A stretch of DNA of 64,000 nt from a virus. This document shows, one piece after another, positions 1 to 64,000 of this stretch (the stretch's first letter is position 1; every line of letters starts with the position of its first letter). The stretch lies in the IMG/VR virus record IMGVR_UViG_3300032116_000025; one strand, written 5' to 3'. The notes beneath the pieces are model-generated. The model saw only the letters and a program-made list of their open reading frames with translations. It did no database searches and had not been told where the DNA came from. The position numbers were made by a program, and so were the translations under genes.

Positions 1-75
1 ATCCCCGGCGACGTGGCGCAGGCCTCCGAGAAGCGGCTTCCTCCGGCGGTGATGAAGCCGCGCAAGTCTGAGTGA
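1..75 (+). CDS. 3' end of an upstream hypothetical gene (partial)
   Basis: Frame 1 is open to TGA at 73-75 (IPGDVAQ...KPRKSE*) and overlaps the next start as GTGA. Confidence 0.6.
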   Translation: MPGDVAQASEKRLPPAVMKPRKSE

Positions 76-452
76 CCTACCAAGCAACCGTCAGCGTAGA
101 GATCAAAGACGGAAAGCGAACTCTCTACACTATCGGTAGCAGCATCGCTACGTACCAAGACACGCACTACGAAAGCCCCATGGGAAACAAAGAAAAGTAC
201 AAAGACCTACTAGGCGACGGAAACGCAAGGGTGTCTATCGGCATGGACGAGCGTATTGCCGGACCCCATTACAGCAGCGTCAGCATCCGGGTGAACATCT
301 CAATCAACTGTGATCAGACTGAATCCTCCATCAAAGAGGCGTCCGATCTGCTGACTAAAGAAGCAATGGCCTACCTAGAGGGTCATTATGAAGTGGCTGT
401 CGAGCGGCTTCGGCAGCATCTCGACCACCTGTACCCGAACGGGCGCGCGTAA
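72..452 (+). CDS. Hypothetical phage protein
   Basis: 126 aa ORF coupled to both neighbours. Confidence 0.75.
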   Translation: MTYQATVSVEIKDGKRTLYTIGSSIATYQDTHYESPMGNKEKYKDLLGDGNARVSIGMDERIAGPHYSSVSIRVNISINCDQTESSIKEASDLLTKEAMAYLEGHYEVAVERLRQHLDHLYPNGRA

Positions 453-779
453 ATGCCGAATCAGTTTAAGGGCACGGAGGTTCACCTCCGTGCCGTTCAC
501 TTGTTTGGAAAAACCACGGGCGCACGGATCCGCGTAGAGTTGCAGTTTACCGACAGTAGTGGGCTTGTTCACGCGGTAACCGAGCATGAACTGGAGCCCT
601 CAGTGGACCCAAAGGTTGGCCTGGCCGCTAAGGAGCTTTACGAGGCTCTGCGCAACTGGGCGATCTCGGTCCACTACCATGACACCAGCACGAACACGGA
701 AAGGGTGACAGCTCGTGGAATCGCTGAATCACTACGCAGCGCTGCTGACGACACTGACGAGCTTGAAAGACAGGGTTGA
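453..779 (+). CDS. Hypothetical phage protein
   Basis: 108 aa ORF; ATG directly follows the previous TAA. Confidence 0.7.
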   Translation: MPNQFKGTEVHLRAVHLFGKTTGARIRVELQFTDSSGLVHAVTEHELEPSVDPKVGLAAKELYEALRNWAISVHYHDTSTNTERVTARGIAESLRSAADDTDELERQG

Positions 780-1764
780 CGATTACGCGTCGCGGTGCCT
801 GCCCGACCACATGTGCGACCGGAGCAAGGGGCCTAGCAGCGGCTTTAGCTTCGAAAAGGTTGACCTCTCAAAGGTCTTCCCAGACGCAGAGGGAACTACC
901 GTAGGGGTTGCAGTAGAAGGAGCCTCGATCCCCTTTCTGTTCAGCAACTGGAGCAGGTCGCAGGTGCTGTCGCACGTAGGGGCGAAGGAAAAGTGGTTTC
1001 GCTCCGTTACGCACGACCGGCAAGTTGACGAACTGAATCTCCGGAGGTCGGAGTTTCACCGACAGCGGCTTCGGCTTGTTAAGTCTGCTGAGGGAGAGCC
1101 CGTAGGCGTAGTTAGGGGCGTTGTGTCAGACAGCTTCTCTGACATTCCTGACACCGACGTGATGTCGGCAATCGTCCGGTCTAGCGGAGCAAAGGGGTAC
1201 GCGCTGGCATCCCACTCCGCAAAGACCGACCGGGCGTTTTACGCACACATCATTCTTGACGAAGAGATTGGGCTCCCTGGGAACTTGATCCACGGGTTCC
1301 CGGGGGTAGTAGTCAAGAACAGCGAGGTTGGGTACACGGCGCTCTGCGTGATCCCAGTTTTGTTTCTCCCTACGATCCGGCGCCACATTGTGTTTAGCCG
1401 ACAGGCCACCATGCGGCGAATCCACCGCGGAAGTGTCAGCGAGCTTTCGACTCAGTTCAACGAGGCGCTAGACAAGTCCGCGGGCGTTTGGGCTTCCGTA
1501 GAGCAGCGATGCACCCAGCTGGCAAGTATTGTCTACGCAACGGAAGACCAAGCAGTCCTAACTTTGCGCGCGGCAATCATCTACGTGGGCGGGTCAAAGA
1601 AGCAAGCGTTACTCGCGGAAAACGAGTATCGAGGGGCTAAACACACGACTCACACAGCCTTAGCCGCCTTCGACTCTGTGCTCTCCCTTGTGTCGTCTAG
1701 CAACCAAGACGAGCAGCACCTAGAAGCGGCACTAGCCGGCGCGGTTCTTTGGGCGCTCACCTAA
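715..1764 (+). CDS. DUF932-like phage protein
   Basis: Motifs RGVVSDSF, VVVKNSEVG and RRIHRG resemble DUF932-family proteins of phage replication regions. Confidence 0.55.
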   Translation: MESLNHYAALLTTLTSLKDRVDDYASRCLPDHMCDRSKGPSSGFSFEKVDLSKVFPDAEGTTVGVAVEGASIPFLFSNWSRSQVLSHVGAKEKWFRSVTHDRQVDELNLRRSEFHRQRLRLVKSAEGEPVGVVRGVVSDSFSDIPDTDVMSAIVRSSGAKGYALASHSAKTDRAFYAHIILDEEIGLPGNLIHGFPGVVVKNSEVGYTALCVIPVLFLPTIRRHIVFSRQATMRRIHRGSVSELSTQFNEALDKSAGVWASVEQRCTQLASIVYATEDQAVLTLRAAIIYVGGSKKQALLAENEYRGAKHTTHTALAAFDSVLSLVSSSNQDEQHLEAALAGAVLWALT

Positions 1765-1810
1765 CACAACTCGTAGTGGTCTGGGTAAGCCCGACAACAA
1801 GATGTAGTGG
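1764..1810 (+). promoter_or_regulatory. Tandem NrdR-box-like operators
   Basis: ACACAACTCGTAGTGG (1764-1779) and CAACAAGATGTAGTGG (1795-1810), 31 bp apart; resemble acaCwAtATaTwGtg. Confidence 0.6.
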
Positions 1811-1843
1811 CTCCACTTTGTTGTTGAACGGGCTTACCCGGAC
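1779..1843. repeat. Long imperfect inverted repeat upstream of the helicase gene
   Basis: GTCTGGGTAAGCCCG (1779-1793) pairs with CGGGCTTACCCGGAC (1829-1843); inner CAACAA/TTGTTG and AGTG/CACT stems. Confidence 0.8.
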
Positions 1844-1876
1844 ACGTAAAAAGAACCCCCTTTATCGGAGGCACTG

Positions 1877-3322
1877 GTGGTACCCGTAGAACTTCGGCTG
1901 CTGACTACCATGTGTTACACGGGCGACTTTACGCCCATCATTTCTGGCGAGATTACCGAGGACCACTTCCTCACTGATCAGGGCAAAGCCCTGTACCTGT
2001 TCGTCTCGAACTACCGAACGGCCAGCGACGGTGCGGCGCGACACCCGTCGCTTGTGGTTGTTCGAAACAGGTTCAAGGACATACCCTTACCCGACCCTGA
2101 TCCTGCCGACTCGGTTTCAGCGCTGGCGCATGAAGTGGTGCTCGACAAGATCCGAGCCGACACTTCTCAGCTTAGCCACAACCTGGAAATCGTGGCTAAG
2201 CAAGTTGACCCCCTACCTGACCTTGCTCGCGCCGCCTCGCTTCTAAAGCGAATCACTGAGGCGGCTACTAAGACAAAGCACATGGCCTTGGACACCACCA
2301 TCCAAGACATTCTCATGGAGTACGACTCCGGGAATATCTTGCCGGATGGAGTCCCGTGGCCGTGGCGCTCTATGACAGAGGCTACGCGCGGTCTGCATAG
2401 AAAAGAGATGGTGGTCATTGCAGGAAGACCTAAATCCCGCAAGACGTTTCTAGCAATCCACGTAGCAGCTACTGCAATGAAGGCGTACGGAAAGCGTGTG
2501 CTGTTCTTTACGCCGGAGATGCCGCCGAGGCAGGTAATGCTTCGCGTGATCGCGGATCTGGCCGCAGTCCGCTACACTGAGTTCAAGAACGCTACCCTAG
2601 ATGAACTAGAGGTTAGCCGCCTTGTAGAAGTCGCTAAAAAATACGGGAGGATCGCGAACGAAACTGAAGAGGAATATTCGTTTCGGATGTCCTCTTCGGC
2701 AAACGGTAAGGGTCCCCGCTTTGACGTAATCCAGAGCACAGGAAAAGGTGTTTCGTGGATGCAGTCGAAGATTGATATGTACGAGCCCGACATTGTCGTC
2801 TCGGACTCGCTATACCGACAAGTGCCAGACGGTGGGCGCAAGAACGACGCTGACTGGAAGCAAGTGTCAGCCCTATCTAGGTCCATGAAAGATCTGTTCA
2901 TGGAAGCCAACGTGATTGGGATCGCTACTCACCAAATGAACCGGGGAGCGGACGCCCAAGTGGGGTCGCTATCTAACCTCGGGCTAACCGACGCGTTTGG
3001 CCAAGACGCAGACCTGGTCATCCGGGTCATTACTGGAAAGATCGCAGGAGTTGATACAAGCGCACTTGCGATCCTTGGTGGCCGTGAGGTTCCGTTTGAC
3101 GGCCTTATGATCAACAACAAGCCGTCTTACGACTTCTCAGAGATCAGCGTCATTACCAACAAGAAGCAAGTGGAAGCGCTATTTGAGCGCGACGACGCTG
3201 ACTCTCCGGAAGAGGGGGAGACCGAGATCGTTAAGAAGAAAGGTAAGCGTCCTGCTAAAGCGCGCCCTGCCAGCGACCTAGACGACGACCTTCCCGACCC
3301 TGAAGAGAACCTGCGCACATGA
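1877..3322 (+). CDS. dnaB: DnaB-like (SF4) replicative helicase
   Basis: H1 IAGRPKSRKT, H1a FFTPEM, H2 DIVVSDSL, H3 HQMNR, H4 AFGQDADLVI; acidic/basic C-terminal tail. Confidence 0.88.
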   Translation: MVPVELRLLTTMCYTGDFTPIISGEITEDHFLTDQGKALYLFVSNYRTASDGAARHPSLVVVRNRFKDIPLPDPDPADSVSALAHEVVLDKIRADTSQLSHNLEIVAKQVDPLPDLARAASLLKRITEAATKTKHMALDTTIQDILMEYDSGNILPDGVPWPWRSMTEATRGLHRKEMVVIAGRPKSRKTFLAIHVAATAMKAYGKRVLFFTPEMPPRQVMLRVIADLAAVRYTEFKNATLDELEVSRLVEVAKKYGRIANETEEEYSFRMSSSANGKGPRFDVIQSTGKGVSWMQSKIDMYEPDIVVSDSLYRQVPDGGRKNDADWKQVSALSRSMKDLFMEANVIGIATHQMNRGADAQVGSLSNLGLTDAFGQDADLVIRVITGKIAGVDTSALAILGGREVPFDGLMINNKPSYDFSEISVITNKKQVEALFERDDADSPEEGETEIVKKKGKRPAKARPASDLDDDLPDPEENLRT

Positions 3323-4371
3323 GTGACATCGTATCGTCCCTTTTCGCCATGGCTCCGGCCTTGGCGGAAGGGGCACGGTCGACCGACGCGTACGTACTCG
3401 TACGGTGCCCCTTTCATAGCGGAGGACGAGAAAAGACGCCCTCCATGTCGATTGCACGGGACAAGCCCGTGTTCTTCTGCCATGCGTGCCAAGAGTCCGG
3501 CCACGTCTCTCGGCTGTTCCGCAGCTACGGCGTATCTAAAGAAACCGTAGATACGTTCCTTGCCAACGCCGGGCTCAACAAGTCCTACCAAAAGCAAAAG
3601 GCAGGGAAGGTCTCAGCAAAGCTTGCCGACGGGGTGGACCCGTTTCGGGGGCAGTACCTGCTGGACGATGAGATACTAGACGCTTACCGGCAGGCCCCAA
3701 CCTACCTACTCAAAAGTGGTTTTGAGAAAAAGACGCTTCGGCACTTTGAGGTAGGTTTTGACGCGTCAAACTTACGTATAACGTTCCCGATACGCAACAT
3801 CTACGGAGATCTTCTTGGGGTATCAGGAAGAGCTATTGTAGACGGGCAGGAACCCCGCTACAAGATCTACAAGCAAGAGCTGTCTTCCCGGGAAGACCTA
3901 AACGTTCCGCCCACGTACACCATGGACTCCGCAAAGGAGATCACCATGTGGCACGGACACCTGGTGTTTCCTTACCTGCTAAAGCGCGATGAGCCCGTAG
4001 TAATCGTAGAGGGTTTTAAGGCGTGCATGTGGGTCTGGCAATCCGGCTATCAGGCCGTAGTGGCCTTGGTTGGTGCTTACCTTTCAGACTTCCACGCCGA
4101 AATTATTGCTACGCACACCAAATCAGCAGTCCTGTTCTTAGACAACAACACCGCAGGGCTGCGCGGTTCATTCTTTGCTGCCCGACGTTTAATGGAGAAG
4201 GGAGTCGATGCCAAGATCGTCTCGTATCCAGATGAGCGTCAGCAGCCCGATAACTTAAGCCCAGAAGAAACCATCCAACAGATCAAAGAACCCATATCAT
4301 TCAGAGCATGGAGAGAGGCACACCAACATGTCGCAAATGAAGCATCGCGCAGGATTCGGCTCCGCTGGTAG
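3319..4371 (+). CDS. dnaG: DnaG-like DNA primase (CHC2 zinc finger + TOPRIM)
   Basis: CPFH...FFCHAC zinc finger, RITFPIRN, GVSGR, VIVEG, FLDNNTAG. Confidence 0.88.
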   Translation: MSDIVSSLFAMAPALAEGARSTDAYVLVRCPFHSGGREKTPSMSIARDKPVFFCHACQESGHVSRLFRSYGVSKETVDTFLANAGLNKSYQKQKAGKVSAKLADGVDPFRGQYLLDDEILDAYRQAPTYLLKSGFEKKTLRHFEVGFDASNLRITFPIRNIYGDLLGVSGRAIVDGQEPRYKIYKQELSSREDLNVPPTYTMDSAKEITMWHGHLVFPYLLKRDEPVVIVEGFKACMWVWQSGYQAVVALVGAYLSDFHAEIIATHTKSAVLFLDNNTAGLRGSFFAARRLMEKGVDAKIVSYPDERQQPDNLSPEETIQQIKEPISFRAWREAHQHVANEASRRIRLRW

Positions 4372-5497
4372 TCGGCTTTCAGACCAGGGGCGTTCGATTC
4401 TACAGCCGCCTCAGACTCAGCAGAACCGCTCCGCTACACGGTTTCCCGAAGGTGTGTTTGACCGCTTTAACCCGGGCGAGAAGGCTGTCTGGATCAACAT
4501 CTCTCCCCTCCAGTCGTGGACCTTCATGGCCTACGACCCCGAGGCGGGTGAGGTAGTCCAGCAAAACAAGAGCTGGTTTCCCTACGTCAAGCACTACTAC
4601 GCGCGCACCAAGCAGATGATGAACTGCTCGGCCGGTCCTAACCGCGACCAGCCGTGTTACGGGTGTGCGATCAACAAAGCGTTCTACCAGAAGATGGACG
4701 CGATTGAGCAGCGCACGGGTGTTCGCCCGAAGGATGAGTCCCCCATGAGCGCCCAAAAGTGCTTTGGGCTCGCCGTAACGATCATGGAGAACATCGTGTC
4801 CATGCCTGCCGTAGATAGAAACGGCGTGGCACGTAAGAACAAGGCCGGAGAGCCTATCTACGACTACATCCCTCAGCCGCTTCTCGGCACGGGCCCCACA
4901 AACCACGCCGTTTCGTTTGGCCGTCGGGCACACATGACCCTCGGCATCACGCATCTGCGCCAGCTTCTCGTATTCGACGAGGAGATGCGCAACTACTGTG
5001 GCAACTGCGCTGGCGCGATGAAGGCTAGCTCCATCGTCTGCCCTGATTGCGAGTCCACATACAACCTCCCAGACGCGGTAACTGGAGACGACCTCGTAGA
5101 GACCCGGGGTCGAGACTTCAACTGCAACGCCTGCGGCTACCGGGGCGTAATGCGTCCCACGCTAGAGTGTAAGTGCGGAGATCCCCGTGAGGGCAAGCTC
5201 ACGGATTTCGACGTTCGCATCAAGCGTGAGAAGCTTGGTGATAAGCAGTCTATGCTGAGCATCAAGGGAATCCGCCTCCCGAAGCTGGATAACCCGGAGA
5301 TCCGAAAGATGGTTGAGTCTCCGCTCGACCTCCCAAAGATCTTTGCTCCAAGCTCGCTGGAGGACCAGCAGCGTCGGCTCGGTGAGGTTGCCCGCGGGGT
5401 TGACCCGCGAAGCCACCACAAGGCGGCCAGCGCCGATACTGAGTCCTACGTGGACAGCAGTAACTCTGAAGACGAAGATCTTCCGTACTCACGCTAG
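4328..5497 (+). CDS. Putative ssDNA-binding protein, T4 gp32-like, with extra zinc ribbons
   Basis: H...NCS...PCYGC matches the gp32 zinc-site spacing; acidic tail DSSNSEDEDLPYSR; lies between primase and polymerase. Confidence 0.6.
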   Translation: MSQMKHRAGFGSAGSRLSDQGRSILQPPQTQQNRSATRFPEGVFDRFNPGEKAVWINISPLQSWTFMAYDPEAGEVVQQNKSWFPYVKHYYARTKQMMNCSAGPNRDQPCYGCAINKAFYQKMDAIEQRTGVRPKDESPMSAQKCFGLAVTIMENIVSMPAVDRNGVARKNKAGEPIYDYIPQPLLGTGPTNHAVSFGRRAHMTLGITHLRQLLVFDEEMRNYCGNCAGAMKASSIVCPDCESTYNLPDAVTGDDLVETRGRDFNCNACGYRGVMRPTLECKCGDPREGKLTDFDVRIKREKLGDKQSMLSIKGIRLPKLDNPEIRKMVESPLDLPKIFAPSSLEDQQRRLGEVARGVDPRSHHKAASADTESYVDSSNSEDEDLPYSR

Positions 5498-5506
5498 AGG
5501 TAAACA

Positions 5507-7510
5507 ATGCCGCGACTCCGGCTACTTCCGCCTGTAGAGGCGGCGTATACGCCGGAAGAGGCTGCCCCGATTCTCAGGTATCTGATGAATCGGGGCGGCC
5601 CTGTCGCCATCGACACAGAGACCACGGGACTTCAGATCATGAAGGACCGGGTACTCTATTGGTCGATGGCGACGGAGAGCCGTCGGTTCTTCTTCCCAGT
5701 AGAACTTCTTTACTACTTTGATCCGCTATTCCAGCGGCCAGATGTTACCTGGTATCTCGCCAACGCAAAGTACGACATGCACTTGCTCGCTAACATGGGT
5801 GTAACCCTGGTTGGCGACGTGTGGGACATCGTCGTGATGGACGCGATGGAGGACGACACCAGATCTCACGGCCTAAAAGAGCAGGCGTTCCTCGCTTACG
5901 GCGTGCGGTGGGGTGAGTTCAAAAACTTGTTTTTGGACAACAACGACCAGCAGCTAGACAAGATCACCCGGGCTGCGTTTCGGGAGATGAGCGTCGGGGA
6001 CAAGCTAGAGTTTGTGTTTAGGGAATCCCCCGAGGTTGTAGAGAACTACGCCTCGTGTGACGCGTTTTTTACGTACATGCGGGCTGAGGATCTGCGGTCA
6101 CAGCTGTCTAGCCAACCGCTGCCTACAGAAGTATGCGCGTCTTTTAGCTACCTGATCGACTATTTCCGCGTGATCGAGGTTCCACTGACGAAAGTCTTAT
6201 GGGATATGGAGCGCGCAGGCTTCATGGTCGATATGGACTACGTGAAGTCCATCGACGGACCAATGCGAGACGGCGTTGCTGCTGCTGAAAAGAGGATTTA
6301 CGAGGCGGCTGGGTACCGCATCAACCCAAGGTCTACAGATGATTTGCGGGAGATCCTGTTCAACAAAGACAAAGGCTTTGGGCTAAAGCCCATTAAGTAC
6401 ACGGCAAGCGACGACCCCAAAGCAAGCACCGACGATAAATCGCTGGATCTACTTTCGCTGCGCGCCGGGGTAGGCACCCCGGCGCAGAAGTTTATCAACG
6501 CGGTCCAAGACTACCGGCACATCGTCAAACTCCACGGCACCTACGTAAAGAACCTACACAAGCTTGTGTGGGGCAAGGGCGACAACGGCGACGGGCGTGT
6601 TCACTGCCGCATCAACCAAGCTGGCGCCCGAACATCCCGACTGAGTTCTGCTGACCCAAACATGCAGAACATTCCAGCTAGAAACGACGAGTACAAGATC
6701 CGTGGGGTATTTGTAGCGGATCCGGGCACCGACCTAGTTGACTTTGACTACCCCCAGATTGAGTTCCGGATTGCGGCATATCTAGCCGGGGAAGAGGCGA
6801 TGATGGAGCCCATCCGCAAGGGGTGGGACATCCATAGTGCAAACGGCGGTCACATGTTCCGCAAGGATGGCGTGACCTACGAGGGCATCATGGAGGCTAG
6901 GCGCAAGAAGGACGCTAAGGAGCCTCTTACCGACCGGGACAGGATGCTTCTAAAGAAGCGGGACCACTCAAAGGAGATTGGTCTAGCAAACCTGTACGGC
7001 AAAGGGGCGCCCAAACTTGCGGCAGAACTCAAGATCACCCTAGAGGAGGCTGAGGAACTCCAAAACGATTTTGCACGCGCGTACCCGAATATTGCTGGGC
7101 AGATTAGGGACATGAAGTCCTTTGCGCACGAGCATGAGTTCACCCACACGTGGCTCGGGCGTATCCGCCGGCTGTACCGGATCAATAACGAGCACAACCG
7201 GGGGCTTGTTGGTGCCGAAGAACGGCAGGCGTACAACACGCTAGTGCAGGGTACGGGCGCAGAGATGATCAAGCTGGCTATGCTTCGGATCGCCCATGAC
7301 AAGCGATTTAAGGAACTAGGCGGCCGTCTAATCTTGACGGTTCACGATGAGCTTATTTCTAGGTGCCCCAAAGATACGTCTAAGGATCTGTTCAAGGTAA
7401 AGAAGGAGTTGATGTCGGAACCCTTTAAGTGGGGACCCATCAACATCGATCTGCCCGTACCCGTAGACCCGGACGGACAGATTGGGCATCGGTGGAGCGA
7501 GCTGAAGTAA
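5507..7510 (+). CDS. polA: Family A DNA polymerase with 3'-5' exonuclease domain
   Basis: ExoI DTETTG, ExoII NAKYD, ExoIII YASCD, RLSSADPNMQNIP, motif A DYPQIE, motif B K-x7-YG, motif C VHDE. Confidence 0.95.
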   Translation: MPRLRLLPPVEAAYTPEEAAPILRYLMNRGGPVAIDTETTGLQIMKDRVLYWSMATESRRFFFPVELLYYFDPLFQRPDVTWYLANAKYDMHLLANMGVTLVGDVWDIVVMDAMEDDTRSHGLKEQAFLAYGVRWGEFKNLFLDNNDQQLDKITRAAFREMSVGDKLEFVFRESPEVVENYASCDAFFTYMRAEDLRSQLSSQPLPTEVCASFSYLIDYFRVIEVPLTKVLWDMERAGFMVDMDYVKSIDGPMRDGVAAAEKRIYEAAGYRINPRSTDDLREILFNKDKGFGLKPIKYTASDDPKASTDDKSLDLLSLRAGVGTPAQKFINAVQDYRHIVKLHGTYVKNLHKLVWGKGDNGDGRVHCRINQAGARTSRLSSADPNMQNIPARNDEYKIRGVFVADPGTDLVDFDYPQIEFRIAAYLAGEEAMMEPIRKGWDIHSANGGHMFRKDGVTYEGIMEARRKKDAKEPLTDRDRMLLKKRDHSKEIGLANLYGKGAPKLAAELKITLEEAEELQNDFARAYPNIAGQIRDMKSFAHEHEFTHTWLGRIRRLYRINNEHNRGLVGAEERQAYNTLVQGTGAEMIKLAMLRIAHDKRFKELGGRLILTVHDELISRCPKDTSKDLFKVKKELMSEPFKWGPINIDLPVPVDPDGQIGHRWSELK

Positions 7511-7519
7511 GGAGATCAA

Positions 7520-8764
7520 GTGGCTGCAAAGAAAAAGGCTCAACCGCAAAAGGTAGAGACCCGGATCTCTCCGGACCTACAAGTTGAAAAGCGTCAGCGC
7601 CTAGAGGCTGTCGTAAACCGCATTAACACGGAGATGAAGCGCACGGTTGTGAGGCTAGCCTCAGACACCTCGTCTTCTTACCTGCTCCGCCGCCCAACGG
7701 GGATTACTAGCCTCGATATTGCCCTCGCTGGAGGCATCCCGGCATCGGCCCCGGTGGTCATCGTCGGACCTGACAGCGCCGGAAAAGACTATCTACTGTG
7801 GCGCGTGTGCGCCGAGACACAGCGGATCTACGGCGAAGACTTTGCAATGGCCGTGTACCTGACCGAGTTCCGGGCAGACAAGCGGTATATGCGAGATTTC
7901 TGCGGGCTCAAGATCGCTATGAGCGACCAAGAGCTAGACGAGATCGATTCTGCTCGTCTAAACATGGGCCTTCCTCCGCTTACGCGAGAGGAGCGGGAGC
8001 ACTACCAAGAGCAGGTGGGAAAGATCTTTCTCATCTACGGTGTAACCGCAGAAGAGGGATTCGACGCTATCATCGACCTGGTAGCCACAAACAGCTGCCA
8101 GATCGTTGCTGTAAACAGCATTGGATTCCTTCAGACGGAAGCTAAGGAAGATCAGGAGTCGTTCAAGGACTTTGCACAGCAGCGTAACGAGGCAATCCTG
8201 CTGTCAAAGTTTCTTCCCAAGCTGGCGATGACGCTAAACCGCGACCTGCCAAACGGGGAAAGAAACGAGACGTCCATCATCCTCATTAACCAGGTTCGGT
8301 CCAAGGACAACGTACGGCCCATCCCCGGACGGCCCATGATGGACCGGGACAAGTATCGTCCTGCTGCCGAGGCCCATGCGCTGAAACACGGGAAAGCCCT
8401 AGAGCTGATGATCCACAATGGAAAGAAGCTCTATGACGAGGATAACCAAGTTGTTCTCGGGCGAGAAAAGCAGTGGGAGTTCCTTAAGGGCAAGCTCGGG
8501 TTCCACGAAGGCAAGAAGGGTGTCTTCAGGTACTTCTTCGAGACCGGCGCTGATGTCATTGGCGATCTAATCGAGGTGTGCAAAAGCCTGGGTGTCTTTA
8601 GCGTCTCGGGCTCTTGGGTAGAGTACGAGCGGGACGGAGAGACTCAGTTTCGCTGTCAGGGGGACGCTAAGATCCGTACGTATCTCCGCGATCGGCCAGA
8701 AATGGTCGATGAGCTTCGGCACGCCTGCTTCCAAAGGGCGGGGATCATCTACAAGCACCGGTAA
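7520..8764 (+). CDS. recA: RecA/UvsX-like recombinase with atypical Walker motifs
   Basis: PTGITSLDIALAGGIP, GPDSAGKD, IILINQVR, ALKH, SGSWVEY. Confidence 0.85.
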   Translation: MAAKKKAQPQKVETRISPDLQVEKRQRLEAVVNRINTEMKRTVVRLASDTSSSYLLRRPTGITSLDIALAGGIPASAPVVIVGPDSAGKDYLLWRVCAETQRIYGEDFAMAVYLTEFRADKRYMRDFCGLKIAMSDQELDEIDSARLNMGLPPLTREEREHYQEQVGKIFLIYGVTAEEGFDAIIDLVATNSCQIVAVNSIGFLQTEAKEDQESFKDFAQQRNEAILLSKFLPKLAMTLNRDLPNGERNETSIILINQVRSKDNVRPIPGRPMMDRDKYRPAAEAHALKHGKALELMIHNGKKLYDEDNQVVLGREKQWEFLKGKLGFHEGKKGVFRYFFETGADVIGDLIEVCKSLGVFSVSGSWVEYERDGETQFRCQGDAKIRTYLRDRPEMVDELRHACFQRAGIIYKHR

Positions 8765-8786
8765 CGCCTATCAGGCCTGGCTATCC

Positions 8787-9305
8787 ATGACTATTACAAA
8801 GAAGAAATCGGCCAGCCAGGAACGCCGCGTAGCTCAGGAGCTAGGGGGTCGCCGCATCCCCCTCTCCGGAGCTGGAAGTGAGAAAGGCGACGGACGTGTA
8901 GCTCAACGGTACGTAAGGACAGAGGACGGCGTAGAAGAAACCGTACGGCTTACCTTGCGGATCGAGAACAAGCTGACGAGCAAGCCTAGCTACACGCTCT
9001 CCTCGCAGGACTGGGACAAGCTCTATCGGGCTGCTCAGTCCTGTGGGGAACACCCCCTGTTTCACATAGAGCTGTCTGTATCAGGAATCGGCTCAGTCCA
9101 GGTTGCTGTGATCACAGAGCAACTTGCTTTAGAGCTAGGATTTTCTCCAGCAGTCTTGTGGGACAGAAAACCCGCAAAGTCGTTTTCCGTATCGTGGGAG
9201 CGGTGTCTCCAAGGACTCCCATATTCGCTACATCTACACGATCAGCACCGGCTGGTTGTCGCCGACTACCTAAAGGTGCGTAACGCGATACAGGAGATCC
9301 AGTGA
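8787..9305 (+). CDS. Hjc-like PD-(D/E)xK nuclease / Holliday junction resolvase
   Basis: QERRVAQELGG, SGAG..KGD and IENK motifs; the ATG at 8787 avoids overlap with recA. Confidence 0.7.
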   Translation: MTITKKKSASQERRVAQELGGRRIPLSGAGSEKGDGRVAQRYVRTEDGVEETVRLTLRIENKLTSKPSYTLSSQDWDKLYRAAQSCGEHPLFHIELSVSGIGSVQVAVITEQLALELGFSPAVLWDRKPAKSFSVSWERCLQGLPYSLHLHDQHRLVVADYLKVRNAIQEIQ

Positions 9306-10108
9306 AAGACGCAAGCACGGTGGCAGACGTTACGTCACTCAGTAAGGGTGACGTGTTTGACGTAGAGTCCGCCTACGTAGAAATGCTACGCAACAAGCCC
9401 CGCGACAACCGCCAGGGACACTTTCACCCGTCAGCTGTGGGGATGTGCGGGCGAAGAAACGTGTACGAGTACATCCGGGCCCCCGCGATTCAGACGATCG
9501 AGCCCGAAGATTTAGAAGTGTTTGACATGGGCCATGCCGTTCACGGAATGATCCAGGACAAACTGGAGTCTATGGGCGCCTTCTTGCAGACTAAGGGCAT
9601 CCAATACTCCTTTCGCCCCGAGGTACGGTTTGATCCACAAACCGATGTCTTGTACCAAGACCTGCACGTTGGTGGAACAACCGACGGCATCCTAGAGGTG
9701 TGGACGGATACCTGGCGTCAGCGCGGAATCATTGAGATCAAGTCCATCAAGGACGAGAACTTCAAGAAGTTGCGTGGGCCCAAGGAAGACCACGTAATGC
9801 AGGCCCACATCTACGCTAAGCGGTTTGACTGCCCGGTGATGTGGATCTGGTACTTCAACAAGGATACGTCAGAGCGCAAGGTGTACACCGTCCTATTCCA
9901 GAAGGACATCCTACAAAAGGCGGTTGCTAGGTACGCGGGCTGGCTAGAGCACGCCGACAACGGAACTCTGCCAGAGCGAGAAGAAAGCTTCTACATCTGT
10001 CCTCGGTGCGAGTACCGAGAGGTGTGTAAGCCCGCTTCTCTAGCAAAGATCCGGAGCCGACTGTCTGACCCCTCGTCTTCAAACCTTCGCCGGATTGTGG
10101 AGGAGTGA
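9302..10108 (+). CDS. Cas4/RecB-like PD-(D/E)xK exonuclease
   Basis: HPS...C, G..VH, GTTDG, IEIKS, QAHIY, CxxC-x5-C (Fe-S type Cys pattern); not linked to any CRISPR array. Confidence 0.85.
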   Translation: MKDASTVADVTSLSKGDVFDVESAYVEMLRNKPRDNRQGHFHPSAVGMCGRRNVYEYIRAPAIQTIEPEDLEVFDMGHAVHGMIQDKLESMGAFLQTKGIQYSFRPEVRFDPQTDVLYQDLHVGGTTDGILEVWTDTWRQRGIIEIKSIKDENFKKLRGPKEDHVMQAHIYAKRFDCPVMWIWYFNKDTSERKVYTVLFQKDILQKAVARYAGWLEHADNGTLPEREESFYICPRCEYREVCKPASLAKIRSRLSDPSSSNLRRIVEE

Positions 10109-10719
10109 TGGCCCTAGACCTAACAAGAGCCGCTATTCTTCCCAAAGGGTCTGACGAACGCTACCAATCCGCGTTCGAGATCATTGAGCAAGTTCGAGAG
10201 CAAATGCGGGATGAGCTTGGGTTAGAAGAGTACCCAAAACCCGAGTCGCAGCCTCGCCCGCTAGCCGATATTCAAAACATTGAAAGTCTCCCAAACGCGG
10301 AGTTGGGAGGACTGTACGCCCACTACGTGGCCTACGCGCAGTTTGTAGGGGCAAAGCTGGCCGAGACTGAGGCTGCCTACAGGATTGCCACAAACGTTCT
10401 TAAACAGATCGTTGCGGAGATCCAGTCAAAGCTGTTTGCGCAAGAAGTACCAAAATCAGAGATCTCGTCCCGTGTGCGGGAAGACGGCCTCTACAAGAAG
10501 TTCGACACCGAGCTAGTTAAGCTCTACGCCACCAAGACCATCCTTACTGCACACCATAAGGCGTATGACAAACAGGCTGCGGCGCTGTCTCGGATTATTG
10601 CGCTGAGGGAACTAGAGTTCCAGCAGACCTTTCGAGAAGGCGGGATCTCAGGCAACGCAAAGAAAGCTAGGCGTCGTCTGGATATGCCAAGCGACTTTAG
10701 GCGGGGCACGGATGAGTGA
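10108..10719 (+). CDS. Helical coiled-coil protein, possibly a UvsY-like recombination mediator
   Basis: Long amphipathic helices inside the recombination cluster; function inferred from context only. Confidence 0.35.
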   Translation: MALDLTRAAILPKGSDERYQSAFEIIEQVREQMRDELGLEEYPKPESQPRPLADIQNIESLPNAELGGLYAHYVAYAQFVGAKLAETEAAYRIATNVLKQIVAEIQSKLFAQEVPKSEISSRVREDGLYKKFDTELVKLYATKTILTAHHKAYDKQAAALSRIIALRELEFQQTFREGGISGNAKKARRRLDMPSDFRRGTDE

Positions 10720-11179
10720 AGTGGCGTCGTTTAGGGTTGTCCTTCGGGACCCCCCTCCTCCCAGCATTAACCACATGTACTTCAACGGTTCCCATGGGCG
10801 CGTCCTAACAAAAGAGGGACGCGCCTTTAAAGACGCCTTGAAGGACGCGGTTGTACAAGCAATCGCGCACAAACCTTGGAAGGAAGCGGTAGACGAGATC
10901 TACGAGCGGGGCGGCTACGTAGTGATGACTATGCAGATCTACCGCGGAGACATGTACAACAAGTCTTGGAGGCCCGGATCTAAGACTCCCTCAGGAGCAC
11001 TAAGATCCCCCTATCAGAAGTTGGATGCAACCAACTATGCCAAGATCATTGAAGATGCCGTGGTGCTCGGCACCGGCATCGACGACAGCGCTCACCTTGA
11101 AGTTACGGTGGGAAAGTCGCACGACCCGGCAGATCCACGGATCGAGGTTTACTACTACGTTTACCCAAAGCCAGGGTGA
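10712..11179 (+). CDS. rusA: RusA-like Holliday junction resolvase
   Basis: PPSINHMY, DATNYAKIIED, GIDDS, PRIEV. Confidence 0.85.
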   Translation: MSEVASFRVVLRDPPPPSINHMYFNGSHGRVLTKEGRAFKDALKDAVVQAIAHKPWKEAVDEIYERGGYVVMTMQIYRGDMYNKSWRPGSKTPSGALRSPYQKLDATNYAKIIEDAVVLGTGIDDSAHLEVTVGKSHDPADPRIEVYYYVYPKPG

Positions 11180-11406
11180 CAATGTCTAGCGAGCTAATCC
11201 CCTTCAAAGACGACACGGGGGATCCTCGCTTTGCCGCTTGCTACGCACGGGGAAGTGTGTTCCGGCGAGAGGGGCGGTTTCTTCGCGTGGAACGTGGAAT
11301 GAGAACTATCGTTCCACGCGCGCTTTGTATGGACACGCACTTCAAAGAGCGGTGCAAAGTCTGTCCTAGTTACACCCAAACAATCGTGTTTAAGCCGGTG
11401 GGATGA
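11176..11406 (+). CDS. Small Cys-containing hypothetical protein
   Basis: 76 aa, GTGA overlap, C...C...CxxC. Confidence 0.65.
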   Translation: MTMSSELIPFKDDTGDPRFAACYARGSVFRREGRFLRVERGMRTIVPRALCMDTHFKERCKVCPSYTQTIVFKPVG

Positions 11407-11741
11407 TGTCCATCCTAGACAATATGAACATGACGGAGCTAGTAGCACTAGCTCAAGAAACCAACGTAGAGGCTCACCGGGGCCTAAGTCGAGAGGCTCT
11501 TGTAGAGCTACTGACTGACCGGTACACCGGCACCCTTCCAGAGAGACCCGTTAACAAGTACAGGCTCCGGATCATGGAGTTTGTTTTAGACCACTGGGAG
11601 CAGGTAAAGCCGATGCTTACCTGCCCAGCCCGTAGTGGCGATTCAAGAGCCTGCTTCAACTGCACAGACGTGCAAGTTGTTGAGTGCGTTTCAACCAACC
11701 GCGACAACCTGTTCCCCAAATCACACGGAGAAAGCAAATGA
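11403..11741 (+). CDS. Rho-N/HeH-like helical domain plus Cys cluster
   Basis: LDNMNMTELVALAQE...LSREALVELL, followed by C-x8-CxxC-x7-C. Confidence 0.55.
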   Translation: MMSILDNMNMTELVALAQETNVEAHRGLSREALVELLTDRYTGTLPERPVNKYRLRIMEFVLDHWEQVKPMLTCPARSGDSRACFNCTDVQVVECVSTNRDNLFPKSHGESK

Positions 11742-12280
11742 GCCAGACCCTTCCCGATAAGTACCGCGTTCGCACCCGGGCCGAGCTTGAGGAGCTTGCC
11801 GCATCGGCAGAACCGACCAAGCGCGGCGTCCTGGGTGCTCTGCTTCGAGAGCTTGGGTTTGACCCCAACGCGATCCTTGAGCTTAAGAGCAAGGAGCGGG
11901 TAGAGCTGATCCTGAAGACGCAGGAGGAGCGCGGTGGTAGCGCTCCTGCCCCGGTGGCCGCTCCCAAGGATGAAGCGCCGAAGGGTAAGGCTTCTCCGGC
12001 TGCGGCAGCTACTCCCACGAAGGAGAAGGCTTCACCGCCGGCAGCCGCCCCGGTTGACGCTCCTCCTGCCCCCGCTGCTCTGGAGAAGAAGATCTCGGAG
12101 TTGCAGGCGGTTGTTCTGGAGCAGGGCAAGGCACTGGCCAAGATGGCTCAGTACCTTCAGGACGCCCACTACCTCATCCGCTTGGTCGTGGCCAGCAACA
12201 GCGACACCAACGCTAACGCCAAGGACCCCGAGATCCGGGAGATGCTCTACGGCAAGCTGAGCGACTCGGGAAAAGGCTGA
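11738..12280 (+). CDS. Hypothetical protein (HeH-like domain, Pro/Ala/Lys linker, coiled coil); short form of a frameshifted gene
   Basis: RBS GGAG before the ATG at 11738, ATGA overlap; ends ...TCG GGA AAA GGC TGA. Confidence 0.8.
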   Translation: MSQTLPDKYRVRTRAELEELAASAEPTKRGVLGALLRELGFDPNAILELKSKERVELILKTQEERGGSAPAPVAAPKDEAPKGKASPAAAATPTKEKASPPAAAPVDAPPAPAALEKKISELQAVVLEQGKALAKMAQYLQDAHYLIRLVVASNSDTNANAKDPEIREMLYGKLSDSGKG

Positions 12281-12507
12281 CGGAGGACGTCATTCCGGCT
12301 CCTGACCTATCCGGCGTACTAAAGCTGACCCCGGACCAGCTTGTTCGGCTTACCCCGCGCGAGCTAGCAGAGATGAACCGGGACGACGTTCTCCAGTTGT
12401 TACATCAGCTAGGCTACTCGATTGAGGGCATCGAAACTCGGACGGCAGCACTGACTAAGCTGTCCTCAGCGATTACTGACGTAGAGGGAGAAGAACTCCC
12501 CGCATAG
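12268..12507 (+). CDS. -1 frame C-terminal extension reached by programmed ribosomal frameshift
   Basis: Slippery heptamer G GGA AAA (12268-12274); -1 frame open for 79 codons (GKRLTEDVIP...EGEELPA*), ending just before the terminator. Confidence 0.75.
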   Translation, partial: GKRLTEDVIPAPDLSGVLKLTPDQLVRLTPRELAEMNRDDVLQLLHQLGYSIEGIETRTAALTKLSSAITDVEGEELPA

Positions 12508-12510
12508 ACC

Positions 12511-12540
12511 GAAAGGGGGCACACGCCCCCTTTCTTTTTT
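12511..12540 (+). terminator. Intrinsic terminator of the replication operon
   Basis: GAAAGGGGGC-ACAC-GCCCCCTTTC followed by TTTTTT. Confidence 0.9.
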
Positions 12541-12549
12541 GATCTAAGC

Positions 12550-12583
12550 AAAAAAGGAGGCATACGGGTTACGTATGCCTCCT
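12550..12583 (-). terminator. Intrinsic terminator on the minus strand
   Basis: 12 bp stem AGGAGGCATACG/CGTATGCCTCCT; the A-run on + reads as a U-tract on -. Confidence 0.85.
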
Positions 12584-12670
12584 GGGTGTGTGGACTGTTT
12601 CAGGGCCAAACGGGGCTGTCAAGGGATCTCCCCTTGCACCATGGTCCACGTGTTTTTGGGCTATTCGCCT
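12550..12670 (-). ncRNA. Candidate ~120 nt structured small RNA
   Basis: Lies between the leftward promoter half and the minus-strand terminator; no real ORF; stems GTGGAC/GTCCAC and CAAGGG/CCCTTG. Confidence 0.45.
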
Positions 12671-12676
12671 CAATAT

Positions 12677-12732
12677 CTGATAGGCAATTTTGGCCAGTTT
12701 TTAGCTAAAAATAGGCCAAAACCCCCTATAAG
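12677..12732. promoter_or_regulatory. Palindromic back-to-back divergent promoter pair
   Basis: 34 bp palindrome at 12688-12721 (15 of 17 pairs); both strands read GCTAAAAA-N14-CTAT[AC]AGA. Confidence 0.65.
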
Positions 12733-12776
12733 AACATGAGAAGGCGAAATGCCTCTCAAACAAGGAGAAAACGAAC

Positions 12777-13193
12777 ATGGGCTTCTTCAGCAAGGTTTGG
12801 AGCGTCATCAAGTCTGCGGCAACGCGGACGTACAACGCGGTGGCCTCGGTCTTCCGGGGCACGGTCGGAGGCACCGTCGGTCTTCTGGTCGGAGTGGGCG
12901 GGGGCGTCGGATGCGCGCTTGCCATCGCACCGGCAAGCGTGGCGGGGTTCATCAACGGCGGAGCCAGCGACGGTGTCGCCGCGCTGGCGACGACGGTGGG
13001 CGGAACCATCGGGTTCCCGCTGGTCGGAGCAGTGGCGCTGCTCCTCAGCGTCCTGGCCGGTGTCGTCGACGCTGGATCCCACGCTATTCGTGGCGTGGGG
13101 CTCGGACTGGAATCGCGTGCGGTAGAGTGGATGCGGCAACAGTTCCCGCAGCAGTTCCCGCAGCCCCGCCGGGCTGCGGCGGCGGCTCGGTGA
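12777..13193 (+). CDS. Glycine-zipper membrane protein in a stand-alone cassette
   Basis: Strong RBS AAGGAG; amphipathic N-terminus GFFSKVWSVIKS; GxxxG-rich hydrophobic helices; own promoter and terminator. Confidence 0.75.
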   Translation: MGFFSKVWSVIKSAATRTYNAVASVFRGTVGGTVGLLVGVGGGVGCALAIAPASVAGFINGGASDGVAALATTVGGTIGFPLVGAVALLLSVLAGVVDAGSHAIRGVGLGLESRAVEWMRQQFPQQFPQPRRAAAAAR

Positions 13194-13197
13194 GCTA

Positions 13198-13240
13198 AGA
13201 AAGTGTGCGAGGGCCAAAAGCCCTCGCACACTTTCTCTTT
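13198..13240. terminator. Terminator hairpin between convergent genes, probably bidirectional
   Basis: Perfect 17 bp stem AGAAAGTGTGCGAGGGC/GCCCTCGCACACTTTCT with a 5 nt loop. Confidence 0.9.
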
Positions 13241-13249
13241 GCCAACAAA

Positions 13250-13729
13250 CTACATAGACGCCACTACGCCCGTGGTAACTCCGACAATCGCACCAACTAC
13301 AAGCACGCCCATTCCAAAAGCAAATCCCCACTGCTCGTAAAAGGGCGGGTTGCGGTAGCGCTGGAGTTGCTGCTCGTAGTTCAAAACAAGCTGGCGCGCC
13401 GTTTCCCGAAGTCCGTCAATCTCGCGCGTGTAGCTGTCGCGGATGACGACGATCTCTAGTTCGTGACTGCGCCTAGTGGCGTCGAGAATCTCTAGGTCTT
13501 CTCGCACCTGTAAGCGGAAGGCCTCACGCCACCAGCGCAGTCGGTTCGTCCAGCGAATGGCTGTATCCGTATCGAGGAGCATTCCCGTGAATGGCGCCGC
13601 GCGTCCTGCGGACACAGACTCAATCCGGTCTGCGCCAGGAGGAATCTCAGGGGGCGTAGGAGAGTCATCCTGCGCGGCCGCCGCGCCGGTAAATAGCCAG
13701 AGAACCGCCGCAAGCAGCACAGTCCTCAT
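13250..13729 (-). CDS. Exported protein with signal peptide, coiled coil and C-terminal TM helix (spanin-like partner?)
   Basis: MRTVLLAAVLWLFTGAAAA|Q signal; C-terminal hydrophobic helix; follows an Rz-like gene. Confidence 0.5.
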   Translation of the reverse strand: MRTVLLAAVLWLFTGAAAAQDDSPTPPEIPPGADRIESVSAGRAAPFTGMLLDTDTAIRWTNRLRWWREAFRLQVREDLEILDATRRSHELEIVVIRDSYTREIDGLRETARQLVLNYEQQLQRYRNPPFYEQWGFAFGMGVLVVGAIVGVTTGVVASM

Positions 13730-14088
13730 TGGCCCCTCCCAGCCGCCAGCATTGCTTGGCGCAACTTCTCAGGGTTGTTTCGTAGATCCTCAACCTCGTC
13801 TGAAAGCCGTTGCTCAAACTTGTCTTGAAGCTCTTGGTACTTGGAGCGGATGTCCGTCAGCTCCTTTTCCAGGCGCTCTTTCTCGGCCTGAAGCTCGCGG
13901 GCCCGAGTCTGCGCCTCCATTAGAGCGCGGTCGTCTGCTTCGCGAAGAGGGTCGACTACCGTGACGCCCTTGAAGCGATCATGAACTAGTACGGATACCG
14001 CGACGAGGAGCAGCAGAGGGGACAGTAGGACCACCCACCAGTTTTCTTTGAGCCAGGGGTATCCTGTCATTCGCCACCAACGCTTCAT
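13726..14088 (-). CDS. Rz/i-spanin-like protein
   Basis: Single N-terminal TM helix, then a long coiled coil; near a holin-like gene. Confidence 0.5.
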   Translation of the reverse strand: MKRWWRMTGYPWLKENWWVVLLSPLLLLVAVSVLVHDRFKGVTVVDPLREADDRALMEAQTRARELQAEKERLEKELTDIRSKYQELQDKFEQRLSDEVEDLRNNPEKLRQAMLAAGRGQ

Positions 14089-14717
14089 ACGGCTACCCGA
14101 GATGCTGGAACAAGCGTGGTTCTCTCAAACCCGGTTACAGGCGCAAGCACCGTGTCTCCGCCTCTGGCCGCGCCCGGCCGCCCGGGAACAGTGGCTCCTG
14201 CGGAAGGCTGAATCCCTGAGCTGCTAACAGCACGCCGCGCCTTAATCGGGCTCACTGCCGTCCCAGCCATAGCAGGAGGCTGCGGTGCAGCTTGCGCAAG
14301 CGCGCGAGGAGTCATCTCTACCGTTGCCGGGCTGGCAGTGACACTCTTGATGTACTCCGGCGTGTAGCGGTGCTCGCCCCCCATATAACCCTCGTGGGTC
14401 TTGAGGGGCTTACTCATGTCGTACTTTACCGGCGTAGACTCAAACCGGTTAACGAGGTCCGACTTAGGGCCTGCCCACGCTCGCTCTGCGCTGCGTGCAC
14501 CCCGGGCAGACTCCGCTACGTTTAAGGTGGCCTTTCGGGCAGCAATGGGAGTGCTCGTGGCCCCGCCAGCCGCTAGCTCCCGCACACCCTGAAGTACCGT
14601 TGGATGCACGCGGGCGCCCTGCGCAGCTCTACTCTCAAGGACAGCAAGAGTCCGCGCTGCGCTGACCGCGTGTTTTTCTAGCTCATCAACAAAAGAGCTA
14701 AAAACAACGCGGTTCAT
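14085..14717 (-). CDS. Hypothetical protein with N-terminal FVDELEKHA motif
   Basis: 210 aa, coupled on both sides; Ala/Arg-rich. Confidence 0.75.
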   Translation of the reverse strand: MNRVVFSSFVDELEKHAVSAARTLAVLESRAAQGARVHPTVLQGVRELAAGGATSTPIAARKATLNVAESARGARSAERAWAGPKSDLVNRFESTPVKYDMSKPLKTHEGYMGGEHRYTPEYIKSVTASPATVEMTPRALAQAAPQPPAMAGTAVSPIKARRAVSSSGIQPSAGATVPGRPGAARGGDTVLAPVTGFERTTLVPASRVAV

Positions 14718-15136
14718 TATCCCACCTCGGTCTGGCTTGGCGTTCCTTTTAAGGCTGCCTTGACCTTGTTGAAGCCGTAGTCAGCAAACTGACCACAGGC
14801 CGCGCCCCAAGCGGCAAACACCAACAGCCTACCGGCGCCTTCAATGTGCTGCTCGGCAATGTACGTGATGATTGCCTCCGGGCGGATCGGGATGAGGACA
14901 GCCATTAGTGCCCCCGTCCAGATAGGCGTCATAGGCAGCACCAGCCGGTTGATGATGAGATTCCGCTTCCGCAAAGCCTCACCTACTCGCTTGGCGTCCT
15001 TCATCGTAGGAGTCGGCTCAGCGTCCTTGTGTCCCCAAGCGACATCAATGACGGTCTTCACCAACTGCGTAATGCCCGTGGCCGCAATTGCGATTAGCAG
15101 TGCTTGCCAAGAGTAGAGAAGCTCAAGCGGGTTCAT
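14717..15136 (-). CDS. Holin-like membrane protein
   Basis: 139 aa, about 3 hydrophobic helices, basic C-terminus. Confidence 0.5.
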   Translation of the reverse strand: MNPLELLYSWQALLIAIAATGITQLVKTVIDVAWGHKDAEPTPTMKDAKRVGEALRKRNLIINRLVLPMTPIWTGALMAVLIPIRPEAIITYIAEQHIEGAGRLLVFAAWGAACGQFADYGFNKVKAALKGTPSQTEVG

Positions 15137-15145
15137 GGCTACGCC

Positions 15146-17665
15146 TCAGTGGTTTCGAGGACCCGGATCAGTATAGTTGATCCGAATGCCGTAAAAGACA
15201 TCTGTGTTGTGCGGATTAGGGGAGTCGTCTCCAGCAAACACGGTGATGGTGTACGCGTAGTTTTCAAAATCTAGCGACACAGGGGACCCGGGGGTTAGCG
15301 GGTACCAGTTAAGCACGGCCGATCCGCCGTCATCCCCGTTACCCAGTCCCGTGGACCCGCCAGCTAGTGTACTTTGGTCAAAACTAAACCTGAAGCGGTT
15401 GCCAGATGATCGCGAAGCTCCAGGACTAACGCTAAACTCGATGCTAGTAACAACGCACCCGGACCTAAGGATTCCGGATAGGTCTAGCCAAGCTGTGGCG
15501 TTGTCAACTTGAGAAATGATGGCACCAAAGTAAAGCCACTCAATCTCTGGATCTGACAAATTGGTAGTGATCGTGCTTCCGTTAAACTTGGAGGCCGACA
15601 CATAAGCTGTTCTAATTGGGAGCGGAGCCGGATACACAAAGTCGCTCGACGACACGTTTCCGGCAGTAACCGTTGATGTGGTTAGCCCGTTACCAACGGA
15701 CATTGACGTCGCTGACGAGTAACCGGTATTCCCGAGTCCGTCGCTAATAGTGCTGCTAGACGCTGCAACCGTGTTTTGGTTGCTTGCAAACGTTACAGTT
15801 ACTCCAGACGAGTTTAGGACTCCGGTCTGAGAGCCACTGTCTGCGGTAAAGTCTAGCGGCGTCTGCCGAGTATACTGCCCAAACGGACTAGACGAGCGGA
15901 TGTTGCCTTTAGTGTAAAGGTACCCGTCTCGCGTTAGCGCCCAAGGCACGTCAAGGGTGAGCGGGCCGGTTGCCAATACCGTCCGCGATCTTGTTCCGAC
16001 AAGATCGCCGGCTACAGCAACAACCGATTGCTGCCCCGGAACGTAGTCAAGCTTGCTCGGAAACAAAGCGGTGTTTGCTACGATTCCAGCAGGAGGGACA
16101 GCGTACCCTGCGGGAACTGAGTCTACCGCTACTGGGGCTGAGCGACCTCCAAACGTAGATCGCGCAATAAAGCGAAACTGAAACGTTCCAGCAGTGGGTA
16201 GCTCTCCAACCCCAAGAGCAGACCCGTCCGGTCGCACAAGCGTCATCTCATCCGGGTTGGTAACTACCGGATCGATGTTTACCGAGCTGAGTAAGAAGTA
16301 CTCTAGAAAGTGTGGTCCGGGGCTTGCGATTTGAACAAGCGTAAATCCAGGCTGAACCGTGTCTGCCCAAGCGCCGTGAGCTAGCCCAGCCGGAGGGGGC
16401 GGAGTTCCATCCGACGTGTGAAGGATGACGCGCCCAACCGGAGCAGCAAAGGTACCGTCAATAGAGCCCGTTACCCCAAGAGAGGCGTCTCGGATTGGGC
16501 TTCGAGTCTCAAGCCCCGAGAACGCGGACGCAAAACCGCCCTCGTCAGTAACTAGTACACCAACCTCGTGTACACCAAAGGGGGCGCCTTCTTCTTTGTT
16601 TAGAACAACGCTTGCTAGGCTTCCCTCCTTTCGCTGGATCTCAAGTCCAATACTCGAAGGAATGGCGTCTAGGTTGAAAACTGACTTCAGCCTTCCAGTC
16701 GTCGTAAATCGAGTCCGCGATTCTACGAAGCCGTCTGGGCGACGGTAAGAGAAGCTAAGGGCTGACTCCGGCCCGGTCCCAAGCAAGCCATCAATGTCGC
16801 GACCTACCAGCGATAGAATCGTGGTTGACTCAAGTTGGGTGGAGGAGAGCGCAAGCGCCGCCTTCCGGCTCGCGTTATCCTTTGTGGCGGAAGACATGGC
16901 ATGCGCGATGAAAAACCGCGCGCTACCCGTCTCGTTTACTGGAAACGACGGTGCAGTCCCGTCTAGCCGACGAACAAGAAAGTCTGTAGTGGCGGGGCCT
17001 AGATTGTAGAGGCGGTACAGGCCATCACTAGTGGCAGACCCCGTGATCTCTACAAAGTCCTGGGCGTCAAACGCTACATCTGTGTTTGTGCCATCGTGGA
17101 CGTTAGCCGGGAAGCGAACAACGTCGCCGCCGATAGCTGCCGGGTTTAGGAACACGGACTCCACGGTGGACATCGTGGTGTAAGCAACCGACGGGCTTAC
17201 GTTCTGGCGGGAGAGCATCCCGTACGCGGGGTCTACGGCGCCACGGAAATCAAATCCACCGCTGGCCGTGGTGTCGGCCAAGGCGTCCGCGCGGAAGTGC
17301 GCGTTGGCTGGATCATCAGCGTACTGCGTAGCTAGGGCAGATACGGTCTCTACCGCTCCAGCGTTTTTTGTGATCTGCCGCCCACCGCCCGCCGGACCTA
17401 CGGTCCCGTTGTTATACGCAGCGTCTAGGCCACCGACTTCAAACGACGCGATGCGGGAGTTGAGGTCGTCCGTGTTCAGGGCAAGCGCGTAATGCGTGCG
17501 GTTCGCGATTGCTGCCGTGAGCTGCTCGCCAAACTGAATGCCGCGGTTTCCCGAGTACGTGCCGGGTGGGGGGCTTAGAGAGATAGGAACCTGGGGACCA
17601 AAAGCTCCCGGGGTGGGGATCAGTACGTTATCCCCAAACATCTCTTCTTTTGTCTTGTACGCCAT
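15146..17665 (-). CDS. Tail fibre / receptor-binding-like protein
   Basis: 839 aa, Ser/Thr/Gly beta-rich, distal to the baseplate genes. Confidence 0.55.
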   Translation of the reverse strand: MAYKTKEEMFGDNVLIPTPGAFGPQVPISLSPPPGTYSGNRGIQFGEQLTAAIANRTHYALALNTDDLNSRIASFEVGGLDAAYNNGTVGPAGGGRQITKNAGAVETVSALATQYADDPANAHFRADALADTTASGGFDFRGAVDPAYGMLSRQNVSPSVAYTTMSTVESVFLNPAAIGGDVVRFPANVHDGTNTDVAFDAQDFVEITGSATSDGLYRLYNLGPATTDFLVRRLDGTAPSFPVNETGSARFFIAHAMSSATKDNASRKAALALSSTQLESTTILSLVGRDIDGLLGTGPESALSFSYRRPDGFVESRTRFTTTGRLKSVFNLDAIPSSIGLEIQRKEGSLASVVLNKEEGAPFGVHEVGVLVTDEGGFASAFSGLETRSPIRDASLGVTGSIDGTFAAPVGRVILHTSDGTPPPPAGLAHGAWADTVQPGFTLVQIASPGPHFLEYFLLSSVNIDPVVTNPDEMTLVRPDGSALGVGELPTAGTFQFRFIARSTFGGRSAPVAVDSVPAGYAVPPAGIVANTALFPSKLDYVPGQQSVVAVAGDLVGTRSRTVLATGPLTLDVPWALTRDGYLYTKGNIRSSSPFGQYTRQTPLDFTADSGSQTGVLNSSGVTVTFASNQNTVAASSSTISDGLGNTGYSSATSMSVGNGLTTSTVTAGNVSSSDFVYPAPLPIRTAYVSASKFNGSTITTNLSDPEIEWLYFGAIISQVDNATAWLDLSGILRSGCVVTSIEFSVSPGASRSSGNRFRFSFDQSTLAGGSTGLGNGDDGGSAVLNWYPLTPGSPVSLDFENYAYTITVFAGDDSPNPHNTDVFYGIRINYTDPGPRNH

Positions 17666-17679
17666 GTTCTATCTCCAGA

Positions 17680-18345
17680 TCAGAAACGCCACTCCCAGCG
17701 AACCTCGATCGAGAACACGCCGGTCTTTTGAATTGAGTCAAACGTGTCGTACGCAATCATGTGGCCCGTGGGGCCCGGGTAAGCACCTGCTCCGCCGTTG
17801 GGCAGCGTTGGGTCTGCCGAACTCTTATACAGGCCAATCTCTGAGAGCGGAACAGAGGTAAACCCGCCGAAGTTAATGTCGGTCTCGCTAAACACCGCGA
17901 TAAACTTTGTCCGCGTTACCGCGTCAAACGTTCCGGGCGTAGAGATCTGACGCATCCAAAGCGGCGTGGGTCCGCCATAATCAACTACGGCTGCCGGACG
18001 CTCTAATCGAGCTACCGTGACGTCAGTATCTGTCTGAGCTTGGTGGGGCGCGCCAGCGTACTCGTACCCGCCCGGGTACAGGTTAGCGTACGGAGCTAGG
18101 AAGGCGTTGGGAGAAATCTGCCTAGTTCCTCCAAGACCAAACCCAACGTACCGAACTACGGTGTCTTGCGTCCGCTCGATAAACGCACCCGGACCCAGCA
18201 CCTTTGGCGTGATGACCTCCGCCAGAAACTGACGACCCGTGTTTACTACGATGTTATGCGAGCGGTGGTGTCGCTTACGCTTACCGCGCTCCATAAGGTC
18301 GATCTCTAGGTTAAATCGAACCTCTACGTCTTCGATAAACTTCAT
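17680..18345 (-). CDS. Baseplate / tail-fibre attachment protein
   Basis: HNIVVNTGRQFLAE, LSEIGLY and C-terminal EVRWEWRF, typical of myovirus baseplate-associated proteins. Confidence 0.6.
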   Translation of the reverse strand: MKFIEDVEVRFNLEIDLMERGKRKRHHRSHNIVVNTGRQFLAEVITPKVLGPGAFIERTQDTVVRYVGFGLGGTRQISPNAFLAPYANLYPGGYEYAGAPHQAQTDTDVTVARLERPAAVVDYGGPTPLWMRQISTPGTFDAVTRTKFIAVFSETDINFGGFTSVPLSEIGLYKSSADPTLPNGGAGAYPGPTGHMIAYDTFDSIQKTGVFSIEVRWEWRF

Positions 18346-18352
18346 GCGCTTC

Positions 18353-21300
18353 TCACGGGGGTGGTGGCGGAGGAGGCAGAACGATGCGGCCGTCCTTCGC
18401 GTAGAAACATACCCGGTACGTGCCTGCCGGAAGGCTCATATCATACACTGAAGTAAAAGTTGAGCCTAGTGATCCTACTACGCCCGAAATATCTGTGACC
18501 GTAGTATCCAGCAGCCACAGGCTATCGATGGAGACCGCATTGCTGTACGCGGCTTGGCCCGAGTAGATCCCAAGCGTAGTAAAGAGCGACGGGGTAGTTG
18601 CTGGGTTCACAATTACGGAGCCTAGGGGTTCCCAGACCCTAAAGTCTTGGCTTACCGCTGCGGGAAGCAGTGGCGAGGTGACCGTCATGGTCCCTAGGCC
18701 GTTGTTGACAGCAACGATGTGCCCGACAAAACCTTGGAAATGAACAAGGTCTCCCGAAGAAACCCACACCGGAAGAGACCCGGGGGTGAACGTCAGCGTG
18801 GCCCCGCCCACCGATGTTCCATCAAGGGCACCCAGAAAACTTTGGGTCCCAATAAGCGCCGAGGTTAGTACCAGCTCATTGTTTGCGCTGAGGCTGGCTA
18901 GCGGAAAACCTACAGCTGCGTTGATCGTAGTTACTACCGCCGTGGGGTCCGCAACTGCGCCAAACAAGATAGAGTAAACAACCCCGTCAACAGTTACATC
19001 TAGGGTGTTCCCCAAGAAGTCTGCCGGGTAAGACGCGGTAGTAAGGTCAACGCCTCCCTGAAGTACCGCGGCAGTGTCGACCGTCGTAGTCGACATGCAT
19101 AGCTCTACGATGTCCGTGGGGCAGTCTATTAGCCCGTCGTAGAACGTTGGGCTGGTATCAAACGTTGACCAGATTGTTCCGTCCCCGCGGTAGTCGTCGT
19201 ACATGAACGCCATACCCATGCCGCACGTCGAGTCATAGAGGTGCATATACAGGTAGAGGCTTAGATCATCTACCGGATCAATGTCCTCTTGGTGGTTGCG
19301 GAGACCCACTAACAAGGGATGGGAGTACGTTGGCTTTACGTTTAGTATGAACTGCTGAAGTAAGACGAGGTTTGAAAGGCTTACTAGGTCTAGGTTGAAC
19401 GTGACCAAGAAGTAATGGAACTTCTCTAGCTCCGTAATCAGCCCGCCCTTTACGTAAGGGACGTACCAGTTAGGGGTGTTGTAGAGGTCTACAATATCGA
19501 TCCCAGCCCCGATCGAAGCAAACTGAGAGATGCTGTCTCCCTCGGCCCATGGAAGCCCCGTTTTTGGGTTAACGTCCAGGCCGCTAGTTGCGCTTAGATC
19601 AAGCGGATCTTTTTTGTAGAAGTAGCTACGAACAATCTCCGACTGAGTCGGTGTGTTGCCGTCTTGGTCGCGGATTAGGATGCGGCCCTGCGTAGGGCTG
19701 TAGTCCGTACGAAGCTCCTCAACAACACCCGCTACTTCAGCAAACGGTTGACCAAAAAGGATCTGCGCGCCCACTTCTACAGCGGCTACGCTTGGTCCAC
19801 GTTGCTGAGAGTACAGAAGACCCGCGACTCCAGCCGTGTAGTTAAAGTCGGCTGGAAGAAGAGAGGCGTCGTCTTTTAAGAAGCCTACAAGCCGGCCAAA
19901 TAGGTTTTCTACGTTTGGCTCGTTGCTCAACAGGGTCAACTCGGCCCAAAGAATGTCTGGAGGCTCGGAATCCGTGTCGATAAACACGGAATCCCGAAAC
20001 TGGAGCATAGGCACAGCAGCCGCGCCTACATCTCGGTAGAACGGCTCAATGATGTAGTCGATGTTCTCCCGCCATACCGCAGGGGACTTGGCTACCGGGA
20101 TCACATCCTGTAGCTGCGGGATGTGAACGACATTCTCGTCAATTGGGATAGCTTTGCGGCGCTTTACGCCAAGAACACGAAGCTCGTACCGCGTTGCGTT
20201 CATAAACGCGGGGAAAGCACCGTCGAGGTTAACAGCTAGACGCTTAGACTTCTGAGCAACTACCCGGCTAGATACGTTTGTGACTGAATCGTCATCCGTG
20301 TCGTAAATCTCTGACTTTACAAGATCGCCCGGGTATGTACCCGCAAGCTCGTAGTCTACTTCGTTGCTAGTAATCGTAGACGGGATCGTCCAGCTCTCTG
20401 AGGCGTCTAGCGGCAGATCCTCAAAAAGAAGTACGCGCTGGTTTGGAAGAGGGTCAAGCCCGTAACTGGTAACTCGGTCTACCCGTAGGCTTTGGCCGTT
20501 GTTGATAACGAGCAGATCGTTTCTCGCGACGTCAAACTCCAGCAGGTCTACCCCGTCACCCACAAAATAGGTTCTGTCGGTGATTCGAGATCCGTTAGCC
20601 CCAGCTAGGTAGTTGAATACGTCGGTTTCAAACCCAAGGGAGGCCGTTGAGGTTGCAGAGATCCTAAACGCGCGCTTGCCCTTAAGACCAACCCGAGGGT
20701 GTCTCCAGATCCTAAACTGACCAGAATACGGAGTGATGATGCTGGGCGACACCGTCATGCTGCCGCCAGGATTGTTGACGGATACGATACGGTACCGAGT
20801 AGCGCTGATAATCAGCGTGTCCCCAGCGGAAACCCAAGATGGTAGGGACGCCGGTGTGAACGTAAACGTAGTCCCAGCGCCAGATCCACCAGTATCGTCA
20901 AAGCGGTAGTTTGGGTTGTCCTGCCTAATGGCAAACGAGTAGGCAGTAATGCCCAGCCCCGATAGAGCAGCGTTTAGATCTGCCAAAATTTGAGGCTGAG
21001 TATTCCCGGTAAAGGTCACAGTAACCGAGGCGATCTCGGTCGGAGACTGTCCTGTGTAATACTCGACCACTAGGGTAAGCCCAGCCGCCGCGGGGTTTGC
21101 TACCTCAAACGCGTGCGAGGCAAGAAGGGCCCCGTGCCTCACACGGATGCTTACGTCTTCCGGCGCTGTTTCCGTAACTAGCGTCCGGTAGGGCAGCCAC
21201 TTCTTTTGAAAGACGCGTTGAGCGTCTTTAATGCTGTAGTTGTAGTGGTACTGCCACGTCTCTAACAAACGCCCAGCAATAAGCTGCGCAGTGCCGCGCC

Positions 21301-22567
21301 AGGCTTCCTCAAAAACTTCTCGCCCCTCAATGTACTGCCACTCGTCGCCTAGCGCCTTCCAGATAGGCCTAACGTCTGGTTCTACTCCGAATGGTGCGCG
21401 GGCCCCTACGTAGTTTGCTAGTACTTCGGCTTCCTCAGAAGAAACCTCGCCGTCGTTCACGGTGAGACGTGCACGGAAGATGCCCTGAACGTCTCCAACT
21501 AAGTAGGGTGTTTCTGTCTGCGCCCCCACGATAACGGACTGTCGAATGATCCGAAACGGTGTGTCTGACAGATTATCCGGAATCGTGTCTGTAGTTACCG
21601 TAAGAGTGCCGAGCCCGTTATTTACTGTGTCAATAACGTGGACGAAGTCTGCAATTCGAAGCACGTCCCCGGGGGCTACCCAGCTAGGTAGCGACGTGGG
21701 GGTAAACGACAGTACCGTGGTGAACCCGTCGGCGTCACCATCATCGGTTGAAGATCCCGAGCTGTTCTCATGCGCGTATGCGCTCCCAAACGGAGCGTCA
21801 ATGACACGCCACTGGTAAGAAAGCGGGGCGCCCTCTACGTCGTAACTAGCGCGGCCATCAAACCGGACTGCCTGGCCAACAGGAGACACACGGTCTGGCC
21901 CAGCGTTGGCAATAGGCGGAAAGTTGGGGATCACTAAGTCCCCGGCCACCCTTAACGCCTTGATCTCTACCGTGCTCGGCTGCGTGGCTAGGCCTTTACA
22001 AAAAACTCGAAAGGTATCGCCAACGGTAGACGGCTCAACTGGAACGATGTACTGAAGAGCCAGCCCAGCAGTCTCAGAGTTTGAGATAAAGACGTACGCA
22101 CGACCAAGGCCGCTATCTACGGCAACCCGAATTGTGCGGAACTCTGTCTTGATCTCCTCTGTGGTATCCGTGGTGTCCGGGAGCGCAGATACGCTTCCAA
22201 AATCATCTACGCGGCTTACGGCTACGCCGCTGGTTGAGAAGTAGACCGAGATACCCCTGCCAGCATCGTCAGCTAACGTTAGCCCTACCCGCCGAGCGGT
22301 TAGGTCGCCCACGTTGTTGGGCATGAAAGGGAACCGCGCGGTAACCTCTACCGTAAACCTAGCCGGAATGCCGACGTTAAAATCTAGAGAAGCCTCAGTC
22401 CCGTTCCGGGAGTCTACCGTCAGCACCGAGTAGTCGGCGTTATACGTGAAATGCGGAAGTACACTGGGGAGGATTGTCAGGTCGGCAGGACCCAACGACA
22501 GCAACCCGCCGAGCGTAAGCGCGTCGAAATCCGCGATGTTCCACGTAGCTGTGGTAGGAATAGCCAT
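18353..22567 (-). CDS. Large baseplate wedge-like protein with PKD-like domain and internal repeats
   Basis: 1404 aa; PPIANAGPD...FDGRASYDVEG.PLSYQW; VKPTYSH segment; lies downstream of baseplate J. Confidence 0.6.
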   Translation of the reverse strand: MAIPTTATWNIADFDALTLGGLLSLGPADLTILPSVLPHFTYNADYSVLTVDSRNGTEASLDFNVGIPARFTVEVTARFPFMPNNVGDLTARRVGLTLADDAGRGISVYFSTSGVAVSRVDDFGSVSALPDTTDTTEEIKTEFRTIRVAVDSGLGRAYVFISNSETAGLALQYIVPVEPSTVGDTFRVFCKGLATQPSTVEIKALRVAGDLVIPNFPPIANAGPDRVSPVGQAVRFDGRASYDVEGAPLSYQWRVIDAPFGSAYAHENSSGSSTDDGDADGFTTVLSFTPTSLPSWVAPGDVLRIADFVHVIDTVNNGLGTLTVTTDTIPDNLSDTPFRIIRQSVIVGAQTETPYLVGDVQGIFRARLTVNDGEVSSEEAEVLANYVGARAPFGVEPDVRPIWKALGDEWQYIEGREVFEEAWRGTAQLIAGRLLETWQYHYNYSIKDAQRVFQKKWLPYRTLVTETAPEDVSIRVRHGALLASHAFEVANPAAAGLTLVVEYYTGQSPTEIASVTVTFTGNTQPQILADLNAALSGLGITAYSFAIRQDNPNYRFDDTGGSGAGTTFTFTPASLPSWVSAGDTLIISATRYRIVSVNNPGGSMTVSPSIITPYSGQFRIWRHPRVGLKGKRAFRISATSTASLGFETDVFNYLAGANGSRITDRTYFVGDGVDLLEFDVARNDLLVINNGQSLRVDRVTSYGLDPLPNQRVLLFEDLPLDASESWTIPSTITSNEVDYELAGTYPGDLVKSEIYDTDDDSVTNVSSRVVAQKSKRLAVNLDGAFPAFMNATRYELRVLGVKRRKAIPIDENVVHIPQLQDVIPVAKSPAVWRENIDYIIEPFYRDVGAAAVPMLQFRDSVFIDTDSEPPDILWAELTLLSNEPNVENLFGRLVGFLKDDASLLPADFNYTAGVAGLLYSQQRGPSVAAVEVGAQILFGQPFAEVAGVVEELRTDYSPTQGRILIRDQDGNTPTQSEIVRSYFYKKDPLDLSATSGLDVNPKTGLPWAEGDSISQFASIGAGIDIVDLYNTPNWYVPYVKGGLITELEKFHYFLVTFNLDLVSLSNLVLLQQFILNVKPTYSHPLLVGLRNHQEDIDPVDDLSLYLYMHLYDSTCGMGMAFMYDDYRGDGTIWSTFDTSPTFYDGLIDCPTDIVELCMSTTTVDTAAVLQGGVDLTTASYPADFLGNTLDVTVDGVVYSILFGAVADPTAVVTTINAAVGFPLASLSANNELVLTSALIGTQSFLGALDGTSVGGATLTFTPGSLPVWVSSGDLVHFQGFVGHIVAVNNGLGTMTVTSPLLPAAVSQDFRVWEPLGSVIVNPATTPSLFTTLGIYSGQAAYSNAVSIDSLWLLDTTVTDISGVVGSLGSTFTSVYDMSLPAGTYRVCFYAKDGRIVLPPPPPPP

Positions 22568-22589
22568 AAGCCGGTGCTAGGATACGCGG

Positions 22590-22907
22590 ATGGCCGTGTT
22601 TAGACCACTACCGGTTGGTTTGGCAAGGAAACTGATCGAGGGCATCCAAGATGAGTTGACGCCGCTGGCTGAAAGCCGGGCGGGAATGATTAAGTCTCGT
22701 CCATGCCCCAGGTGCAAAAACGCGATGCACCCGTTTCTAAACAGCCAGCACGCGTTCTCTCCAAACGATCCCCTTCCGCGCTTGCACGCAAGGTGCACGG
22801 AGTGCGGGCTAGAGTGGGACCCGGTGTCTAACCTCATCTTAAACACCGGGGACCCGTCAAAGGTTACCGATCCGGTGCCCATTATCAGGCCGCGTGACCC
22901 AGCATAG
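22590..22907 (+). CDS. Small zinc-ribbon protein, antisense to the structural operon
   Basis: CPRC...CTEC; extended -10 TGCTAGGAT 6 nt before the ATG. Confidence 0.65.
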   Translation: MAVFRPLPVGLARKLIEGIQDELTPLAESRAGMIKSRPCPRCKNAMHPFLNSQHAFSPNDPLPRLHARCTECGLEWDPVSNLILNTGDPSKVTDPVPIIRPRDPA

Positions 22908-23532
22908 ATGCGGTTGCGATGTCACCGAGAATCCCAGCGGGAACGGTTGCGTAAGTGCCAAACGCTTTTAGCAGCCGGCTCTTAGCCGCAGAGACCTCGC
23001 TCTCAGTAGCCCCGGCCGCCCTAAGTTTGTTAATTGCCTTTGCGGAAGCCCACCCCTCAGCGCCCAAGATTGGCGTAGTAGAGGCCAGGGCAATTACGGC
23101 CCCGATGGTTCTGTGAGACGGTGATGATCCCATCATTCCTAAGACCGTCCCGCCTACCGCTCCGACGGTAGCAACGCCCCGAAGACCCGAACTTTGCAGC
23201 AACTTACCAAACCCACTGCGGTCAATCTCCGCGTGGCCTAGCTCATGGGCTAGGATCCCAGGGTCCTCCAAGGATCGAACCGACACGTAGGGCTTGCCCC
23301 CGGTGTTACTGTAGTAAGGGCCTTCTCCGCTACCTTCATGCTGGTATCGAACCTCTACGGCTTCTCCCTTAAGCAGCGCCTTACGCAACTCAGCGCGCCG
23401 CGCGTTGTCGGGATCAAGTCGCAGAACCCCAGGGGTCATTGCCTTTCGAAGCAGCTGTGAGGCTAGCGTTCCAAGGACAGACTCCTTGGACATCTCGTCA
23501 GAAAACGAGCTTAGTGCTCGGCTGGAGATCAT
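22885..23532 (-). CDS. Membrane-associated zinc metallopeptidase-like protein with FSDEMSKES leader
   Basis: ILAHELGH, two hydrophobic helices, then AEGWAS (third zinc ligand Glu). Confidence 0.7.
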   Translation of the reverse strand: MISSRALSSFSDEMSKESVLGTLASQLLRKAMTPGVLRLDPDNARRAELRKALLKGEAVEVRYQHEGSGEGPYYSNTGGKPYVSVRSLEDPGILAHELGHAEIDRSGFGKLLQSSGLRGVATVGAVGGTVLGMMGSSPSHRTIGAVIALASTTPILGAEGWASAKAINKLRAAGATESEVSAAKSRLLKAFGTYATVPAGILGDIATASMLGHAA

Positions 23533-26500
23533 CGGATACCCCCGGTTGATACGCGACGAACTGTAATACTGTCTGGAATGAACCGCTGCGTCCGCACGCT
23601 GTCTACGAAGTCTCGGACAACAAGGCCTCGGATTGTGCGGTCCTTGGCGTGATAAACGACGAGAAACAGCGGGGCGGTTCTTCCGGTAGAGCTGTTAGAG
23701 TCCGGAGTGTACACAGACTGGGCGCCGCGCCTTCTTAGGACGTTTACGAGATCTGACACCTCAAGCTGCTCGCCGGGCTCAACTGTGTCCAGAAGATCGT
23801 TCAGCGCCCGCACCGTCTCTGCTTCAGACGCTCCCGCTACGTAGGCCCAGTTTAGAGACACGTAATGTGGCAGGAGGTGCTTTACTAGGATCTCCTCTAC
23901 AACGACCCGTTGGTAGTCGGAGTCGCAGAAGCTTTGAATATCATCTGCGATCTGGCTTCTTTCGTAAGAAACCTGAACGCTCTGCTGGGAAAGCTGAACG
24001 TACTCTTCTGGGCTATCCGGGCTTCCCACTAGGATGATGGACGGGCTGATTTGTGCCCTAAGGATCTCCGCGCGACTGTACGCGGTAGACAGGTTCTCCG
24101 TCATCAGACGGTAACCGTCTGCGTAATGGCCGCTGATGGCCATTTGAACCCCGGACCCAATGTTGTTTACATCACCCGGAGCCGTAGATACCATCTGGAT
24201 TTCGGCGTAGTAGAGGCCCGAGGCGTCGAGGTTATTGTTCATCTCCGTTGACGAGATGCGCTGCACATACCGTTTTACACGGTAGTGGGTGTCAGACACC
24301 GACGCTGTCGATAGCACATTACCCGGCGAGCCTGACAGCTGTAGAACCGTTGGGGAAACTACGCTGCGAACGATGTACTCGCCCGCGTCAGGGTGATCCG
24401 TGTCCGTAAACGCCCCCGCTAGGTAAAGCGGGTTAGATGGGTCCGTAATACAGCTGCTTGTGGGATCAATCTCTATGCGCCTTGGGCCCTTGAGGACTAG
24501 GTTTCCTGCGCTGCTCAAAGATGCGATGTCAGTCCCTACGCGCTCGTTGATATAGTCGACCGCGTCCTGCCGCGCTAGCGGCGTTGGGAAAGACACAGTG
24601 ATGTAGGGGTCGTTGTCTAGTCGCAGTTTAAGCTCATTGTTTAGAGCGGTAAAAGCGATAGAGGCTGGAGTTGGCAGCGGGCTTGTACCAACAATTGGAC
24701 GGTAAAGAACTTCTAAAACGTCCCCAGCTTGAACCCTCAGCAGCAGAAAGTTCTGACTAGAGTCTGTTAGCGTTTGTCCAACGGACGCGGTCACCCCGGC
24801 ATCCGGCAGCGTAGTGCGCGGAGGCGCTGGGATGAGAATCCTCTGGTTCTCCGGATCTGGCCGGTAGGACGCCTCTCCAGAGGGAAGAGACGCTGAAAAC
24901 AGAGTGTCAGAGTAGTAGAACTCGGCAGACGTAGGCGCCAAGAAGAACACACGGGACGAGCCTACCGAGGGGCGTCCTACTCGGGCTGAGGCGCCAACGT
25001 CAGGGCGAAGCACCAAGTTGTCGTAAAGCGCCGAAGTCCCGTCTGGTCCTAGCGGGCCCTGCCCAACCTTGGCAATGTCTGATGGGAGAGACGGGTCTGT
25101 AATTACTCGGCCACGTGTTCCGGCGTTATTTCCACTAGTAAACTCAAGAAGGTCTGTCCGACGAACGTTGTTCATCGTCAGCTTGTTTGTAGGATCAAAC
25201 CCCCGAATCTGGGCGTTTGTTTCCCCTACTGCAATACCTAGCGGGGCCAGCGCTGTACCGGCAGTCGTAGTAATGAGGCGATCAGCAACAACTCCTACGT
25301 AGTCCCGGCCGCCGTAAGAAAGGGCTACGGCCCGGACGTTTGCAGCTACAAACGTGAGGTTAGTCGTGATCTGTGAAGCAACTTGAGCTGCGGTCAAAGG
25401 TCCGGCAGTAAATGTAACCGAGGCTGTTGTGATAACCGGCTCCCAGGCTCTAGCCGCGTCACGAACCTCGACGTTAAGCGTCGTTGCGCCAACACCGGGA
25501 ATGGCGCTTCCGCTAGTAACCCCGGTAGTGGACACCAAGCCGGCGTAGACCAGCCCCTCAAAAGCTACTCCGCCGCCCTCGTTTTGGAACGCGTTGCTGA
25601 CTACTAGTACAGGATCGCGGTAAGGAATTGCGGTTCCCGTAGGCGCTCCTGCGCTGTCTAGCAGCTCTAAGCCGCTGACGCGGACTACCGGCGGGTTGAT
25701 GGCTTGATACCGGCGGAAGACACGGTAAGCCGCGTTCACGATAGTGCGCGGCAACACCGGAGTTACCTTAAGGGATACTACTCCAACCTCTGTAACCGTA
25801 AACTCTCCGCCGCCAACTTCATCAAACACCTCAAGGGTGTCTCCGATGGCTACGGTTGCGTCTACAAAGTTGGTTGCAGAGCTGGTAGTAACCGTATCAC
25901 TACCGGCAGCCGTAAGAAGATCGGGGCCATCGACTTTTAGAACTTTGGGGTCGGTAAGTTCTACGTCGATCTCGTCTACGATTCGGTACGCCAAGTTAGA
26001 CTGCGTACCAGTCATCGCGGTGTCTAGCGTTAGAGAAAACGTTGGTGCAACCCCAGAAACCAAAATGATAAGGTAGCTGCCCGCGTCTACTCCCTCTTCT
26101 AGCACAAGGCTCATGCCCGGTGCGATGGGAAGAACTGGATTAGCGTCTGCAACAGTAACGACGTCGGTGCCTGCCGTAGAGGCCAAGAACCCTCGAACAA
26201 CCGGGCCCTCGTCACTTAGGACGTCAATCTTTGCAGTTCCGTCTTCGACTTCTCCAGCAACGTAAACGTCCGTCTTTCCACCAATGTGGACTTCGTCCTT
26301 TTTGATCTCTAGCTCGCCGTCAGCGTTATCTGGAAGTGTGATACCACCGGGAATGTTAGAGACTTCAATCTTTCGCTCACGCAGCATCCACGCGTAAAAC
26401 GTAACGCCGCTTAGCGGAATCTCTTGGTCTGTGCGAATCTGTGTGTTCGAGATCACCTGGACAACGCGGGCGTCTACACAGCGAAGCGTCCCGTCGTCGT

Positions 26501-27530
26501 ACACTAGTGTGATGAACCAGCCTTGCGGAGAAGACCCGGCTGGTCCAAGGCGCGTAACAAAGTTCCCTGATGCAGCACTGATAATCGGAGACGTAAGGTC
26601 GCTGTCTAGGTCATCCACAACGGACGCTGATCCAAAGTAGCTTCCTAGGGGATCGTCGTCTGGGATAGGGCCTAACCCACCTCCGGTGACTACGTCGCGA
26701 TCCATCTCTGGATCACGGAACCCAACTACAAACAGCCGTCGTAGCGCAGGGAAGTTCTCAAACAGCGTGGCGCTGATGCCGCGCTCAACGGTCAGAGTCT
26801 TATCGCTGATTGCCCGCTGCACACGCGCGGCAAAGTCCGTGTTTCCTTCCCTAGCCGAGCCTCCCCGAAATCGACGAAGGTTCTTTACGCGGGTTGCCGT
26901 GGGAAGATTTGCAATAGATACAATCTCACCGGGCTCTACGTTGTACTCATCCCCACGGTTTTCCGCAGTAAAGTTGATATCAAAGTAGTACTCAGTGCCC
27001 TCTTGGTTGAGTTGCATCTGATCCGCAGTGATGGACTGCGGGCGGGTAGAGAAGAACCTGCGGCCATCCCGTGTAGTGGCCGGAGACGTAGATGTTACGC
27101 TTACCGTCTGCGGGGTAGCAAAGTAGGCGCGCACCACCCCAATCGCAAACCCGCCCGCCCGTCGACTCTCGAAGAAGTTGCCTAAAAGCGAATCGACTTC
27201 GTCATCGCTAAGGCTCTCGATGTTTCTTAGGCTTGCGCGGAGTTTTACTAGCTTAACTTCGCGTACGATTGGCTCAAGCAGCACCCGAAGCGGGTCGATG
27301 ACCGTGTCGGTAAGATCGTCTGCCTCGGTGATTGCCAGCGTTGGAAACATCTGGCGGATACGCTCTCGAACGAACGTATCAAGATCCTCATCAAACGGAT
27401 CAATACCTACGCGCTCTAGAATGGGCTCAATCAGGTCCGTCTGAGCCCGAGATCCCTCCGTTACGTCCGTATCCGGATCATACCGACGTACGAGGTCTTC
27501 TAGGAACTGCCTGGTCTCGGAAAGCGACAT
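23529..27530 (-). CDS. Baseplate J-like (T4 gp6-like) wedge protein with inserted domains
   Basis: FTAENRGDEYNV..GEI, RGGSAREGNTDFAARV, IGGKTDVYV. Confidence 0.8.
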   Translation of the reverse strand: MSLSETRQFLEDLVRRYDPDTDVTEGSRAQTDLIEPILERVGIDPFDEDLDTFVRERIRQMFPTLAITEADDLTDTVIDPLRVLLEPIVREVKLVKLRASLRNIESLSDDEVDSLLGNFFESRRAGGFAIGVVRAYFATPQTVSVTSTSPATTRDGRRFFSTRPQSITADQMQLNQEGTEYYFDINFTAENRGDEYNVEPGEIVSIANLPTATRVKNLRRFRGGSAREGNTDFAARVQRAISDKTLTVERGISATLFENFPALRRLFVVGFRDPEMDRDVVTGGGLGPIPDDDPLGSYFGSASVVDDLDSDLTSPIISAASGNFVTRLGPAGSSPQGWFITLVYDDGTLRCVDARVVQVISNTQIRTDQEIPLSGVTFYAWMLRERKIEVSNIPGGITLPDNADGELEIKKDEVHIGGKTDVYVAGEVEDGTAKIDVLSDEGPVVRGFLASTAGTDVVTVADANPVLPIAPGMSLVLEEGVDAGSYLIILVSGVAPTFSLTLDTAMTGTQSNLAYRIVDEIDVELTDPKVLKVDGPDLLTAAGSDTVTTSSATNFVDATVAIGDTLEVFDEVGGGEFTVTEVGVVSLKVTPVLPRTIVNAAYRVFRRYQAINPPVVRVSGLELLDSAGAPTGTAIPYRDPVLVVSNAFQNEGGGVAFEGLVYAGLVSTTGVTSGSAIPGVGATTLNVEVRDAARAWEPVITTASVTFTAGPLTAAQVASQITTNLTFVAANVRAVALSYGGRDYVGVVADRLITTTAGTALAPLGIAVGETNAQIRGFDPTNKLTMNNVRRTDLLEFTSGNNAGTRGRVITDPSLPSDIAKVGQGPLGPDGTSALYDNLVLRPDVGASARVGRPSVGSSRVFFLAPTSAEFYYSDTLFSASLPSGEASYRPDPENQRILIPAPPRTTLPDAGVTASVGQTLTDSSQNFLLLRVQAGDVLEVLYRPIVGTSPLPTPASIAFTALNNELKLRLDNDPYITVSFPTPLARQDAVDYINERVGTDIASLSSAGNLVLKGPRRIEIDPTSSCITDPSNPLYLAGAFTDTDHPDAGEYIVRSVVSPTVLQLSGSPGNVLSTASVSDTHYRVKRYVQRISSTEMNNNLDASGLYYAEIQMVSTAPGDVNNIGSGVQMAISGHYADGYRLMTENLSTAYSRAEILRAQISPSIILVGSPDSPEEYVQLSQQSVQVSYERSQIADDIQSFCDSDYQRVVVEEILVKHLLPHYVSLNWAYVAGASEAETVRALNDLLDTVEPGEQLEVSDLVNVLRRRGAQSVYTPDSNSSTGRTAPLFLVVYHAKDRTIRGLVVRDFVDSVRTQRFIPDSITVRRVSTGGIR

Positions 27531-27544
27531 GACGGCCTATCCTA

Positions 27545-28186
27545 TTACACGGTCAGGGTCGCCGCAGCGCTTTGACCCGAATGGTTGGTAAGAACAATCG
27601 TTACGGATACCGCGGTGTCCTTACGGCTTGCGCTCACCTTGGCTACGGTAGCCGATAGCAGGCGCTCGGCGGGAGGAATATTACGCTCGGCGGTTTGCAC
27701 GCCAATGAGATACTGCTGCGTACTGTTTACAGCGATCACAATATCAGCAGATGCACCTTCACTAATGTTAGACCCTACCCGGCGAATGAGGCCGCCGCCG
27801 GATCGTTTGTGGAAGATGTTGCTCCCAGGGGTCCTAAGCAAAAGGCGAAGAAACGTCTGAATTAGACGAACTACTCCAGCTACTTTCTTAGGTCGAGTCC
27901 CAAAGGTAAACTGGACCAAGCTCCTGTCGGTTAGCGTAAGACCAGACGATAAGACGGACACGGACGTAATGAAGCTGTCTACGTACTGGTCTGGAACCTG
28001 CGCGATAAGCTCGGTCTGAGAATAGGCTACAAAGTCAGGAGAAGGTGCTCCGTTGATGAGCACAACTTCTACGTTTCGAAAGTCTTTGCCCGTGATGATC
28101 AACGACCTTGGACTTACGCCAACGGCTGACCGGACGGTGTTTACATTCAGTACGTCGAGCAGCCGAACAAGCTGAATGCCAAACAT
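27545..28186 (-). CDS. gp25-like baseplate wedge protein with N-terminal IPT/TIG-like domain
   Basis: LIITGKDF...ELIAQVP; LIQTFLRLLLRTPGS..F...GGG; directly upstream of baseplate J. Confidence 0.65.
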   Translation of the reverse strand: MFGIQLVRLLDVLNVNTVRSAVGVSPRSLIITGKDFRNVEVVLINGAPSPDFVAYSQTELIAQVPDQYVDSFITSVSVLSSGLTLTDRSLVQFTFGTRPKKVAGVVRLIQTFLRLLLRTPGSNIFHKRSGGGLIRRVGSNISEGASADIVIAVNSTQQYLIGVQTAERNIPPAERLLSATVAKVSASRKDTAVSVTIVLTNHSGQSAAATLTV

Positions 28187-28539
28187 CAGACGGCTCCGGT
28201 AGTCGGGTCAGGCTCCGCGTCCGGGTTTTCTGGCGTGTTGGCGTCAGATTCGGGGTCACGACGGCGGAAGCGTTCGGGGGGCGTATTTTTGATTGCTTCT
28301 AGGCTGTTGACAAGGTCGTCGTAGACCTTCTGCACCCTAGACTTCCTGCTCTTCCTAAGAGGATCGCTTGTGCCATCTAGTAGCTCAATGTGCTGGTCAA
28401 TAAGCTCTTCTAAGCTCAATGAGGCGTAGGAATCCCGAATCGACTGGCTGCGGATCTCCGCGACTGCCGCCGAGACGACCCGACGAAACGTCCGAATTTG
28501 GTCCCTAGAGACTTCGGATTCTGTACGCTCTTCCGCCAC
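28186..28539 (-). CDS. Hypothetical protein
   Basis: 117 aa ORF with a leaderless-type start. Confidence 0.65.
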   Translation of the reverse strand: MAEERTESEVSRDQIRTFRRVVSAAVAEIRSQSIRDSYASLSLEELIDQHIELLDGTSDPLRKSRKSRVQKVYDDLVNSLEAIKNTPPERFRRRDPESDANTPENPDAEPDPTTGAV

Positions 28540-28559
28540 GGGAGGACTGTACCATGAAG

Positions 28560-31163
28560 CTACCGGCTGCTGTCACCGGTACTTAACGGGTCCACCTGAT
28601 GGGTTTGAAAGGACAACAACCGCCACTCTTGGCGCACAAGGAGCGACCTGGCGTACTTTGAAACCGGCGCCACGTTCCTAGCTACAAGGGCAGACCGGTT
28701 CATCAGCCATGTAGCGTAAGAGACCCCGTCTGCCTCCATAGAAAAGAACGTCTGGACTTCCAGCCCCAAAAATAAGTCTACCGCCCGATCAAACCCTTGC
28801 TCGCGCATCGTTTTGACAGCATTGTCGATCCCGCGCTCCTTAGGAACTGAGTATGCCGCCACGGCGGATCGAAGTGCTGAAAGGTCTGTTTGGTACGTAG
28901 ATAGGGCCCCGCTAATCTGGGAAGAGTACTGGGCACCTCGGATTAGCCTGGACACTAGCTGATCCAGCTTGTCAAAGTTTGTTACGTACTCAGTTAGAGC
29001 AAAGGTTCCTGCGGATCCAGCCACGGTGTTGTATTGAGCTACGCGGTAGCTGCTGATCGAGTACTTCCACGTTCCCGGCTCGTAGGGCACAGGAACGTCT
29101 AAAACGATCCTAGACGTTGTGAGCGACGCTACAGACCTGGTGTAGCTTGTTGAAGGACTTGTAAGGCTGACAGTGTCTCCAACCCGAACCCCGCGGAGCA
29201 GAAAGTCACCAGACCCTACAAGCTCAATCGTGAACAGGCTGGCAGGAGTTTCTGACGCAGAAACAGGGATGCCCAGGGCCACAGAACCTAGCGAGGGAAC
29301 AAGAGCGCCTAGACCTGACGCGGTAGTTGTTCCACGCGCAGCAATCTTCAAAAACTGAGAAAACACGGATGTGCTGATGGATTGATCCGCAAACGGAACG
29401 TTTCGGTCAACCACTATGCGGGCCACCTGCCCGCCACCAACAGCAACCCGGTAGAACCCTGTATTGTCCCGCTGTGCGCCGCTAGAGGCTTGTACTCTTG
29501 TTCCGTCCGGAACTGACCGGTAATCAGGGCCTACGTAGTAAGTGCCTACAAGGGTTGCCGGTACGGGCGAGGACAGTGTTAGCGTTGACCCGGACACACT
29601 AACAATCGAGTAGTCACCCGCTGACGCCAACGGCGCCGTAATTGTAAGGCCCATGCCTGCGCGTATACCAAGCGCCTGAAAGTTCTTTGTGGGGCTTGAT
29701 ACGACAGCAGTGTTGTCAGAGACAAGGTTGGCGCCCGAGTCAACCCGGTTCCAAAGTGTAGCCTCTTCGCCAGGAACGCTTGTTCGTACCCCGGAAAACA
29801 CCGCGAATGTCTTAGACTCTGTAGAGAAGTCAAGAAGCGGTGAAACTGCGGCAAGCGCAGACGCGATCGAAGAAGACTGCTGGGGAATCCCGCGAGCCTC
29901 GTATGGAACTCCAGAAAAAGCCCAGACCACAAAGGCCAGTCTGCTAGGCGTATCTACTAAGAACTGAAGGCTAGACTCGTCCCCGGGGTTTGACGACTGA
30001 AACACCAGCTGGCCTGCGGCTGAGTCCCAGGTAACTAAGACGGCAGGAGCAAACGAAGCCGCAAGGGTTGCCGCTAGCGCAGGGCCATCAACTGCTGGGG
30101 GGCCTACGTAAACTCCAAGGGCCGGAGAGGCTACGATACCTGCACCTAGGTCATACCGAACCGCCGGCGTCTCTCCGCCTGCGTTTGGCACCCACGGGTT
30201 TAGGACGCGGCTTCGAACTTCTGCTCGCGAGTGCTGGGGCAGCGTAAATACATACGGAGCGCCGTTAACTGAAAGAGCTAACGGCGTTGATGGTCCGTAG
30301 TTGTACGGACCAGAAGTTTGCGATTCAACGCTTGCTTCTATCCCCGTCCCGTCAAGAAGGGCTACTTGAGAGGTGTCCCCGGTCAGCGGCATCAGAAGAA
30401 GCTGCGGATTGCGGAAAGACGACGCCTTGGTTAGCATCGTCTTCATGGTCAACAGATCCAGCATTGCCTCGCGACTTTGCTGGATTGCGTTTGGGCCCTC
30501 TAGAGTTTGCTGAACAATGTCGAGCCGATCTTGTATCTTTTTTACAATCGACTGAATGGACGATTGCGGTAACGCTGTCCGATTCAGCTGAGACAACGCA
30601 CCGGCTACGTTCTCCGCCAGCCCGGCGATCTCAGCATGCCTAGCAACCGCGTCGCTCCACAGCGTAGTCAGCTTGGCCCTAAGCTCATCGCCTGTTTCAG
30701 TGACAACACCTCCGACAAGTACGTTTTTGTTTAACTCGTCGGTCACAAACTTGTTGATGCTTCGCCGAAACCTAGCAACGGCCGGCCCGATGCTACCTCG
30801 AACCCCTTGTTGACGAGCGTTTAGGCCAGCGTTTACCTCCAAAATCGCAGCCTTAGCCGCAACTAACTCAGTAGTAGACTTGATGCTCTTTGCTGGTCGG
30901 GTAAGCAAAGGACCTAGCTGGTTGATCTCGTTTAACGCAGCGATCTGCTCGTCTAATAGTGACTGAAGCTTGTTTGAAGCTAGCCAAACTACGTAAAAGA
31001 AGGAGTCTGGTCGCAACAACAGCGTCGCGGTAATCAGATCGTAGACCAAGCTACGGGCGCTTTTAACGTCGCGGGCTCCGGTCTTCGTTACGGCGACCGT
31101 TACCTGTGTAGTCAGGTACCGGTCTACGGCTTCCGCAATTTCCGCTTCCGTAAATCCAGACAC
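28560..31163 (-). CDS. Large virion structural protein (helical ends, beta-module core)
   Basis: 867 aa; shares NF...GV..GD modules with the baseplate proteins. Confidence 0.55.
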   Translation of the reverse strand: MSGFTEAEIAEAVDRYLTTQVTVAVTKTGARDVKSARSLVYDLITATLLLRPDSFFYVVWLASNKLQSLLDEQIAALNEINQLGPLLTRPAKSIKSTTELVAAKAAILEVNAGLNARQQGVRGSIGPAVARFRRSINKFVTDELNKNVLVGGVVTETGDELRAKLTTLWSDAVARHAEIAGLAENVAGALSQLNRTALPQSSIQSIVKKIQDRLDIVQQTLEGPNAIQQSREAMLDLLTMKTMLTKASSFRNPQLLLMPLTGDTSQVALLDGTGIEASVESQTSGPYNYGPSTPLALSVNGAPYVFTLPQHSRAEVRSRVLNPWVPNAGGETPAVRYDLGAGIVASPALGVYVGPPAVDGPALAATLAASFAPAVLVTWDSAAGQLVFQSSNPGDESSLQFLVDTPSRLAFVVWAFSGVPYEARGIPQQSSSIASALAAVSPLLDFSTESKTFAVFSGVRTSVPGEEATLWNRVDSGANLVSDNTAVVSSPTKNFQALGIRAGMGLTITAPLASAGDYSIVSVSGSTLTLSSPVPATLVGTYYVGPDYRSVPDGTRVQASSGAQRDNTGFYRVAVGGGQVARIVVDRNVPFADQSISTSVFSQFLKIAARGTTTASGLGALVPSLGSVALGIPVSASETPASLFTIELVGSGDFLLRGVRVGDTVSLTSPSTSYTRSVASLTTSRIVLDVPVPYEPGTWKYSISSYRVAQYNTVAGSAGTFALTEYVTNFDKLDQLVSRLIRGAQYSSQISGALSTYQTDLSALRSAVAAYSVPKERGIDNAVKTMREQGFDRAVDLFLGLEVQTFFSMEADGVSYATWLMNRSALVARNVAPVSKYARSLLVRQEWRLLSFQTHQVDPLSTGDSSR

Positions 31164-31165
31164 GG

Positions 31166-31504
31166 CTACTCCTTGATGTTGTTGTTTAGCCGCTGGATAT
31201 CACTTCGAGACATTGTGAGCGCAATCTGCCGGATCTGCCGAGGGTCGAGTTCTAGCGTAGAGCAGATGTGCCTAAACGTTAGCCGCCCCTCCCCGTCGCA
31301 CTCTTCCTCGCCGTCCCAAAACAACCAGTCAACCGCGTCTACGTAAAGCTCATACTCATTTGGGTTTTTCTTTTGATCTGCGTTCTCATACAGAACAAAG
31401 TCCCAAACTGCTCGGCGCACGATAGCCACAAGTAGGCGGTGTACCGGAGAGGTGCCACCGCGGAGCCCATCTACGTAGTCGTCGTCTAATCGAATGTCAG
31501 ACAA
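31166..31504 (-). CDS. Small helical hypothetical protein, possible regulator
   Basis: TTG at 31504 overlaps the upstream stop; RLLVAIVRRAVWD...AVDW...TFRHICSTLELDP. Confidence 0.6.
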   Translation of the reverse strand: MSDIRLDDDYVDGLRGGTSPVHRLLVAIVRRAVWDFVLYENADQKKNPNEYELYVDAVDWLFWDGEEECDGEGRLTFRHICSTLELDPRQIRQIALTMSRSDIQRLNNNIKE

Positions 31505-32414
31505 CGGTGATGGGGATGGCTCCTCCAGTAATTCCCGGGTCTGGGATGTAAACGATGGAGGAGTCGCTTCGCGCAGCTCTAAGCGTGGTGGAGCCCGGAA
31601 TGTTGCCGGTGATGACAAGCTGGGAGGCTTGGACGGTAACACTCGCGATATTGGGATCGTCGGTAGACCAAGTAAGGTCTGCATCAGCGGTTCCTGTGAG
31701 GGTGCGGTAGTCGTTAGACGATACCGTAGGAGTTACGGATAGCTGACTACCCGCAGTGACGATCCACGGCGTAGCCGGAGCGTACGTGACGTTTACAATG
31801 ATCGGAAACAGCAGATTAAACAAGTTGACGCTGCTTCGGTCTGGAACGTACACGATCCTCGGCACGTTTTCATGACTTTCGATCGTCACTTGGTAGATTC
31901 CGCTACGGAATAGGTCTACCGAAGCGTACCCTGCACTGTCGGACCTCACCGATACGCGCTCTCCCAGTACACCGTACCCGTCTACTACAAGCGGGCGAAA
32001 GCACGGGATGAAGTGCATGTCTACCCCGGGCCTTACCCGACCGTCTGGCCCCCAAACGTAGCCGGACGCCCGACAAAGCCTAGGATTTGTCGCGGCAGGC
32101 AGCGTAAACATCGACGCTGTTACCACAAAGTTGTTGGCTGCGGTTGGCGCTAGGGCAGGCGGAGAAAATACGTCAACGTACTGAGGAGACTGGATGGCTC
32201 CTCCGTTTACGTAAAAACGGAGCTGGTACGTCACCGGGAAGGGTCCGTCTCCGTTGAGCGTTAGCATCACCTGGCCAGGCAGCGGGGCGCCGGTTGTTGC
32301 CTGTGTGATGAACGTAGTGCCCGTTGCGTCAAAGACGCGGACGACCACGTTATTTACAGGTTGCGGTACTACCTGGTCGTCGTTGACCGATACTAAAACG
32401 GTTTCTAGGGCCAT
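31497..32414 (-). CDS. Ig-like domain (Big_2-type) virion protein
   Basis: LTWSTDDPNIASV...ITGNIPGSTTLRA. Confidence 0.65.
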   Translation of the reverse strand: MALETVLVSVNDDQVVPQPVNNVVVRVFDATGTTFITQATTGAPLPGQVMLTLNGDGPFPVTYQLRFYVNGGAIQSPQYVDVFSPPALAPTAANNFVVTASMFTLPAATNPRLCRASGYVWGPDGRVRPGVDMHFIPCFRPLVVDGYGVLGERVSVRSDSAGYASVDLFRSGIYQVTIESHENVPRIVYVPDRSSVNLFNLLFPIIVNVTYAPATPWIVTAGSQLSVTPTVSSNDYRTLTGTADADLTWSTDDPNIASVTVQASQLVITGNIPGSTTLRAARSDSSIVYIPDPGITGGAIPITVV

Positions 32415-32454
32415 GGCCAGATGTTAACTCAAATGCCGGGCGGCGGGCAGATCG

Positions 32455-34386
32455 TCATACGCCGTACTCAGACCGACTCACGGTGCCCAACGCTTCCTCT
32501 AAGTCAACGTGGTCCAGATCCTTATACTGCTCAGGCTTTGACATCACGTACTTGGGAAGTACCCGGTGAGCAATTCCGGCAGTACCGTGGCCCCTAGCTG
32601 GCCGTAGGTAAGTAGACCCAGGAATGATAGAGTCTGGTCGCCGAATTGCGATCTCTGTCCCTTCAACCTCATAGTCGCGCGATGGCTCTAGGTGCCTAGC
32701 CAGCTCTTCTTGGAACTTTTCCCGACGGTATGCTGCAAGAGCCCCAGTAGCCGCTCGGTTTAACCCGGCGGACTTTGTATACATAGGTTGCCGCGCATAC
32801 TCAGCGCGGGGAGGCTTATCAGCATTTGGAGTCCGGTTCTTTTCCGAGTACAGCGCCCGGGATAGCTGGCTATCCCGATACGGGCTAACCGGATCGTTTT
32901 CCTCTACCTCTCCCTGTTCTTCTCGACGAACCTCTTCAAGCACCCGGTCAGCCAGCGGAGCAAACAGGTGCTTACTGGCCGCAGCCGCCTTTAAGCGTCG
33001 GTGTGCATCATGACGCTCGGGGTTCTGAAACAAGACTACCCGCTTAGTCTTGTCCGACTTTGCGAGGTCTTTTGGCATAATGACGGCCCGGATCTTTTGC
33101 GGATTGAAGTTTACGTCCTTGTACGCGTGCGCAATGAAGTTGGAACACATGACCGTGTTCTTGTCGATCCGCTTGTTTAGCTCAGTGCTCGGCTTTAGCC
33201 CTGCCTTCTCTGCAAGGTAAACCTGGGCAAAGAACGGGAAGTTTTCGTACTTAAACTTGTCGCCCTTAGCCGCAAGCTCTACTGAGCGGCGAACTGCTTC
33301 TTGACGGGTTTTTGTGTCTACCTGTGGACGGACTACAAGAGCGTCGAGCCCTTCGACTGTCTTTGCAAGGGGTCGCGTGTGCAGCTTGTCGTTGAGCATT
33401 TCAACGACCTGCCCCTTGCCAACGTAAATCCCCGTGTGAGCGTGATCCTTGTTGACCGAGTAAGAAAAGGTCCGAAAAACCTTGTCTTTTGCTCGGTCTA
33501 AAAGGCTTCCTTCGGTCAGAGGACGGCCCATCGAAGTTACAACGATGTCGCCGGGCTTAAGCTTCTTGTGGACGTCCGAAAGGTCGGTAGTGATCTTAAA
33601 CCCGCCTACGTCTGCGGCAGACTTCTGGCCTTCTTGCCGTTTAGCCATTTCAAGAAGACGCGTTCCTTTTGCAGCGATTGCGCGCGCCTGCTGCTCGTTC
33701 TGGGGCACAGGCTCGCCCCACGCCTTTGCTGTGAGGGCCAGACGAGTCGGCTCGCCGTTAGGCTTCTTCAAGGGAGGCAGCGGGCTCTGCCCGTAGAAGC
33801 GGCGGGCCCACGAGCCCTTTCGCTTCATGTCCTTCGTCGACATCTCATCGACCGGCTTCTTTACGCCGGGCTTGAGGTCCTTGCTTTCGCCGCTGCGCTC
33901 AAAATGACGACGCCCCGCTTCGGTAAGACCGCCCTCGGGGTTCTTGTGCTTGGCAAGCAGGGCAAGCTTTTGAAACATGGTATTCATCCCAGCCTCTTTG
34001 CGAGCTTCCTGTGCGGCGTCGGTGTTCGCCACAAACTGCTGCCCTTTGCGGGACGCCTCGACCTTCTTTTTGTTGGTGGCCGCCTTCTGCCCCGGGGTGA
34101 GCTTGTCCCATGCCTTCTCGGGCAAGTACCGCCGCATAGTGCCGTCCGGCTTCTCGGCGGGCTTACCGTCTGAGGTCGTCCACTTCTGATCGGTCCACTT
34201 TGCGAGCGACTTCTGCGCGCCCGTGCGCGGGCCCTTGTAGCCACCGCCAGCCGCTTCGTACTTCTGCGCCACGAGCTGCGCCTTACGCGCAGACCACTGG
34301 CCCGGCTTACCGCCGTCTCCAGAAGCCATGACCTGGGACTTGATGCGGTTGCGAAGCTCAGGCTTCGTGTAGTTCTTTTCCGTCAT
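32455..34386 (-). CDS. Multidomain polyprotein-like ORF: DUF5872-like + DUF6321-like + permuted papain-like (YaeF/YiiX) amidase + tail modules
   Basis: GGKPGQWSARKAQL; KHKNPEGGLTEAGR; LKPGDIV...HTGIYVG...CSNFIAHAY; K-x-A motifs at the junctions. Confidence 0.7.
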   Translation of the reverse strand: MTEKNYTKPELRNRIKSQVMASGDGGKPGQWSARKAQLVAQKYEAAGGGYKGPRTGAQKSLAKWTDQKWTTSDGKPAEKPDGTMRRYLPEKAWDKLTPGQKAATNKKKVEASRKGQQFVANTDAAQEARKEAGMNTMFQKLALLAKHKNPEGGLTEAGRRHFERSGESKDLKPGVKKPVDEMSTKDMKRKGSWARRFYGQSPLPPLKKPNGEPTRLALTAKAWGEPVPQNEQQARAIAAKGTRLLEMAKRQEGQKSAADVGGFKITTDLSDVHKKLKPGDIVVTSMGRPLTEGSLLDRAKDKVFRTFSYSVNKDHAHTGIYVGKGQVVEMLNDKLHTRPLAKTVEGLDALVVRPQVDTKTRQEAVRRSVELAAKGDKFKYENFPFFAQVYLAEKAGLKPSTELNKRIDKNTVMCSNFIAHAYKDVNFNPQKIRAVIMPKDLAKSDKTKRVVLFQNPERHDAHRRLKAAAASKHLFAPLADRVLEEVRREEQGEVEENDPVSPYRDSQLSRALYSEKNRTPNADKPPRAEYARQPMYTKSAGLNRAATGALAAYRREKFQEELARHLEPSRDYEVEGTEIAIRRPDSIIPGSTYLRPARGHGTAGIAHRVLPKYVMSKPEQYKDLDHVDLEEALGTVSRSEYGV

Positions 34387-35345
34387 GTGGTCCTAATCGC
34401 AAAGTCAATCTGCGGCTCTTGAATACCAAACTCGTCTTGAACCACAAGCGCGGGGTCAAGCAGATCTACTACGTCTCCGGTCGAAGGCACAAGGATGCGT
34501 CGCACAAATCCGGTACCGTCGATGCTGATGTCCACGGACATTCCGCGGATGAGGCGGATCTCGGCGTAGCCGTTGCGGTCGGTTTCGATTTGCGCGTAGT
34601 GCCGAAAGATGCCCCAACGCCGAGTCTGGTCAACTACGGTGTTCGGCAAAAATGGATTTGCAAAGGTAATCCGGCGCTGCTCAATTGCGTAGCCAGACAG
34701 GTCTGCAAGACGCACGTACCCAACGATTGTTTTTGACGTGGGGATCTTCTGCGCTTGGTTGGCAGGAAACGGAACGCCAACACCCGTAGTCTTTAAGGTT
34801 ACGTTGTGTCGAAACTCTATTCTGTACCAAAAATCTCGGTCGCTATTTTGGTCAGTGTAGAAATACTCGTGCGTGCCGCCCACCAAGATTGTGTCTTGAT
34901 CTTGGCCTACAGCAGCCGCGCCGGTTAGCCCAAGAAATGCCGCCGCTGCGCTTTCTAGGGCTTCTACGCTGGCAGAAGATCCGGTCGTAACCGTAGAAAT
35001 TTTTAGATAACCACCGTCGTCAACTGCCGTAAGAAGGGGCGTAGCCGCAGAAATTGCGGCGGCCGCCTGTGCCGTAGTAACTGGGTCCGGGTCGGCAAAC
35101 GTCACGTTAACCGTAGAGACGCCGTTTACTTTCAGCGTGAGCGTTTTACCGTTGATCTGGTGAGGCGTTGCGGCAGTCCCTTTTATTGAAGCAACCGCGG
35201 GTAAGTCTGCGGTTGCTTGCTCGTAAATCCCGTACTGTCCTGTTCGGCTTCGATACCAGCGAATACGGTTGTACGTCAGGAGCGCCGAAGCGATGTCCTG
35301 CACGAAGTAGCTAAGCTGAATCGGTTGGTTGGTTACGACAGCCAC
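34383..35345 (-). CDS. Virion structural protein
   Basis: 320 aa; C-terminus TDRNGYAEIRLIRG resembles part of 31497-32414. Confidence 0.55.
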   Translation of the reverse strand: MAVVTNQPIQLSYFVQDIASALLTYNRIRWYRSRTGQYGIYEQATADLPAVASIKGTAATPHQINGKTLTLKVNGVSTVNVTFADPDPVTTAQAAAAISAATPLLTAVDDGGYLKISTVTTGSSASVEALESAAAAFLGLTGAAAVGQDQDTILVGGTHEYFYTDQNSDRDFWYRIEFRHNVTLKTTGVGVPFPANQAQKIPTSKTIVGYVRLADLSGYAIEQRRITFANPFLPNTVVDQTRRWGIFRHYAQIETDRNGYAEIRLIRGMSVDISIDGTGFVRRILVPSTGDVVDLLDPALVVQDEFGIQEPQIDFAIRTT

Positions 35346-35356
35346 GGCGTCCTCCG

Positions 35357-35761
35357 TTACTTGGTCCGCTTCTCATCAGGACGGAACTGTAGCGTAGGGT
35401 CCGCCTGTGGATCTAGGTCTGTGCGCGGTGTCTGCGGGTTCTCGGGCCCGTCATCATCGCGCATTGCCTGCATCGGCGTATCAAGCGGTCGCAGCAGCGC
35501 GGGGTCCGCTTGCGGGTTCAGGCCGGTAGCAGTTGTCTGCACCGACGCCGGGCCGGGATCGTCTTGGTGGTAGCTGCTTACGTCCGGGCTGAAGGCAAAA
35601 CCTTCTGGCAGGAAAAGGACAACCTGCCCATCAGCCAAGGTAAAAACTTTTACCTCGGCAAGCCCAGCGACGATAAAGACCTGTAATGGCTGGGGATTTA
35701 GGCCGTAAGTGTTCTGCGTCCCGCGCTGGTTCAGCCCCGCCGTGAGCGTAGTGAACATCAT
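35357..35761 (-). CDS. Hypothetical protein with short L[ND]PQADP repeats
   Basis: 134 aa, coupled start. Confidence 0.6.
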   Translation of the reverse strand: MMFTTLTAGLNQRGTQNTYGLNPQPLQVFIVAGLAEVKVFTLADGQVVLFLPEGFAFSPDVSSYHQDDPGPASVQTTATGLNPQADPALLRPLDTPMQAMRDDDGPENPQTPRTDLDPQADPTLQFRPDEKRTK

Positions 35762-36246
35762 GGCGGTAAGATCGGGGCCTTACGCTTGGTCTGAACACCA
35801 GCCTGCGTTGTAACGGTGTCGCCGGGCGGGCCATTGTCTGTCTCTAGCGGCCACCGCTGACGGATCGTGGTGCCGTCATCGTCGTAGAGCACAAGCTCCT
35901 GTGTGCTGAGGTTGACCTCAAGGCGGTTGATCGCCGTCTTTCGCAAGACGGCAACCGCGTCAAGTAGGTCATACTCACCAACCAGCACGTCGCAGGCAAA
36001 CATATCCTGGGCGGGAGTCAACACTGTCGCGTACCACAGACCGGTCTGGTCCGGGGTAAACTCGGCGTAGTAGTACCCAGAGCCAATCTCCGACACCGTG
36101 AGCGGCTGCGCGGAGAGCGCGTCTTCTCGAACCAGCGCCTTTGTAAACGAGGCGTTTGCTAGGCCAGTGAGCGGGCTGATGCCGTCTACGTCAGTGACGT
36201 AAAACGGAACCTTCAGCGTCTCGTTGATGCCTGCTGTGAGGGCCAC
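35758..36246 (-). CDS. Putative virion protein
   Basis: SEIGSGYYYAEFTPDQTGLW, LVLYDDDGTT. Confidence 0.55.
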   Translation of the reverse strand: MALTAGINETLKVPFYVTDVDGISPLTGLANASFTKALVREDALSAQPLTVSEIGSGYYYAEFTPDQTGLWYATVLTPAQDMFACDVLVGEYDLLDAVAVLRKTAINRLEVNLSTQELVLYDDDGTTIRQRWPLETDNGPPGDTVTTQAGVQTKRKAPILPP

Positions 36247-36267
36247 GGCGACATCTTACCGCAAATA

Positions 36268-36924
36268 CTAGTACTTGCCTACGCCGCGCGGGTCCCACTC
36301 AGGAGGGATCGTCTTGCCGTCACGCCAGACCTTTTCGGGCTGCGTCTTGAGGCCAAGCACGGCAACTCCGTACTCCATCACCACGCGCTTCCAAATGCCC
36401 TCACCGGGGTCACTTGGCTTTTGCCCGTTGGACTGCCGATGTCCCCAGATGAACTCGATGGGCATCCCCGCTGCGCGGCCGTTGTCCACAAGCCACTTCA
36501 GCGCAGCGCGGAAAGTGTCAACAGCTTCATCGGTAAGTGGGCTTGGGTTTCCACCCCATACCGCAGTGGGCTTACTGAGCTGGCCCGGATAGCTGCCTTC
36601 GCATTCCAACCCAAGAGAGAAGGCGTTTAGCTCGTTGCCGTGGTAAAGGTACCAGTCCAGCGGGGCTGCGGCAACAAACACCCCATCACGAAAGGCAGTT
36701 ACGTGCGCAGGGATATTGAGAGCGCGGCGGTGCGCTTTGGCTCGGTCAGCGGCAGGCCCGAAGACACACGCTGTCTGATGGATGCCGATTCCGGTGATCG
36801 TCTTGGGGTTACGAACAGCCGTCTTGCCCGCGACGACCTTCGACGTGTTGACGACCTTTCCGTTGACTTGTTTAGCGGGGAACGGATTCTTTTGTTCTGA
36901 TCGAAGGTCGAGAAGGGTAGGCAT
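36268..36924 (-). CDS. Endolysin, N-acetylmuramoyl-L-alanine amidase (Amidase_2-like)
   Basis: IGIHQTA, PAH, SLGLECEG, WGHRQS..KPSDPG; start MPTLL at 36924 follows the upstream stop. Confidence 0.85.
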   Translation of the reverse strand: MPTLLDLRSEQKNPFPAKQVNGKVVNTSKVVAGKTAVRNPKTITGIGIHQTACVFGPAADRAKAHRRALNIPAHVTAFRDGVFVAAAPLDWYLYHGNELNAFSLGLECEGSYPGQLSKPTAVWGGNPSPLTDEAVDTFRAALKWLVDNGRAAGMPIEFIWGHRQSNGQKPSDPGEGIWKRVVMEYGVAVLGLKTQPEKVWRDGKTIPPEWDPRGVGKY

Positions 36925-36925
36925 T

Positions 36926-37846
36926 TCAGTTCCCCTCGTTGATGGTCTGGCGCGACAGAATATCGCAAGAGACAATAGCCGGTCGGTCGGAGAGCGTGGT
37001 GTGCGCGGGGTCAAACCCGATCTCAAATGAGACGTAGTACCCCGCCACAAATCCCGCGGCAGCCGCGTTTCCTGTACGGTGGACAACCCGCGTCAGGAGC
37101 CCGGCATCATCGTAGGTGTCGTCAAGCGTAAGAGTGCCCGTAGGCGGCGCTGTTACGTCTTGAGAGCCACCGTTGAACACGGTGTAGTTGATGACCCACC
37201 GTACGGTTGCGCCGGACTGGTTGGTGTTGACGTTCTTCGTCCAATGGATGTGGAACGAGGCGTCGGAGACGTAGGATGTCGGGATCTTGCAGTACCCGTA
37301 CACCTTGTCGATGTCCTTCTTGTAGTGAAGGACGACCAAGGTGCCCATCAACTCGACATCCGGAGCAATGCCAGGCACGAAAGTCGCGCTGGTTGGGGTA
37401 ATCCCTGGGGTGTGGATGACGCGCGTTGCACTCTCGGTGGCGAGGTCTCCTACCGCTTGGTACGTCCACTTCGTGCCGTCCCACTTCAGCAGATCACCAA
37501 CCGCCGGGGCAGCCGCGTCTAAGGGGCGGGTGTCGAGCCCCTTTACAGTCGCCGATTGGATTCCGGTACCGAGAGCGGTTTCGACATCGTTCGTTAGCTG
37601 GGTGATGCCGCCAGCCGCCCCGCCAGCAACCTGATCCGCGAGCCAATCAAGGGCGTCGGGAACGTTGTCGGGCGGAGGAGCGCCCCAGTCAGAGGGGTCG
37701 TCTGGAGTGTAGGGAAACGGGTCGAATTGCGCGCCCCAGGTGTCGATGTCTACCCGCAGATCAAAGATTTCGCTCTTCAGCCCGCTACCCGGACGAAGTA
37801 GATGCGGGTGGATGGCGCTGTATTCGCGAAACCGTTTGATCGTCAT
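36926..37846 (-). CDS. Fibre/whisker-like virion protein
   Basis: ITQLTNDV...AAPAVGDLLKWDGTKW phage fibre repeat; start at 37846 after GAGGAG. Confidence 0.6.
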   Translation of the reverse strand: MTIKRFREYSAIHPHLLRPGSGLKSEIFDLRVDIDTWGAQFDPFPYTPDDPSDWGAPPPDNVPDALDWLADQVAGGAAGGITQLTNDVETALGTGIQSATVKGLDTRPLDAAAPAVGDLLKWDGTKWTYQAVGDLATESATRVIHTPGITPTSATFVPGIAPDVELMGTLVVLHYKKDIDKVYGYCKIPTSYVSDASFHIHWTKNVNTNQSGATVRWVINYTVFNGGSQDVTAPPTGTLTLDDTYDDAGLLTRVVHRTGNAAAAGFVAGYYVSFEIGFDPAHTTLSDRPAIVSCDILSRQTINEGN

Positions 37847-37856
37847 AACGCACTCC

Positions 37857-38300
37857 TCACGACGCGACCTCAAACCACCTGTAGGTCACACCCAGCGCGC
37901 TAGGAGCCCCGGTGTGTACGATCTGAACTCGCAGATACAGGCCCGCCGCGATCTGCCCGGCGGTGGTCGCGTCTAACGTGCCGTTGTAGTCAAACGGAGC
38001 CAAAGGCATCTGATCGACGTACGTGGTTAAGACGGCTCCCGCTCCACGCCCGAGGATGTCATCTACATCCACTACTTGGAGAGTCACGGTGTCGCCTACA
38101 GAGGCACCCCGTGACCAGAAGAACCCGCCCTGAAGCCTCACCGCCTGTTCTAGGCGCAGGTCAAAGGAGTAGGTGCCTGCGGCAGGGACGGGACACAGTT
38201 GCCCACAAAACCGCGCACCCTCCGCAGAGTAGGCGTAGGCGCTCTGAGCGACTACCGGAGCGCCATCTTGGCCGCGCAGCCCGCCAGCAATAGTGCCCAT
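37857..38300 (-). CDS. Putative virion protein
   Basis: 147 aa, beta-rich, GDTVTLQVVDVDDILG. Confidence 0.55.
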   Translation of the reverse strand: MGTIAGGLRGQDGAPVVAQSAYAYSAEGARFCGQLCPVPAAGTYSFDLRLEQAVRLQGGFFWSRGASVGDTVTLQVVDVDDILGRGAGAVLTTYVDQMPLAPFDYNGTLDATTAGQIAAGLYLRVQIVHTGAPSALGVTYRWFEVAS

Positions 38301-38938
38301 CAGACGAACTCCTGGTATCCACGAGCAATCGCGTACTGTCGCGGGGTGGCCGTAGAGACAAGCGCCGTAATCAGGTTGTCTCTAATCCGCATGATCAAGC
38401 GGTCCGTAGACCCCTCAGTCAAAACGATAGGCGTGTCAAAGGTAAACGTAAACTGCAAGTAATCAGACTGCGCTGAGATTGCGTTTACCAAGTTAACAAA
38501 GTCGTCGGCGTAGTTCAGGTAGTCGCCTGCTATCCGAATAGGCTCTGCGGCAATCGGTACGGTGTTACCGCCCTGCACCGCCTCGATTTGAATACCGTTA
38601 GTAAGGCCCGTGGTAGTAGCTCCGTACTCGCGGAAGTCAGAGGTGGCTAACTCAAATCCGTCAGCCTCAATGACTACACGAAATCCCGTGATCCACTTAG
38701 TGGCACCCGCCACCGCATTAATAGAAAACTCTACCGGGGTGACGGACCCGTTTACTCGCTGATCAGACGAACCGGCGTTTGTGAGAAACTCTCGAAACAG
38801 CCGAAGGTTTGATAAGTCCTCGGGTGGCACGCCTTTGCTGGTTTCAGGGAGTACCTGCACTAGCAAAGCATTAGACGGCGTGACTACGGCTGTGCGCCCC
38901 GTCCCGGTCCCGTCATGGATTCGCGTTTTTACACTCAC
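38300..38938 (-). CDS. Putative virion protein, DGTG-leader paralog 3
   Basis: IHDGTGTGRTAVVTPSNALLV. Confidence 0.6.
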   Translation of the reverse strand: MSVKTRIHDGTGTGRTAVVTPSNALLVQVLPETSKGVPPEDLSNLRLFREFLTNAGSSDQRVNGSVTPVEFSINAVAGATKWITGFRVVIEADGFELATSDFREYGATTTGLTNGIQIEAVQGGNTVPIAAEPIRIAGDYLNYADDFVNLVNAISAQSDYLQFTFTFDTPIVLTEGSTDRLIMRIRDNLITALVSTATPRQYAIARGYQEFV

Positions 38939-38943
38939 GGCTG

Positions 38944-39549
38944 TCAGGTGTCGGGGCGGTAGTACGTCCGCGCTACAATGTTGATGTTTGCTGCGGTTGT
39001 TCCCGCTGGAGGCTGTACAAGCAGGCCCACGCTTGATCCTGTTGTAAGGATGCGGCCCGCCTCAATAATGAGCTGGTTTTCCCCCGTAGACTTAATCGGG
39101 AACTGTGATCCGGTGCCGCCGGTCAGGGTGTCAAAGTTTACTGCTGTGATGGTGGCAAAGCTGCTCTTGTAGAACAGGCCTAACGGTGTTTGAGCAGAGC
39201 CGTGGTTAATGTTTGTAAGTCCCGCGGCGCTAGCGTTTGTGATGATGGTGCCTGCCGTGGGGTTGCGGCTGATTGTAAACAGCCAGTCTCCCGTGCCACC
39301 AGTCACAGTTCCAAACATTACTCGAAAGCGGTCTATGATGAGATCGCGCGGGGAGCTGTTGACAATGTAAAGCACCGCCGCGTTAGACACGCCGGTATAA
39401 GAGAGAAGTCCCGTCCCAATAGCAAACGCCTCTCCCTTTAGGGCAGCCTCCCGCTCCTCTTCCACTGACGAGGCGGCGACCTCAAGCCGGTTGGTGCTGT
39501 CTACTTTTGCGGCGTAACCAAAGCCGGTGCCGTCTTCAATGCGGGCCAT
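38944..39549 (-). CDS. Putative virion protein, DGTG-leader paralog 2
   Basis: IEDGTGFGYAAKVDSTNRLEV. Confidence 0.6.
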   Translation of the reverse strand: MARIEDGTGFGYAAKVDSTNRLEVAASSVEEEREAALKGEAFAIGTGLLSYTGVSNAAVLYIVNSSPRDLIIDRFRVMFGTVTGGTGDWLFTISRNPTAGTIITNASAAGLTNINHGSAQTPLGLFYKSSFATITAVNFDTLTGGTGSQFPIKSTGENQLIIEAGRILTTGSSVGLLVQPPAGTTAANINIVARTYYRPDT

Positions 39550-39552
39550 GGT

Positions 39553-40128
39553 TCATTCTCCTGCGACGTACCCGGTAAACCCGGTGTAGATGTTAGCGGT
39601 CTGCGCGCCGTTAAGCTGGCAGGTTACGATCAGGCTTGCGTTGCGGGGGAGAGTAAGATTGACCGTACCAAAGACTCGGCTAGAGGCGGTCTGCGTCTGG
39701 TACAGCACCGGAGTACCGGCAGGCGTCCATGTGGGGCTGGACTTGGCGTCAAACGCAAAGATGCGGGCGTCACCAATCCTTCGGTTGGTGACGGTTACGT
39801 TTGTGCCTCCCGTGACGCTAGACGGGTTGCCGTAAACGCGCATTAGCGCGTTTTCCGTAGGCGACCCACCTGCCACACCGATGCCGATAAACCATGCAAC
39901 GACAACCACATCGGAGGCCTCGTTGTTTTTGAAGTAAAATAGAGGAAACTCTGTGCCCACCGTAACGGACACAAACTGAGTGTTGACGTTGAACGACTCG
40001 CCCGTCATGGAGGCGTCGTCATACGTAGTCTCACCCACGTTCCGAACGCGGAGACGGTTCGACGAGTCTACCTGGGCAAAGTAGCCCTTCCCCGTGCCGT
40101 CCTGGATGATGCCGCCGATGCTGCTCAT
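39553..40128 (-). CDS. Putative virion protein, DGTG-leader paralog 1
   Basis: IQDGTGKGYFAQVDSSNRLRV. Confidence 0.6.
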   Translation of the reverse strand: MSSIGGIIQDGTGKGYFAQVDSSNRLRVRNVGETTYDDASMTGESFNVNTQFVSVTVGTEFPLFYFKNNEASDVVVVAWFIGIGVAGGSPTENALMRVYGNPSSVTGGTNVTVTNRRIGDARIFAFDAKSSPTWTPAGTPVLYQTQTASSRVFGTVNLTLPRNASLIVTCQLNGAQTANIYTGFTGYVAGE

Positions 40129-40397
40129 AGGGGGTCGTCCTCTTCTGTAATGGCCTCAAGGTGGCGGCGGATCGCCCCCAACTCCGTGAGTATCTTGCTT
40201 AGTAGCATAGTCGAGTTTATCGACTCAACTGCCTGCGCGTTCAGGTTCCCTTGGGTCAAGATGTCCGCGCTGATCCCCTCGGAATTGACGATGGTGGCTT
40301 CAACTTGAAGCCGGTACACGGAGCCGTCGTAGACAACGCCTACGAGGTTCCCTGTTGAGTCTACGAGGACACTCGCGGGGCTCCGGCTCATACCCAC
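40125..40397 (-). CDS. Small putative virion protein
   Basis: 88-90 aa, coupled, ends in an amphipathic helix. Confidence 0.6.
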   Translation of the reverse strand: MGMSRSPASVLVDSTGNLVGVVYDGSVYRLQVEATIVNSEGISADILTQGNLNAQAVESINSTMLLSKILTELGAIRRHLEAITEEDDPL

Positions 40398-40873
40398 GTC
40401 CTAGTGCGGTTAGTCTCAAACACGCCGCTGTACGAGATGGCGTCTGTCAGCGTTAGAAGCACGGTGACTCCATCCATGTCGTACATCTTCCAGACCTCGG
40501 TGACCGGGAGGATACCCGTGTATGAGGTAGTCAGCTCGACAATCTTTTGTGTCTTGCCGCTGTCCTCGTACCAGATCTCCGACGTAGGAAGGATGCCTGA
40601 GTACACCGTCTCTTTGTAGGCTCCGCTGACAAATCCATCGGCGGGACCGTCATCAATAAAATGGATCAGGTCTCGAAGCGCCTTGTGCTGCGCCTCTGTA
40701 ATGCCGCCCCCAGCACTCCTCGGATTGAAGTTTCCGATAGAGTCGCGCATGACGAAGCTGGTGCCGTCGTAGTTGAGGGCACCATCCTGCGTCGGGCCGA
40801 TGGCGTTGGTGATGAGGCGGATCTCCTCATCCTCAATTAGCGCACCGGGGCGTCTATCGGGGGTCCTAGGCAC
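40388..40873 (-). CDS. Putative virion protein
   Basis: GTG at 40873 (MPRTPDRRPG) overlaps the upstream stop; repeated Y[ST]GILP.[ST]E.W. Confidence 0.6.
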   Translation of the reverse strand: MPRTPDRRPGALIEDEEIRLITNAIGPTQDGALNYDGTSFVMRDSIGNFNPRSAGGGITEAQHKALRDLIHFIDDGPADGFVSGAYKETVYSGILPTSEIWYEDSGKTQKIVELTTSYTGILPVTEVWKMYDMDGVTVLLTLTDAISYSGVFETNRTRTWV

Positions 40874-41426
40874 GCTTGCTCTTCTTCTTTCGCGGCTCTT
40901 CCGGCAAAGGCTCCGGCGGCGCTTGCGCGGCAAGCTCTTCTGCTAAACGACGCTCTTTGATGGAAGCTCCGGGGCGGAGTCCCACGGGGCGCGGACCTTC
41001 GTCAGCAACCGGTGCCTCGGCTTCTGCGGCGCGCGCCGCAAGGGCTACCCGAAGGGCCTCGGCTTTCCGTTCCTCGTCGTCCCTAAACTTCTTGACGAGC
41101 TGCACCGCCGCTTCCGCGCCGGATACCTTCCCCGTCTGAGCCATGCGATTGTTGTCCGCCTGCATGGTGAGGTTGGTCATCATTTGATGGGCACGCTCAA
41201 CGTACTTCTTGATGAGCTTTGCCGTCTCAAGATCAAACTTGCCCTCGTCCATCTCGCGGTCGACGTGCTTGGCAAGACCCTCCACGGACTGCGCCGCTTG
41301 GCGGAAGGCTTGTGCAGCCCCCTCCAAGCGGTACAGATCCTTGGTTGCGGCTTCTAGGGCGTCGTCAAGACGGCACCCGATCTCGTGTGCCGTCCCGACC
41401 TTTACTTGTGCTTTTTCAATGCTCAT
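40866..41426 (-). CDS. Coiled-coil hypothetical protein
   Basis: 186 aa, helical, basic C-terminus. Confidence 0.7.
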   Translation of the reverse strand: MSIEKAQVKVGTAHEIGCRLDDALEAATKDLYRLEGAAQAFRQAAQSVEGLAKHVDREMDEGKFDLETAKLIKKYVERAHQMMTNLTMQADNNRMAQTGKVSGAEAAVQLVKKFRDDEERKAEALRVALAARAAEAEAPVADEGPRPVGLRPGASIKERRLAEELAAQAPPEPLPEEPRKKKSKRA

Positions 41427-41432
41427 TGGTTA

Positions 41433-42986
41433 TCAGGGCTGGCGATACGGGATCACGCAGAGCACGTCGCCCAGTTTGACGGAGAACTCAAACTTGAGTT
41501 GCGCCGCCGTCGCAAGGCTGGTGCCGGGGTAGTAGTCGTTGTTTGCTGAAGCATCAGCGCCTGGACGAAGAAGCTCACCGTTGAGGTAAACATCGTAGTC
41601 GAGCGTAAAGCTACCGGTGCTCATGTCCGGCAACGCCGTGTCGAGGTTGCCGTCAGCGAGGCTTACGTCGGCGTCGGCAACGGTAGTGACCGTAACGTTA
41701 GAGTACACCTTTGCGGCGCGATCCTTCGCGTAGGATGCGTTGATCGCAGCGAGGAGGGACACCTCACCAAAGTTCGCCTCAAATGCGTTCCACTCCGCCG
41801 TGGTGTCAGACAGCTTGATGCCGCTGGTCTGCGCCCACGTCGAGCCGGTCTGGTTACCGTCATCGAGGTACAGCTCACCCGCGCCAAGGATGCGAAGGTC
41901 GTTCGTGGTGGTGCTCTCGATGAGACCCGCCGTCTCACCTACGTTGATGCGCTGACCGCCGGTGTCTACCCGGATGCCCTGGTCGAAGTCGTTGATGACC
42001 GCCGACGAGTCGAAGGTATCGACATCGCCCGACACAAGAAGTGTGGTCGTGCCGCCAGCGCTGCCCTCAGTGATCCGGAAGAGGGTCGCCTCAAGGTCGT
42101 CGCGGATCTCCCAGTAAAGGCCAGCACCCTCGATGTCGAGGATGGCATTGGTGGTGAGGTTGACCGGAGTCGCGCCTTGGTTGTCGTACGCGACCTGGCG
42201 CGTCTCAGACGACGCCGACGGCACATCAACCTCAGCGCCCTTCAGGAAGTCCTGCTCGGTAAGGTCCTCAAGCGCCTTACGCGTGACGGAGGTGTAGTTG
42301 ATGACCTTGTTCTCAACGTCCGCAAACGGAACCGCCTCAAGGTCGTCACCGGTCGCGTTGATGCGCACGAACGAGAGCTGCGCCCGGTTCGGCGTCGTTC
42401 CCGTCATTGTTGAGCCGTCGGTACTCGACTCGGTCTGGAACAACGCGTACACGACGCGGTTGCTCGACAGGACAGGATCACGCGTCGAGGCATCATAGAC
42501 GCCACAAAGGTTCTTCGGGCTGATGGCAGTCGACCCGGCTACCTCCGCCAGATCGTGAGCGCCAAACGAAGCGTTGAACGCGGCAACAGTGCCCGTTGTC
42601 GTGACCGCACCGATGGCCGCCGTCGTATTTGATGGCAGCTCTCCGAGAGCCAGCACGACGAAGTTGTTACCGGCACCCACCGTAACGTCGGTCAGGCTGG
42701 CTGTGGTAACAAGGACACGCTTACGCTCAAGCGCATGCAGGTCCGTATTCAGGTCGTTGACACCACGCTCTGAGCCGAGGTCAAGCGCCGACGGCGTATT
42801 GAGGTCGTCGTACCATTTACCCGCAAAGTTATTGAGGAGGTTGTGGACCTGCGACCGCAGTGAGTTGAGGTCGTCCTCGATGTTGACCGTGTTGGTCTCG
42901 TAGTTCGCCAGAGACGGGGTGATGTTGTCCGTGTAGGCATCGGACTTACGGATCTGCGTGTCTTGACGAATAAATGTACGGGCCAT
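41433..42986 (-). CDS. Virion structural protein
   Basis: 517 aa, acidic and Thr-rich, RBS GGAGG; DVYLNGELL..G..NDY module also present in 43014-43709. Confidence 0.65.
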   Translation of the reverse strand: MARTFIRQDTQIRKSDAYTDNITPSLANYETNTVNIEDDLNSLRSQVHNLLNNFAGKWYDDLNTPSALDLGSERGVNDLNTDLHALERKRVLVTTASLTDVTVGAGNNFVVLALGELPSNTTAAIGAVTTTGTVAAFNASFGAHDLAEVAGSTAISPKNLCGVYDASTRDPVLSSNRVVYALFQTESSTDGSTMTGTTPNRAQLSFVRINATGDDLEAVPFADVENKVINYTSVTRKALEDLTEQDFLKGAEVDVPSASSETRQVAYDNQGATPVNLTTNAILDIEGAGLYWEIRDDLEATLFRITEGSAGGTTTLLVSGDVDTFDSSAVINDFDQGIRVDTGGQRINVGETAGLIESTTTNDLRILGAGELYLDDGNQTGSTWAQTSGIKLSDTTAEWNAFEANFGEVSLLAAINASYAKDRAAKVYSNVTVTTVADADVSLADGNLDTALPDMSTGSFTLDYDVYLNGELLRPGADASANNDYYPGTSLATAAQLKFEFSVKLGDVLCVIPYRQP

Positions 42987-43013
42987 GGCTCCTCCGGAAG
43001 AAATGCTAACACA

Positions 43014-43709
43014 TCAGGATGCGGGTTCGAAGTCGATCCAAACCTTGTCTCCGACCTTCGGAGCAAAGGCAAACGTTACGGTGTCGTAGCCCGTGGTGGG
43101 ACCGCCAGACTCTGATGTAGTGTAGTCGTTTAGAGCCCCGGGCTCCAACTGCATCCCGTTGTAGTACACGGACTCTTGGGATGGGCCCGAAGTAACAAAC
43201 TTTAGCGCCGAGGCAAAAACAGTGTTTGCTCCGTCAATCGCCCCCGTTAGCTGCTGGCGATGGAGGCGTACGCCGCTGGGGCTAGGCGCAGCCTCAAAAG
43301 ACGCGAGCGGCTGAATAAACAGTTCATCGTCGGATGTAGCTACGCCGATCTGCTGAAATGCGTCAGCTCCACCAGTCGGAGGGTAGTTGGCGTCCCCCGG
43401 AGCAGCGGGTTTGCCGTCAGTGCCAACGACGTAAACCCTGCCGGGCTGAAGCCCGCTGTAAACGGTGAACGGCGCGGTGCCATGAAACTGGGCAAAACAA
43501 ACTGTCGGAGACAGTTTCTTGATGATCACCCCAACGGCGGGAATACCGGCGGTGATTGTAGCGGAAGTAACCCCCGCCACACGCCAAAGATTCCCGCTTC
43601 GAGGAAGGGTAATCCGAACAGCCTGACCGACAGAATCACTAGGCGCGCATGTCGCGCGCCTAACGATTCGTTCAGATCTGGGTACGGATGCCGGGTTTGC
43701 CTTGTACAT
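43014..43709 (-). CDS. Virion structural protein
   Basis: GAIDGANTVF...VYYNGMQL..G..NDY...FAFAP module. Confidence 0.6.
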   Translation of the reverse strand: MYKANPASVPRSERIVRRATCAPSDSVGQAVRITLPRSGNLWRVAGVTSATITAGIPAVGVIIKKLSPTVCFAQFHGTAPFTVYSGLQPGRVYVVGTDGKPAAPGDANYPPTGGADAFQQIGVATSDDELFIQPLASFEAAPSPSGVRLHRQQLTGAIDGANTVFASALKFVTSGPSQESVYYNGMQLEPGALNDYTTSESGGPTTGYDTVTFAFAPKVGDKVWIDFEPAS

Positions 43710-43712
43710 GGG

Positions 43713-44159
43713 TCAGCACTGCGTCAGGGCAAAGACCCCGTTAGGGTCGAACTCGATGACGTAGTTTACCCCGGTCGGCGGGGTTGTTGGAAAGTCAATG
43801 AAGCAGATGAGGGGGTCGTCGCCCGGCGTAACGTCGCTTCCGCCTATCTGCTTATAGATGATCAGCCCGCTTGGGGCTGCGGACACGCCAGACAACAGCG
43901 GGAACACCACGCTGTCTGCTCGGCACAGCGCTCGATTACCCGGAAGATCTAGCTGGGCACTCCGGTTAACAATGTTAACTCGCTGGTACGTTCCCCCAGA
44001 GACCTCAAACCCGAGGATGTCCGCCACGGTAGTCTGGACATGGTTGAACGCGTATACCGATCCAACCAAAAGCCCTCTAAATACGACAGACGGGCTCACC
44101 CATCCGAGTGAGTCCGTCGCCATCAAGAGCTTAGCGTTGGCGTATACAGCGGAGGACAC
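43713..44159 (-). CDS. Putative virion protein
   Basis: EVSGGTYQRV, PLICFIDF, FDPNGVF pattern of small phage tail proteins. Confidence 0.55.
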   Translation of the reverse strand: MSSAVYANAKLLMATDSLGWVSPSVVFRGLLVGSVYAFNHVQTTVADILGFEVSGGTYQRVNIVNRSAQLDLPGNRALCRADSVVFPLLSGVSAAPSGLIIYKQIGGSDVTPGDDPLICFIDFPTTPPTGVNYVIEFDPNGVFALTQC

Positions 44160-44163
44160 GGGA

Positions 44164-44400
44164 TTACGCGGGTGTCCCGGCTAGAAAGCTGTTGATGTCA
44201 TCGATGACCAGCACGCGCGCCTCAGTTGTATTGCTACGAGCTAGGCGTTCTGATCCCGTTCGTCCACGAAGAACCGACTTCGCGAACGTTACCTCGTCGT
44301 CGATCCGTTTAATTTCTCGCTCGTGCCAGTCGTCTAGCGCAGACTTTAGCTCATCGAGGAGAGCATTTCTTGCCTCTACAGACGCTTGAGAGTCCGGCAT
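44164..44400 (-). CDS. Small helical hypothetical protein
   Basis: 78 aa, directly after the sigma gene. Confidence 0.65.
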   Translation of the reverse strand: MPDSQASVEARNALLDELKSALDDWHEREIKRIDDEVTFAKSVLRGRTGSERLARSNTTEARVLVIDDINSFLAGTPA

Positions 44401-44402
44401 TG

Positions 44403-45221
44403 CTATTCCTTCTTAAGCACAGGGCCAATGATTCGCTCTACGCGCGTTTTTAGGTCATAGGCTCGGTGCGGCGGGATGCCCATCTTCTTTGCGATCTGCT
44501 GCGGAGTAAGCTGAGAGTCGCCCGCGGCGGGAAGATGAAACTCCGCGTACTGCCGTTCTTCCGGAGACATTTTGCTCTTCATAAGGAGAAATGCGTCCCG
44601 AGGAGACGCTACGTCTAGCTCCTCAGTAAGGTCTGTCCCCATGTGCGTATGCACTTCCGGAGAAAATCCCGTCTTTAGTTCCTTGATCCTCTTGATAGAC
44701 ATTCCTGGCAGCTTTTGCTGAAGCTCCAGAGCCGTGGGCTCTCGCCCGTAAAGATCAACAAACTCGTTTCGAGCGTTAGAAAACTCGCTGTATCGTCCGA
44801 TGTTTTCTTTGCTCATGTAAAGTGCGTTTCTGTTCTGGGCTACAAAGTCAGAAACGCGCTGAAAGTTGTTGTTGATGTGTGTGCTCAGCTGTGTCTTCTT
44901 TGCCGGATCGTAAGTCTGAATGGCTCTTACGGTTGCGTTGCGAAGCTCGTTCTTCATCGAGTCATAGGGGATCGCTCCGCCTAAGCTCTTCATGCGCTTG
45001 TTCGCCTCCCTAGAGATCATTGGATCAAGAGAAGTGAGAAGCGGCTCTAGGTGCTCAGGGGTCCTCCCACCTTCGTGCCACGTACGCCACTGGTCTAGTT
45101 CCTGCCCTCGCCTAGACCGCAGCTCCGCATAGCGCTCCTTGGCTTGACGCTGCCGAGCCTCGGTCATGGCGCCCACGGCGGACGCTGACTCCTTGATGAA
45201 CTCGTCAATCGGCTGATTCAC
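44403..45221 (-). CDS. Phage-encoded sigma-70-family factor
   Basis: Region 2 VRAIQTYDPAKKTQLSTHI, region 3 GREPTALELQQKL, region 4 HTH LTPQQIAKKMGI. Confidence 0.8.
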   Translation of the reverse strand: MNQPIDEFIKESASAVGAMTEARQRQAKERYAELRSRRGQELDQWRTWHEGGRTPEHLEPLLTSLDPMISREANKRMKSLGGAIPYDSMKNELRNATVRAIQTYDPAKKTQLSTHINNNFQRVSDFVAQNRNALYMSKENIGRYSEFSNARNEFVDLYGREPTALELQQKLPGMSIKRIKELKTGFSPEVHTHMGTDLTEELDVASPRDAFLLMKSKMSPEERQYAEFHLPAAGDSQLTPQQIAKKMGIPPHRAYDLKTRVERIIGPVLKKE

Positions 45222-45244
45222 AGGGTCCTCCGCAAGCTGATAGG

Positions 45245-45634
45245 CTAGAGCCCGGTGTTCATTGGACCAACGCCAGACAGCCCTTGGGGTTGGGTAGCCG
45301 GTGTGTTCTTGCGTAAGGCGTTCTTTGGAGAAATATCGGGGTTGATTACCCCATCTACAGGCTTTACCGACTTTACGCCCGGAGCCTGAAGCGTCGGCTT
45401 GCCCACGCGAGGAGCAGGCATGGTGCCGGGAACGCCTTTTTGAGACACAAACTTGCCCACGCTTTGAGAGGGGCTTGCTGGCATCTTAAGAGACATCGCG
45501 ATCTTCGCAAAGAAGGGGGCTAGGATGTCCTCCGCAATCTTGTGCTTCCTTTTCTTGTGACGCGCGTTGACCCGCTTTCCGCTCTCGTAAAGGTACTTGA
45601 CAGTCGTTGGCGTCATGATCCTTTCAACGCCCAT
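45245..45634 (-). CDS. Basic low-complexity protein with two K-I-A motifs
   Basis: KHKIA, PFFAKIA; RBS CAGGAG. Confidence 0.65.
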   Translation of the reverse strand: MGVERIMTPTTVKYLYESGKRVNARHKKRKHKIAEDILAPFFAKIAMSLKMPASPSQSVGKFVSQKGVPGTMPAPRVGKPTLQAPGVKSVKPVDGVINPDISPKNALRKNTPATQPQGLSGVGPMNTGL

Positions 45635-46115
45635 TTGAGTGCTCCTGAACGTAGCGTTTTACTGTTTTTTGATCTTCGCCGCGATCAATCATTTCGCGAA
45701 TTGCCTGGATAGCAGATCCGCTAAGTGCTCCACGGGTAACGTTCTTCCCTAGGTCTCCGCCGGTAAGCTGCTTTGTGACTCCCTGCATCGCGCCAGCACG
45801 ACCGCCTTGGATTAAGCCCTTAACCCCCTCGCCTGCGGCAGCCACAAGAGGGTAGGCAACCGTCATTACCCCGGTGGTTTTTGCGTAACGACCAAGCGTT
45901 TTCTTCTTGGATAGCCGCTTAGCTGCGTCCAGAGCTTCATCGTCGCTGATCTCCTCAGCAGCAAGCTTTAGCTCTTCAAAAAACGCAGACCAAGCCGGTC
46001 CTAAGCTGGCTTTCTTTGCGTGACTCATGTGTCGCCTTCCCGCGCCGTGCATACGGTCGATAAGCGTCTGGGCAGAAATGCTTGGGCTTCCGGACCGCGG
46101 TACAAACGTCGGCAT
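45624..46115 (-). CDS. Hypothetical protein with AFFEELKLA motif and hydrophobic Gly/Ala helices
   Basis: HAKKAS...WSAFFEELKLAA. Confidence 0.7.
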   Translation of the reverse strand: MPTFVPRSGSPSISAQTLIDRMHGAGRRHMSHAKKASLGPAWSAFFEELKLAAEEISDDEALDAAKRLSKKKTLGRYAKTTGVMTVAYPLVAAAGEGVKGLIQGGRAGAMQGVTKQLTGGDLGKNVTRGALSGSAIQAIREMIDRGEDQKTVKRYVQEHSNGR

Positions 46116-46137
46116 GGTTTCCGATTGTACGACAGAC

Positions 46138-49100
46138 TCAGCCTAGAACGCCACAGGTAGCAAACATGGTGTAAAGGTACCGAAGCACCGCCACCCGTTT
46201 TTCCTTTCTGGTGTCTAGGCGAGCTGAAATAGCCTGGTCCCGCCTAGCCCGTGTTGCCTCAGCCCCCGTAGTCTCATCTGGATCCCGAATAGTTAGCCCA
46301 AGGATCGTTTGCGGGCGAGTGCCGTCGCCCGGCCCGATGATTCTTCGCAGATCATCAAAGTCTCCAAACGCTCGCGAGTGGAACCCCTCCACTCCTTGAG
46401 TCACAGAACCATCATCTGCAATCTGAAGGTTGGCCGTGCCAAACAGATCCACCATTGAGGCGATTGGGCGCCAAGTATACGCCTTGATAAACTGGTGAAC
46501 GTCAAACTGGTTTAGCTTGACGAGGCTGTAGATTCGCACCAGCTCTTCAGTAGCTTCGCTGATGACACTCCGCTCTTGAGATCCCAAAATAGCGGATCTT
46601 ACGACGCGGTCCTCTGTGGTTGGCGGAGTTCCGGCTGGCCCAAGGATCTCTCCCTCTGCCACAGCAGGTTCTGACGTACCTGGTTGGGGACCAGACGCTG
46701 CCGGGTCGTTAAACTCTCCACGCGCCAACGAGCTGATTAGCGTAGAGAACTCCTCGTTCATGGTTACACGAAGGGTTCTATCTACTCCATCGGCTGGCGT
46801 TGCCGCTCCTGGGTCTGCCCGAGAAGAGTCAGCGCTTCCGGCTACTACGCGAAGTGGGTCTGTGATAGCGCCTACGCTAAAGAAGTAAGCGTACAGGCCG
46901 CCTACCTGCTCAGACCGCCACTGATCCCCGTACCACGGCGGGAAGGTAAGAACCTCGGGGGGCAGGTTAACCGACTCACGCCGGTACGCCCCTAGGTTTT
47001 CTACAATCCGGTACGCGCGGAAAGTAACGAGGGTTTCTGTAGTTACAGATCCACCGCTTCCCGCTGACGCTGACGCATCCCACGGTGCACGGTTTACCGT
47101 AGAAGAATTGTAGAGCCCCCCGGCGCCTACGTAGGCTACGACCTCCGGGCCGTAGTTAGCCGCAGGCTGCTCTATTCCAACACGAACGCGCGTGCCACGG
47201 CGAGCCCGTCCTCGGAATGCAACGTCGTCAATGTAGAGCGGAACAGTGCGGTCAGAAGCTCTGCGGCTTGCTGGAGGCAGCGCCGTGCTGCCAGCCAAAA
47301 CAGTTGTTCCGGTAGCACCGGTGGTCCCTGCGGCACCGGTGCCGGGGGTACTGCTAGGCCCACTAGTCTCCGTTCGGCGCGCGGTTCTTGCCCGAGCTAC
47401 CCTCCGCAGGAACTCAGAGGTGATATCTCTAACCTCTACAATCGTTCCACCCCGAAACCCGACCCCCCCAACCTGCGGCGGGCGTAAGGCCCCAACTTCT
47501 GTGACTACCCGAACGTTGCGGTTTCTTCGGCCTGTTGTTCCTACGTTATCGCCAAGAAACTCCGTGCGCTCACTTGTTGTCCGGGCGTACGACATCTGAA
47601 TCTGCGTCGTGCCCCCAGACTGAGTGTCCAGACTATGGGAGATAAGCTCTGGCGTTCCTAGGTAATGCGTATTGGGCCGAGCTTCCAATACGTCAGAAAG
47701 CACCTCGTAGATTCGGGCGCTTTCCGCGGCCAGCCTTGCGTCTAGCTCAGCTTGCGGAACGCCTGACCGAATGATGCCCTCACCGTCTGCAATCGCTTCT
47801 GCAAGACGCGCGGCTACCGCTGAAGAGTAGGTACTCTCGCGAAGAGAGTCGGTGGGCAAGTACCGGTCAATAACCAGCATGGGAAAGCCCAGCACGCAGT
47901 ACGGGTTGAACTTTCCCGCAAGCTGTAGCTGTCGGCTTTGGAACCGCTGCTGGAAAAAGATGAAGTTGCAGGCTAGCTGGGCATAGCCAAGCCGAACGTT
48001 CTCGACATCGTAGTAACCCCCTCGCAGTGCGTGAAGGTTTAGGTCGCTCATGCGCTCAAACGCTGGAATGATCCCTGTGTAAAGTTCGTGATCCATGAGA
48101 TCACGGCGAATATGCAGGGGATAGTCGGCGTTTGTAAGCTCCGGGTCCCGCGCAGTAACCGGCGGACGCGTACCAGACCGCGCCCCCGACAACCTTGACG
48201 GAGCCATGTAAAAGCCGTCAAACAGAATATCGCTGCCAAAGAACGCAGAGTGCGTCCGAAGCAAGAGGCGAGAAGTCTCCTGCATGTAGTTACGGCTGTA
48301 GCTAAAGTTGCTGTACAGCTCGGGGAAGATGACGTTGCACCGGGGAGGTGCAACCATCCAAGCATTGGGGCGGTAGATCTGAGTAAGTAGCCTAGGCGGA
48401 GGATCAGGCTGCTGGGTAGTGCGCTGGATCCTGCGGCGAACGCTTGCGCGCAAGACGTCTTCCATAAGCCCAATGATCTCGTCAAGGATACGAGATACGT
48501 CGCTGGAGGTTGGGCTTGTGTTGACGGGGAGAACCCGGCGGTCTCCCGGGACGCGAAGCATTGAGCCAATGCCCCCGGTGCGCCCTCCCCACCGCTCTGA
48601 CGCAGTCTCAAAGTTCGCAGCGACTGTCGGTATCCCCCAGAAGTCTGTCAGAGGACTTCCCGCCCGCCCTCGGCCGACCGCGCGAGCTAGGCGCGACGCA
48701 CGAACACACACCCTGTTCTGGTTTAGCAACTCTGCGCGGAGTCCACCTCGGAGGTTGCTCTCACGCAAAGCATCATCCGCGGTGTTACAGCGAGCTAGGC
48801 GCTCTTTTAGGTCTAGCGCCCTGCTCTTTACCCGATCCGCGATCCTAGCAAGCGGGGCGGTTTCCTCGTCTTGGTCAATGGTGTGCGTTTCGTAGCGAGG
48901 AATGTTGGGATCGTAAAGCGGCGGAATATACCGGGGCGAGGTGATCGGAATAATCTCGTGAAAGATGTAGCGCTGAAGCGCTAGCAGGATTTGCCTGATG
49001 GATACAAGGCGGCCAAGCCCGGCTAGATTCCGACGAAATAGCGAGCCAAAGCCGTTGGCCCGCATGAGGCGCTGCTCATCCCGGTTTGTGTAAGGGCTTG

Positions 49101-49854
49101 CTCCCACCATTTGGGTCAGGTGGAGTCGGATTTCAGCAAGACTAAAGAAATCGTTTACGCCACGGATCGCTCGCCTACCGTAATACACGCCACCGATCGC
49201 CTCAATGACGTGCATTAGTCCGGCCATGAGCGTTCCGCTCATGTTCGGGTACGAACGTGGAGGGGTGTTCATGATGCGGCTGACGATGTCCGCGCTTCCC
49301 TCAAGGAAGTCGTTAAACACCGTAGTAGACGCGCCCGTAAACGCTCCCCGAATACCAGCCCCGCCAAGGCTAAAACCAGAGACCTGGTACTGGTAGGCAA
49401 TGTCCCAGTAGCTAGACCAATCTAGGCACTGAAGAGTGATGCTTCGGGACATGGGTGACTTACTAAACCCAAACCCAACAACCTCTCCACCAAAGATCAG
49501 CTTGTAGTTCTCGTTTAGTAGATCTGTCTCGTCTTGATCTGGCGTGCTTTCAAACCGCTCAGGGGGAAAAAGGCCAGCCAACTCTGGATCAACCCCGTCC
49601 TCCCGTGCAGACACGAATGTCCCAGGAGCCCCAATGCTAACGACATCTGCCGGCGGGACGCCGTTGTAGATGTCGTACATAAACAAGTGTACGAGGGTCC
49701 TAGGCCTTAAGTCTAAGGCATAGTCATTTGCTGGAATCTGGATAGACGCTACGGCGGGTGAGTTCTTTTGGGACTGAATCTGTGCCGATACAACAGGCAC
49801 CTCAACGCCCTCAAGAAACAGCCGCAGTCGAAGTAGGTGTCCGTAGACGGCCAT
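46138..49854 (-). CDS. Large baseplate hub-like protein
   Basis: 1238 aa; LRLFLEGVEVPV, IFGGEV.G...SITLQC.D; second gene after the tape-measure module. Confidence 0.55.
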   Translation of the reverse strand: MAVYGHLLRLRLFLEGVEVPVVSAQIQSQKNSPAVASIQIPANDYALDLRPRTLVHLFMYDIYNGVPPADVVSIGAPGTFVSAREDGVDPELAGLFPPERFESTPDQDETDLLNENYKLIFGGEVVGFGFSKSPMSRSITLQCLDWSSYWDIAYQYQVSGFSLGGAGIRGAFTGASTTVFNDFLEGSADIVSRIMNTPPRSYPNMSGTLMAGLMHVIEAIGGVYYGRRAIRGVNDFFSLAEIRLHLTQMVGASPYTNRDEQRLMRANGFGSLFRRNLAGLGRLVSIRQILLALQRYIFHEIIPITSPRYIPPLYDPNIPRYETHTIDQDEETAPLARIADRVKSRALDLKERLARCNTADDALRESNLRGGLRAELLNQNRVCVRASRLARAVGRGRAGSPLTDFWGIPTVAANFETASERWGGRTGGIGSMLRVPGDRRVLPVNTSPTSSDVSRILDEIIGLMEDVLRASVRRRIQRTTQQPDPPPRLLTQIYRPNAWMVAPPRCNVIFPELYSNFSYSRNYMQETSRLLLRTHSAFFGSDILFDGFYMAPSRLSGARSGTRPPVTARDPELTNADYPLHIRRDLMDHELYTGIIPAFERMSDLNLHALRGGYYDVENVRLGYAQLACNFIFFQQRFQSRQLQLAGKFNPYCVLGFPMLVIDRYLPTDSLRESTYSSAVAARLAEAIADGEGIIRSGVPQAELDARLAAESARIYEVLSDVLEARPNTHYLGTPELISHSLDTQSGGTTQIQMSYARTTSERTEFLGDNVGTTGRRNRNVRVVTEVGALRPPQVGGVGFRGGTIVEVRDITSEFLRRVARARTARRTETSGPSSTPGTGAAGTTGATGTTVLAGSTALPPASRRASDRTVPLYIDDVAFRGRARRGTRVRVGIEQPAANYGPEVVAYVGAGGLYNSSTVNRAPWDASASAGSGGSVTTETLVTFRAYRIVENLGAYRRESVNLPPEVLTFPPWYGDQWRSEQVGGLYAYFFSVGAITDPLRVVAGSADSSRADPGAATPADGVDRTLRVTMNEEFSTLISSLARGEFNDPAASGPQPGTSEPAVAEGEILGPAGTPPTTEDRVVRSAILGSQERSVISEATEELVRIYSLVKLNQFDVHQFIKAYTWRPIASMVDLFGTANLQIADDGSVTQGVEGFHSRAFGDFDDLRRIIGPGDGTRPQTILGLTIRDPDETTGAEATRARRDQAISARLDTRKEKRVAVLRYLYTMFATCGVLG

Positions 49855-49858
49855 TAGA

Positions 49859-51088
49859 TCAGAGCCCCAGGTTGGCTACGTTTTGTGCTTGAGCAACAGC
49901 CTCTGGGCTTAAAGACCCACCAGCCTGCCGGTACCCAAACGCCCCAAAGGTTCGTCGTGCTGCAAAAGCTCCTGCGCCTAGCAGCATCGCCGAGACGCTA
50001 CGACCAGTAGCATCTACGCCAAACTTCTTTAGTACCTGCTGAGCCTTTTCCTCAAGCGCCTCTGGAGAGTTCAACCTAAGCTGCTCCTGAACTCTGGCCG
50101 TTTCGGCGTCATCAACCAGCAGCGGCGAAGGCTCTCGAACCACATACTCGTCAAAGTTCTCGTAATACGGCACGCCTACCGGAGGAGCCGAAAACTGCGC
50201 TTGGTTTGCAAGTGTGTTGGCCCTGGACCAAATGCCCCGCGGGTTAGTAAGCGGATCGGGCGGATTAAAGAACGTGTCCCGGTACTGCTGAACTGTCCGT
50301 TGAATAGTCACGGAGGCATCCAACGCAAACCGCCGCATCTGCGCTAGGTTTGCGTTTAGGCCCGCGCTTCCCGGAGAGTTTCTACTTGCTGCCGCAGCAG
50401 TTGCTGCTGCTCCTTCTGGCGTATCCGGGGCAATCCCGCCTTCAGGAATAGGGGAAGCCCCAACTTCTTCTTCCGTAAACGTCATGTCCGCGTTACGCCA
50501 GTTAGTGATTCCAGGGCGGCTCAGGTCCGCGTACTGGCACACGTACATCTGGAACTGAAACTGGACGTGATACGGAGAGTCTGAAGCGTAGTTGACGCTT
50601 GATTGCAGAATGTAGCCCTCTACGACGAGATCATCAAAGTACAAGTAAAGACGAGCGTTTTGCTCCACAAGACGTGTACCTCGAAGGTGCCTCTCGTAGT
50701 TCTCCAAAAACTCGTTTTTCCAGTTGAAGTCTTTGGTGTTGAGCAGCACCCCGGCAAACGTCATGATCCGGGGACGCTCTCCAAAGAAGAAGATGTAGTC
50801 CTCGCCAAAGGTTTCTACGATCTGCTGCTTCTCTACCCGCTGCTCAGAAACTTGCTGAAGAATGAAGTTTGAGTACCTGGTGCTGTACCCGACCCCGTCT
50901 TCGCTGTCAGCGCTGGAGCTGTCAAAGATAGGGATCTCCTCGCCAGTAGCCTTGATGACCCGGATGACCGCGTACGTGTCTTCCTTGATCTCAATTCCGC
51001 GAAGAGGTCGGCGGACGTTCTCGTAGGTCTGTGTCTCTCGGCCTACGTCGGAGAACGCGTCGGTAGCCACCGTAATGTAGACAGCCAT
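49859..51088 (-). CDS. Tail tube initiator / baseplate hub-associated protein
   Basis: EKQQIVETFGEDYIFFFGERP..FAGVL, VEGYI, FQFQM; downstream of the tape measure gene. Confidence 0.5.
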   Translation of the reverse strand: MAVYITVATDAFSDVGRETQTYENVRRPLRGIEIKEDTYAVIRVIKATGEEIPIFDSSSADSEDGVGYSTRYSNFILQQVSEQRVEKQQIVETFGEDYIFFFGERPRIMTFAGVLLNTKDFNWKNEFLENYERHLRGTRLVEQNARLYLYFDDLVVEGYILQSSVNYASDSPYHVQFQFQMYVCQYADLSRPGITNWRNADMTFTEEEVGASPIPEGGIAPDTPEGAAATAAAASRNSPGSAGLNANLAQMRRFALDASVTIQRTVQQYRDTFFNPPDPLTNPRGIWSRANTLANQAQFSAPPVGVPYYENFDEYVVREPSPLLVDDAETARVQEQLRLNSPEALEEKAQQVLKKFGVDATGRSVSAMLLGAGAFAARRTFGAFGYRQAGGSLSPEAVAQAQNVANLGL

Positions 51089-51113
51089 GCGTGTAGCCTA
51101 TCAGCAGGCGGAC

Positions 51114-51692
51114 ATGACTACCATGACTAACTCAGAAAAGCCCGCAAGGCATAACTGCCCCTGGACCGAGGAAGAAGACCACCTACTTCACTTTTACTGG
51201 GGAGCTAGAGCCGTACCGTGGATCGCAAACAAGCTCAAACGGTCGGCCTGGTCTGTCACGCGTCGCGCCTTAGAGTTAGATCTTGGGCCGTTTGAGCGCG
51301 GAACTCTTAGCATGAAGCAGTTTTGCGAAAGAAGCGGGTTCCTACAGCATCAAGTGCTGCGCGTAGCTAGAAGCCTGAACATGATCATTCGCAGAGCGCA
51401 GCCCGGAAGCCCCCTAGCGCCAAGGCCAAAGCGGAGATACGCGATCGACGATGATCAGCAAGAGGCGCTTCTTGAGGGGCTTCTCAAAGTTACAGAAAAA
51501 TCATCCCACGTATACAGGGACAAACCCGGCGACGCACGATCCACAAAAGGAAAGTGGGGCGTAGGCAAGAAGCCACCAGCGTGTCTCCGATGCGCCACGA
51601 ACGAGCGTCCCCACTGTAGCTTAGGCTTGTGCTCCAGCTGCTATAACCGGCGGTACAAGAGTCCTAAACCGTCAAGTTCGTCCGGATCATAA
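51114..51692 (+). CDS. Myb/HTH-like DNA-binding protein with C-terminal zinc finger, antisense to tail genes
   Basis: WTEEEDHLL...IANKLKRS..SV..RA..L; CxxC-x6-H-x4-CxxC. Confidence 0.65.
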   Translation: MTTMTNSEKPARHNCPWTEEEDHLLHFYWGARAVPWIANKLKRSAWSVTRRALELDLGPFERGTLSMKQFCERSGFLQHQVLRVARSLNMIIRRAQPGSPLAPRPKRRYAIDDDQQEALLEGLLKVTEKSSHVYRDKPGDARSTKGKWGVGKKPPACLRCATNERPHCSLGLCSSCYNRRYKSPKPSSSSGS

Positions 51693-51870
51693 AGTCTTTT
51701 ACTTCTCGGGGCACGGGAGTCCAAAGGTCTTCCCGCGTCACCCTGCGATGCAAAGAAGCCGCGATGGCTACGTTGAGCGTGTCTTCCGGGCCAATGGCAT
51801 CCATGGCCTGGACTGTCACGCTTCTTTTGCCTACAGCAAACTTTAACTGAAGAAACGTTCTTTGCGTCAT
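51664..51870 (-). CDS. Small hypothetical protein
   Basis: 68 aa; ATGA overlap with the tape-measure stop. Confidence 0.45.
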   Translation of the reverse strand: MTQRTFLQLKFAVGKRSVTVQAMDAIGPEDTLNVAIAASLHRRVTREDLWTPVPREVKDFMIRTNLTV

Positions 51871-54800
51871 GGCGCTGTCCCCGGCGGTACAGGCGGATCG
51901 CGAGGAGGATCATCCTCTCCGCCAAACCACGAAGTTGCTCTAGCAACCTCGCGACCAACTGTGCGGGCCAACTCGGCGTTCTCCCTCGCGCGCGTAGAAG
52001 AGTCTGCCATTCTGGATTCGATGCCAGCTTGAATCTGCCTAAGCAAGTCATTTCGCTCTGCGTCAAGCGGAGACGAGGCCCTTGCCGCTTGCAGAGAGTC
52101 TTCTGCGGCGCCCTCCCTAACCTTGCTCATGCCTTCGACGTCACCGACACCGCCAACAACCTCGCCCGCAGCGTTACGGCCACCAATCAGGTTGACAATC
52201 TCCTCTTGCGACAAGCCGCGTCCGCCGTCGCGAAGCGATCCAAGAGCAGACTCCAGCCGACCCCGAATGTCGTTCACCGAATCGGCCGACATCGTGCCGT
52301 CGCTCCGGTTTGTCAGCGAGGTCATCATCTGCTCGATGATCTGATTTGCGTTGCCACCGCCCCTCATAAGCATATCCATGGCGCGGGTGCCGCTGACAGA
52401 CGTCTCTTCGCCGTTACGTCCACGGACTGTAAAGTCCATTGAACCGAAGGTGTTGCCGGTGGCTTCTGCAAGAACGGTCTCAATTGCCTGCCGGCGGCCA
52501 CGACGACCGCGACCCGAAAGCGCCCGTTCCCGCTCTCTTCGGTTCTCTGCGGCCATCGATATGCCGCTGATAATTCCGCTACCGGCCTCGTCGTCTCCAA
52601 CCGACGCGCGCATGCTACGCATAACATCGCGGTAGGCGGATTCACCTTCCGACGTAGTTCGATCGGCGTGGGCCAGCTCAAGTATAAGATTGTTTACGGA
52701 CGCGTTACCAGACCGATCGCTTTCTTCCGTCCCTAGGCCAGCTGCGGCTAGCCCGAAAGCTTCGCCTGCGCGACCAGCAAGGCCCCCTATCCGTGCCGAC
52801 AGAGAGCCCTCTGCTCCGCGCATGTTGCGCATCGCACTTTCAATCGCGCGGTAAGTACCTCCTGTTTGAGACTGTTGCCGCCGAATAGCAGCTTCCCGGG
52901 CTCTGCCCTCTGGACCGCGCGCGATATAAATTGCCTCTGAGCCAATCCCTCCCCTAACATTAATGTTTTCTTCCATTTGTGCATACATAGCAAGGGCCGC
53001 TTGTTGCTGCGCAGGATCCTCTAGCCGCATAGCGGCTTCCCTTGCGGCCACAAGTTGCTCACCAAGAGCCTCCCTGTTACCGGTAAGGTTACTCATAGTT
53101 GCAACGCGCGACCTAAAGTCTTCAGAACTAGCAAAGGATTCTAAAGCTTCGCGATTTACACCCCTGAGCCTATGAAGAAGCTCTGTGTCTCCCCGCTCTC
53201 CAGTGGTCATGCGACGCGTTGCAGCTTCGCGAGATCTGCGAAGCGTGCTTGCAAAAACTACGTGATCGCCACGCACGGTATCGCCAAACTCGTGCGCACC
53301 GGTCACCATGTCTCTAGCGCGCTCAACTCTTGATTGAAACTCGCTGCCTAGCCTTCTTCCAAGGTGTCCACCGCTAGCCACAAAGTTCAGCGCGTTTGTG
53401 TAATTAGCCTCTCCCCCAGCAAGACCCTCCATAAACGAGTCCACCATGCCGGGACCGCTAGACCCAGTAACTTCGCTGGTACCAGTGGGCATCGTGTACC
53501 GAGAACCACTCATGAAAGCCAAGGCGGCCCTTCGATCCATTCCAGCAGGGAGGTAGTCAAGCATTCTATTGCTATCCGTACCCCCCGCTAAGCGGGCGCG
53601 CGCAATTGCGTTAACCGTACCTGCACGATCGCTCATCATTCCTTCTAGAGCTGTGCGGGCTTCGTCGTAGACGACGCCTTGACGCGCAAGGCTGCTTAAA
53701 CGTAGTTCCTCGCGAACGCGGGTGTCGTCCATGCCGGCCGTGTACCCGGCGATTCTGCCTCCTCGGCCTCTGACAGTTCTTGGCCCAATGTTTATTCCCT
53801 CGTGAGCCAACACTTCGGCCCCGGTCTCCCGCGTATGGAACCCCATGCCGTGAAGTAAGTTTTCCCCGAGAGACCTACGAGATAGGGATTCTTGAAGAGA
53901 GTACCCGCCCCCAGAAGCAGTGGCGCCAGCAGACCCTGTGCCGCTGGTCATAAACGCGATGTTTCTGATGTCTTCAGCGGTAGCCCGACCAACAGACATC
54001 CGTGCCAACGCCCCGCGATCTGAAGCAGTTAAGCTGTCTGAGGTAATCCCCAAAAACGCGTTACCAGCACGCTCGAACGCGCTAGATAGACGCGTGGCAA
54101 ACCTGCGCCCCATCTCTCGTGCGGCAGTTAATCCCGTAGCGTCCGACAGGCCGTGCTCAATGTTACGCGTGAACGCCTCAAAGCTGCGGTTCTGCTCAAT
54201 GTCGGTCCTCATCGCTACTTCTCGCGCTGATGAGATCCGACCAATGTTTTCCTGCTCAGCGATGACCCCTTGATTCCGCATCAAGCCCATCATCACTCCG
54301 GCCTCAGACCGGCTCATCCGAAAACGCCGCTGCATTACTAGCTGAGCTAGGTCATCCCCAGAGTCTAGGACACGGTCTCCTACTGTAAGCCGCATCATTC
54401 CGATTTGAGCGGCGAGTCCTCCCTCTTCCATGACCGCGCCACGAAGTAACCCTTCGCGGTTTAGCGCACGAGCGCGGCCCATCCGCCCTACGTTTCTGTG
54501 GGCGGCGCGGGAGACTTCGCTAACAGACAGATCTCCCGACCGGAATCGGTCCATCATATCTTCGTCAAGGCCGGTACCGTTTGCGTTAGACAGCGCAAAT
54601 AGGCTGTAACGCCCCATGGCCCGACGACTAAACGCGCCGGATCTGCTGAGAATGTTGGACGTAAAGGCGGACATTGCGTCGGTGCCCGTGAGTCCTCCAG
54701 TAGCTTCTGAGAGCATTTCTTGGTTGATCGCTCCGCTTTGAACGGCAGCACCAAGAGTCTGAGCAACCCGGACAGCGCCCATCGCGCCTTGCCTACCAAC

Positions 54801-55721
54801 TCCTCCGTAGGCTCGGGAGATCTGAGACCCCTGCGCAGCTAGCGCAACCAGCTGGTTACGATCCATGCCAGAAACGGCTTCGGCAGTTCGGATCTCAGCA
54901 GCAAAGTTGACTCGGTCTGCGTTCTGAAAGATGCCTGCCTGCTGAGACGATCGCACAAACTGCAACGCGTCGGTCAACGTGCCGCCCAGCTCGCGCTGCA
55001 CGTTTTTCAGCGTATCAAGCATCCTTCGGAAGTTTTGAGTAAACTGCTGAACGTCACGGACGCCGGTAAACATGCCAGCGTCCGCACCCATAGACACCAG
55101 GTTATTCAGCTCACCCATGTTTGTGACGCCGCGAGATCGCGCAACTTCACTTGACAGCATTCCGCCAATCTGACCCATTTGGGCTTGACCAAAACCTCGG
55201 CCAAACGCCCCGCCTCCTCCGTAAAAGTTGAAGTTGTTACGAAGGACTGAGTTGGTGACGGCTTGGTCGTTGATACCGCCAGTAAAAGCGTTGTAGTACG
55301 CACCAGCTGCTTTGGTTGCTCCGTAGATGCCTAACCCAATGGCGCCGCCCAACGCTGCTCCGCCTAATGCCCCGCCCGCACCAGCGGAAAGGCCGCCCAT
55401 CAAAGCTCCGCTAAGCGGGTCCATAGGAATGCCCGCAAGCATCCCAACGGTGCTGAGGCCAACGCCTCCTACGGCACCGGCCGTCCGACCATAGTTGGCT
55501 AGGCGCATTGCCGTCTGTTCGCCGTACATGCCGTGCTGCCCCGGCCCGGTCGCCATGAAAGACGTTGGCGGCGGAGGAGCCCTATACGGAGACGGCCCCA
55601 TTCCATAGCCGCCGGTCATGGCGCCTGGGCCAAAGCCCGACGCATACCCACCGTATCCCTGGAACATGCCGAGCTGCTGCCCGACCATTCCGGAGATCAT
55701 GCTAGACGTATAGACGGTCAC
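51867..55721 (-). CDS. Tape measure-like protein
   Basis: 1284 aa, Gly/Ala/Met-rich and helical with hydrophobic Gly-rich stretches; upstream of hub/baseplate genes. Confidence 0.7.
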   Translation of the reverse strand: MTVYTSSMISGMVGQQLGMFQGYGGYASGFGPGAMTGGYGMGPSPYRAPPPPTSFMATGPGQHGMYGEQTAMRLANYGRTAGAVGGVGLSTVGMLAGIPMDPLSGALMGGLSAGAGGALGGAALGGAIGLGIYGATKAAGAYYNAFTGGINDQAVTNSVLRNNFNFYGGGGAFGRGFGQAQMGQIGGMLSSEVARSRGVTNMGELNNLVSMGADAGMFTGVRDVQQFTQNFRRMLDTLKNVQRELGGTLTDALQFVRSSQQAGIFQNADRVNFAAEIRTAEAVSGMDRNQLVALAAQGSQISRAYGGVGRQGAMGAVRVAQTLGAAVQSGAINQEMLSEATGGLTGTDAMSAFTSNILSRSGAFSRRAMGRYSLFALSNANGTGLDEDMMDRFRSGDLSVSEVSRAAHRNVGRMGRARALNREGLLRGAVMEEGGLAAQIGMMRLTVGDRVLDSGDDLAQLVMQRRFRMSRSEAGVMMGLMRNQGVIAEQENIGRISSAREVAMRTDIEQNRSFEAFTRNIEHGLSDATGLTAAREMGRRFATRLSSAFERAGNAFLGITSDSLTASDRGALARMSVGRATAEDIRNIAFMTSGTGSAGATASGGGYSLQESLSRRSLGENLLHGMGFHTRETGAEVLAHEGINIGPRTVRGRGGRIAGYTAGMDDTRVREELRLSSLARQGVVYDEARTALEGMMSDRAGTVNAIARARLAGGTDSNRMLDYLPAGMDRRAALAFMSGSRYTMPTGTSEVTGSSGPGMVDSFMEGLAGGEANYTNALNFVASGGHLGRRLGSEFQSRVERARDMVTGAHEFGDTVRGDHVVFASTLRRSREAATRRMTTGERGDTELLHRLRGVNREALESFASSEDFRSRVATMSNLTGNREALGEQLVAAREAAMRLEDPAQQQAALAMYAQMEENINVRGGIGSEAIYIARGPEGRAREAAIRRQQSQTGGTYRAIESAMRNMRGAEGSLSARIGGLAGRAGEAFGLAAAGLGTEESDRSGNASVNNLILELAHADRTTSEGESAYRDVMRSMRASVGDDEAGSGIISGISMAAENRRERERALSGRGRRGRRQAIETVLAEATGNTFGSMDFTVRGRNGEETSVSGTRAMDMLMRGGGNANQIIEQMMTSLTNRSDGTMSADSVNDIRGRLESALGSLRDGGRGLSQEEIVNLIGGRNAAGEVVGGVGDVEGMSKVREGAAEDSLQAARASSPLDAERNDLLRQIQAGIESRMADSSTRARENAELARTVGREVARATSWFGGEDDPPRDPPVPPGTAP

Positions 55722-55777
55722 GGCAGTAAGTGTAGACGAACTGGAGCGGTTCGCCTATTAGACATTGAAGGAGTTTT

Positions 55778-56065
55778 ATGTCCGACACCCAGAACGCCGA
55801 AGAGAAGCCCACCCAGCAGCACCCCACGTTTGTGCCCGTTGCCCTGTTTGACTCGGGAGAGACCCGGTTACTTATGGGAACGTACGACTCAGAGGGAGGC
55901 ACTCAGGCATGCTTCCAGATCATGACACTTCGCCGACCAGACGTTCCTGAAAGTTCTTACACCGTGGCTGAGCTTGCCGCGTTACGAGAGCTAATCAACA
56001 TCGCGCTCCGAGAGGCGGTAGCAATGACCTCCCAGGTGTTTCGCCAAGAGACCAAGGAAGGTTGA
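55778..56065 (+). CDS. Hypothetical protein, divergent from the tape measure gene
   Basis: RBS AAGGAG; own terminator. Confidence 0.75.
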   Translation: MSDTQNAEEKPTQQHPTFVPVALFDSGETRLLMGTYDSEGGTQACFQIMTLRRPDVPESSYTVAELAALRELINIALREAVAMTSQVFRQETKEG

Positions 56066-56073
56066 GTAAAACG

Positions 56074-56106
56074 GAAAAGGGCCCCCGTGGGGGGCCCTTT
56101 TCTTTT
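56074..56106. terminator. Bidirectional intrinsic terminator
   Basis: GAAAAGGGCCCCC-GTG-GGGGGCCCTTTTC-TTTT between convergent genes. Confidence 0.9.
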
Positions 56107-56110
56107 GCCT

Positions 56111-56389
56111 TCAATCTTGTTCGACCTGGATTTCGGTCTGCTCTCTGAGCGCCGACTGGTGCTTGGGTCGCTTGCCTACGTTTTCTACGTAACGCACAAC
56201 GATAGATCGGCAGACTTCGCAGAGGTCTTCAAACTCAACAAGAGTCTCCCCGTCGAGGCGAATCTCAAGCGCGGAAGCCGGTTTCTTTCCCGACTTTGCC
56301 TGCGCAACCGCCTCATCAAGGGTAATCGGCTTCTGCTCTACGCGGGGACATCGGGCGCACTGCTTGTTTAAGCTTAGAGAGAAGCCCAT
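56111..56389 (-). CDS. Small zinc-finger-like protein
   Basis: CARC...DLCEVC. Confidence 0.65.
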   Translation of the reverse strand: MGFSLSLNKQCARCPRVEQKPITLDEAVAQAKSGKKPASALEIRLDGETLVEFEDLCEVCRSIVVRYVENVGKRPKHQSALREQTEIQVEQD

Positions 56390-56390
56390 A

Positions 56391-56606
56391 TCACTCTCCC
56401 CGCGCCGTCGCGCAGTAAAGGATGTACGCCTTTACGACGCCCCTCTCTGCTCCAATAAGAGGCCCGGCTTCCAGCCCTTTAGCCCGCTGCCGGTCGATAA
56501 ACCAACGCTCAAACTGGACAAGCTCGCCATCGAGCATCTCATCTAGCTTGCGTACGTCTAACTCCGACGGGGGCGGGCTGATCTTGATTTCTACCGATAG
56601 CTGCAT
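56391..56606 (-). CDS. Hypothetical protein
   Basis: 71 aa; abuts the downstream gene. Confidence 0.55.
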   Translation of the reverse strand: MQLSVEIKISPPPSELDVRKLDEMLDGELVQFERWFIDRQRAKGLEAGPLIGAERGVVKAYILYCATARGE

Positions 56607-56919
56607 CTTCGTCCTTCCTGTTGGTTTTCTTGCGGATCTTCCCGCCCTCTAGCGCTTCTTCAGCCTCAAGAGACAGGTTCTCCCAGTTTTCTAGCTCGTC
56701 TCGGGCTTCGCTAATCTTGACTTCGATTTCGTTGATCGTGCTCTCTACGTGCACCTCTGGAACCGTTGCGTAGTCAGACCGCGTAAACCGCATCTCAGCG
56801 TCGCCTGAATCAGACGACAAGTAGTTTGTCCGAAGATACAGGATAAGACCTTCTAGCACGGAGATCCTTGAGCGGATCTCCGAGATCTTATCGATTACGG
56901 TTCCAGCCTTTACGCCCAT
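56539..56919 (-). CDS. Coiled-coil hypothetical protein
   Basis: 126 aa, in operon. Confidence 0.65.
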   Translation of the reverse strand: MGVKAGTVIDKISEIRSRISVLEGLILYLRTNYLSSDSGDAEMRFTRSDYATVPEVHVESTINEIEVKISEARDELENWENLSLEAEEALEGGKIRKKTNRKDEDAAIGRNQDQPAPVGVRRTQAR

Positions 56920-56921
56920 GG

Positions 56922-57617
56922 CTACGCCAGAAGGAATGCCCGGAGACGCCCTTCAAGCGTTGCACCGGAAGAGGTGTCTTTGAGGATGTTTGCGAGGGGG
57001 TAGGCGATCCGCATACGGCGGTTCCTGACCTTGTCGTATACCTCACCGCCCCGATCACGCTCCATCTCTTTTTCGTTAGCGCGCCGAATATCACCCTCAA
57101 CGTGCTCTAGGACAATGTCCGCGTTGCAGTCTAGGCGGGTAAACATCTTGTAGACGAGCGTCACCCAGTGCTGAAGCGGGAGCCTTGCCATGACCTGCCC
57201 AACGAGGTCGGTTGGGTTGTGTACCGACTTGCACTTCGGGCACACGGCAACCCGCTTAGAGACAAACTGAATGTGAAGCGGCTCACCACACGTAACGGTT
57301 GACCCGTCCTTGCCGTCTTCCTTGCTGGGGCAAAGGTAAACAACCTCGTCGCCCCCGCCGTGCAAGAACCCTCCGTTAGTCCACACGCTGACCATTCCGA
57401 AGAATGGTCGGTGAAGAGAGCGATCTTGCGAGAAGCAAACTTCCAGCTTGAACCGGGCCTGCGCCTCGTCCAGATCTGTCAAAAACATCTTTGACAGCTT
57501 CTCTTCAACCTCCTCGTCAAGAACGGCATCGCGGGCAAGCTCCGCCATGTCGTAAAGGCCCCCGGACAGCGCACTGCTGCCGTCGGCGCTTACCATGCCC
57601 TGAGCGCCACGAGTCAC
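56922..57617 (-). CDS. Zinc-ribbon-containing hypothetical protein
   Basis: YLCP...TCG...CPKC. Confidence 0.7.
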   Translation of the reverse strand: MTRGAQGMVSADGSSALSGGLYDMAELARDAVLDEEVEEKLSKMFLTDLDEAQARFKLEVCFSQDRSLHRPFFGMVSVWTNGGFLHGGGDEVVYLCPSKEDGKDGSTVTCGEPLHIQFVSKRVAVCPKCKSVHNPTDLVGQVMARLPLQHWVTLVYKMFTRLDCNADIVLEHVEGDIRRANEKEMERDRGGEVYDKVRNRRMRIAYPLANILKDTSSGATLEGRLRAFLLA

Positions 57618-58045
57618 GTGCCCACCTTAAAGTGCTGTGCAACCAAGCCGGAGGCCGCGCCGATTGAGTGTGCGCCCTTGGTGCTTCCGGGCGCTGTATC
57701 TACCCTGCCAACGAGCGGTTGGCTGGTGACCTCAACGCCTTGACTAAGCACCCGGATTACCGTTTGGCCAAGTACTTCTGCTGCGTCCTTAGGCGCGCCC
57801 TTCATAACGACTCGCCAGAGGTACCGGACGCTCTTGGATGTCGTGTCTAGGAAGTAAACGCGGCTAATGTCTACAGACCACTTCTTGTCTGCAAGCGAGT
57901 CCTGCGTAATCAAATATTCCCGAACGACCTCGGCCCAAACCGCCGGGTCCTTTACTCGGAGCATGAGGGTTGCTGATCCCGCAGAGTCTTGCTTCTGGGT
58001 GACGATCTCAGTGCTGCAACGGCCAAGCGCTTGATCTAAACGCAT
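57614..58045 (-). CDS. Hypothetical protein
   Basis: 143 aa, coupled. Confidence 0.7.
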   Translation of the reverse strand: MRLDQALGRCSTEIVTQKQDSAGSATLMLRVKDPAVWAEVVREYLITQDSLADKKWSVDISRVYFLDTTSKSVRYLWRVVMKGAPKDAAEVLGQTVIRVLSQGVEVTSQPLVGRVDTAPGSTKGAHSIGAASGLVAQHFKVGT

Positions 58046-58046
58046 C

Positions 58047-58592
58047 TCAAGCTCCCATGTCGATGATGATTGCGTGTGTCACGTCGGCTAAGAGGTTGGT
58101 TGGCCCGCCCATAACGACGAGTTTGTCCTCAAACGCCGGGGTATCGGAGTAAATAGCGGGCATCCCAAAAACGCTTTGGGGCCTTGGATCCTCAAGCGCC
58201 AAGAACGCGCTAAGATCCTCGGCTTTTTGCGCTGCCAGAAACGTGGGCTTTACGCGGTACGCCGAGAGTGTTCGAGTTGCTAGCTCTAACGATAGGTACG
58301 GGTGCCGTTCAGGGTCAAAAGGCAGCGATGACAGGTTCCCAGACGCCTCTACCCGCTCCAGCACAAAGGCTGCGTCTACGTGTTGAGCAACCTCAACGCT
58401 TGGAATGACCTGTTCGCCGTCGGCTACGAGCCTTTGGACGTTAAACTCAGTCGGAGTGATGCGGATCTCAAGGGTGTCCGGCAGCTCCACCACGCGCTTA
58501 AACAGCGCCACGATCTCCTCGACCGTGCGAGGAAGGGGCTGGCTGTGCGTACGCAGCCTACGGCCTTCATCCTGGGTTGCTGCTGATTCCAT
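58047..58592 (-). CDS. Hypothetical protein
   Basis: 181 aa, coupled. Confidence 0.7.
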   Translation of the reverse strand: MESAATQDEGRRLRTHSQPLPRTVEEIVALFKRVVELPDTLEIRITPTEFNVQRLVADGEQVIPSVEVAQHVDAAFVLERVEASGNLSSLPFDPERHPYLSLELATRTLSAYRVKPTFLAAQKAEDLSAFLALEDPRPQSVFGMPAIYSDTPAFEDKLVVMGGPTNLLADVTHAIIIDMGA

Positions 58593-58773
58593 CGAGGATC
58601 CTTTCGCTCTTCGCTTCGAGCTTTTCTCGATACAGGCGCACGGCGTCGTTCACCACTCCGGCTATTCCAGCCTCGTGGTGTTGAGCTGCTGCGCGCAGAA
58701 ACTCCAACGTGTCCTGGCTAAACCGGACCGTCGTAGGAGCTGCTTTTTTTGAACCGTCTCTCCGACGAGACAT
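58567..58773 (-). CDS. Ribbon-helix-helix (CopG/Arc-like) regulator
   Basis: PTTVRFSQDTLEFLRAAA...IAGVVNDAVRLY; ATG at 58773. Confidence 0.7.
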   Translation of the reverse strand: MSRRRDGSKKAAPTTVRFSQDTLEFLRAAAQHHEAGIAGVVNDAVRLYREKLEAKSERILDGISSNPG

Positions 58774-58778
58774 CGCTT

Positions 58779-58818
58779 GAGAATACTTAGCGAATACCAA
58801 TCGTCAAGAGAATACTTA
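58779..58818 (-). promoter_or_regulatory. Sigma-70-type promoter TTGACG-N16-TATTCT overlapped by 11 bp direct repeats
   Basis: GAGAATACTTA at 58779-58789 and 58808-58818, GAATAC at 58792-58797; -10 lies 6 nt before the ATG. Confidence 0.65.
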
Positions 58819-58827
58819 CTCGACGGC

Positions 58828-59100
58828 TCAGAAAGTGTTGCTTGTCTCCGTAATCGACGAGAGAGCCAAGAGCGCTTGCTCAAGACCAACCAATCCGGGG
58901 AACCGAACTTGGATGCGGCGGCAGGCCACCCGGCTCAATGCGCTAAGATCTTCAGCGCTGGTGGTCAGCCCGTTAATAAGGGCTACGTCGCGCAGCTCAA
59001 CCTCTAGCTCAGCGCGAAGCCTTTGGTTGGCCCCTAACCAATACGGGAGCCAACTCCAGCGAAGCTCAACAGCCCCCTCAATAAGCTCGACTAGCTTCAT
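58828..59100 (-). CDS. Hypothetical protein
   Basis: 90 aa, ATGA overlap. Confidence 0.65.
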   Translation of the reverse strand: MKLVELIEGAVELRWSWLPYWLGANQRLRAELEVELRDVALINGLTTSAEDLSALSRVACRRIQVRFPGLVGLEQALLALSSITETSNTF

Positions 59101-60779
59101 GAGGAGCGGACGGTGGCCTGTAAGAAGTGAACGGTTGCGTCAAGCTGGTCATCCGGGTGAGACCAATCCCGCTCCAGCGAGATCCACACCGGAGCATTGG
59201 TAGCCAAGCCGGGTAGTACCAGCGGAAGCTCGTACACTGTGTTGGCCGAAACCATGTTGACTGTGCCGCTAACACTTAGCGGCAGCGGGCCGCCCGGAGA
59301 TCCGGTAGCCAAACCGTAGTTCACCTTAAACCGAGCCGTCTTGCCTACCGACCCGTTTGAGTCTGAAGTCAGGTAAAGCCGTAGCTTTGGCGCAGAAACG
59401 GGTGCCGCCGTGTGGAACCTAGCGCGGATGAACCGCCCATCGGCAGCAATAAACGACCGAAGGTACGCCGTAAACGACAGAGAACCGCTAACGTGCCCGA
59501 ACCGGACACGAAGCTCGTTGGCTGCTGACAACCCAGCTGACCCAAAAACTCCAGGATCGAAGGTTACAAAGTCTAAAATCGACAGGCTTTGATAAACAAC
59601 CTCTTTACCGCCAGTTTCCACGGCGCCGCCAACTGAGGCCCATACAGACGGCACAGGGAACGGAATAAACGAACTCTCAGCTAGTCCTGAAAGCTCTGTG
59701 TAGTAAACCGTGTTGTCCCTGAAGTTCAGCCTTACGCCTTGGTATGGGGAAGCTACCGCCGCGTAAACGGCTTGAGCTTCAAATCCAGAACCCACCGCAC
59801 CCGAGGGAATGTCCTCAGACAGCACCGTGGTGTACGCGTAAACTTTTGTTGGGGCAGCCGCTGTCGTAACGGCCTTTTCGTAGAAGTTGATGTCCGGCGC
59901 AGTAGCTTGCAGAGCTAGCGCGCCGCCCGGCGTTAATGACCAAGCAGCAGGTGACCCGGCGCCAAACCTGGTCCAGCCCTGCGCATCTGGAAACACCCCG
60001 TCTCGAGCGTCGTAGTCAATCACTACGTTGCACTTGTCAAACGGGATCGATACCTGTCCCGGGCCTGCCGGCTGTCCGGAGTAGGTAGAGAGGCGGCTGC
60101 CCGTAAGCCACTGGCGTGGGGCCCCTCCGATGTCTGCGTCGTTGGGAGAAAGGATCATGGCCGGAGCCTCCAGCGTGATTACAGCAACGGCGCTCTCACA
60201 ACCGCAGCAGCGATCTACGACAGTTACCGTGTAAGAGCCAGTGTCGGGTACTTCGGGCAAGGGCGCCCGCAGCATTGTGTCTACCGTTGGCGCTCCCGAT
60301 GGAGGAGCTACGGCTACAACAGGCGGCGGAGCAGCAAATACAGAAAGAGGAGTCCCAGGAACGTAAGATAGCGGTATCTCATAAGTTCCTCCGGGCCCGT
60401 CCACTTTAAGTGAGTAGCAGGTGATCGGGATCAGCGCGTCTGACGCTACTACGTAAAAGTAGCCGTCAGAAACAAATCCACCAAACACTGCGATGCCGCC
60501 GAGACGCTTTTGCGTTCTTACGCGCGAGCAGCTCTCACAAGCCACTTCTAGCTGTGAAGCCCGAAACGTACCGGAGAACAATCCCCACTGGGTCCCGGGG
60601 GCTCCGCCACCGAAGTACGTACCAAACGGCGTGGCACCAAATCCGCCCGGAGGGTAGATTGGATCAAACTGCATCCAACGTTCTACCGTGGACGTAACCG
60701 CCAGGCGCTTTTCACGAAAGCGGTTGAACCCGCACGTACAGCGCTGGTTTGGTACTAAAGCCACGTACGTCTCACGCAA
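59097..60779 (-). CDS. Putative virion protein (Cys-containing N-terminus, beta-sandwich-like C-terminus)
   Basis: 560 aa; GFGATPFGTYFGG motif; start uncertain. Confidence 0.55.
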   Translation of the reverse strand: MRETYVALVPNQRCTCGFNRFREKRLAVTSTVERWMQFDPIYPPGGFGATPFGTYFGGGAPGTQWGLFSGTFRASQLEVACESCSRVRTQKRLGGIAVFGGFVSDGYFYVVASDALIPITCYSLKVDGPGGTYEIPLSYVPGTPLSVFAAPPPVVAVAPPSGAPTVDTMLRAPLPEVPDTGSYTVTVVDRCCGCESAVAVITLEAPAMILSPNDADIGGAPRQWLTGSRLSTYSGQPAGPGQVSIPFDKCNVVIDYDARDGVFPDAQGWTRFGAGSPAAWSLTPGGALALQATAPDINFYEKAVTTAAAPTKVYAYTTVLSEDIPSGAVGSGFEAQAVYAAVASPYQGVRLNFRDNTVYYTELSGLAESSFIPFPVPSVWASVGGAVETGGKEVVYQSLSILDFVTFDPGVFGSAGLSAANELRVRFGHVSGSLSFTAYLRSFIAADGRFIRARFHTAAPVSAPKLRLYLTSDSNGSVGKTARFKVNYGLATGSPGGPLPLSVSGTVNMVSANTVYELPLVLPGLATNAPVWISLERDWSHPDDQLDATVHFLQATVRSS

Positions 60780-60945
60780 TCTTGGGCGGCACTAACAGGC
60801 GCTCTAACACGTAGTCTGTCGTTGGCGGAGGAGCAAACGATTCCCTAAGCCTCGCCTGCGTCACTGAGACGGTCTTTACCACCTTCTCAAACTGCTTCAG
60901 AGACTCTCGCATCTGATGCACTTCTTCAGGGTCGTGCTTTTTCAT
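60772..60945 (-). CDS. Small hypothetical protein (57 aa, not in the ORF track)
   Basis: MKKHDPEEV...LLVPPKIA*; ATGA overlap upstream and TTGCGTGA overlap downstream. Confidence 0.6.
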   Translation of the reverse strand: MKKHDPEEVHQMRESLKQFEKVVKTVSVTQARLRESFAPPPTTDYVLERLLVPPKIA

Positions 60946-61277
60946 CGCCGCACTCCTTTGGGGTGGGTGTCGCGTACGGCGTCCTCCAGAATCTCAATGC
61001 GCTTTTCAACTCGATCGAGGGTCTGAAGAGTGCGCTCGTAGACGTTCTTTACCTCGGTAGACGTACGCACCTGCTCGCGCAACGCACCGTTAAACTCGGT
61101 GGTTACTGCAAGCAGAGTGTCGCGCACCTCGCGAGCGTCTTGCACGCGAGCCGACTGAACTTCGCCAAGCCTTTGCGAAAGAGACTTGGCGTAAAGAGCC
61201 AGCGGGATTGTTACCAGGACAAAGAAGGCTCCGAAGATGCCGCCTTGGGTAATTAGCGTACTCGTTGCAGCATCCAC
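60942..61277 (-). CDS. BhlA/UviB-like single-TM holin-like protein
   Basis: LITQGGIFGAFFVLV TM helix followed by a coiled coil. Confidence 0.5.
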   Translation of the reverse strand: MDAATSTLITQGGIFGAFFVLVTIPLALYAKSLSQRLGEVQSARVQDAREVRDTLLAVTTEFNGALREQVRTSTEVKNVYERTLQTLDRVEKRIEILEDAVRDTHPKGVRR

Positions 61278-61315
61278 GGGGTTTCCTTACTAGTAGTCTA
61301 ACTACCGCTGCTAGT

Positions 61316-62305
61316 TCAGAACGTGCCGGTAACTGTCCAGCCAAAAAGACGGGCAACGAGCTGAATGCCCGTGTTGGCCGGTACGGTTACAGCAGGAACA
61401 ACGCCGCCGACGGGGCTGATGATAGAGCTTACCGTTGGCCCAATCGGACTAGCGAGCGAAATTGAGTTTGCCCCGTCTACGTTGATCAACGTAAGCTGCG
61501 TGCCGCGCGGGTAGTCAGCGGAGCTGGGAAGCGTTACGATAACGCCCGCACCACCGGGGACTAGCTCAATAAACGTCGGGTAAGACGTGTCGAGCGTAAG
61601 GTCTACCGCGGCGCCACCGGCGTTGACCAAGGATGCAGAGCACCGAGCTACTGCCCCGATGTTTACGGAGCCCGACGTGACGCGAACCTGCGGGTTATAG
61701 TGGCTGCCCGCGCCAGGGTCACCGATGATCTCTACACGTGAGGTGCCGCCATCCGCTAGAACCACGCGGGGCGTCTGGACATACTCGCCGTTTACTAAGC
61801 TGGTCCCAGAAGCCCCGTTAACCACAATACCAGCGTTGCCACCGTTATGGTCAACGGTGACACCGTCTCCCGCTCCAGCCGCAGAGATATAAGCCCCGTC
61901 TCCTGATCCTGACGCGCTGATAGAAACGCCTGGACCAGACGACGAAGCAAGCAGGCCAACAGCAATGCCCGGGCCGTTCGCGGACCCAAGCATCGCAATC
62001 TCAATGCCGGGCGCCCCGAGAGTAGATACGTTTGAAATCTCTAAGGGGGTAACCTTGTTGCCCGCAACTGTGTTTTGCAGAGTAATAGCTCCGCTAACCG
62101 GAACTACGTCAACAATCCGACCTGAGTCGTAAACGTCTTGGAGCGTGGGAACACTGCCACCGCCGCCAACAGGCCCAACGGTGTTTCCCGCAGCATCAAT
62201 GACGTAAAGCTGGTCGTCGCTCTGATCAAAGTAGAGCGCGCCCTCCCCAGCGGGAACGGTAGGAGCGGTGCCGGCACCAAGACGAATGTTTGCAGCAGTA
62301 GTCAT
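61316..62305 (-). CDS. Fibre-like virion protein
   Basis: TLQDVYD.G motif; Gly/Ser beta repeats (G.G..I.A.G.G). Confidence 0.55.
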   Translation of the reverse strand: MTTAANIRLGAGTAPTVPAGEGALYFDQSDDQLYVIDAAGNTVGPVGGGGSVPTLQDVYDSGRIVDVVPVSGAITLQNTVAGNKVTPLEISNVSTLGAPGIEIAMLGSANGPGIAVGLLASSSGPGVSISASGSGDGAYISAAGAGDGVTVDHNGGNAGIVVNGASGTSLVNGEYVQTPRVVLADGGTSRVEIIGDPGAGSHYNPQVRVTSGSVNIGAVARCSASLVNAGGAAVDLTLDTSYPTFIELVPGGAGVIVTLPSSADYPRGTQLTLINVDGANSISLASPIGPTVSSIISPVGGVVPAVTVPANTGIQLVARLFGWTVTGTF

Positions 62306-62308
62306 CTC

Positions 62309-62386
62309 TCACTCCTCACTGTGGAACTTGGGTGGGTCACCACTTGTAAATATAATTGCGCCTGACGGGTTTGAAGGGCCAGCCAT
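62309..62386 (-). CDS. 25 aa small ORF or truncated paralog
   Basis: RBS GAGGAG; MAGPSNPSGAIIFTSGDPPKFHSEE*; fills the gap between genes. Confidence 0.4.
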   Translation of the reverse strand: MAGPSNPSGAIIFTSGDPPKFHSEE

Positions 62387-62396
62387 GTTGATCTCC

Positions 62397-62693
62397 TCAG
62401 GGAATGACCATGAGCTGCGCGCCCGGAGATAGCGTAAACGACGCACCAGGATCTACAATTAGGCCCGGCGCTTTAACAATGTACTGGTAATCCGCAGGAA
62501 TGACGTACGCGTCACCAGTGCGAAGATTAAACTTCGTACCCAGCTGCGTTGCTCCGCCAACCCCCAGCGGACCCGTCTCGGTACCGGCGTCGTCCTTGGT
62601 GTAAAGGAAGCCGTCTGTTTTTGCGTAAACAGCGACTTGGCCCGGATCAGGGGTCGAGGCCGCAGGTCCCGTCGTTAGCTTAAGCTGCGCCAT
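62397..62693 (-). CDS. Small two-module virion protein
   Basis: N-terminal half resembles the N-terminus of 61316-62305; C-terminal half resembles the C-terminus of 62703-63362. Confidence 0.65.
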   Translation of the reverse strand: MAQLKLTTGPAASTPDPGQVAVYAKTDGFLYTKDDAGTETGPLGVGGATQLGTKFNLRTGDAYVIPADYQYIVKAPGLIVDPGASFTLSPGAQLMVIP

Positions 62694-62702
62694 GTGGTCC
62701 TC

Positions 62703-63362
62703 TCAGATGATGACGATCTGCCCGCCCACGTCTGCGGTAATAGCCCCGCCGCCGTCGATCAGGATAGTTCCCTGAACCAGATACTGGTAGCGGGAGGGGA
62801 CGATAATATCGTCGGTGCTTTCCAGCCACCACTTTGTTCCCGTACTCGGGGAGCCTCCGCCGCTTAGCGACTCGACGGCGTTAGTCAGCTCCCACGCCCA
62901 TTCAGCCCATCCACGCCAGTTTTGTCCAGATACGCCAAGCCCCGCCCTGTTGGCGTAAGCGGCGTTGTCTGTGCTGGTGTCGGGATTATTCGACGAGATC
63001 TTGTTCGACGTTGGGGCGGTTTCAGGAAACAGGGGAACCCGCAGGTTCGTGCTTAGCGTACGAACCGACGCAATTCTAGTGGTCTCTGTAACTACGCCGC
63101 TGGCGTTTGCTGTGAGCCTAACGAGGAACGCACAGGGACTAACAACCCCGAGCGCAGGGCCAATCGTCACGGAAGAGCCAGAAGTGCTGCTTAATGAAGC
63201 TGCGGACCCTACCTGGTCGAGAATCTCCCAGGTATACGTGACGCCTACCCCAATCGGACTAACAACAGCAAGCGTAATGACCTCACCGGGCACTAGGTCG
63301 TGACGAGAACGACCGTCGATGCCCGACCCAGGAGTCGCTTGGTCAATCCGAAACTCGGCCAT
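62703..63362 (-). CDS. Virion protein with PKD/Ig-like N-terminal domain
   Basis: TYTWEIL...FLVRLTAN; leaderless-type start. Confidence 0.6.
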   Translation of the reverse strand: MAEFRIDQATPGSGIDGRSRHDLVPGEVITLAVVSPIGVGVTYTWEILDQVGSAASLSSTSGSSVTIGPALGVVSPCAFLVRLTANASGVVTETTRIASVRTLSTNLRVPLFPETAPTSNKISSNNPDTSTDNAAYANRAGLGVSGQNWRGWAEWAWELTNAVESLSGGGSPSTGTKWWLESTDDIIVPSRYQYLVQGTILIDGGGAITADVGGQIVII

Positions 63363-63399
63363 GACGCAAGGATAGCATTACCCCGCGCGGCAGAGAATC

Positions 63400-63756
63400 T
63401 CAAACCCCCGGTTTGTCGGGAAGCTCAAAGAGCACAAGACCTGGGAGAATCCAGCGGACCATTGCTTTGGAGCCCGGAAAGAAGTTAGCGGCTACCTGCT
63501 CAGCTTCGTCGCTAGCTATTGGGATGCCGCTAACCTCTGACAGCGTGGCCCAACAGGCCATGCGAAGCGGAGATCCTTGCAGGTAAAGCCTGTACCGGTC
63601 GTTAGTGAAAAGGCGCCCGTACACAGCACAACTTCTGCCGGTAAAGCTGGCAGGTTCAGCAGCGTCTTTAGCGGAAAACCAGCCAGGTGGAAGGGGCTGC
63701 GGAGTCCAGGAGTTGATAAGCTCCACGATCCGCAGCTCCCCCTGTATGCCAGGCAT
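63400..63756 (-). CDS. Hypothetical protein
   Basis: 118 aa; follows the GroES-like stop. Confidence 0.6.
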   Translation of the reverse strand: MPGIQGELRIVELINSWTPQPLPPGWFSAKDAAEPASFTGRSCAVYGRLFTNDRYRLYLQGSPLRMACWATLSEVSGIPIASDEAEQVAANFFPGSKAMVRWILPGLVLFELPDKPGV

Positions 63757-63757
63757 C

Positions 63758-64000
63758 TTACCGCAGGATCTTATCGTGCTCCGAGGGATCGTACATCAGC
63801 TGCACGTCGCTTGGAGCAAGCTGAATCAGGTCTTTACCCAGCGTGTGACGAATGTTCTTGTTTGTGTGCTGTTCAGCAAGGAAGCGCACGAACACGATCT
63901 TCTGCCCAACTTCTAGGCCGGGGATGGGAATGCGCTCCGCCCCCTTCCAGATCGTGCCAAACGCTAGGATCGTGCCTGTGTTGTTGGCGTGTTCCATAGC
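63758..64000 (-). CDS. groES: GroES/Cpn10-like co-chaperonin (5' end probably outside the window)
   Basis: GTILAFG...ERIPI.GLEVGQKIVF.RF...L...SDV matches the Cpn10 pattern GxVxAVG...VKVGDxVLF. Confidence 0.65.
   Translation of the reverse strand, partial: AMEHANNTGTILAFGTIWKGAERIPIPGLEVGQKIVFVRFLAEQHTNKNIRHTLGKDLIQLAPSDVQLMYDPSEHDKILR

Follow-up and report, generated by a model that had tools for sequence, protein, structure and literature searches.

With few exceptions, the programmed -1 frameshifts documented in phages affect tail chaperones or virion proteins (PMC5009743, PMC10885494), and the cro gene of phage A2 is a non-structural case of doubtful relevance (PMC5009743). In the tail genes of lambda (gpG/gpGT) and of the halovirus HCTV-1 (g-t), a G GGA AA heptamer near the end of the first ORF gives rise to a short and a C-terminally extended product, with no strong conserved stimulator, and the lambda G/GT ratio is about 30:1 (PMC5009743). 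The heptamer G_GGA_AAG is shift-prone in E. coli, where heptamers ending in AAC or AAA shift less than those ending in AAG, and G_GGA_AAC is the g-t site of HCTV-1 (PMC5009743). A -1 shift near the 3′ end likewise adds a small domain to 10A/10B of T7 and T3 and to capsid and tail proteins of Lactobacillus phage A2 and of a Listeria phage, and in T7 a terminator lies just over 200 nt downstream (PMC5009743). Outside phages, recoding sets the ratio of two isoforms of a DNA replication-linked protein in E. coli dnaX (tau/gamma), where A AAA AAG is accompanied by a 5′ Shine-Dalgarno (SD) sequence and a 3′ hairpin and the shift truncates the product.

Here we analysed a stretch of 64,000 nt (the window), corresponding to bases 21491-85490 within one contig of 160,725 bp. 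The same contig encodes a tail sheath, a major head protein and a large terminase, and on the basis of these genes it is a myovirus-like phage; the phage occurs in freshwater and related metagenomes. On the plus strand, a replication/recombination operon encodes a DnaB-like helicase, a PolA-like protein (an assignment read from sequence), a RecA-like protein, a Holliday junction resolvase, a Cas4-like exonuclease, RusA and two small genes, followed by a gene of 180 codons that we term ORF0 (11738..12280, plus strand) and a terminator. ORF0 is the last full gene of this operon, a place that it keeps in every locus with context, and RusA and the Cas4-like exonuclease precede it in all lineages for which context is available.

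Like the lambda and HCTV-1 genes, ORF0 carries a G GGA AA heptamer close to its end, predicts a short and an extended product and has no strong conserved stimulator. In contrast to those genes, which precede the tape measure gene, ORF0 ends a replication/recombination operon and the folds are unrelated; moreover the last base of the heptamer is C or A, never G, in 13 loci, whereas lambda has G_GGA_AAG. As in the T7 group the shift would append a small domain near the 3′ end, and as in T7 itself a terminator follows, but those cases concern major virion proteins that often gain Ig-like domains, while the protein here belongs to a replication operon and the domain is a predicted HEH fold (helix, extended loop, helix). 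The likeness to dnaX lies in a two-isoform protein linked to replication; here, however, the shift would extend the product, and no conserved 5′ SD accompanies it. Neither the gene family nor its functional context was previously known for frameshifting, while the mechanism is classical. A deeply conserved frameshift in a non-structural operon is unlike nearly all documented phage cases, and no report of the ORF0 family was found in literature searches weighted to openly accessible papers. No cultured phage encoding the family was found, and scans of genome collections were likewise without a match.

The 3′ end of ORF0 reads TCG GGA AAA GGC TGA. This places the heptamer G GGA AAA (12268..12274, plus strand), with G as the next base, in the phase X XXY YYZ and one codon ahead of the frame-0 stop TGA (12278..12280, plus strand). 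The -1 ORF (12268..12507, plus strand) comprises 79 open codons from 12268 to the TAG at 12505-12507; the frame is open for just 20 codons 5′ of that, and no canonical start occurs in it before the ATG at 12373. It ends just before the intrinsic terminator of the operon (12511..12541, plus strand), whose stem begins at 12511; homologs have a counterpart, a hairpin with a T-run, after their -1 ORF. A shift at the heptamer is predicted to append 77 residues (12274-12504) to 179 encoded by ORF0, yielding 256 aa. The first-pass annotation had read the in-frame heptamer, the 79-codon -1 frame lacking a suitable upstream start, the isoforms of about 180 and 256 aa and their junction peptide correctly from the sequence. 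It had also asked for reads to be inspected for an indel: contigs from two further runs, X8 and X13, neither of them marked as the source, span the junction with zero substitutions or indels, and this exact match rules out an assembly error as the source of the -1 frame.

In this genome the frequency of in-phase heptamers is about 0.001 per codon, and 3 of 147 genes contain such a heptamer within their last six codons; one occurrence alone therefore means little, and conservation is the test. GGA makes up 20% of glycine codons and AAA 20% of lysine codons. An in-phase G GGA AAC or G GGA AAA together with a homologous -1 ORF was found at 13 of 14 distinct loci, representing seven deep lineages with identities down to about 30% or less. 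Among these 13 (the window and 12 others), ten have G GGA AAC and three G GGA AAA, and the next base is nearly always G. The close homologs consist of four proteins with 59-70% identity and two loci reached through the -1 ORF; all six read GAG GGA AAC G(G/A)C TGA, have a terminator after the -1 ORF and keep that ORF open and 72-84% identical to the one in the window. The heptamer is also present in the DNA of distant loci, namely L012 (45% identity), L013, L014, L021 (about 30%) and L023. A profile built from five close -1 ORFs matched the -1 frame of six distant loci with E values from 2e-29 to 3e-7, whereas the same profile gave E 1.5 or worse against their frames 0 and +1. These statistics take related sequences as independent, so that nominal p-values are too favourable, and the effective number at the DNA level is about seven, that of the deep lineages. 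Distant homologs thus retain the heptamer and the -1 ORF, a check that the first-pass annotation had called for, and a chance heptamer is rejected. One further candidate homolog, L009, proved to be a false positive, a VirB5-like gene. A search for homologs in which ORF0 and the -1 ORF are fused in frame found none among 8000 longer candidates, which is weak evidence either way.

The motif also left a trace in the protein. Among 70 ORF0 representatives from a profile search, each less than 50% identical to the others, 59 end with G-N (57) or G-K (2) within the last eight residues, against a background of 6% for an eight-residue window. The residue before this pair was in 0 of 59 cases D, N, H, F, Y, C or I, although these make up 25% of the residues in the tails; none of the seven has a codon ending in G, and so none can supply the first G of the heptamer. 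Wherever a residue follows the pair, it is G, D, E, A or V, all of them encoded by codons with G as the first base. The distance between the motif and the conserved core of ORF0 varies. In a tree built without the last eight residues, the motif occurs to either side of the midpoint root, and at least five changes are needed to account for the 11 representatives that lack it. As read from these sequences, the terminal G-N/G-K pattern is the protein shadow of G GGA AAN G, and a conserved terminal Gly-Asn in a protein family can expose hidden recoding from protein data alone.

L030 serves as an independent check: it was located through the Cys-rich gene upstream of ORF0 rather than through ORF0, and its syntenic ORF0 counterpart is barely recognisable (7 bits). 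This gene nevertheless has G GGA AAA in phase; 10 nt past the heptamer stands a hairpin of 10 bp (fold -23.9 kcal/mol), and a weakly homologous -1 ORF of 65 codons (12.8 bits) runs to a terminator. The frame-0 stop lies about 55 codons beyond the heptamer. L019 is the only one of the 11 representatives without terminal G-N/G-K (11 of 70) to have been read as DNA. At this locus (L019, 3000-3261) there is no heptamer, and a homologous -1 ORF of 77 open codons is retained; GAGGAGG stands just ahead of the TAG (GAGGAGG-AC-UAG), and a small GGGG-CTT-CCCC hairpin stands just after it. L019 is placed in a supported clade whose four proteins (P0030, P0031, P0033 and P0070) all lack the motif. Since it keeps the -1 ORF without the heptamer, at least one lineage would express the added domain another way: L019 may use a GTG at +50 or another kind of recoding, and could represent a novel way of changing frame at a stop codon. 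Five further homologs (P0060, P0068, P0073, P0076 and P0080) end in x-G-E-x-stop instead of x-G-N-x-stop, and in both groups checked the G-E aligned with the G-N position. These tails, seen in protein sequence alone, possibly reflect a G GGG GAA slippery motif. GGGGGAA is a common motif of actinophage chaperones (PMC10885494).

Codon differences among the close homologs bear on whether the -1 frame is translated from the heptamer or from a start of its own. In the stretch that runs from the linker to the first ATG, the -1 frame showed 170 synonymous against 93 non-synonymous pairwise differences, compared with 15 against 229 and 18 against 224 in the other two frames of the same stretch; after the first ATG the -1 frame showed 224 against 103. 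The 22 codons of the window upstream of the ATG differ from each relative by 9-11 synonymous and 3-7 non-synonymous changes. Beside the site, frame 0 changes from Asn to Lys and from Gly to Asp, and in each case the Arg encoded in the -1 frame is left unaltered. Selection upstream of the first ATG makes a 44-aa reading too short, and the possibility raised in the first-pass annotation, that only the 44-aa ORF from the internal ATG is expressed, was not upheld. That ORF from ATG 12373, or the ORFs of 39-67 aa called in homologs, would correspond to the starts that automatic gene calls choose, and an ATG near +95 is common to most loci; Met 12373, however, falls within the HEH motif and would cut away its first short helix, the 22 codons ahead of it are under the same purifying selection, no good SD precedes it and the heptamer would be left unexplained, which together make this reading highly improbable. 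Access to the -1 frame by transcriptional slippage is equally remote. RNA polymerase typically slips on long homopolymers. The GGGAAAA of the window is a short G/A run, but most homologs have only three A (GGGAAAC), and the motif always occupies one codon phase, which slippage of the polymerase would not require. The strongest rival to the frameshift, given the ATGA and GTGA overlaps of the operon and the CTGA of the window, is independent initiation, by which the -1 ORF would be a separate small gene with a coupled start at CTG (CTGA), or at a non-canonical ATT behind the GGAGG that follows the stop, and the heptamer a by-product of SD-like GAGG/GGGA; both starts go beyond the first-pass annotation. 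Five upstream junctions of the operon are indeed ATGA or GTGA overlaps, CTGA is present in ten loci, GAGG precedes the CTG by 7 nt in close homologs, GGAGG lies past the stop in the close clade, and L019 retains the -1 ORF without the heptamer. Yet no start codon for the -1 ORF is conserved across the loci: gene callers place canonical starts at scattered positions from +20 to +95 and beyond, the CTG is replaced by GTA in L012 and by CTA in L014, and in no locus has it become ATG or GTG, although a true start should drift there. The window lacks the GAGG and still retains the heptamer; no start codon keeps a constant spacing from GGAGG, which is missing from distant loci; and with the stop of L030 so far from its site, stop-start coupling cannot apply at that locus. 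In L013 a -1 stop stands directly ahead of the heptamer. An SD would also leave the fixed codon phase and the conserved AAC/AAA unexplained, and we regard independent initiation as very unlikely.

The remaining alternative accepts the frameshift and disputes its setting, making ORF0 a displaced tail assembly chaperone (G/GT) with an ordinary lambda-type shift. In such chaperones G binds the tape measure protein and T the tail tube protein. The phage is a myovirus with a tail sheath, a scan beside its tail genes found no G/GT-like heptamer pair, and the -1 ORF has a sub-threshold match to Pfam Phage_TAC_6 (E 0.0009, 20.1 bits against a cut-off of 23.4). The candidate tape measure region (51867-58592), a 1284-aa ORF with small ORFs upstream, gave no PHROG matches and contains no terminal XXXYYYZ heptamer, so that no classical G/GT site is present there. 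The TAC_6 match, however, is 23 residues long and recurs in only 3 of 13 family members, and there was no match in PHROG. ORF0 lacks the position of a chaperone gene, flanked by the major tail gene and the tape measure gene: about 40 kb separate it from the candidate tape measure gene, and the sheath gene (G000:131830-135021) is 98 kb away. Both of its small domains are modelled as HEH folds and it is fused to the upstream Cys-rich gene in several relatives, leaving a chaperone very unlikely. Comparison of the homologs establishes, at the level of sequence, the heptamer site, its phase, its conservation and the coding selection on the -1 frame. With the indel excluded, these results support what the first-pass annotation had put forward, a programmed -1 frameshift outside the tail genes, in the replication operon. 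The heptamer is very probably a real, deeply conserved programmed -1 frameshift signal, with the shift taking place in cells.

A stimulator (3′ structure or 5′ SD) is not required in all bacterial -1 frameshifts, and no stimulator conserved across the family was found. The first-pass annotation had suggested a pseudoknot built from a TGACG/CGTCA stem with AGGA able to pair with TCCT. Its elements are present in the window (12278-12303), beginning 3 nt after the heptamer, whereas the usual spacer to a 3′ structure is 5-9 nt. It was rejected as a conserved stimulator: 64% of cells were paired across five close sequences, a value equalled by 198 of 500 shuffles. A 10-bp RNA hairpin with two covarying pairs is found in the close clade (12309..12336, plus strand), 34 nt past the heptamer and weakest in this genome; 91% of its cells are paired and 3 of 500 shuffles equal it, in a test that is inflated by having derived the structure from the same sequences. 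Only weak folding, no better than in shuffles, was detected after the heptamer in the window. L013 (13 bp, z -5.0), L021 and L030 have strong hairpins 10-16 nt downstream of the heptamer, and L005 and L006 have a shorter one 7 nt past it. On the 5′ side, an SD at a spacing of 9-14 nt stimulates bacterial -1 shifts (PMC5009743), and none is conserved at this spacing across the family loci.

In the predicted structure of ORF0 (mean pLDDT 84), a small helical domain is joined by a disordered linker to a helix of 42 residues with heptads. The N-terminal HEH domain (residues 12-68; 11771..11941, plus strand) has an AlphaFold pLDDT above 90 over most of its length and is Rho-like: its best VIA match is Rho 1a62 (Z 7.2, rmsd 1.1 over 48 residues), well above the coiled-coil matches and followed by YqbF, LEM and T4 endonuclease VII. 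The linker, rich in Ala, Pro and Lys and of variable length in the alignment, occupies 11942..12070 (plus strand). The long amphipathic heptad helix (residues 112-153; 12071..12196, plus strand) probably forms a coiled coil, to judge from the coiled-coil matches in the fold search; a homodimer prediction for residues 108-178 scored 0.11 and was counted neither for nor against. In the long isoform, a C-terminal module predicted to resemble SAP, Rho-N and LEM domains occupies 12355..12483 (plus strand). Its model has a pLDDT of 75, and VIA listed YqbF, SAP, MANF-SAP, Rho and LEM at Z 3-4.6; these scores are low, with many HEH entries among the top matches. Within the models, both domains adopt the HEH fold of about 40 residues.

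The predicted fold is shared with known HEH domains (Rho 1a62, SAP, LEM, B. subtilis YqbF 2hjq and the C-terminal domain of T4 endonuclease VII), but membership in those families is not evident at the sequence level. Neither domain matched Pfam at the gathering score, Rho_N coming closest with an E of 0.011 in 2 of 13 members. The added domain differs from the known families further in being mostly acidic: its copy in the window has 8 K/R against 14 D/E, and 11 of 13 members have a net acidic one, while the charge of the N-terminal domain is about neutral. The earlier proposal that the shift adds a second copy of a DNA-binding module therefore holds at the level of the fold, both domains being HEH in the models, and fails at that of sequence, where similarity between them is negligible (hhalign probability 6%) and the added copy is acidic. 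A net acidic domain would suit protein docking better than DNA binding.

These observations suggest a model in which tandem tRNA slippage would take place on G GGA AAA (G GGA AAC in most relatives) into the -1 frame. Most ribosomes would halt at the TGA at 12278 and release the 180-aa protein, with its HEH domain, flexible linker and coiled-coil helix; a minority would slip back by one base and append the 77 residues carrying the second, acidic HEH module. The shift is probably one of low efficiency, at a few percent, as in lambda G/GT, because this genome offers neither a conserved 5′ SD nor a properly spaced strong 3′ structure. For both isoforms, function is read from fold similarity at modest Z. 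Tentatively, its purpose might be to fix the ratio of short to long forms in an oligomeric nucleoprotein or adaptor of replication or recombination, in which the rare long form would add a docking module. The G-E tails and the heptamer-less L019 make the slip signal appear exchangeable, and one may speculate, with greater reserve, that the conserved frameshift of the family meters a coiled-coil replication or nucleoid adaptor with few acidic-HEH subunits, in a dnaX-like manner, and that the signal itself can be exchanged. Independently of function, databases annotate the locus wrongly, as a 180-aa gene and a truncated ORF of 39-67 aa. The loci also form a natural variant series (AAC, AAA, probable GAA or none; with or without a hairpin; nearly always with G next) for the requirements of bacterial G GGA AAN shifts.

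The gene upstream of ORF0 encodes 112 aa (11403..11741, plus strand), overlaps ORF0 at an ATGA and has a weak Rho_N-like match at its start; its four invariant Cys likely form a Zn site. In at least six relatives (e.g. L023:2501-3394) it is joined in frame to ORF0, which suggests that both proteins act together, and a frameshift in those relatives would yield a protein with three HEH-like modules.

Heptamers were noted elsewhere as well. An in-phase C CCA AAG stands four codons ahead of the RusA stop (window 11164-11170), with the next gene in the -1 frame; as a second shift site it was rejected, being unique to this genome, absent in nine homolog loci and probably due to chance. At L027:9331-9337 (G000:10330-10336) a DUF2201 gene carries an in-phase G GGA AAG ten codons ahead of its stop; for the -1 ORF of 453 codons beyond it an ordinary start is likelier, since the downstream gene has GGAGG and overlaps at a GTGA. 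Between the Cas4-like exonuclease and RusA, a helical protein of 204 aa (10105-10719) without a Pfam or PHROG match may resemble the UvsY-type recombination mediators. At the end of the operon, contigs of the RNA run X13 cover 12001-12480 and none passes the terminator; contigs from a single run are no proof of transcription or of where it stops. Facing the operon terminator, and separated by no ORF from an AT-rich stretch at about 12660-12730, lies a second strong terminator on the minus strand (12555-12583).

Follow-up and report, generated by a model that had tools for sequence, protein, structure and literature searches.

A conserved 60-nt phage RNA motif absent from Rfam, encoded within a predicted stand-alone transcript divergent from a membrane-protein gene

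The prohead RNA of phage phi29 is a stand-alone transcript of ~120 nt with a closing helix that carries a bulge, a three-way junction and two hairpins, and tisB/istR is a type I toxin-antitoxin pair with a divergent layout. Among recurrent RNA contacts, the GNRA tetraloop has an 11-nt receptor consisting of UAUGG with CCUAAG, and the T-loop follows the pattern UGRRA. Phage-borne self-cleaving RNAs of ~60 nt that lie after tRNAs or stop codons include the hammerheads of prophages and the theta (minimal HDV-like) ribozymes, for which a placement criterion of ±5 nt was used (10.1101/2023.06.13.544163). A further set of small motifs, described in 2017, combines ribozyme- or riboswitch-like conservation with a following intrinsic terminator and a neighbouring, differently oriented protein gene; there it is argued that 3' terminators conflict with self-cleavage and that such motifs may have other functions (PMC5737381). 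Among large tailed phages, the multi-subunit RNA polymerase-encoding Caudovirales (mReC) carry beta and beta' RNA polymerase domains, and promoters and sigma factors go unmentioned in their description (PMC7481178).

We analysed a window of 64,000 nt, bases 21491-85490 of a 160,725-bp virus record (IMG/VR IMGVR_UViG_3300032116_000025), from a large freshwater phage of ~160.7 kb that encodes tRNAs and, like the mReC, beta and beta' RNA polymerase domains, here fused in a protein of 2066 aa; the likeness lies in these domains. The locus studied is bordered by the end of the replication operon on one side and by the convergent late genes on the other; its key feature is an RNA rather than a palindrome. 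Judged by sequence comparison, this RNA is a real, conserved phage motif absent from Rfam, the promoters are ordinary and the palindrome is incidental. The features, in window coordinates, are as follows.

12511-12534, plus strand: terminator that closes the replication operon, convergent with that of the RNA unit.
12550-12671, minus strand: predicted stand-alone transcript of ~122 nt, with 5' hairpin (12659-12669), linker, core and terminator; same layout in four related lineages.
12550-12583, minus strand: intrinsic terminator of the RNA unit, a 12-bp stem (12583-12555) plus U tract.
12590-12649, minus strand: RNA core of 60 nt, with nine distinct members, covariation and covariance-model matches.
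12644-12649 with 12590-12595, minus strand: P1 of the core, the closing stem, covarying.
12639-12643, minus strand: CAUGG of the core, invariant.
12631-12636 with 12620-12625, minus strand: P3 of the core, covarying, capped by a GAGAU loop (12626-12630).
12605-12616, minus strand: P4 of the core, variable.
12601-12604, minus strand: CCUG of the core, invariant.
12596-12600, minus strand: A-rich bulge of the core.
12677-12684, minus strand: left promoter octamer CCTATCAG, predicted +1 at 12671.
12688-12721, unstranded: imperfect palindrome of 34 bp, two back-to-back upstream promoter elements with CTAAAAA 20 nt before each octamer.
12725-12732, plus strand: right promoter octamer CCTATAAG, predicted +1 at 12738, kept in relatives.
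12738-12757, plus strand: 5' leader hairpin of the membrane-gene mRNA, loop GAAAU here and GAGAU in relatives.
12777-13193, plus strand: membrane protein of 138 aa, with an amphipathic N-terminal helix and two hydrophobic Gly/Ala-rich segments.
13198-13236, unstranded: perfect 17-bp hairpin, a terminator that separates the membrane gene from the convergent late genes.

The two divergent promoters proposed in a first-pass annotation both belong to a class that recurs throughout the genome. Its consensus, CCTAT(A/C)AG-N4-T^G, is present in 26 copies, and in over-representation no other 8-mer of the genome matches CCTATCAG (16 against 2.4 expected), which ranks first, and CCTATAAG (10 against 0.9 expected). 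Most octamer copies are intergenic and oriented into a gene. Across 23 promoter sites, T occupies +12 in 20 and a purine +13 in all 23, positions that likely mark the transcription start, and a weak A-rich element lies ~20 nt 5' of the octamers. With the octamer, T at +12, purine at +13, an intergenic position and co-orientation with their units, both 'mirror' promoters are, by these features, ordinary copies of the genome-wide promoter. The layout CTAAA-N15-CCTATMAG recalls sigma-28 promoters, which fits a weak FliA/WhiG sigma match in the genome (E 2.5e-4, far below the cut-off) in a 272-aa protein (window 44403-45221, minus strand) whose gene is preceded by its own CCTATCAG promoter. On this consensus, the phage RNA polymerase, probably with the FliA/WhiG-like sigma, may fire both promoters. 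Within the replication operon, CCTATCAG copies at 8767 and 11010 (plus strand), one inside a RusA-like gene, recur at the same two places in several relatives and are possible internal promoters. The operon ends at 12268-12507 (plus strand) with a likely -1 programmed frameshift. The slippery heptamer, G GGA AAA here and G GGA AAC in eight relatives with protein identities as low as ~45%, stands just before the stop of a 179-aa ORF and is followed in the -1 frame by ~76 conserved codons; these have a weak Phage_TAC_6 match (E 8e-4), despite their place in a replication operon.

The rightward unit carries a membrane gene, as previously annotated: a hydrophobic 138-aa ORF with a ribosome-binding site at 12763 and the 17-bp hairpin behind it. 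The protein matched no Pfam, PHROG, NCBIfam or Atlas family, its AlphaFold model was of low confidence (pLDDT 56), and those of its homologs with genomic context all belong to this phage group. Homologs of this protein and of a neighbouring gene led to four further lineages (L007, L008/9, L016/17 and L024-32), with PolA 84-91% identical where compared. All four contain the same cassette at the same site, inverted. In one direction, CCTATAAG and a leader hairpin that hardly varies precede a membrane-protein homolog of 139-147 aa (40-52% identical); in the other, CCTATCAG heads a unit of ~125 nt consisting of 5' hairpin, core and terminator. The proposed non-coding RNA beside a membrane gene is borne out and proves conserved, both being kept together in all five lineages; neither cassette nor motif was found in remoter relatives (45-60% protein identity). 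A protein gene at this position in relatives had been named as evidence against the RNA, and one seemed at first to be present; it proved to be the inverted membrane-gene homolog. In the four relatives, a further gene that lacks a promoter octamer begins ~10-30 nt after the RNA terminator tail, belongs to either of two families and is absent from this phage. The idea of a cassette that lost its gene is partly borne out, this gene being missing here after the inversion, but the RNA is a conserved module and not a gene remnant.

The accessory slot of relatives also holds HExxH membrane proteins of two families (L007:6904-7584, L016:2206-2835, L010:6215-6676), the one tested having no Pfam, PHROG or NCBIfam match. 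Because one bulged hairpin serves as the membrane-gene terminator of a relative (L025:~512-545) and also closes a different unit of this genome (G000 ~126109-126142), and most units end in a common U-tract-GCC tail, terminators appear to have been shuffled between cassettes and may have served as inversion breakpoints.

A type I toxin-antitoxin system, in which the RNA would pair with and silence the membrane-protein mRNA, matches the divergent layout seen in tisB/istR, the small hydrophobic protein with its amphipathic N-terminus and the retention of both partners through inversion. However, the longest perfect complementarity to the cognate mRNA was 7-10 nt against a shuffle mean of ~8, fell at different places in each lineage and was no better for cognate pairs, so that the predicted base-pairing of an sRNA with its partner mRNA stayed at shuffle level and appears largely refuted. 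With distant copies of the core lacking such a partner, and 138 aa being far above the typical length of type I toxins, this is the most improbable of the explanations weighed here. The GAGAU loop of the leader hairpin in relatives is the same as that of P3, and the presence of GA(G/A)AU on both the RNA and the partner leader may hint at a shared binding protein.

The palindrome between the promoters is present as first described, AT-rich (68%) and symmetrical outwards, with 30 of 34 positions self-complementary and 36-nt arms at 75%; at 28-nt arms (22/28) it is the best gap-free palindrome of the genome. The mirrored words were likewise recovered, GCTAAAAA-N14-CTAT occurring at +12704 and -12705, and the suggested genome-wide scan found these two copies only. 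The downstream words TGAG..GGCGAA are indeed shared by both units, but partly as just the promoter start-site consensus. The inter-promoter spacer of 40 nt (20 + 20; 30/40 self-complementary) brings the two upstream elements into contact, which produces the palindrome centre. In relatives, spacers of 41-52 nt have 16-20 self-complementary positions and are not palindromic, and the CTAAAAA element is kept at -20 of the mRNA promoter (four of five exact, one CGAAAAA). Given its absence from the four related lineages, the palindrome is not a conserved operator or origin, nor was the proposed recombination site upheld; it is a by-product of two back-to-back promoters, with local duplication or conversion as candidates for the strong flank symmetry. 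A role at the DNA level (as operator, origin, packaging site or recombination site), or mere accident, is very unlikely: the palindrome is strong and one or two distant copies of the core lie near terminase genes, yet the symmetry is not conserved, the conserved stems use G-U pairs on one strand, and the core is enclosed by promoter and terminator.

From the promoter consensus, the leftward RNA is predicted to start at ~12671 and would form a stable ~122-nt transcript with ends protected by the 5' hairpin and terminator. The earlier estimate of a ~120-nt unit with its own terminator stands; the absence of an ORF does not strictly hold, since there are frames of 7 codons (ATG) and 26 codons (GTG), neither of them conserved. 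No conserved small ORF was detected among the lineages (ATG frames of 7-33 codons), and P4 lengths of 13, 16, 16, 15 and 17 break the frames. Across lineages the sequence changes in the 5' hairpin, the linkers and the terminator, whose stem remains paired, and stays constant in the core. Of the several stems proposed, P1 and P3 covary; once the terminator is removed, the folding energy of the unit is no better than that of shuffles (z -0.99), so the structure rests on covariation, not energy. Contigs assembled from four freshwater metatranscriptome runs span neighbouring genes and leave 12515-12916 uncovered; all shown pieces are at least 151 nt, so a 122-nt RNA is not expected among them and the gap is evidence neither way. 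One metatranscriptome contig at 11429-11465 carries five clustered C>T changes in 40 nt at a depth under 3, which may reflect error or a strain.

All nine members, five of them related, share one order of elements: CAUGGU, an 8-nt arm, a GAGAN loop, an 8-nt arm, the variable P4 and CCUGARA, with the 8/5/8-nt spacing of P3 fixed in 9/9. These blocks and the covarying stems describe the core as a three-way junction with invariant CAUGGU and CCUGARA and a GAGAN loop at fixed distance. In an unfitted seven-sequence alignment, with kinship ignored, pairing holds in 96% of cells and both sides have changed in 9 of 16 pairs, a level of covariation reached in 0 of 500 shuffles; slid registers gave 25-38%. 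The covariation analysis suggested for the left-unit RNA is therefore positive, with the structure read from the same sequences that were counted and the four distant members independent in origin. A further calculation used a model-fitted alignment, which leans towards the structure. P2 is invariant in all members, the covariation covering P1 and P3, and pairing of CAUGG with CCUG lies within ~1 kcal/mol of an extension of P3 over CAUGG, the bases being invariant in either case. The core probably folds into a compact three-way junction in which the invariant junction and bulge bases and the GAGAN loop, at a constant 8 nt from CAUGG, make tertiary contacts, the GAGA loop and CCUGAAACA being putative contact sites. 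Two candidate features were rejected: a pseudoknot between 5' linker and P4 loop, plausible by eye in four lineages, is missing from L024 and the distant members, and a likeness to lambda boxB (GCCCUGAAA) is not kept in the distant members.

Relaxed pattern scans of IMG/VR, in which pairing was not required, recovered two contigs (L044 and L066) with perfect P1 and P3 of wholly different stem sequence; at the pairing rate of 0.378 in 112 other pattern matches, 0.0025 such hits are expected by chance. The seven-sequence covariance model found two more, L134 (E 1.8e-7) and L139 (E 6.8e-5), with rough E values and neither used in building it. The core is hence carried by four unrelated phages with stems swapped and still paired, and its host phages span 42-66% G+C and differ in gene content. 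In L066 the core takes up all 84 nt that separate a stop codon from the gene for the terminase large subunit (terL); in L044 it begins 3 nt after the CCA of a tRNA-Met, with a terminase small subunit gene ~2.5 kb upstream on the same strand; in L134 and L139 it starts a few nt after stop codons. This tRNA-Met (L044:1258-1330, minus strand) is unusual in its C1-A72 mismatch and was called by ARAGORN, whereas the Rfam tRNA model did not call it. Downstream of each of the four distant copies lies a co-directional gene; none of these copies has a promoter, and none has a terminator directly behind the core.

Strict pattern scans of IMG/VR and JGI metagenomes returned chance hits in coding DNA only, a GTDB scan with the close-relative pattern gave 32 hits, none backed by pairing or model, and ~1,580 genomes of four phyla gave two hits to the nine-member pattern, both without P3 pairing and equal to the two control hits. 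BLAST of the cores against cultured phages and plasmids found no match. The core is single-copy in this genome, a second hit of 17.5 bits inside a gene having been rejected. The Rfam search suggested earlier for the left-unit RNA returned no family at the gathering threshold: Rfam 15 gave 0 hits in the window (best local E 1.1), and at the four distant loci the motif went unmatched as well. A literature search found no match to the motif; 10,006 candidate viral RNAs (PMC10690425) lay outside that search, and a prior listing there is possible. Elsewhere, this genome (G000) carries at 126607-126683 (plus strand; L162:1607-1683), outside the window, a CyVA-1 RNA above the Rfam cut-off (47.7 bits), two loops of which look mutually complementary.

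A regulatory leader (riboswitch-, attenuator- or put-like antiterminator), orphaned here by inversion, would account for the octamer-less gene behind the terminator in 4/4 related lineages, the co-directional gene at 4/4 distant copies and a terminator that starts 5-6 nt after P1. We regard it as distinctly unlikely, as the downstream genes are of different families or missing, inspection revealed no conserved antiterminator pairing against the 11-13-bp terminator stem, and the core is intact here without a gene to control.

The main rival explanation, itself unlikely, is a self-cleaving ribozyme of an undescribed class that would cut phage polycistronic RNA between genes and trim tRNA trailers. 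Its size, covarying stems and invariant unpaired core agree with this, as do the in-operon placements: three copies lie a few nt after a stop codon (L066 occupying the whole gap before terL) and L044 3 nt after the CCA, within the ±5 nt of theta ribozymes; L044 is the one member of the nine within 5 nt of a tRNA 3' end. L134 also contains, at 5779-5841 (plus strand), a type II hammerhead-like element with an intact core that begins at another stop codon and scores 32.9 bits against a cut-off of 37. No known catalytic motif was recognised, however: the hammerhead core CUGANGA (with GAAA and UH, three stems) and the hairpin ribozyme loop B strand GUANAUUAC opposite GAAACA are absent from 9/9 members, and the nested double pseudoknot of HDV-like and theta ribozymes, in which P1 closes before P4, does not accommodate a covarying P1 that encloses the whole motif, with no Rfam HDV-like hit. 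The other three distant contigs and this genome yielded no ribozymes, and in five lineages the core stands alone between 5' hairpin and terminator, with nothing to process.

The simplest account of a predicted free RNA whose ends are protected in five lineages, taken together with the in-operon copies elsewhere, is a module recognised by its shape, and we give a probability of about 40% to the core being a protein-binding RNA module of this kind, here predicted to be made as a stand-alone small RNA. The double-changed pairs, distant members found without a pairing requirement or by an independent model, the fixed P3 arm, the unit's own promoter, 5' hairpin and terminator, the persistence of the RNA while the downstream gene varies or is missing, and the published view on 3' terminators and self-cleavage (PMC5737381) all favour this explanation. 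Against it, the members number only nine, five of them related, P2 is invariant, and the four distant copies without promoter or terminator better fit a cis-acting or self-cleaving element. The portable module would be recognised most likely by a host or phage protein, acting in cis between genes or after a tRNA in other phages and made free in this phage, perhaps as decoy or partner of the binding protein. Somewhat unlikely is the bolder proposal of a new ribozyme class or a natural self-assembling loop-receptor module of unrelated phages, turned into a free trans-acting RNA in this phage group. An invariant core with freely swapped stems is how new ribozyme and riboswitch classes were found, and the nine natural variants of the 60-nt core are testable at once for cleavage, oligomerisation and protein binding. 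The locus is also a compact template, from promoter to terminator, for a group of uncultured phages that encode their own RNA polymerase.

Compared with the phi29 prohead RNA, the unit is alike in size and layout and some core copies lie near terminase genes, but it has no complementary kissing loops and no sequence or Rfam match, and its host phages are unrelated. CAUGG/CCUG resembles the 11-nt receptor, UGAAA or UGAGA fits the T-loop and the loop-to-receptor layout recalls engineered tectoRNA dimers, a resemblance only, given a pentaloop rather than a tetraloop, a spacer of 8 nt rather than ~10 bp and different platform bases. Like theta ribozymes (10.1101/2023.06.13.544163) and prophage hammerheads, the core is phage-borne, ~60 nt and found after tRNAs or stop codons; unlike them it lacks a nested double pseudoknot or hammerhead core, is closed by P1 and is predicted to be a stand-alone transcript here. 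From the motifs of PMC5737381 it differs in having no Rfam match to any of them, a different core, a membrane-protein partner and copies without a terminator, whilst sharing their small size, their ribozyme- or riboswitch-like conservation and, in this phage group, an intrinsic terminator beside a differently oriented protein gene.

Follow-up and report, generated by a model that had tools for sequence, protein, structure and literature searches.

A candidate Lys-x-Ala cargo-addressing and maturation code in the head proteins and swappable late genes of a large uncultured phage

Results

The stretch of DNA analysed here ("the window") comprises 64,000 nucleotides and corresponds to bases 21491-85490 of the genome of an uncultured phage (160,725 bases in total), in which 201 genes were predicted by a simple codon-score caller. 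Outside the window is the head module, which consists of the terminase, a run of unknown genes and then an HK97-type capsid protein (genome 143191-144303), whose gene has at least 376 matches in IMG/VR. Among cultured phages, Salmonella phage Arash and three Vibrio phages (D69, D148 and D181) are related; nine uncultured relatives and Arash, all as whole genomes, together with about 170 more head-region loci, served as comparison set. The protease, putative holin, spanin and baseplate genes of this genome are all unrecognised by Pfam, PHROG and NCBIfam.

Six genes of the window, all encoded on the minus strand, had been proposed to share one motif, and all peptides quoted in the original prediction are present. 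The gene at 14085-14717 encodes a 210-residue basic, Ala-rich protein (pI 10.4) that carries the full tag F-x-[DE]-E-[LM]-x-K-x-[AS] at 14667-14699, with the core K15-H-A17. It is inserted between the putative holin and the spanin-like genes, the slot being empty in three relatives (G004, G005 and G012), and its two orthologues have K-T-A and K-V-A at the same position. The gene at 22885-23532 encodes a 215-residue Zn-metallopeptidase-like protein (HExxH at 23233-23247, E159; Pfam Zn_peptidase_2 with an E-value of 3e-4, i.e. below the cut-off) with the full tag at 23479-23511 (K16-E-S18). The pattern F-x-x-E-[ML]-x-K-[EG]-A, with [FI]-L-G after it, is conserved in all seven of its close homologues, which thus have an Ala where this genome has a Ser; the gene is missing from the slot in at least five relatives (G001, G002, G008, G010 and G012). 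A third carrier, a 163-residue basic, Gly/Ala-rich protein (45624-46115), contains a tag that is one residue short at 45960-45989 (K50-L-A52) and KKAS at 46005-46016, and its orthologues have the tag at the same position. The idea that carriers interrupt coherent gene runs therefore holds for the insertions as such, whereas the labels holin, spanin and baseplate J used in its formulation lack Pfam or PHROG support. The carriers are also, as predicted, interchangeable, being late genes.

The other three genes have only the short core K-x-A. The 129-residue basic, Pro-rich protein of 45245-45634 contains HKIA (45533-45544) and PFFAKIA (45497-45517); both sites are kept, with the middle residue changed, in its sole orthologue, a thin basis, and in relatives its slot is taken by unrelated genes beginning with K-L-A. 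The gene at 44403-45221 encodes a phage sigma factor (TIGR02479, E 2.5e-4; homologue of Arash gp10) with a variable N-terminal extension and the core K10-E-S-A within IDEFIKESA (45183-45209), and an N-terminal K-x-A is found in the sigma factors of six of nine genomes (2.4 expected). Finally, 32455-34386 encodes a 643-residue modular protein in which Pfam and NCBIfam recognise DUF5872, DUF6321 and a permuted papain-like domain, followed by a tail. K-x-A is located at its module joints (33988-34002, 33961-33978 with MFQKLA, 33613-33627 and 32980-32994) and once in the tail (32764-32778). Among homologues of the papain-like module, the start of one coincides with K255 and reads M-K-I-A, and the full tag stands at the start of three stand-alone ones. 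The remaining joints, too, have K-x-A/S in homologues. Thus, the further K-x-A sites predicted for this protein are backed by homologues in their joint positions, but not by their number (7 vs 7.4 expected). Homologues support K-x-A in the sigma factor and in 45245-45634 more weakly than at these joints. The carriers are basic, with pI values of 9.2-10.6. For two carriers, Atlas searches yielded no more than a weak lead to a glycine zipper.

In the original prediction two levels of signal, a long tag and a short K-x-A core, were merged into a single motif. The strict pattern of the long tag is matched by only two proteins of the 201-gene proteome, 14085-14717 and 22885-23532 (shuffle mean 0.01). 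A non-iterated profile of 20 sites from relatives, with this genome held out, finds exactly four proteins in the whole proteome at 21.5-26.6 bits (E<0.005), the next-best site scoring 12.3, i.e. 14085-14717 (25.6 bits), 22885-23532 (22.8 bits), 45624-46115 (26.6 bits; the training set included two orthologues of this protein) and a gene outside the window (genome 136562-137185). The sigma-factor site scores 6.3 (E about 5), and the profile does not find the long tag in 45245-45634 or 32455-34386, so that three of the six cited genes share it. Iteration of the profile was rejected because RNA polymerase orthologues were drawn in. Two tag-like sites were dropped: a weak one in the terminase is not conserved, and one in 44164-44400 has lost the Lys in orthologues. 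Over 186 related loci the tag is matched 44 times (0.8 after shuffling), 27 of the 44 matches being N-terminal, spread over 20 unrelated clusters. The predicted propeptides comprise 17 residues in 14085-14717 and 18 in 22885-23532, within the 10-19 residues of the T4 CTS type, and the leader of 45624-46115 has 52 residues.

The short core behaves differently depending on where it is counted. Plain K-x-A gives no signal over the entire proteome and is unenriched in the six cited carriers when pooled (13 vs 14.4 expected). In the head proteins of this genome, however, K-x-A-[A/S/G] occurs 40 times vs 8.9 expected, and elsewhere it stays at chance (tail, 6 vs 7.4; replication, 13 vs 11.7; early genes likewise). 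The head-module controls counted in this genome, R-x-A, E-x-A and the reversed motif, are not enriched, and K-x-A is the top motif of the head proteins, K-x-E reaching 22 vs 18.4 expected. At the head sites Ser is 3.7-fold enriched directly after Ala, T/I/L/V are preferred at P2, and further upstream a hydrophobic P5 and Glu at P4/P6 are weakly preferred. Hence, the enrichment foreseen for the protease, the scaffold-like protein and other head proteins is borne out, outside the window, but the portal of this phage, which had been expected to carry a site, is without any N-terminal K-x-A. The motif had also been described as absent from the N-termini of replication proteins, which is correct for the long tag and incorrect for plain K-x-A, present at chance rate in 7520, 8787, 9302 and 10712.

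Over nine genomes, with each family weighted as one member, 10.1 of 12 head families (3.3 expected) have a K-x-A at the N-terminus, and so do 58 of 123 families inserted among the late core genes (33 +/- 5 expected), as compared to 1.8 of 17 tail families (1.7 expected) and 193 of 1079 for all other families (196 expected). Many of the inserted genes have K-x-A without an upstream helix. Overall, K-x-A is a real, lineage-wide code, a probable protease site, and is coupled to a portable tag at the N-termini of exchangeable late proteins.

A prohead protease had been anticipated, and a T4-gp21-like gene was indeed found near the capsid gene (genome 148359-150128, outside the window), the order being protease, all-helical protein and HK97-type capsid protein. 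The predicted protease has 729 homologues. The model of its N-terminal domain (pLDDT 85) has a T4 gp21/assemblin-like fold and matches T4 gp21 (5jbl) with Z 8.9 and an rmsd of 2.8 over 132 residues, with assemblin from VZV (1vzv) second-best (Z 7.5); unrelated folds reach at most 5.6, i.e. the Z-scores are only modestly over background, and Foldseek E-values are above 0.01. H119, H120, S177 and D264 are invariant in 86 sequences and place His, Ser and Asp in catalytic order. K28-x-A30, located in the N-terminal extension just before the domain, is kept in nine of nine aligned proteases including that of Arash, and most aligned relatives also have K-x-A sites after the domain. The protein matches gp19 of Bacillus phage G (E 1e-8), described as head maturation protease (PMC12484599).

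The gene adjoining the protease gene (genome 147382-148290) encodes the all-helical, scaffold-like protein, which has no compact fold (pTM 0.37), a feature typical of scaffolds. Its best-conserved stretch is the end of a 41-residue helix (residues 168-176), whose sequence is tag-like. In 97 orthologues the helix face, i.e. F/Y/M168 (91%), E171 (86%), L/M172 (80%) and I175 (75%), is better conserved than the predicted cut-site residues K174 (51%) and A176 (44%), pointing to a role of the helix apart from cutting. The cargo tags reproduce this helix face, Ile included, which suggests that cargo docks by scaffold mimicry. The tag helix, being a copy of this conserved segment, may load proteins into the capsid in the manner of the T4 targeting peptide.

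In Arash, proteins detected in virions, i.e. with five or more peptides in the particle proteome, contain 59 K-x-A-[A/S/G] sites vs 39 expected, as compared to 24 vs 22 in the remaining proteins, where the particles came from a sucrose gradient with probable contaminants and were published without peptide lists. Among the motif-bearing particle proteins is the basic, lineage-specific gp100, which begins with M-E-K-Q-A-S. Both subunits of the polymerase and gp10, the homologue of the sigma factor, are likewise detected in the particles. The sigma factor had been listed as tagged cargo; its association with virions is supported by Arash, but gp10 is there without any tag, so a tag is not needed and the sigma factor probably travels with the polymerase. 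The held-out profile does not find the long helix tag in Arash, and the head proteins of Arash, just like the head-region proteins of phage G, are rich in K-x-A. Of 127 relatives, 125 retain K-x-A in the capsid protein. For phage G, the deposited capsid chain (6.1 A map) covers residues 1-280, with the equivalent R-V-A among them, and since it starts from residue 1 the capsid-protein site may be uncut, perhaps structural.

Discussion

From the motif statistics, the conservation and portability of the motif, the fold of the protease and the match between tag and scaffold helix, we infer that the phage likely has a T4-like cut-and-load system with a probable cut after Ala rather than Glu. K-x-A|[S/A/G] would be the recognition site of the phage's own prohead protease, which, as the head assembles, would cut internal head proteins, the scaffold-like protein included, at many such sites and trim its own N-terminal extension. 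Swappable late genes of the lysis, baseplate and sigma regions would bear the site N-terminally or at module joints, many of them adding an amphipathic helix (F-x-D-E-L-x) directly before it. These carriers would co-assemble into the prohead core, be cut free and stay in the mature head, from which they would probably be ejected into the host. The missing long tag and the untagged virion sigma factor of Arash, the modest Z-scores and high Foldseek E-values of the protease, and the capsid-protein site, which may be structural, speak against this model.

What the helix contributes is a separate question. Tentatively, and short of even chances, we propose a two-part code, in which a helix copied from the scaffold-like protein takes cargo to the site where the scaffold itself binds and K-x-A is where a protease with a specificity not described so far releases it, by which a widespread family of HK97-type phages would plug swappable enzymes and multi-module chains into heads; a separate scaffold-mimicking address in the tag is in itself possible rather than probable. 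It is also quite conceivable that the tag is a cut site only, i.e. that the upstream helix provides extended substrate recognition or spacing and that cargo enters the head by other contacts, as might be expected from the weak upstream preferences of the head sites, the many inserted genes with K-x-A but no helix, and Arash, which has the core motif and no long tag. Two observations argue against a cut site only: most of the dense sites in head proteins lack the helix, showing that the motif can do without it, and in the scaffold-like protein its face is conserved above Lys and Ala.

The position of the bond can be proposed by analogy and from the flanking residues. The HK97 protease cuts after Lys, and a corresponding cut here (K|x-A) would agree with the HK97-type capsid protein and with Lys being the strictest position, with no substitution by Arg in this genome. 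We nevertheless consider it unlikely, because small residues are enriched following Ala, as at herpes A|S sites. Moreover, the head proteases of T4, phiKZ and SPN3US, which cut after Glu, read P3-x-P1 (PMC9026906, PMC10052503); the protease thus probably reads Lys at P3 and Ala at P1, i.e. K-x-A followed by a small residue. The Lys-based code of the original prediction would then not stand for a trypsin-like cut, the bond most likely lying after Ala.

That K-x-A is not cut at all, being a binding or assembly motif of core proteins, appears improbable. Such a motif would fit the presence of the N-arm in the deposited capsid chain of phage G and the detection of the K-x-A-rich Arash head proteins gp220-225 in particles; it would not fit the sites at the borders of the protease's own domain and at the joints of the modular protein, where stand-alone homologues start. 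Recent copying of DNA start cassettes, or chance, with no function at the protein level, is very unlikely and rejected for this genome, where codon identity among tags equals the codon-usage expectation (18 vs 16.7; relative G010, 38 vs 41), indicating that selection acts on the peptide, where the DNA upstream differs and where the tag is kept among diverged homologues, even though relative G008 has some surplus of codon identity among its tags (62 vs 47 expected).

If the cut-and-load model is correct, it would become possible to predict from sequence which proteins are internal and ejected in a large family of uncultured phages, many genes of unknown function included, a likely new specificity would be added to the phage head proteases, and there would be a hint at what capsid-targeting peptides imitate. 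The system is directly testable, since two cultured phages, Arash and phage G, have both the protease and the core motif.

Among known enzymes, herpesvirus assemblin (clan SH) resembles the protease in structure. Assemblin has Ala at P1 and Ser/Ala at P1', but a hydrophobic P3 instead of Lys, and to our knowledge no portable cargo tag. Arash (OQ632216, PMC10585845), the three Vibrio phages and phage G have a homologous protease and capsid protein and, phage G excepted, also a homologous sigma factor, whereas the long helix tag is absent in Arash; the literature on these phages, as far as covered, reports no cleavage motif. As proposed, the system shares with phiKZ gp175 and SPN3US gp245 a three-residue motif, several sites per propeptide, a self-processing protease and a virion RNA polymerase in the lineage (PMC9026906, PMC10052503, PMC5694885), but those proteases cut after Glu (S/A-x-E, A-x-E) and the top head motif among those counted here is K-x-A.

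The closest parallel is the capsid-targeting sequence (CTS) of T4, in which residues 4 and 7 target and residues 8 and 10 process (PMC9026906). As in the T4 CTS and IPI-III, a short predicted N-terminal propeptide is common to unrelated, basic, poorly conserved proteins and consists of two hydrophobic anchors followed by a P3-x-P1 site, and the protease is predicted to share the fold of gp21. In T4, however, the site is L/I-x-E, as compared to a P3 Lys and a probable P1 Ala here, and the sequences differ; of the motifs counted in this phage, K-x-A is enriched and the E-x-A control is flat. Moreover, in this phage the capsid protein is of HK97 type, the carriers, some of them enzymes or multi-module chains, are scattered over tail and lysis operons, and the tag resembles an internal helix of the scaffold-like protein. 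The system had been put forward as undescribed, and in its layout it corresponds to the T4 system, which is known; for the Lys-x-Ala specificity, our literature searches, which covered papers outside subscription, found no matching phage cleavage motif. The Lys-x-Ala system would work like the T4 CTS with gp21, yet is not a member of that system by sequence or specificity.

Modular proteins and head-region homologues

The permuted papain-like domain of the 643-aa modular protein encoded at window 32455-34386 has a paralogue in the same phage genome, i.e. a second permuted papain-like (C92) domain at C1:138108-140039 (C1 denotes whole-genome coordinates; L001:8109-10040 in the fetched locus). 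A further modular protein of 1437 aa (C1:120923-125236; L004:5924-10237) contains an inorganic pyrophosphatase domain (PF18823) followed by low-complexity modules, and one of its modules reappears in the uncultured relative G002, where it is found at the slot of window gene 45245-45634. In the DUF5872 homologues P0152-P0190, which comprise 2000-4600 aa, K-S or K-A directly flanks the module, suggesting that other lineages provide the DUF5872 module with a protease code of another kind.

A conserved head-region protein (C1:140052-141434) with a weak rubrerythrin/ferritin-like match contains a tag-like helix preceding K33. Among the homologues of the predicted prohead protease, many of those with 920-1020 aa carry intein and homing-endonuclease domains. 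Contigs bearing related capsid genes (L281-L293) fall into bins of, among others, Myxococcales, Deltaproteobacteria and Anaerolineales; such bins are unreliable for assigning a host.

RNA polymerase and sigma factor

Outside the window, a 2067-aa protein (C1:1089-7292; L003) is homologous to RNA polymerase Gp206 of the cultured Salmonella phage Arash. An N-terminal K-x-A, the probable cut site of the predicted prohead protease, was looked for in this protein and is absent, and K-x-A is depleted across its entire length (5 vs 12.6 expected). The sigma factor is fused into larger proteins in two uncultured relatives, namely a 628-aa protein (G007 gene 75) and an 807-aa protein (G011 gene 97), the latter with an internal tag within its long N-terminal extension.

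Tail and baseplate regions and the slot of the modular protein

Homologues of the fourteen genes at window 35357-44159, among them an Amidase_2 gene (36268-36924), were sought in ten relatives and found in none; this is a lineage-specific tail-fibre-like block. A small Cys-rich gene (22590-22907, + strand) lies on the opposite strand inside the baseplate run, a position at which it is kept in most relatives.

In three uncultured relatives (G004, G005 and G012) the slot of window 32455-34386 is taken by a 500-aa helicase-like gene, whose N-terminus exhibits only a minimal K-L-A or K-L-S. It may encode a cargo helicase, and it is similar to Arash gp217, a protein present in virions in high amounts.

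Follow-up and report, generated by a model that had tools for sequence, protein, structure and literature searches.

The minus-strand open reading frame (ORF) at 32455-34386 of the window, the whole 64,000-nucleotide stretch of virus record IMGVR_UViG_3300032116_000025 that we analysed, probably encodes a head-cargo polyprotein, a chain predicted to be cut after K-x-A by the head protease of the phage. The modularity of the protein, the shuffling of its modules at the motif, the enrichment of the motif in head genes, the fold of the protease, and the change of tag with protease family together lead to this reading. The ORF specifies 643 amino acids (aa; 71.9 kDa), in line with the size of about 72 kDa that a first-pass annotation of the locus had given, and lies inside a long block of structural-type genes. 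It shares strand and block with large structural-type genes, its immediate neighbours belong to no named family, and the slot that it occupies is conserved in relatives, with variable content. An assembly chimera was ruled out: a contig of another run covers the joints between modules A and B and between B and C with zero differences, and the relative P0002 is 77% identical across 98% of the length, so the 643-aa architecture is real.

The source record is a single contig of 160,725 bp whose genes include a multi-subunit RNA polymerase, a large terminase, a major capsid protein, and a 1477-aa protein headed by an InPase. The major capsid protein belongs to phrog_2522 and has phage G gp27 as its nearest solved relative, and a large myovirus-like phage related to phages G and Arash is the best explanation of the genome. 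Runs containing DNA of this phage were freshwater and 'fungus' metagenomes, and no prophage was found in GTDB genomes. One metatranscriptome held short, low-depth contigs on the 643-aa gene, by which its transcription is not demonstrated; a search for a sigma-70 promoter at the gene gave no match, and terminators were at chance level.

Modules of the 643-aa protein

The chain runs through five modules, A to E, with a K-x-A site at each joint (Table 1).

Table 1. Features of the modular gene and of the predicted head protease; positions refer to the window except in the last row, and residue numbers to the 643-aa protein.
Feature	Position	Strand	Remarks
Modular ORF, 643 aa	32455..34386	-	Variable slot flanked by conserved 320-aa and 305-aa genes, virion block
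Module A, DUF5872-like basic domain	34000..34374	-	Residues 5-129; piece 1-132 has pI 10.1
KEA 130-132, end of module A	33991..33999	-	Weak site; [KR]-x-A native in 53/62 stand-alone DUF5872
KLA 140-142, A/B junction	33961..33969	-	K-x-A in 12/14 rows of its own module B clade
Module B, DUF6321 basic domain	33646..33951	-	Residues 146-247; piece 143-257 has pI 10.3
KSA 255-257, B/C junction	33616..33624	-	K-x-[AS] after B regardless of the next module
Module C, permuted papain-like (C92/YaeF-YiiX-like)	33022..33603	-	His317 at 33436-33438, Cys414 at 33145-33147
KAA 466-468, C/D junction	32983..32991	-	K-L/V/T-S in the five closest relatives
Module D, no family	32776..32982	-	Residues 469-537; also follows B directly, or an unrelated module
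KSA 538-540, D/E junction	32767..32775	-	Invariant in six relatives; elsewhere D is the protein end here
Module E, no family	32458..32766	-	Residues 541-643; only ever after D
Predicted prohead protease, 589 aa	148359-150128 of the genome, outside the window		N-terminal half with predicted gp21/assemblin fold

Both basic domains named in the first-pass annotation were recovered by Pfam, DUF6321 at residues 147-223 (E 4e-24, above the cut-off) and DUF5872 at residues 9-115 (E 2e-4, below the cut-off; ESM Atlas 0.94), and the positions that it had assigned to five K-x-A motifs (KEA, KLA, KSA, KAA, KSA) were all exact. A fold search with modules A and B returned nothing usable (best Z 6.2, to helical bundles), and the model of A was poor. 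For modules D and E together, ESM Atlas gave no usable match and a metagenome scan found none. Module D had been described as acidic, which holds for residues 484-503 only, as the charges of the whole segment nearly cancel (12 K+R, 13 D+E).

Module C had been read beforehand as a papain-like amidase with His before Cys, and this was borne out. His317 and Cys414 are invariant in 63 relatives, with the His N-terminal to the Cys, and a profile of the module matched 3KW0, a permuted papain-like peptidase (E 1.3e-6). Peptidase_C92 of Pfam was matched by 31 of the 63 family members, with relatives down to E 1e-10; the module C query alone scored 17.9 bits, below the gathering cut-off of 27 (E 0.0035), and a PDB sequence search with the amidase alone gave no match. 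The module resembles the Peptidase_C92, 3KW0, and LRAT-HRASLS enzymes in its order of invariant catalytic-type residues and in the profile match, but is only distantly related to them. Although module C is a papain-fold hydrolase, relatives without it still have K-x-[AS] joints.

Junction motifs and the exchange of modules

The total number of K-x-A motifs in the 643-aa protein is that expected from shuffling (7 against a mean of 7.4, P=0.64), as in the whole proteome, where there is no excess (241 vs 222 expected), so information lies only in where they stand. The junction windows were set from the module limits of homologues, and each of the four contains the motif; the probability of this was 0.00035 when the whole protein was shuffled and about 0.01 when shuffling was local. 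Chance occurrence in the linkers of a Lys/Ala-rich protein would account for the total and for any one window, since each has an 18-46% probability of holding K-x-A under local shuffling. However, K-x-A lies at most 30 residues upstream of the domain in 71 of 108 amidase relatives (66%), including 24 of the 38 in which the amidase is internal, compared with 45 of 539 windows within the domain (8%); these relatives are mostly cluster representatives at <50% identity, and because they are akin the Fisher P of 2e-36 overstates their independence. With the enrichment in head genes and the conservation at shuffle points described below, a chance origin of the joints is largely refuted, and we give it hardly any weight.

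The proposal that every junction is marked by K-x-A thus stands as regards non-random placement, but needs amending at two sites. Stand-alone DUF5872 proteins of unrelated phages carry [KR]-x-A at the position of KEA130 in 53 of 62 cases, and because the motif is native to the DUF5872 end, KEA130 is weak, non-independent evidence and KLA140 is the informative A/B site. At the C/D site, close relatives have K-L/V/T-S, so the motif is more properly K-x-[AS]. As had been remarked, K-x-A also occurs inside the Lys-rich domains: KPA75 and KAA101 both lie within DUF5872, at positions in its conserved core, and are presumably protected by its fold.

We found different sets of modules in the same slot. 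Besides the A-B-C-D-E order of the 643-aa ORF, relatives have A-B-D, C-D-E, leader-A-B-D', A-X-Y-B-SNF2 helicase, or X-D-Y. The joints of these slot variants carry K-x-[AS], some A-B linkers are as short as one K-[IV]-A, and the amidase-first relatives begin at a K-x-[AS] equivalent to KSA 255-257. Relatives therefore gain, lose, and exchange modules at K-x-[AS], in answer to the check on domain shuffling proposed with the first-pass annotation. That these domains exist as separate small proteins, as had been noted, was also supported: we detected 62 stand-alone DUF5872 proteins of at most 140 aa, including forms of 128-140 aa, and many stand-alone amidases of about 200 aa. DUF5872 and DUF6321 are present in small cultured marine phages, T7-like podoviruses included, and exist alone in bacteria too. 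The leader of stand-alone cargo has the consensus A-F-x-D-E-L-x-K-[IL]-A, in which the first A is variable; DUF5872 stands right at the N-terminus of the 643-aa ORF, and relatives P0012, P0017, P0243, and P0244 begin with K-x-A leaders. In a tree of module B, K-x-A is present in 12 of the 14 rows of the clade containing the 643-aa protein (support 99/99); this describes the clade and is no test of co-evolution, because module B kin share labels. A search of five complete related genomes for DUF6321 and the amidase, run without a positive control, found no match.

Side by side with the phage proteins, we observed two DUF6321-DUF5872 fusions with Lys/Ala-rich linkers (P0258 and P0267) on 7-Mb planctomycete chromosomes. 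DUF5872 also occurs in fungi, and in bacteria with Rho-N, a pairing that hints at nucleic-acid binding.

The motifs could instead be remnants of leaders from recent fusions that are now out of use, or the downstream part could be made from an internal start. The A/B linker resembles a former N-terminus (Met134/Met137, then F-Q-K-L-A), F-x-E-E-V-K-L-A is kept at this linker in relatives, and the codons of K-E-A-G (33988-34004, minus strand) spell AAAGAGG, a Shine-Dalgarno-like sequence five bases 5' of Met134. The other three joints, however, have no following Met, nor does the A/B linker of P0002 contain one, and K-x-[AS] is retained while linker length and sequence vary; we regard such disused leaders as improbable.

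It is also conceivable that the sites are cut but that A, B, D, and E serve assembly or targeting in the core and then exit, leaving the amidase (or the helicase in relatives) as the sole cargo. In keeping with this, the propeptides of SPN3US (111-254 residues) are largely cleared after cleavage at several motifs, the core proteins of T4 are broken into fragments and removed, and D and E are without known family. Yet A and B are conserved domains found alone in T7-like podoviruses and bacteria, relatives consisting only of A-B-D exist, and the T4 head retains basic proteins of 8-20 kDa, so we think it rather unlikely that most of the chain is discarded.

The predicted head protease and the tags it may recognise

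K-[ILVT]-A occurs 35 times in the phage's own head block vs 6.2 expected, and is at chance in the other blocks (replication 7 vs 7.0, early 13 vs 11.9, tail 2 vs 3.3). Two unannotated minus-strand genes, at 16348-17859 and 158569-160644 of the genome, encode proteins with 9 vs 2.3 and 10 vs 3.2 K-x-A; judged by these counts, both are probably head components.

The model of the predicted prohead protease had T4 gp21 (5JBL; Z 8.6, rmsd 2.8, 132 aligned) and varicella-zoster virus (VZV) protease (1VZV; Z 8.5, rmsd 3.1, 118 aligned) as its best folds, at scores that are modest and moderately above background. Herpes proteases also ranked top in a Foldseek search with the model, none of them with E <0.001, and a PDB sequence search with the protease alone gave no match. 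In the protease family, His119/His120 and Ser177 are invariant, and K-x-[AS] brackets the protease domain, standing before it in 86 of 89 members and after it in 79 of 89. Homologues at 24-28% identity are phage G gp19, annotated as a head maturation protease, and Arash gp222; K-x-A is in excess both in gp19 itself (8 vs 2.5 expected) and in several head genes of Arash. A K-x-A polyprotein from the same slot (P0011) and an orthologue of the protease (P0236) lie on one contig. The literature searched yielded no cleavage data for the gp19-type protease family, and the accessible part of the Arash supplement (PMC10585845) held no peptide list and gave coverage values too coarse to reveal trimming. 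Inteins were seen in many of the prohead protease orthologues (P0127, P0131, P0144, and others).

The motif could, on the other hand, end an amphipathic F-x-x-E-L-x-K-I-A helix that binds scaffold or shell, the chain being packaged whole as a polyvalent protein. The leader shows a helical F/E/L pattern, and in the AlphaFold model the motifs at A/B and B/C fall within helices, albeit with pLDDT <50 at A/B. The major capsid protein has K-[ILMV]-A in 37 of 38 distinct relatives, in a segment apparently retained at the N-terminus of phage G gp27 (PDB chain of 280/282 residues), so K-x-A can be structural. Some polyvalent proteins, such as the N4 virion RNA polymerase, are packaged unprocessed according to the accessible text of PMC5512222. 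However, the F..EL helix is missing from most internal joints, where only K-x-[AS] is left, down to the single K-[IV]-A at A/B, the bracketing of the protease domain resembles autoprocessing, and the tags of two other lineages fit known protease rules. A docking role is thus unlikely, though these helices keep it in consideration, and we continue with cutting as the preferred reading.

DUF6321 occurs under those other tags as well. In three T4-like cyanophages it begins directly after V-x-E, near the rule of T4 gp21, which cuts after L/I-X-E (PMC9026906). One of these proteins, from S-SCSM1, is annotated 'virion protein', and this phage has a virion proteome, in whose supplement this protein, gp29, was not confirmed by accession. 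In another group of phages, DUF6321 follows an S78 prohead protease in a fusion, and the head cluster of a phage with a phrog_1028 protease contains a DUF6321-DUF5872 chain. Joints and scaffold in such HK97-type phages have the form hydrophobic-x-K-[ASG], found 14 times vs 3.2 expected in that chain and 14 vs 2.4 in the accompanying scaffold; HK97/T5-type proteases cleave after Lys. Hydrophobic-x-K followed by Ala, Ser, or Gly is not enriched in the head block of our phage (14 vs 14.0 expected), and its protease family could not be aligned to the phrog_1028 type. K-A-A and K-S-A fit both Lys codes, so some rows are blurred. We rank this three-way contrast of tag by protease family, drawn from sequence comparison, as the strongest argument for K-x-A as a protease site. 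It may further be that tailed phages draw their small cargo modules (DUF5872, DUF6321, amidases, helicases, and ferritins) from a common pool and string them into true polyproteins whose joints are re-tagged for the head protease of each lineage (V/L/I-x-E, hydrophobic-x-K, or the K-x-A of the phage G/Arash type), an idea we hold tentatively and would put slightly short of even. In P0012, P0013, P0017, and their kin, the start of DUF6321 reads K-x-A-S-E-[SG]-G-A-W-Q-R, similar to the T4-like V-S-E-E-A-W-Q-R; this group possibly received the module from a T4-like donor and re-tagged it.

Known head-processing systems and the proposed route

The gp21 protease of T4 trims leaders that target proteins to the capsid, and it breaks core proteins into numerous pieces (PMC9026906). 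The 643-aa ORF and its relatives recall T4 IPI-III and Alt in small basic proteins that would be head cargo, in short leaders that end in a putative protease motif (in the relatives), in a motif common to scaffold and protease, and in the predicted protease fold. Unlike the T4 internal proteins, which are separate genes with their own leaders, the ORF joins five modules in one chain, its joints are K-x-[AS] rather than L/I-X-E, and its cutting is predicted whereas that of T4 is demonstrated. It would work like T4-type cargo processing and falls outside the T4 type on motif and on modules per chain. The head maturation proteases SPN3US gp245 and phiKZ gp175 cut after Glu (PMC10052503, PMC5694885), and a three-residue motif repeated across many head proteins is common to these systems and ours; K-x-[AS] after the protease domain recalls the C-terminal autoprocessing of gp245. 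Their sites, in contrast, mostly strip propeptides and do not separate enzyme modules; in SPN3US almost every site serves to remove an N-terminal propeptide, and cutting spares 42 head proteins, which counts against a cargo polyprotein, as does the non-independence of the relatives sampled.

By its architecture the ORF qualifies as a polyvalent protein (Iyer et al. 2017, PMC5512222). Such proteins, in the accessible text, string unrelated domains together in varying combinations, lie near virion genes, and draw on the same domain pool, as InPase and SNF2 helicase co-occur with modules of the ORF. That text already makes the polyprotein analogy and ascribes domain release to embedded peptidases, but it describes no head-protease motif per joint, and DUF5872 and DUF6321 were not found in it. 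The view that such a strategy is rarely described in tailed phages therefore has to be softened, since T4 gp21 (PMC9026906) and, as far as the accessible text goes, the polyvalent proteins (PMC5512222) make its principle less unusual. The head modules of phage G and Arash (10.1101/2024.12.16.628780; PMC10585845) have a homologous protease, a related capsid protein, and an excess of K-x-A in the protease and adjacent head genes; no match to the 643-aa polyprotein was found in either phage, and the accessible portions of the two reports give no cleavage motif for their proteases. In the literature searched, which included only a minority of subscription papers, we found neither a phage K-x-A rule nor DUF5872 or DUF6321 in polyproteins.

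Several other genes carry related motifs. In the window, four minus-strand genes (14085-14717, 22885-23532, 45245-45634, and 45624-46115), one of them for an HExxH protein, have leaders or joints of the F-x-x-E-L-x-K-x-[AS] type and are candidate cargo on that basis, and a sigma-factor-like gene in the virion block (44403-45221, minus strand) has an N-terminal K-E-S leader; Arash virions contain their own sigma factor, RNA polymerase subunits, and helicase (PMC10585845). Elsewhere in the genome, all on the minus strand, we detected a second modular protein of 643 aa with six K-x-A sites and a separate permuted papain-like domain that shares 29% identity with module C (138108-140039; L001:8109-10040), the 1477-aa protein with a polyvalent-protein InPase head and 15 K-x-A sites (120923-125356; L004:5924-10357), and a ferritin/rubrerythrin-like domain between K-x-A sites in a gene that adjoins the capsid genes (140052-141434; L001:10053-11435). 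Ferritin was also found in S78-protease fusions with DUF6321.

We propose that the ORF is a variable cargo cassette which, from its position in the virion block, would be expressed late as a single chain and incorporated into the prohead core. There the prohead protease would cut following K-x-A/S, most likely with Lys as P3 and Ala as P1. This assignment is modelled on gp21, in which P3 is hydrophobic and P1 is Glu, and on the herpesvirus assemblins, in which P1 is Ala. Cutting would release pieces of about 14.5, 12.8, 23.8, 8.3, and 11.5 kDa, namely two basic proteins from A and B, a Cys/His hydrolase, and a pair of small peptides. The two basic proteins would probably sit on the packaged DNA, as T4 IPI-III do. 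The Cys/His amidase would probably be ejected to act as an enzyme on a host substrate with an amide or ester bond, which, going by the C92/LRAT group, may be a lipid or lipoprotein. Gene fusion and exchange would occur at the tag because stand-alone cargo genes already carry the (A)F-x-D-E-L-x-K-[IL]-A leader.

If true, this reading would supply a cutting rule for the phage G/Arash prohead protease family, for which none was found in the literature searched, and would predict proteins that such large phages bring into the cell. The label 'hypothetical protein' on such ORFs would then conceal several cargo proteins. Because one DUF6321 module occurs under three tags, the idea can be put to the test in cultured phages, and should the shared pool of modules also prove true, the injected proteome would be readable from sequence.
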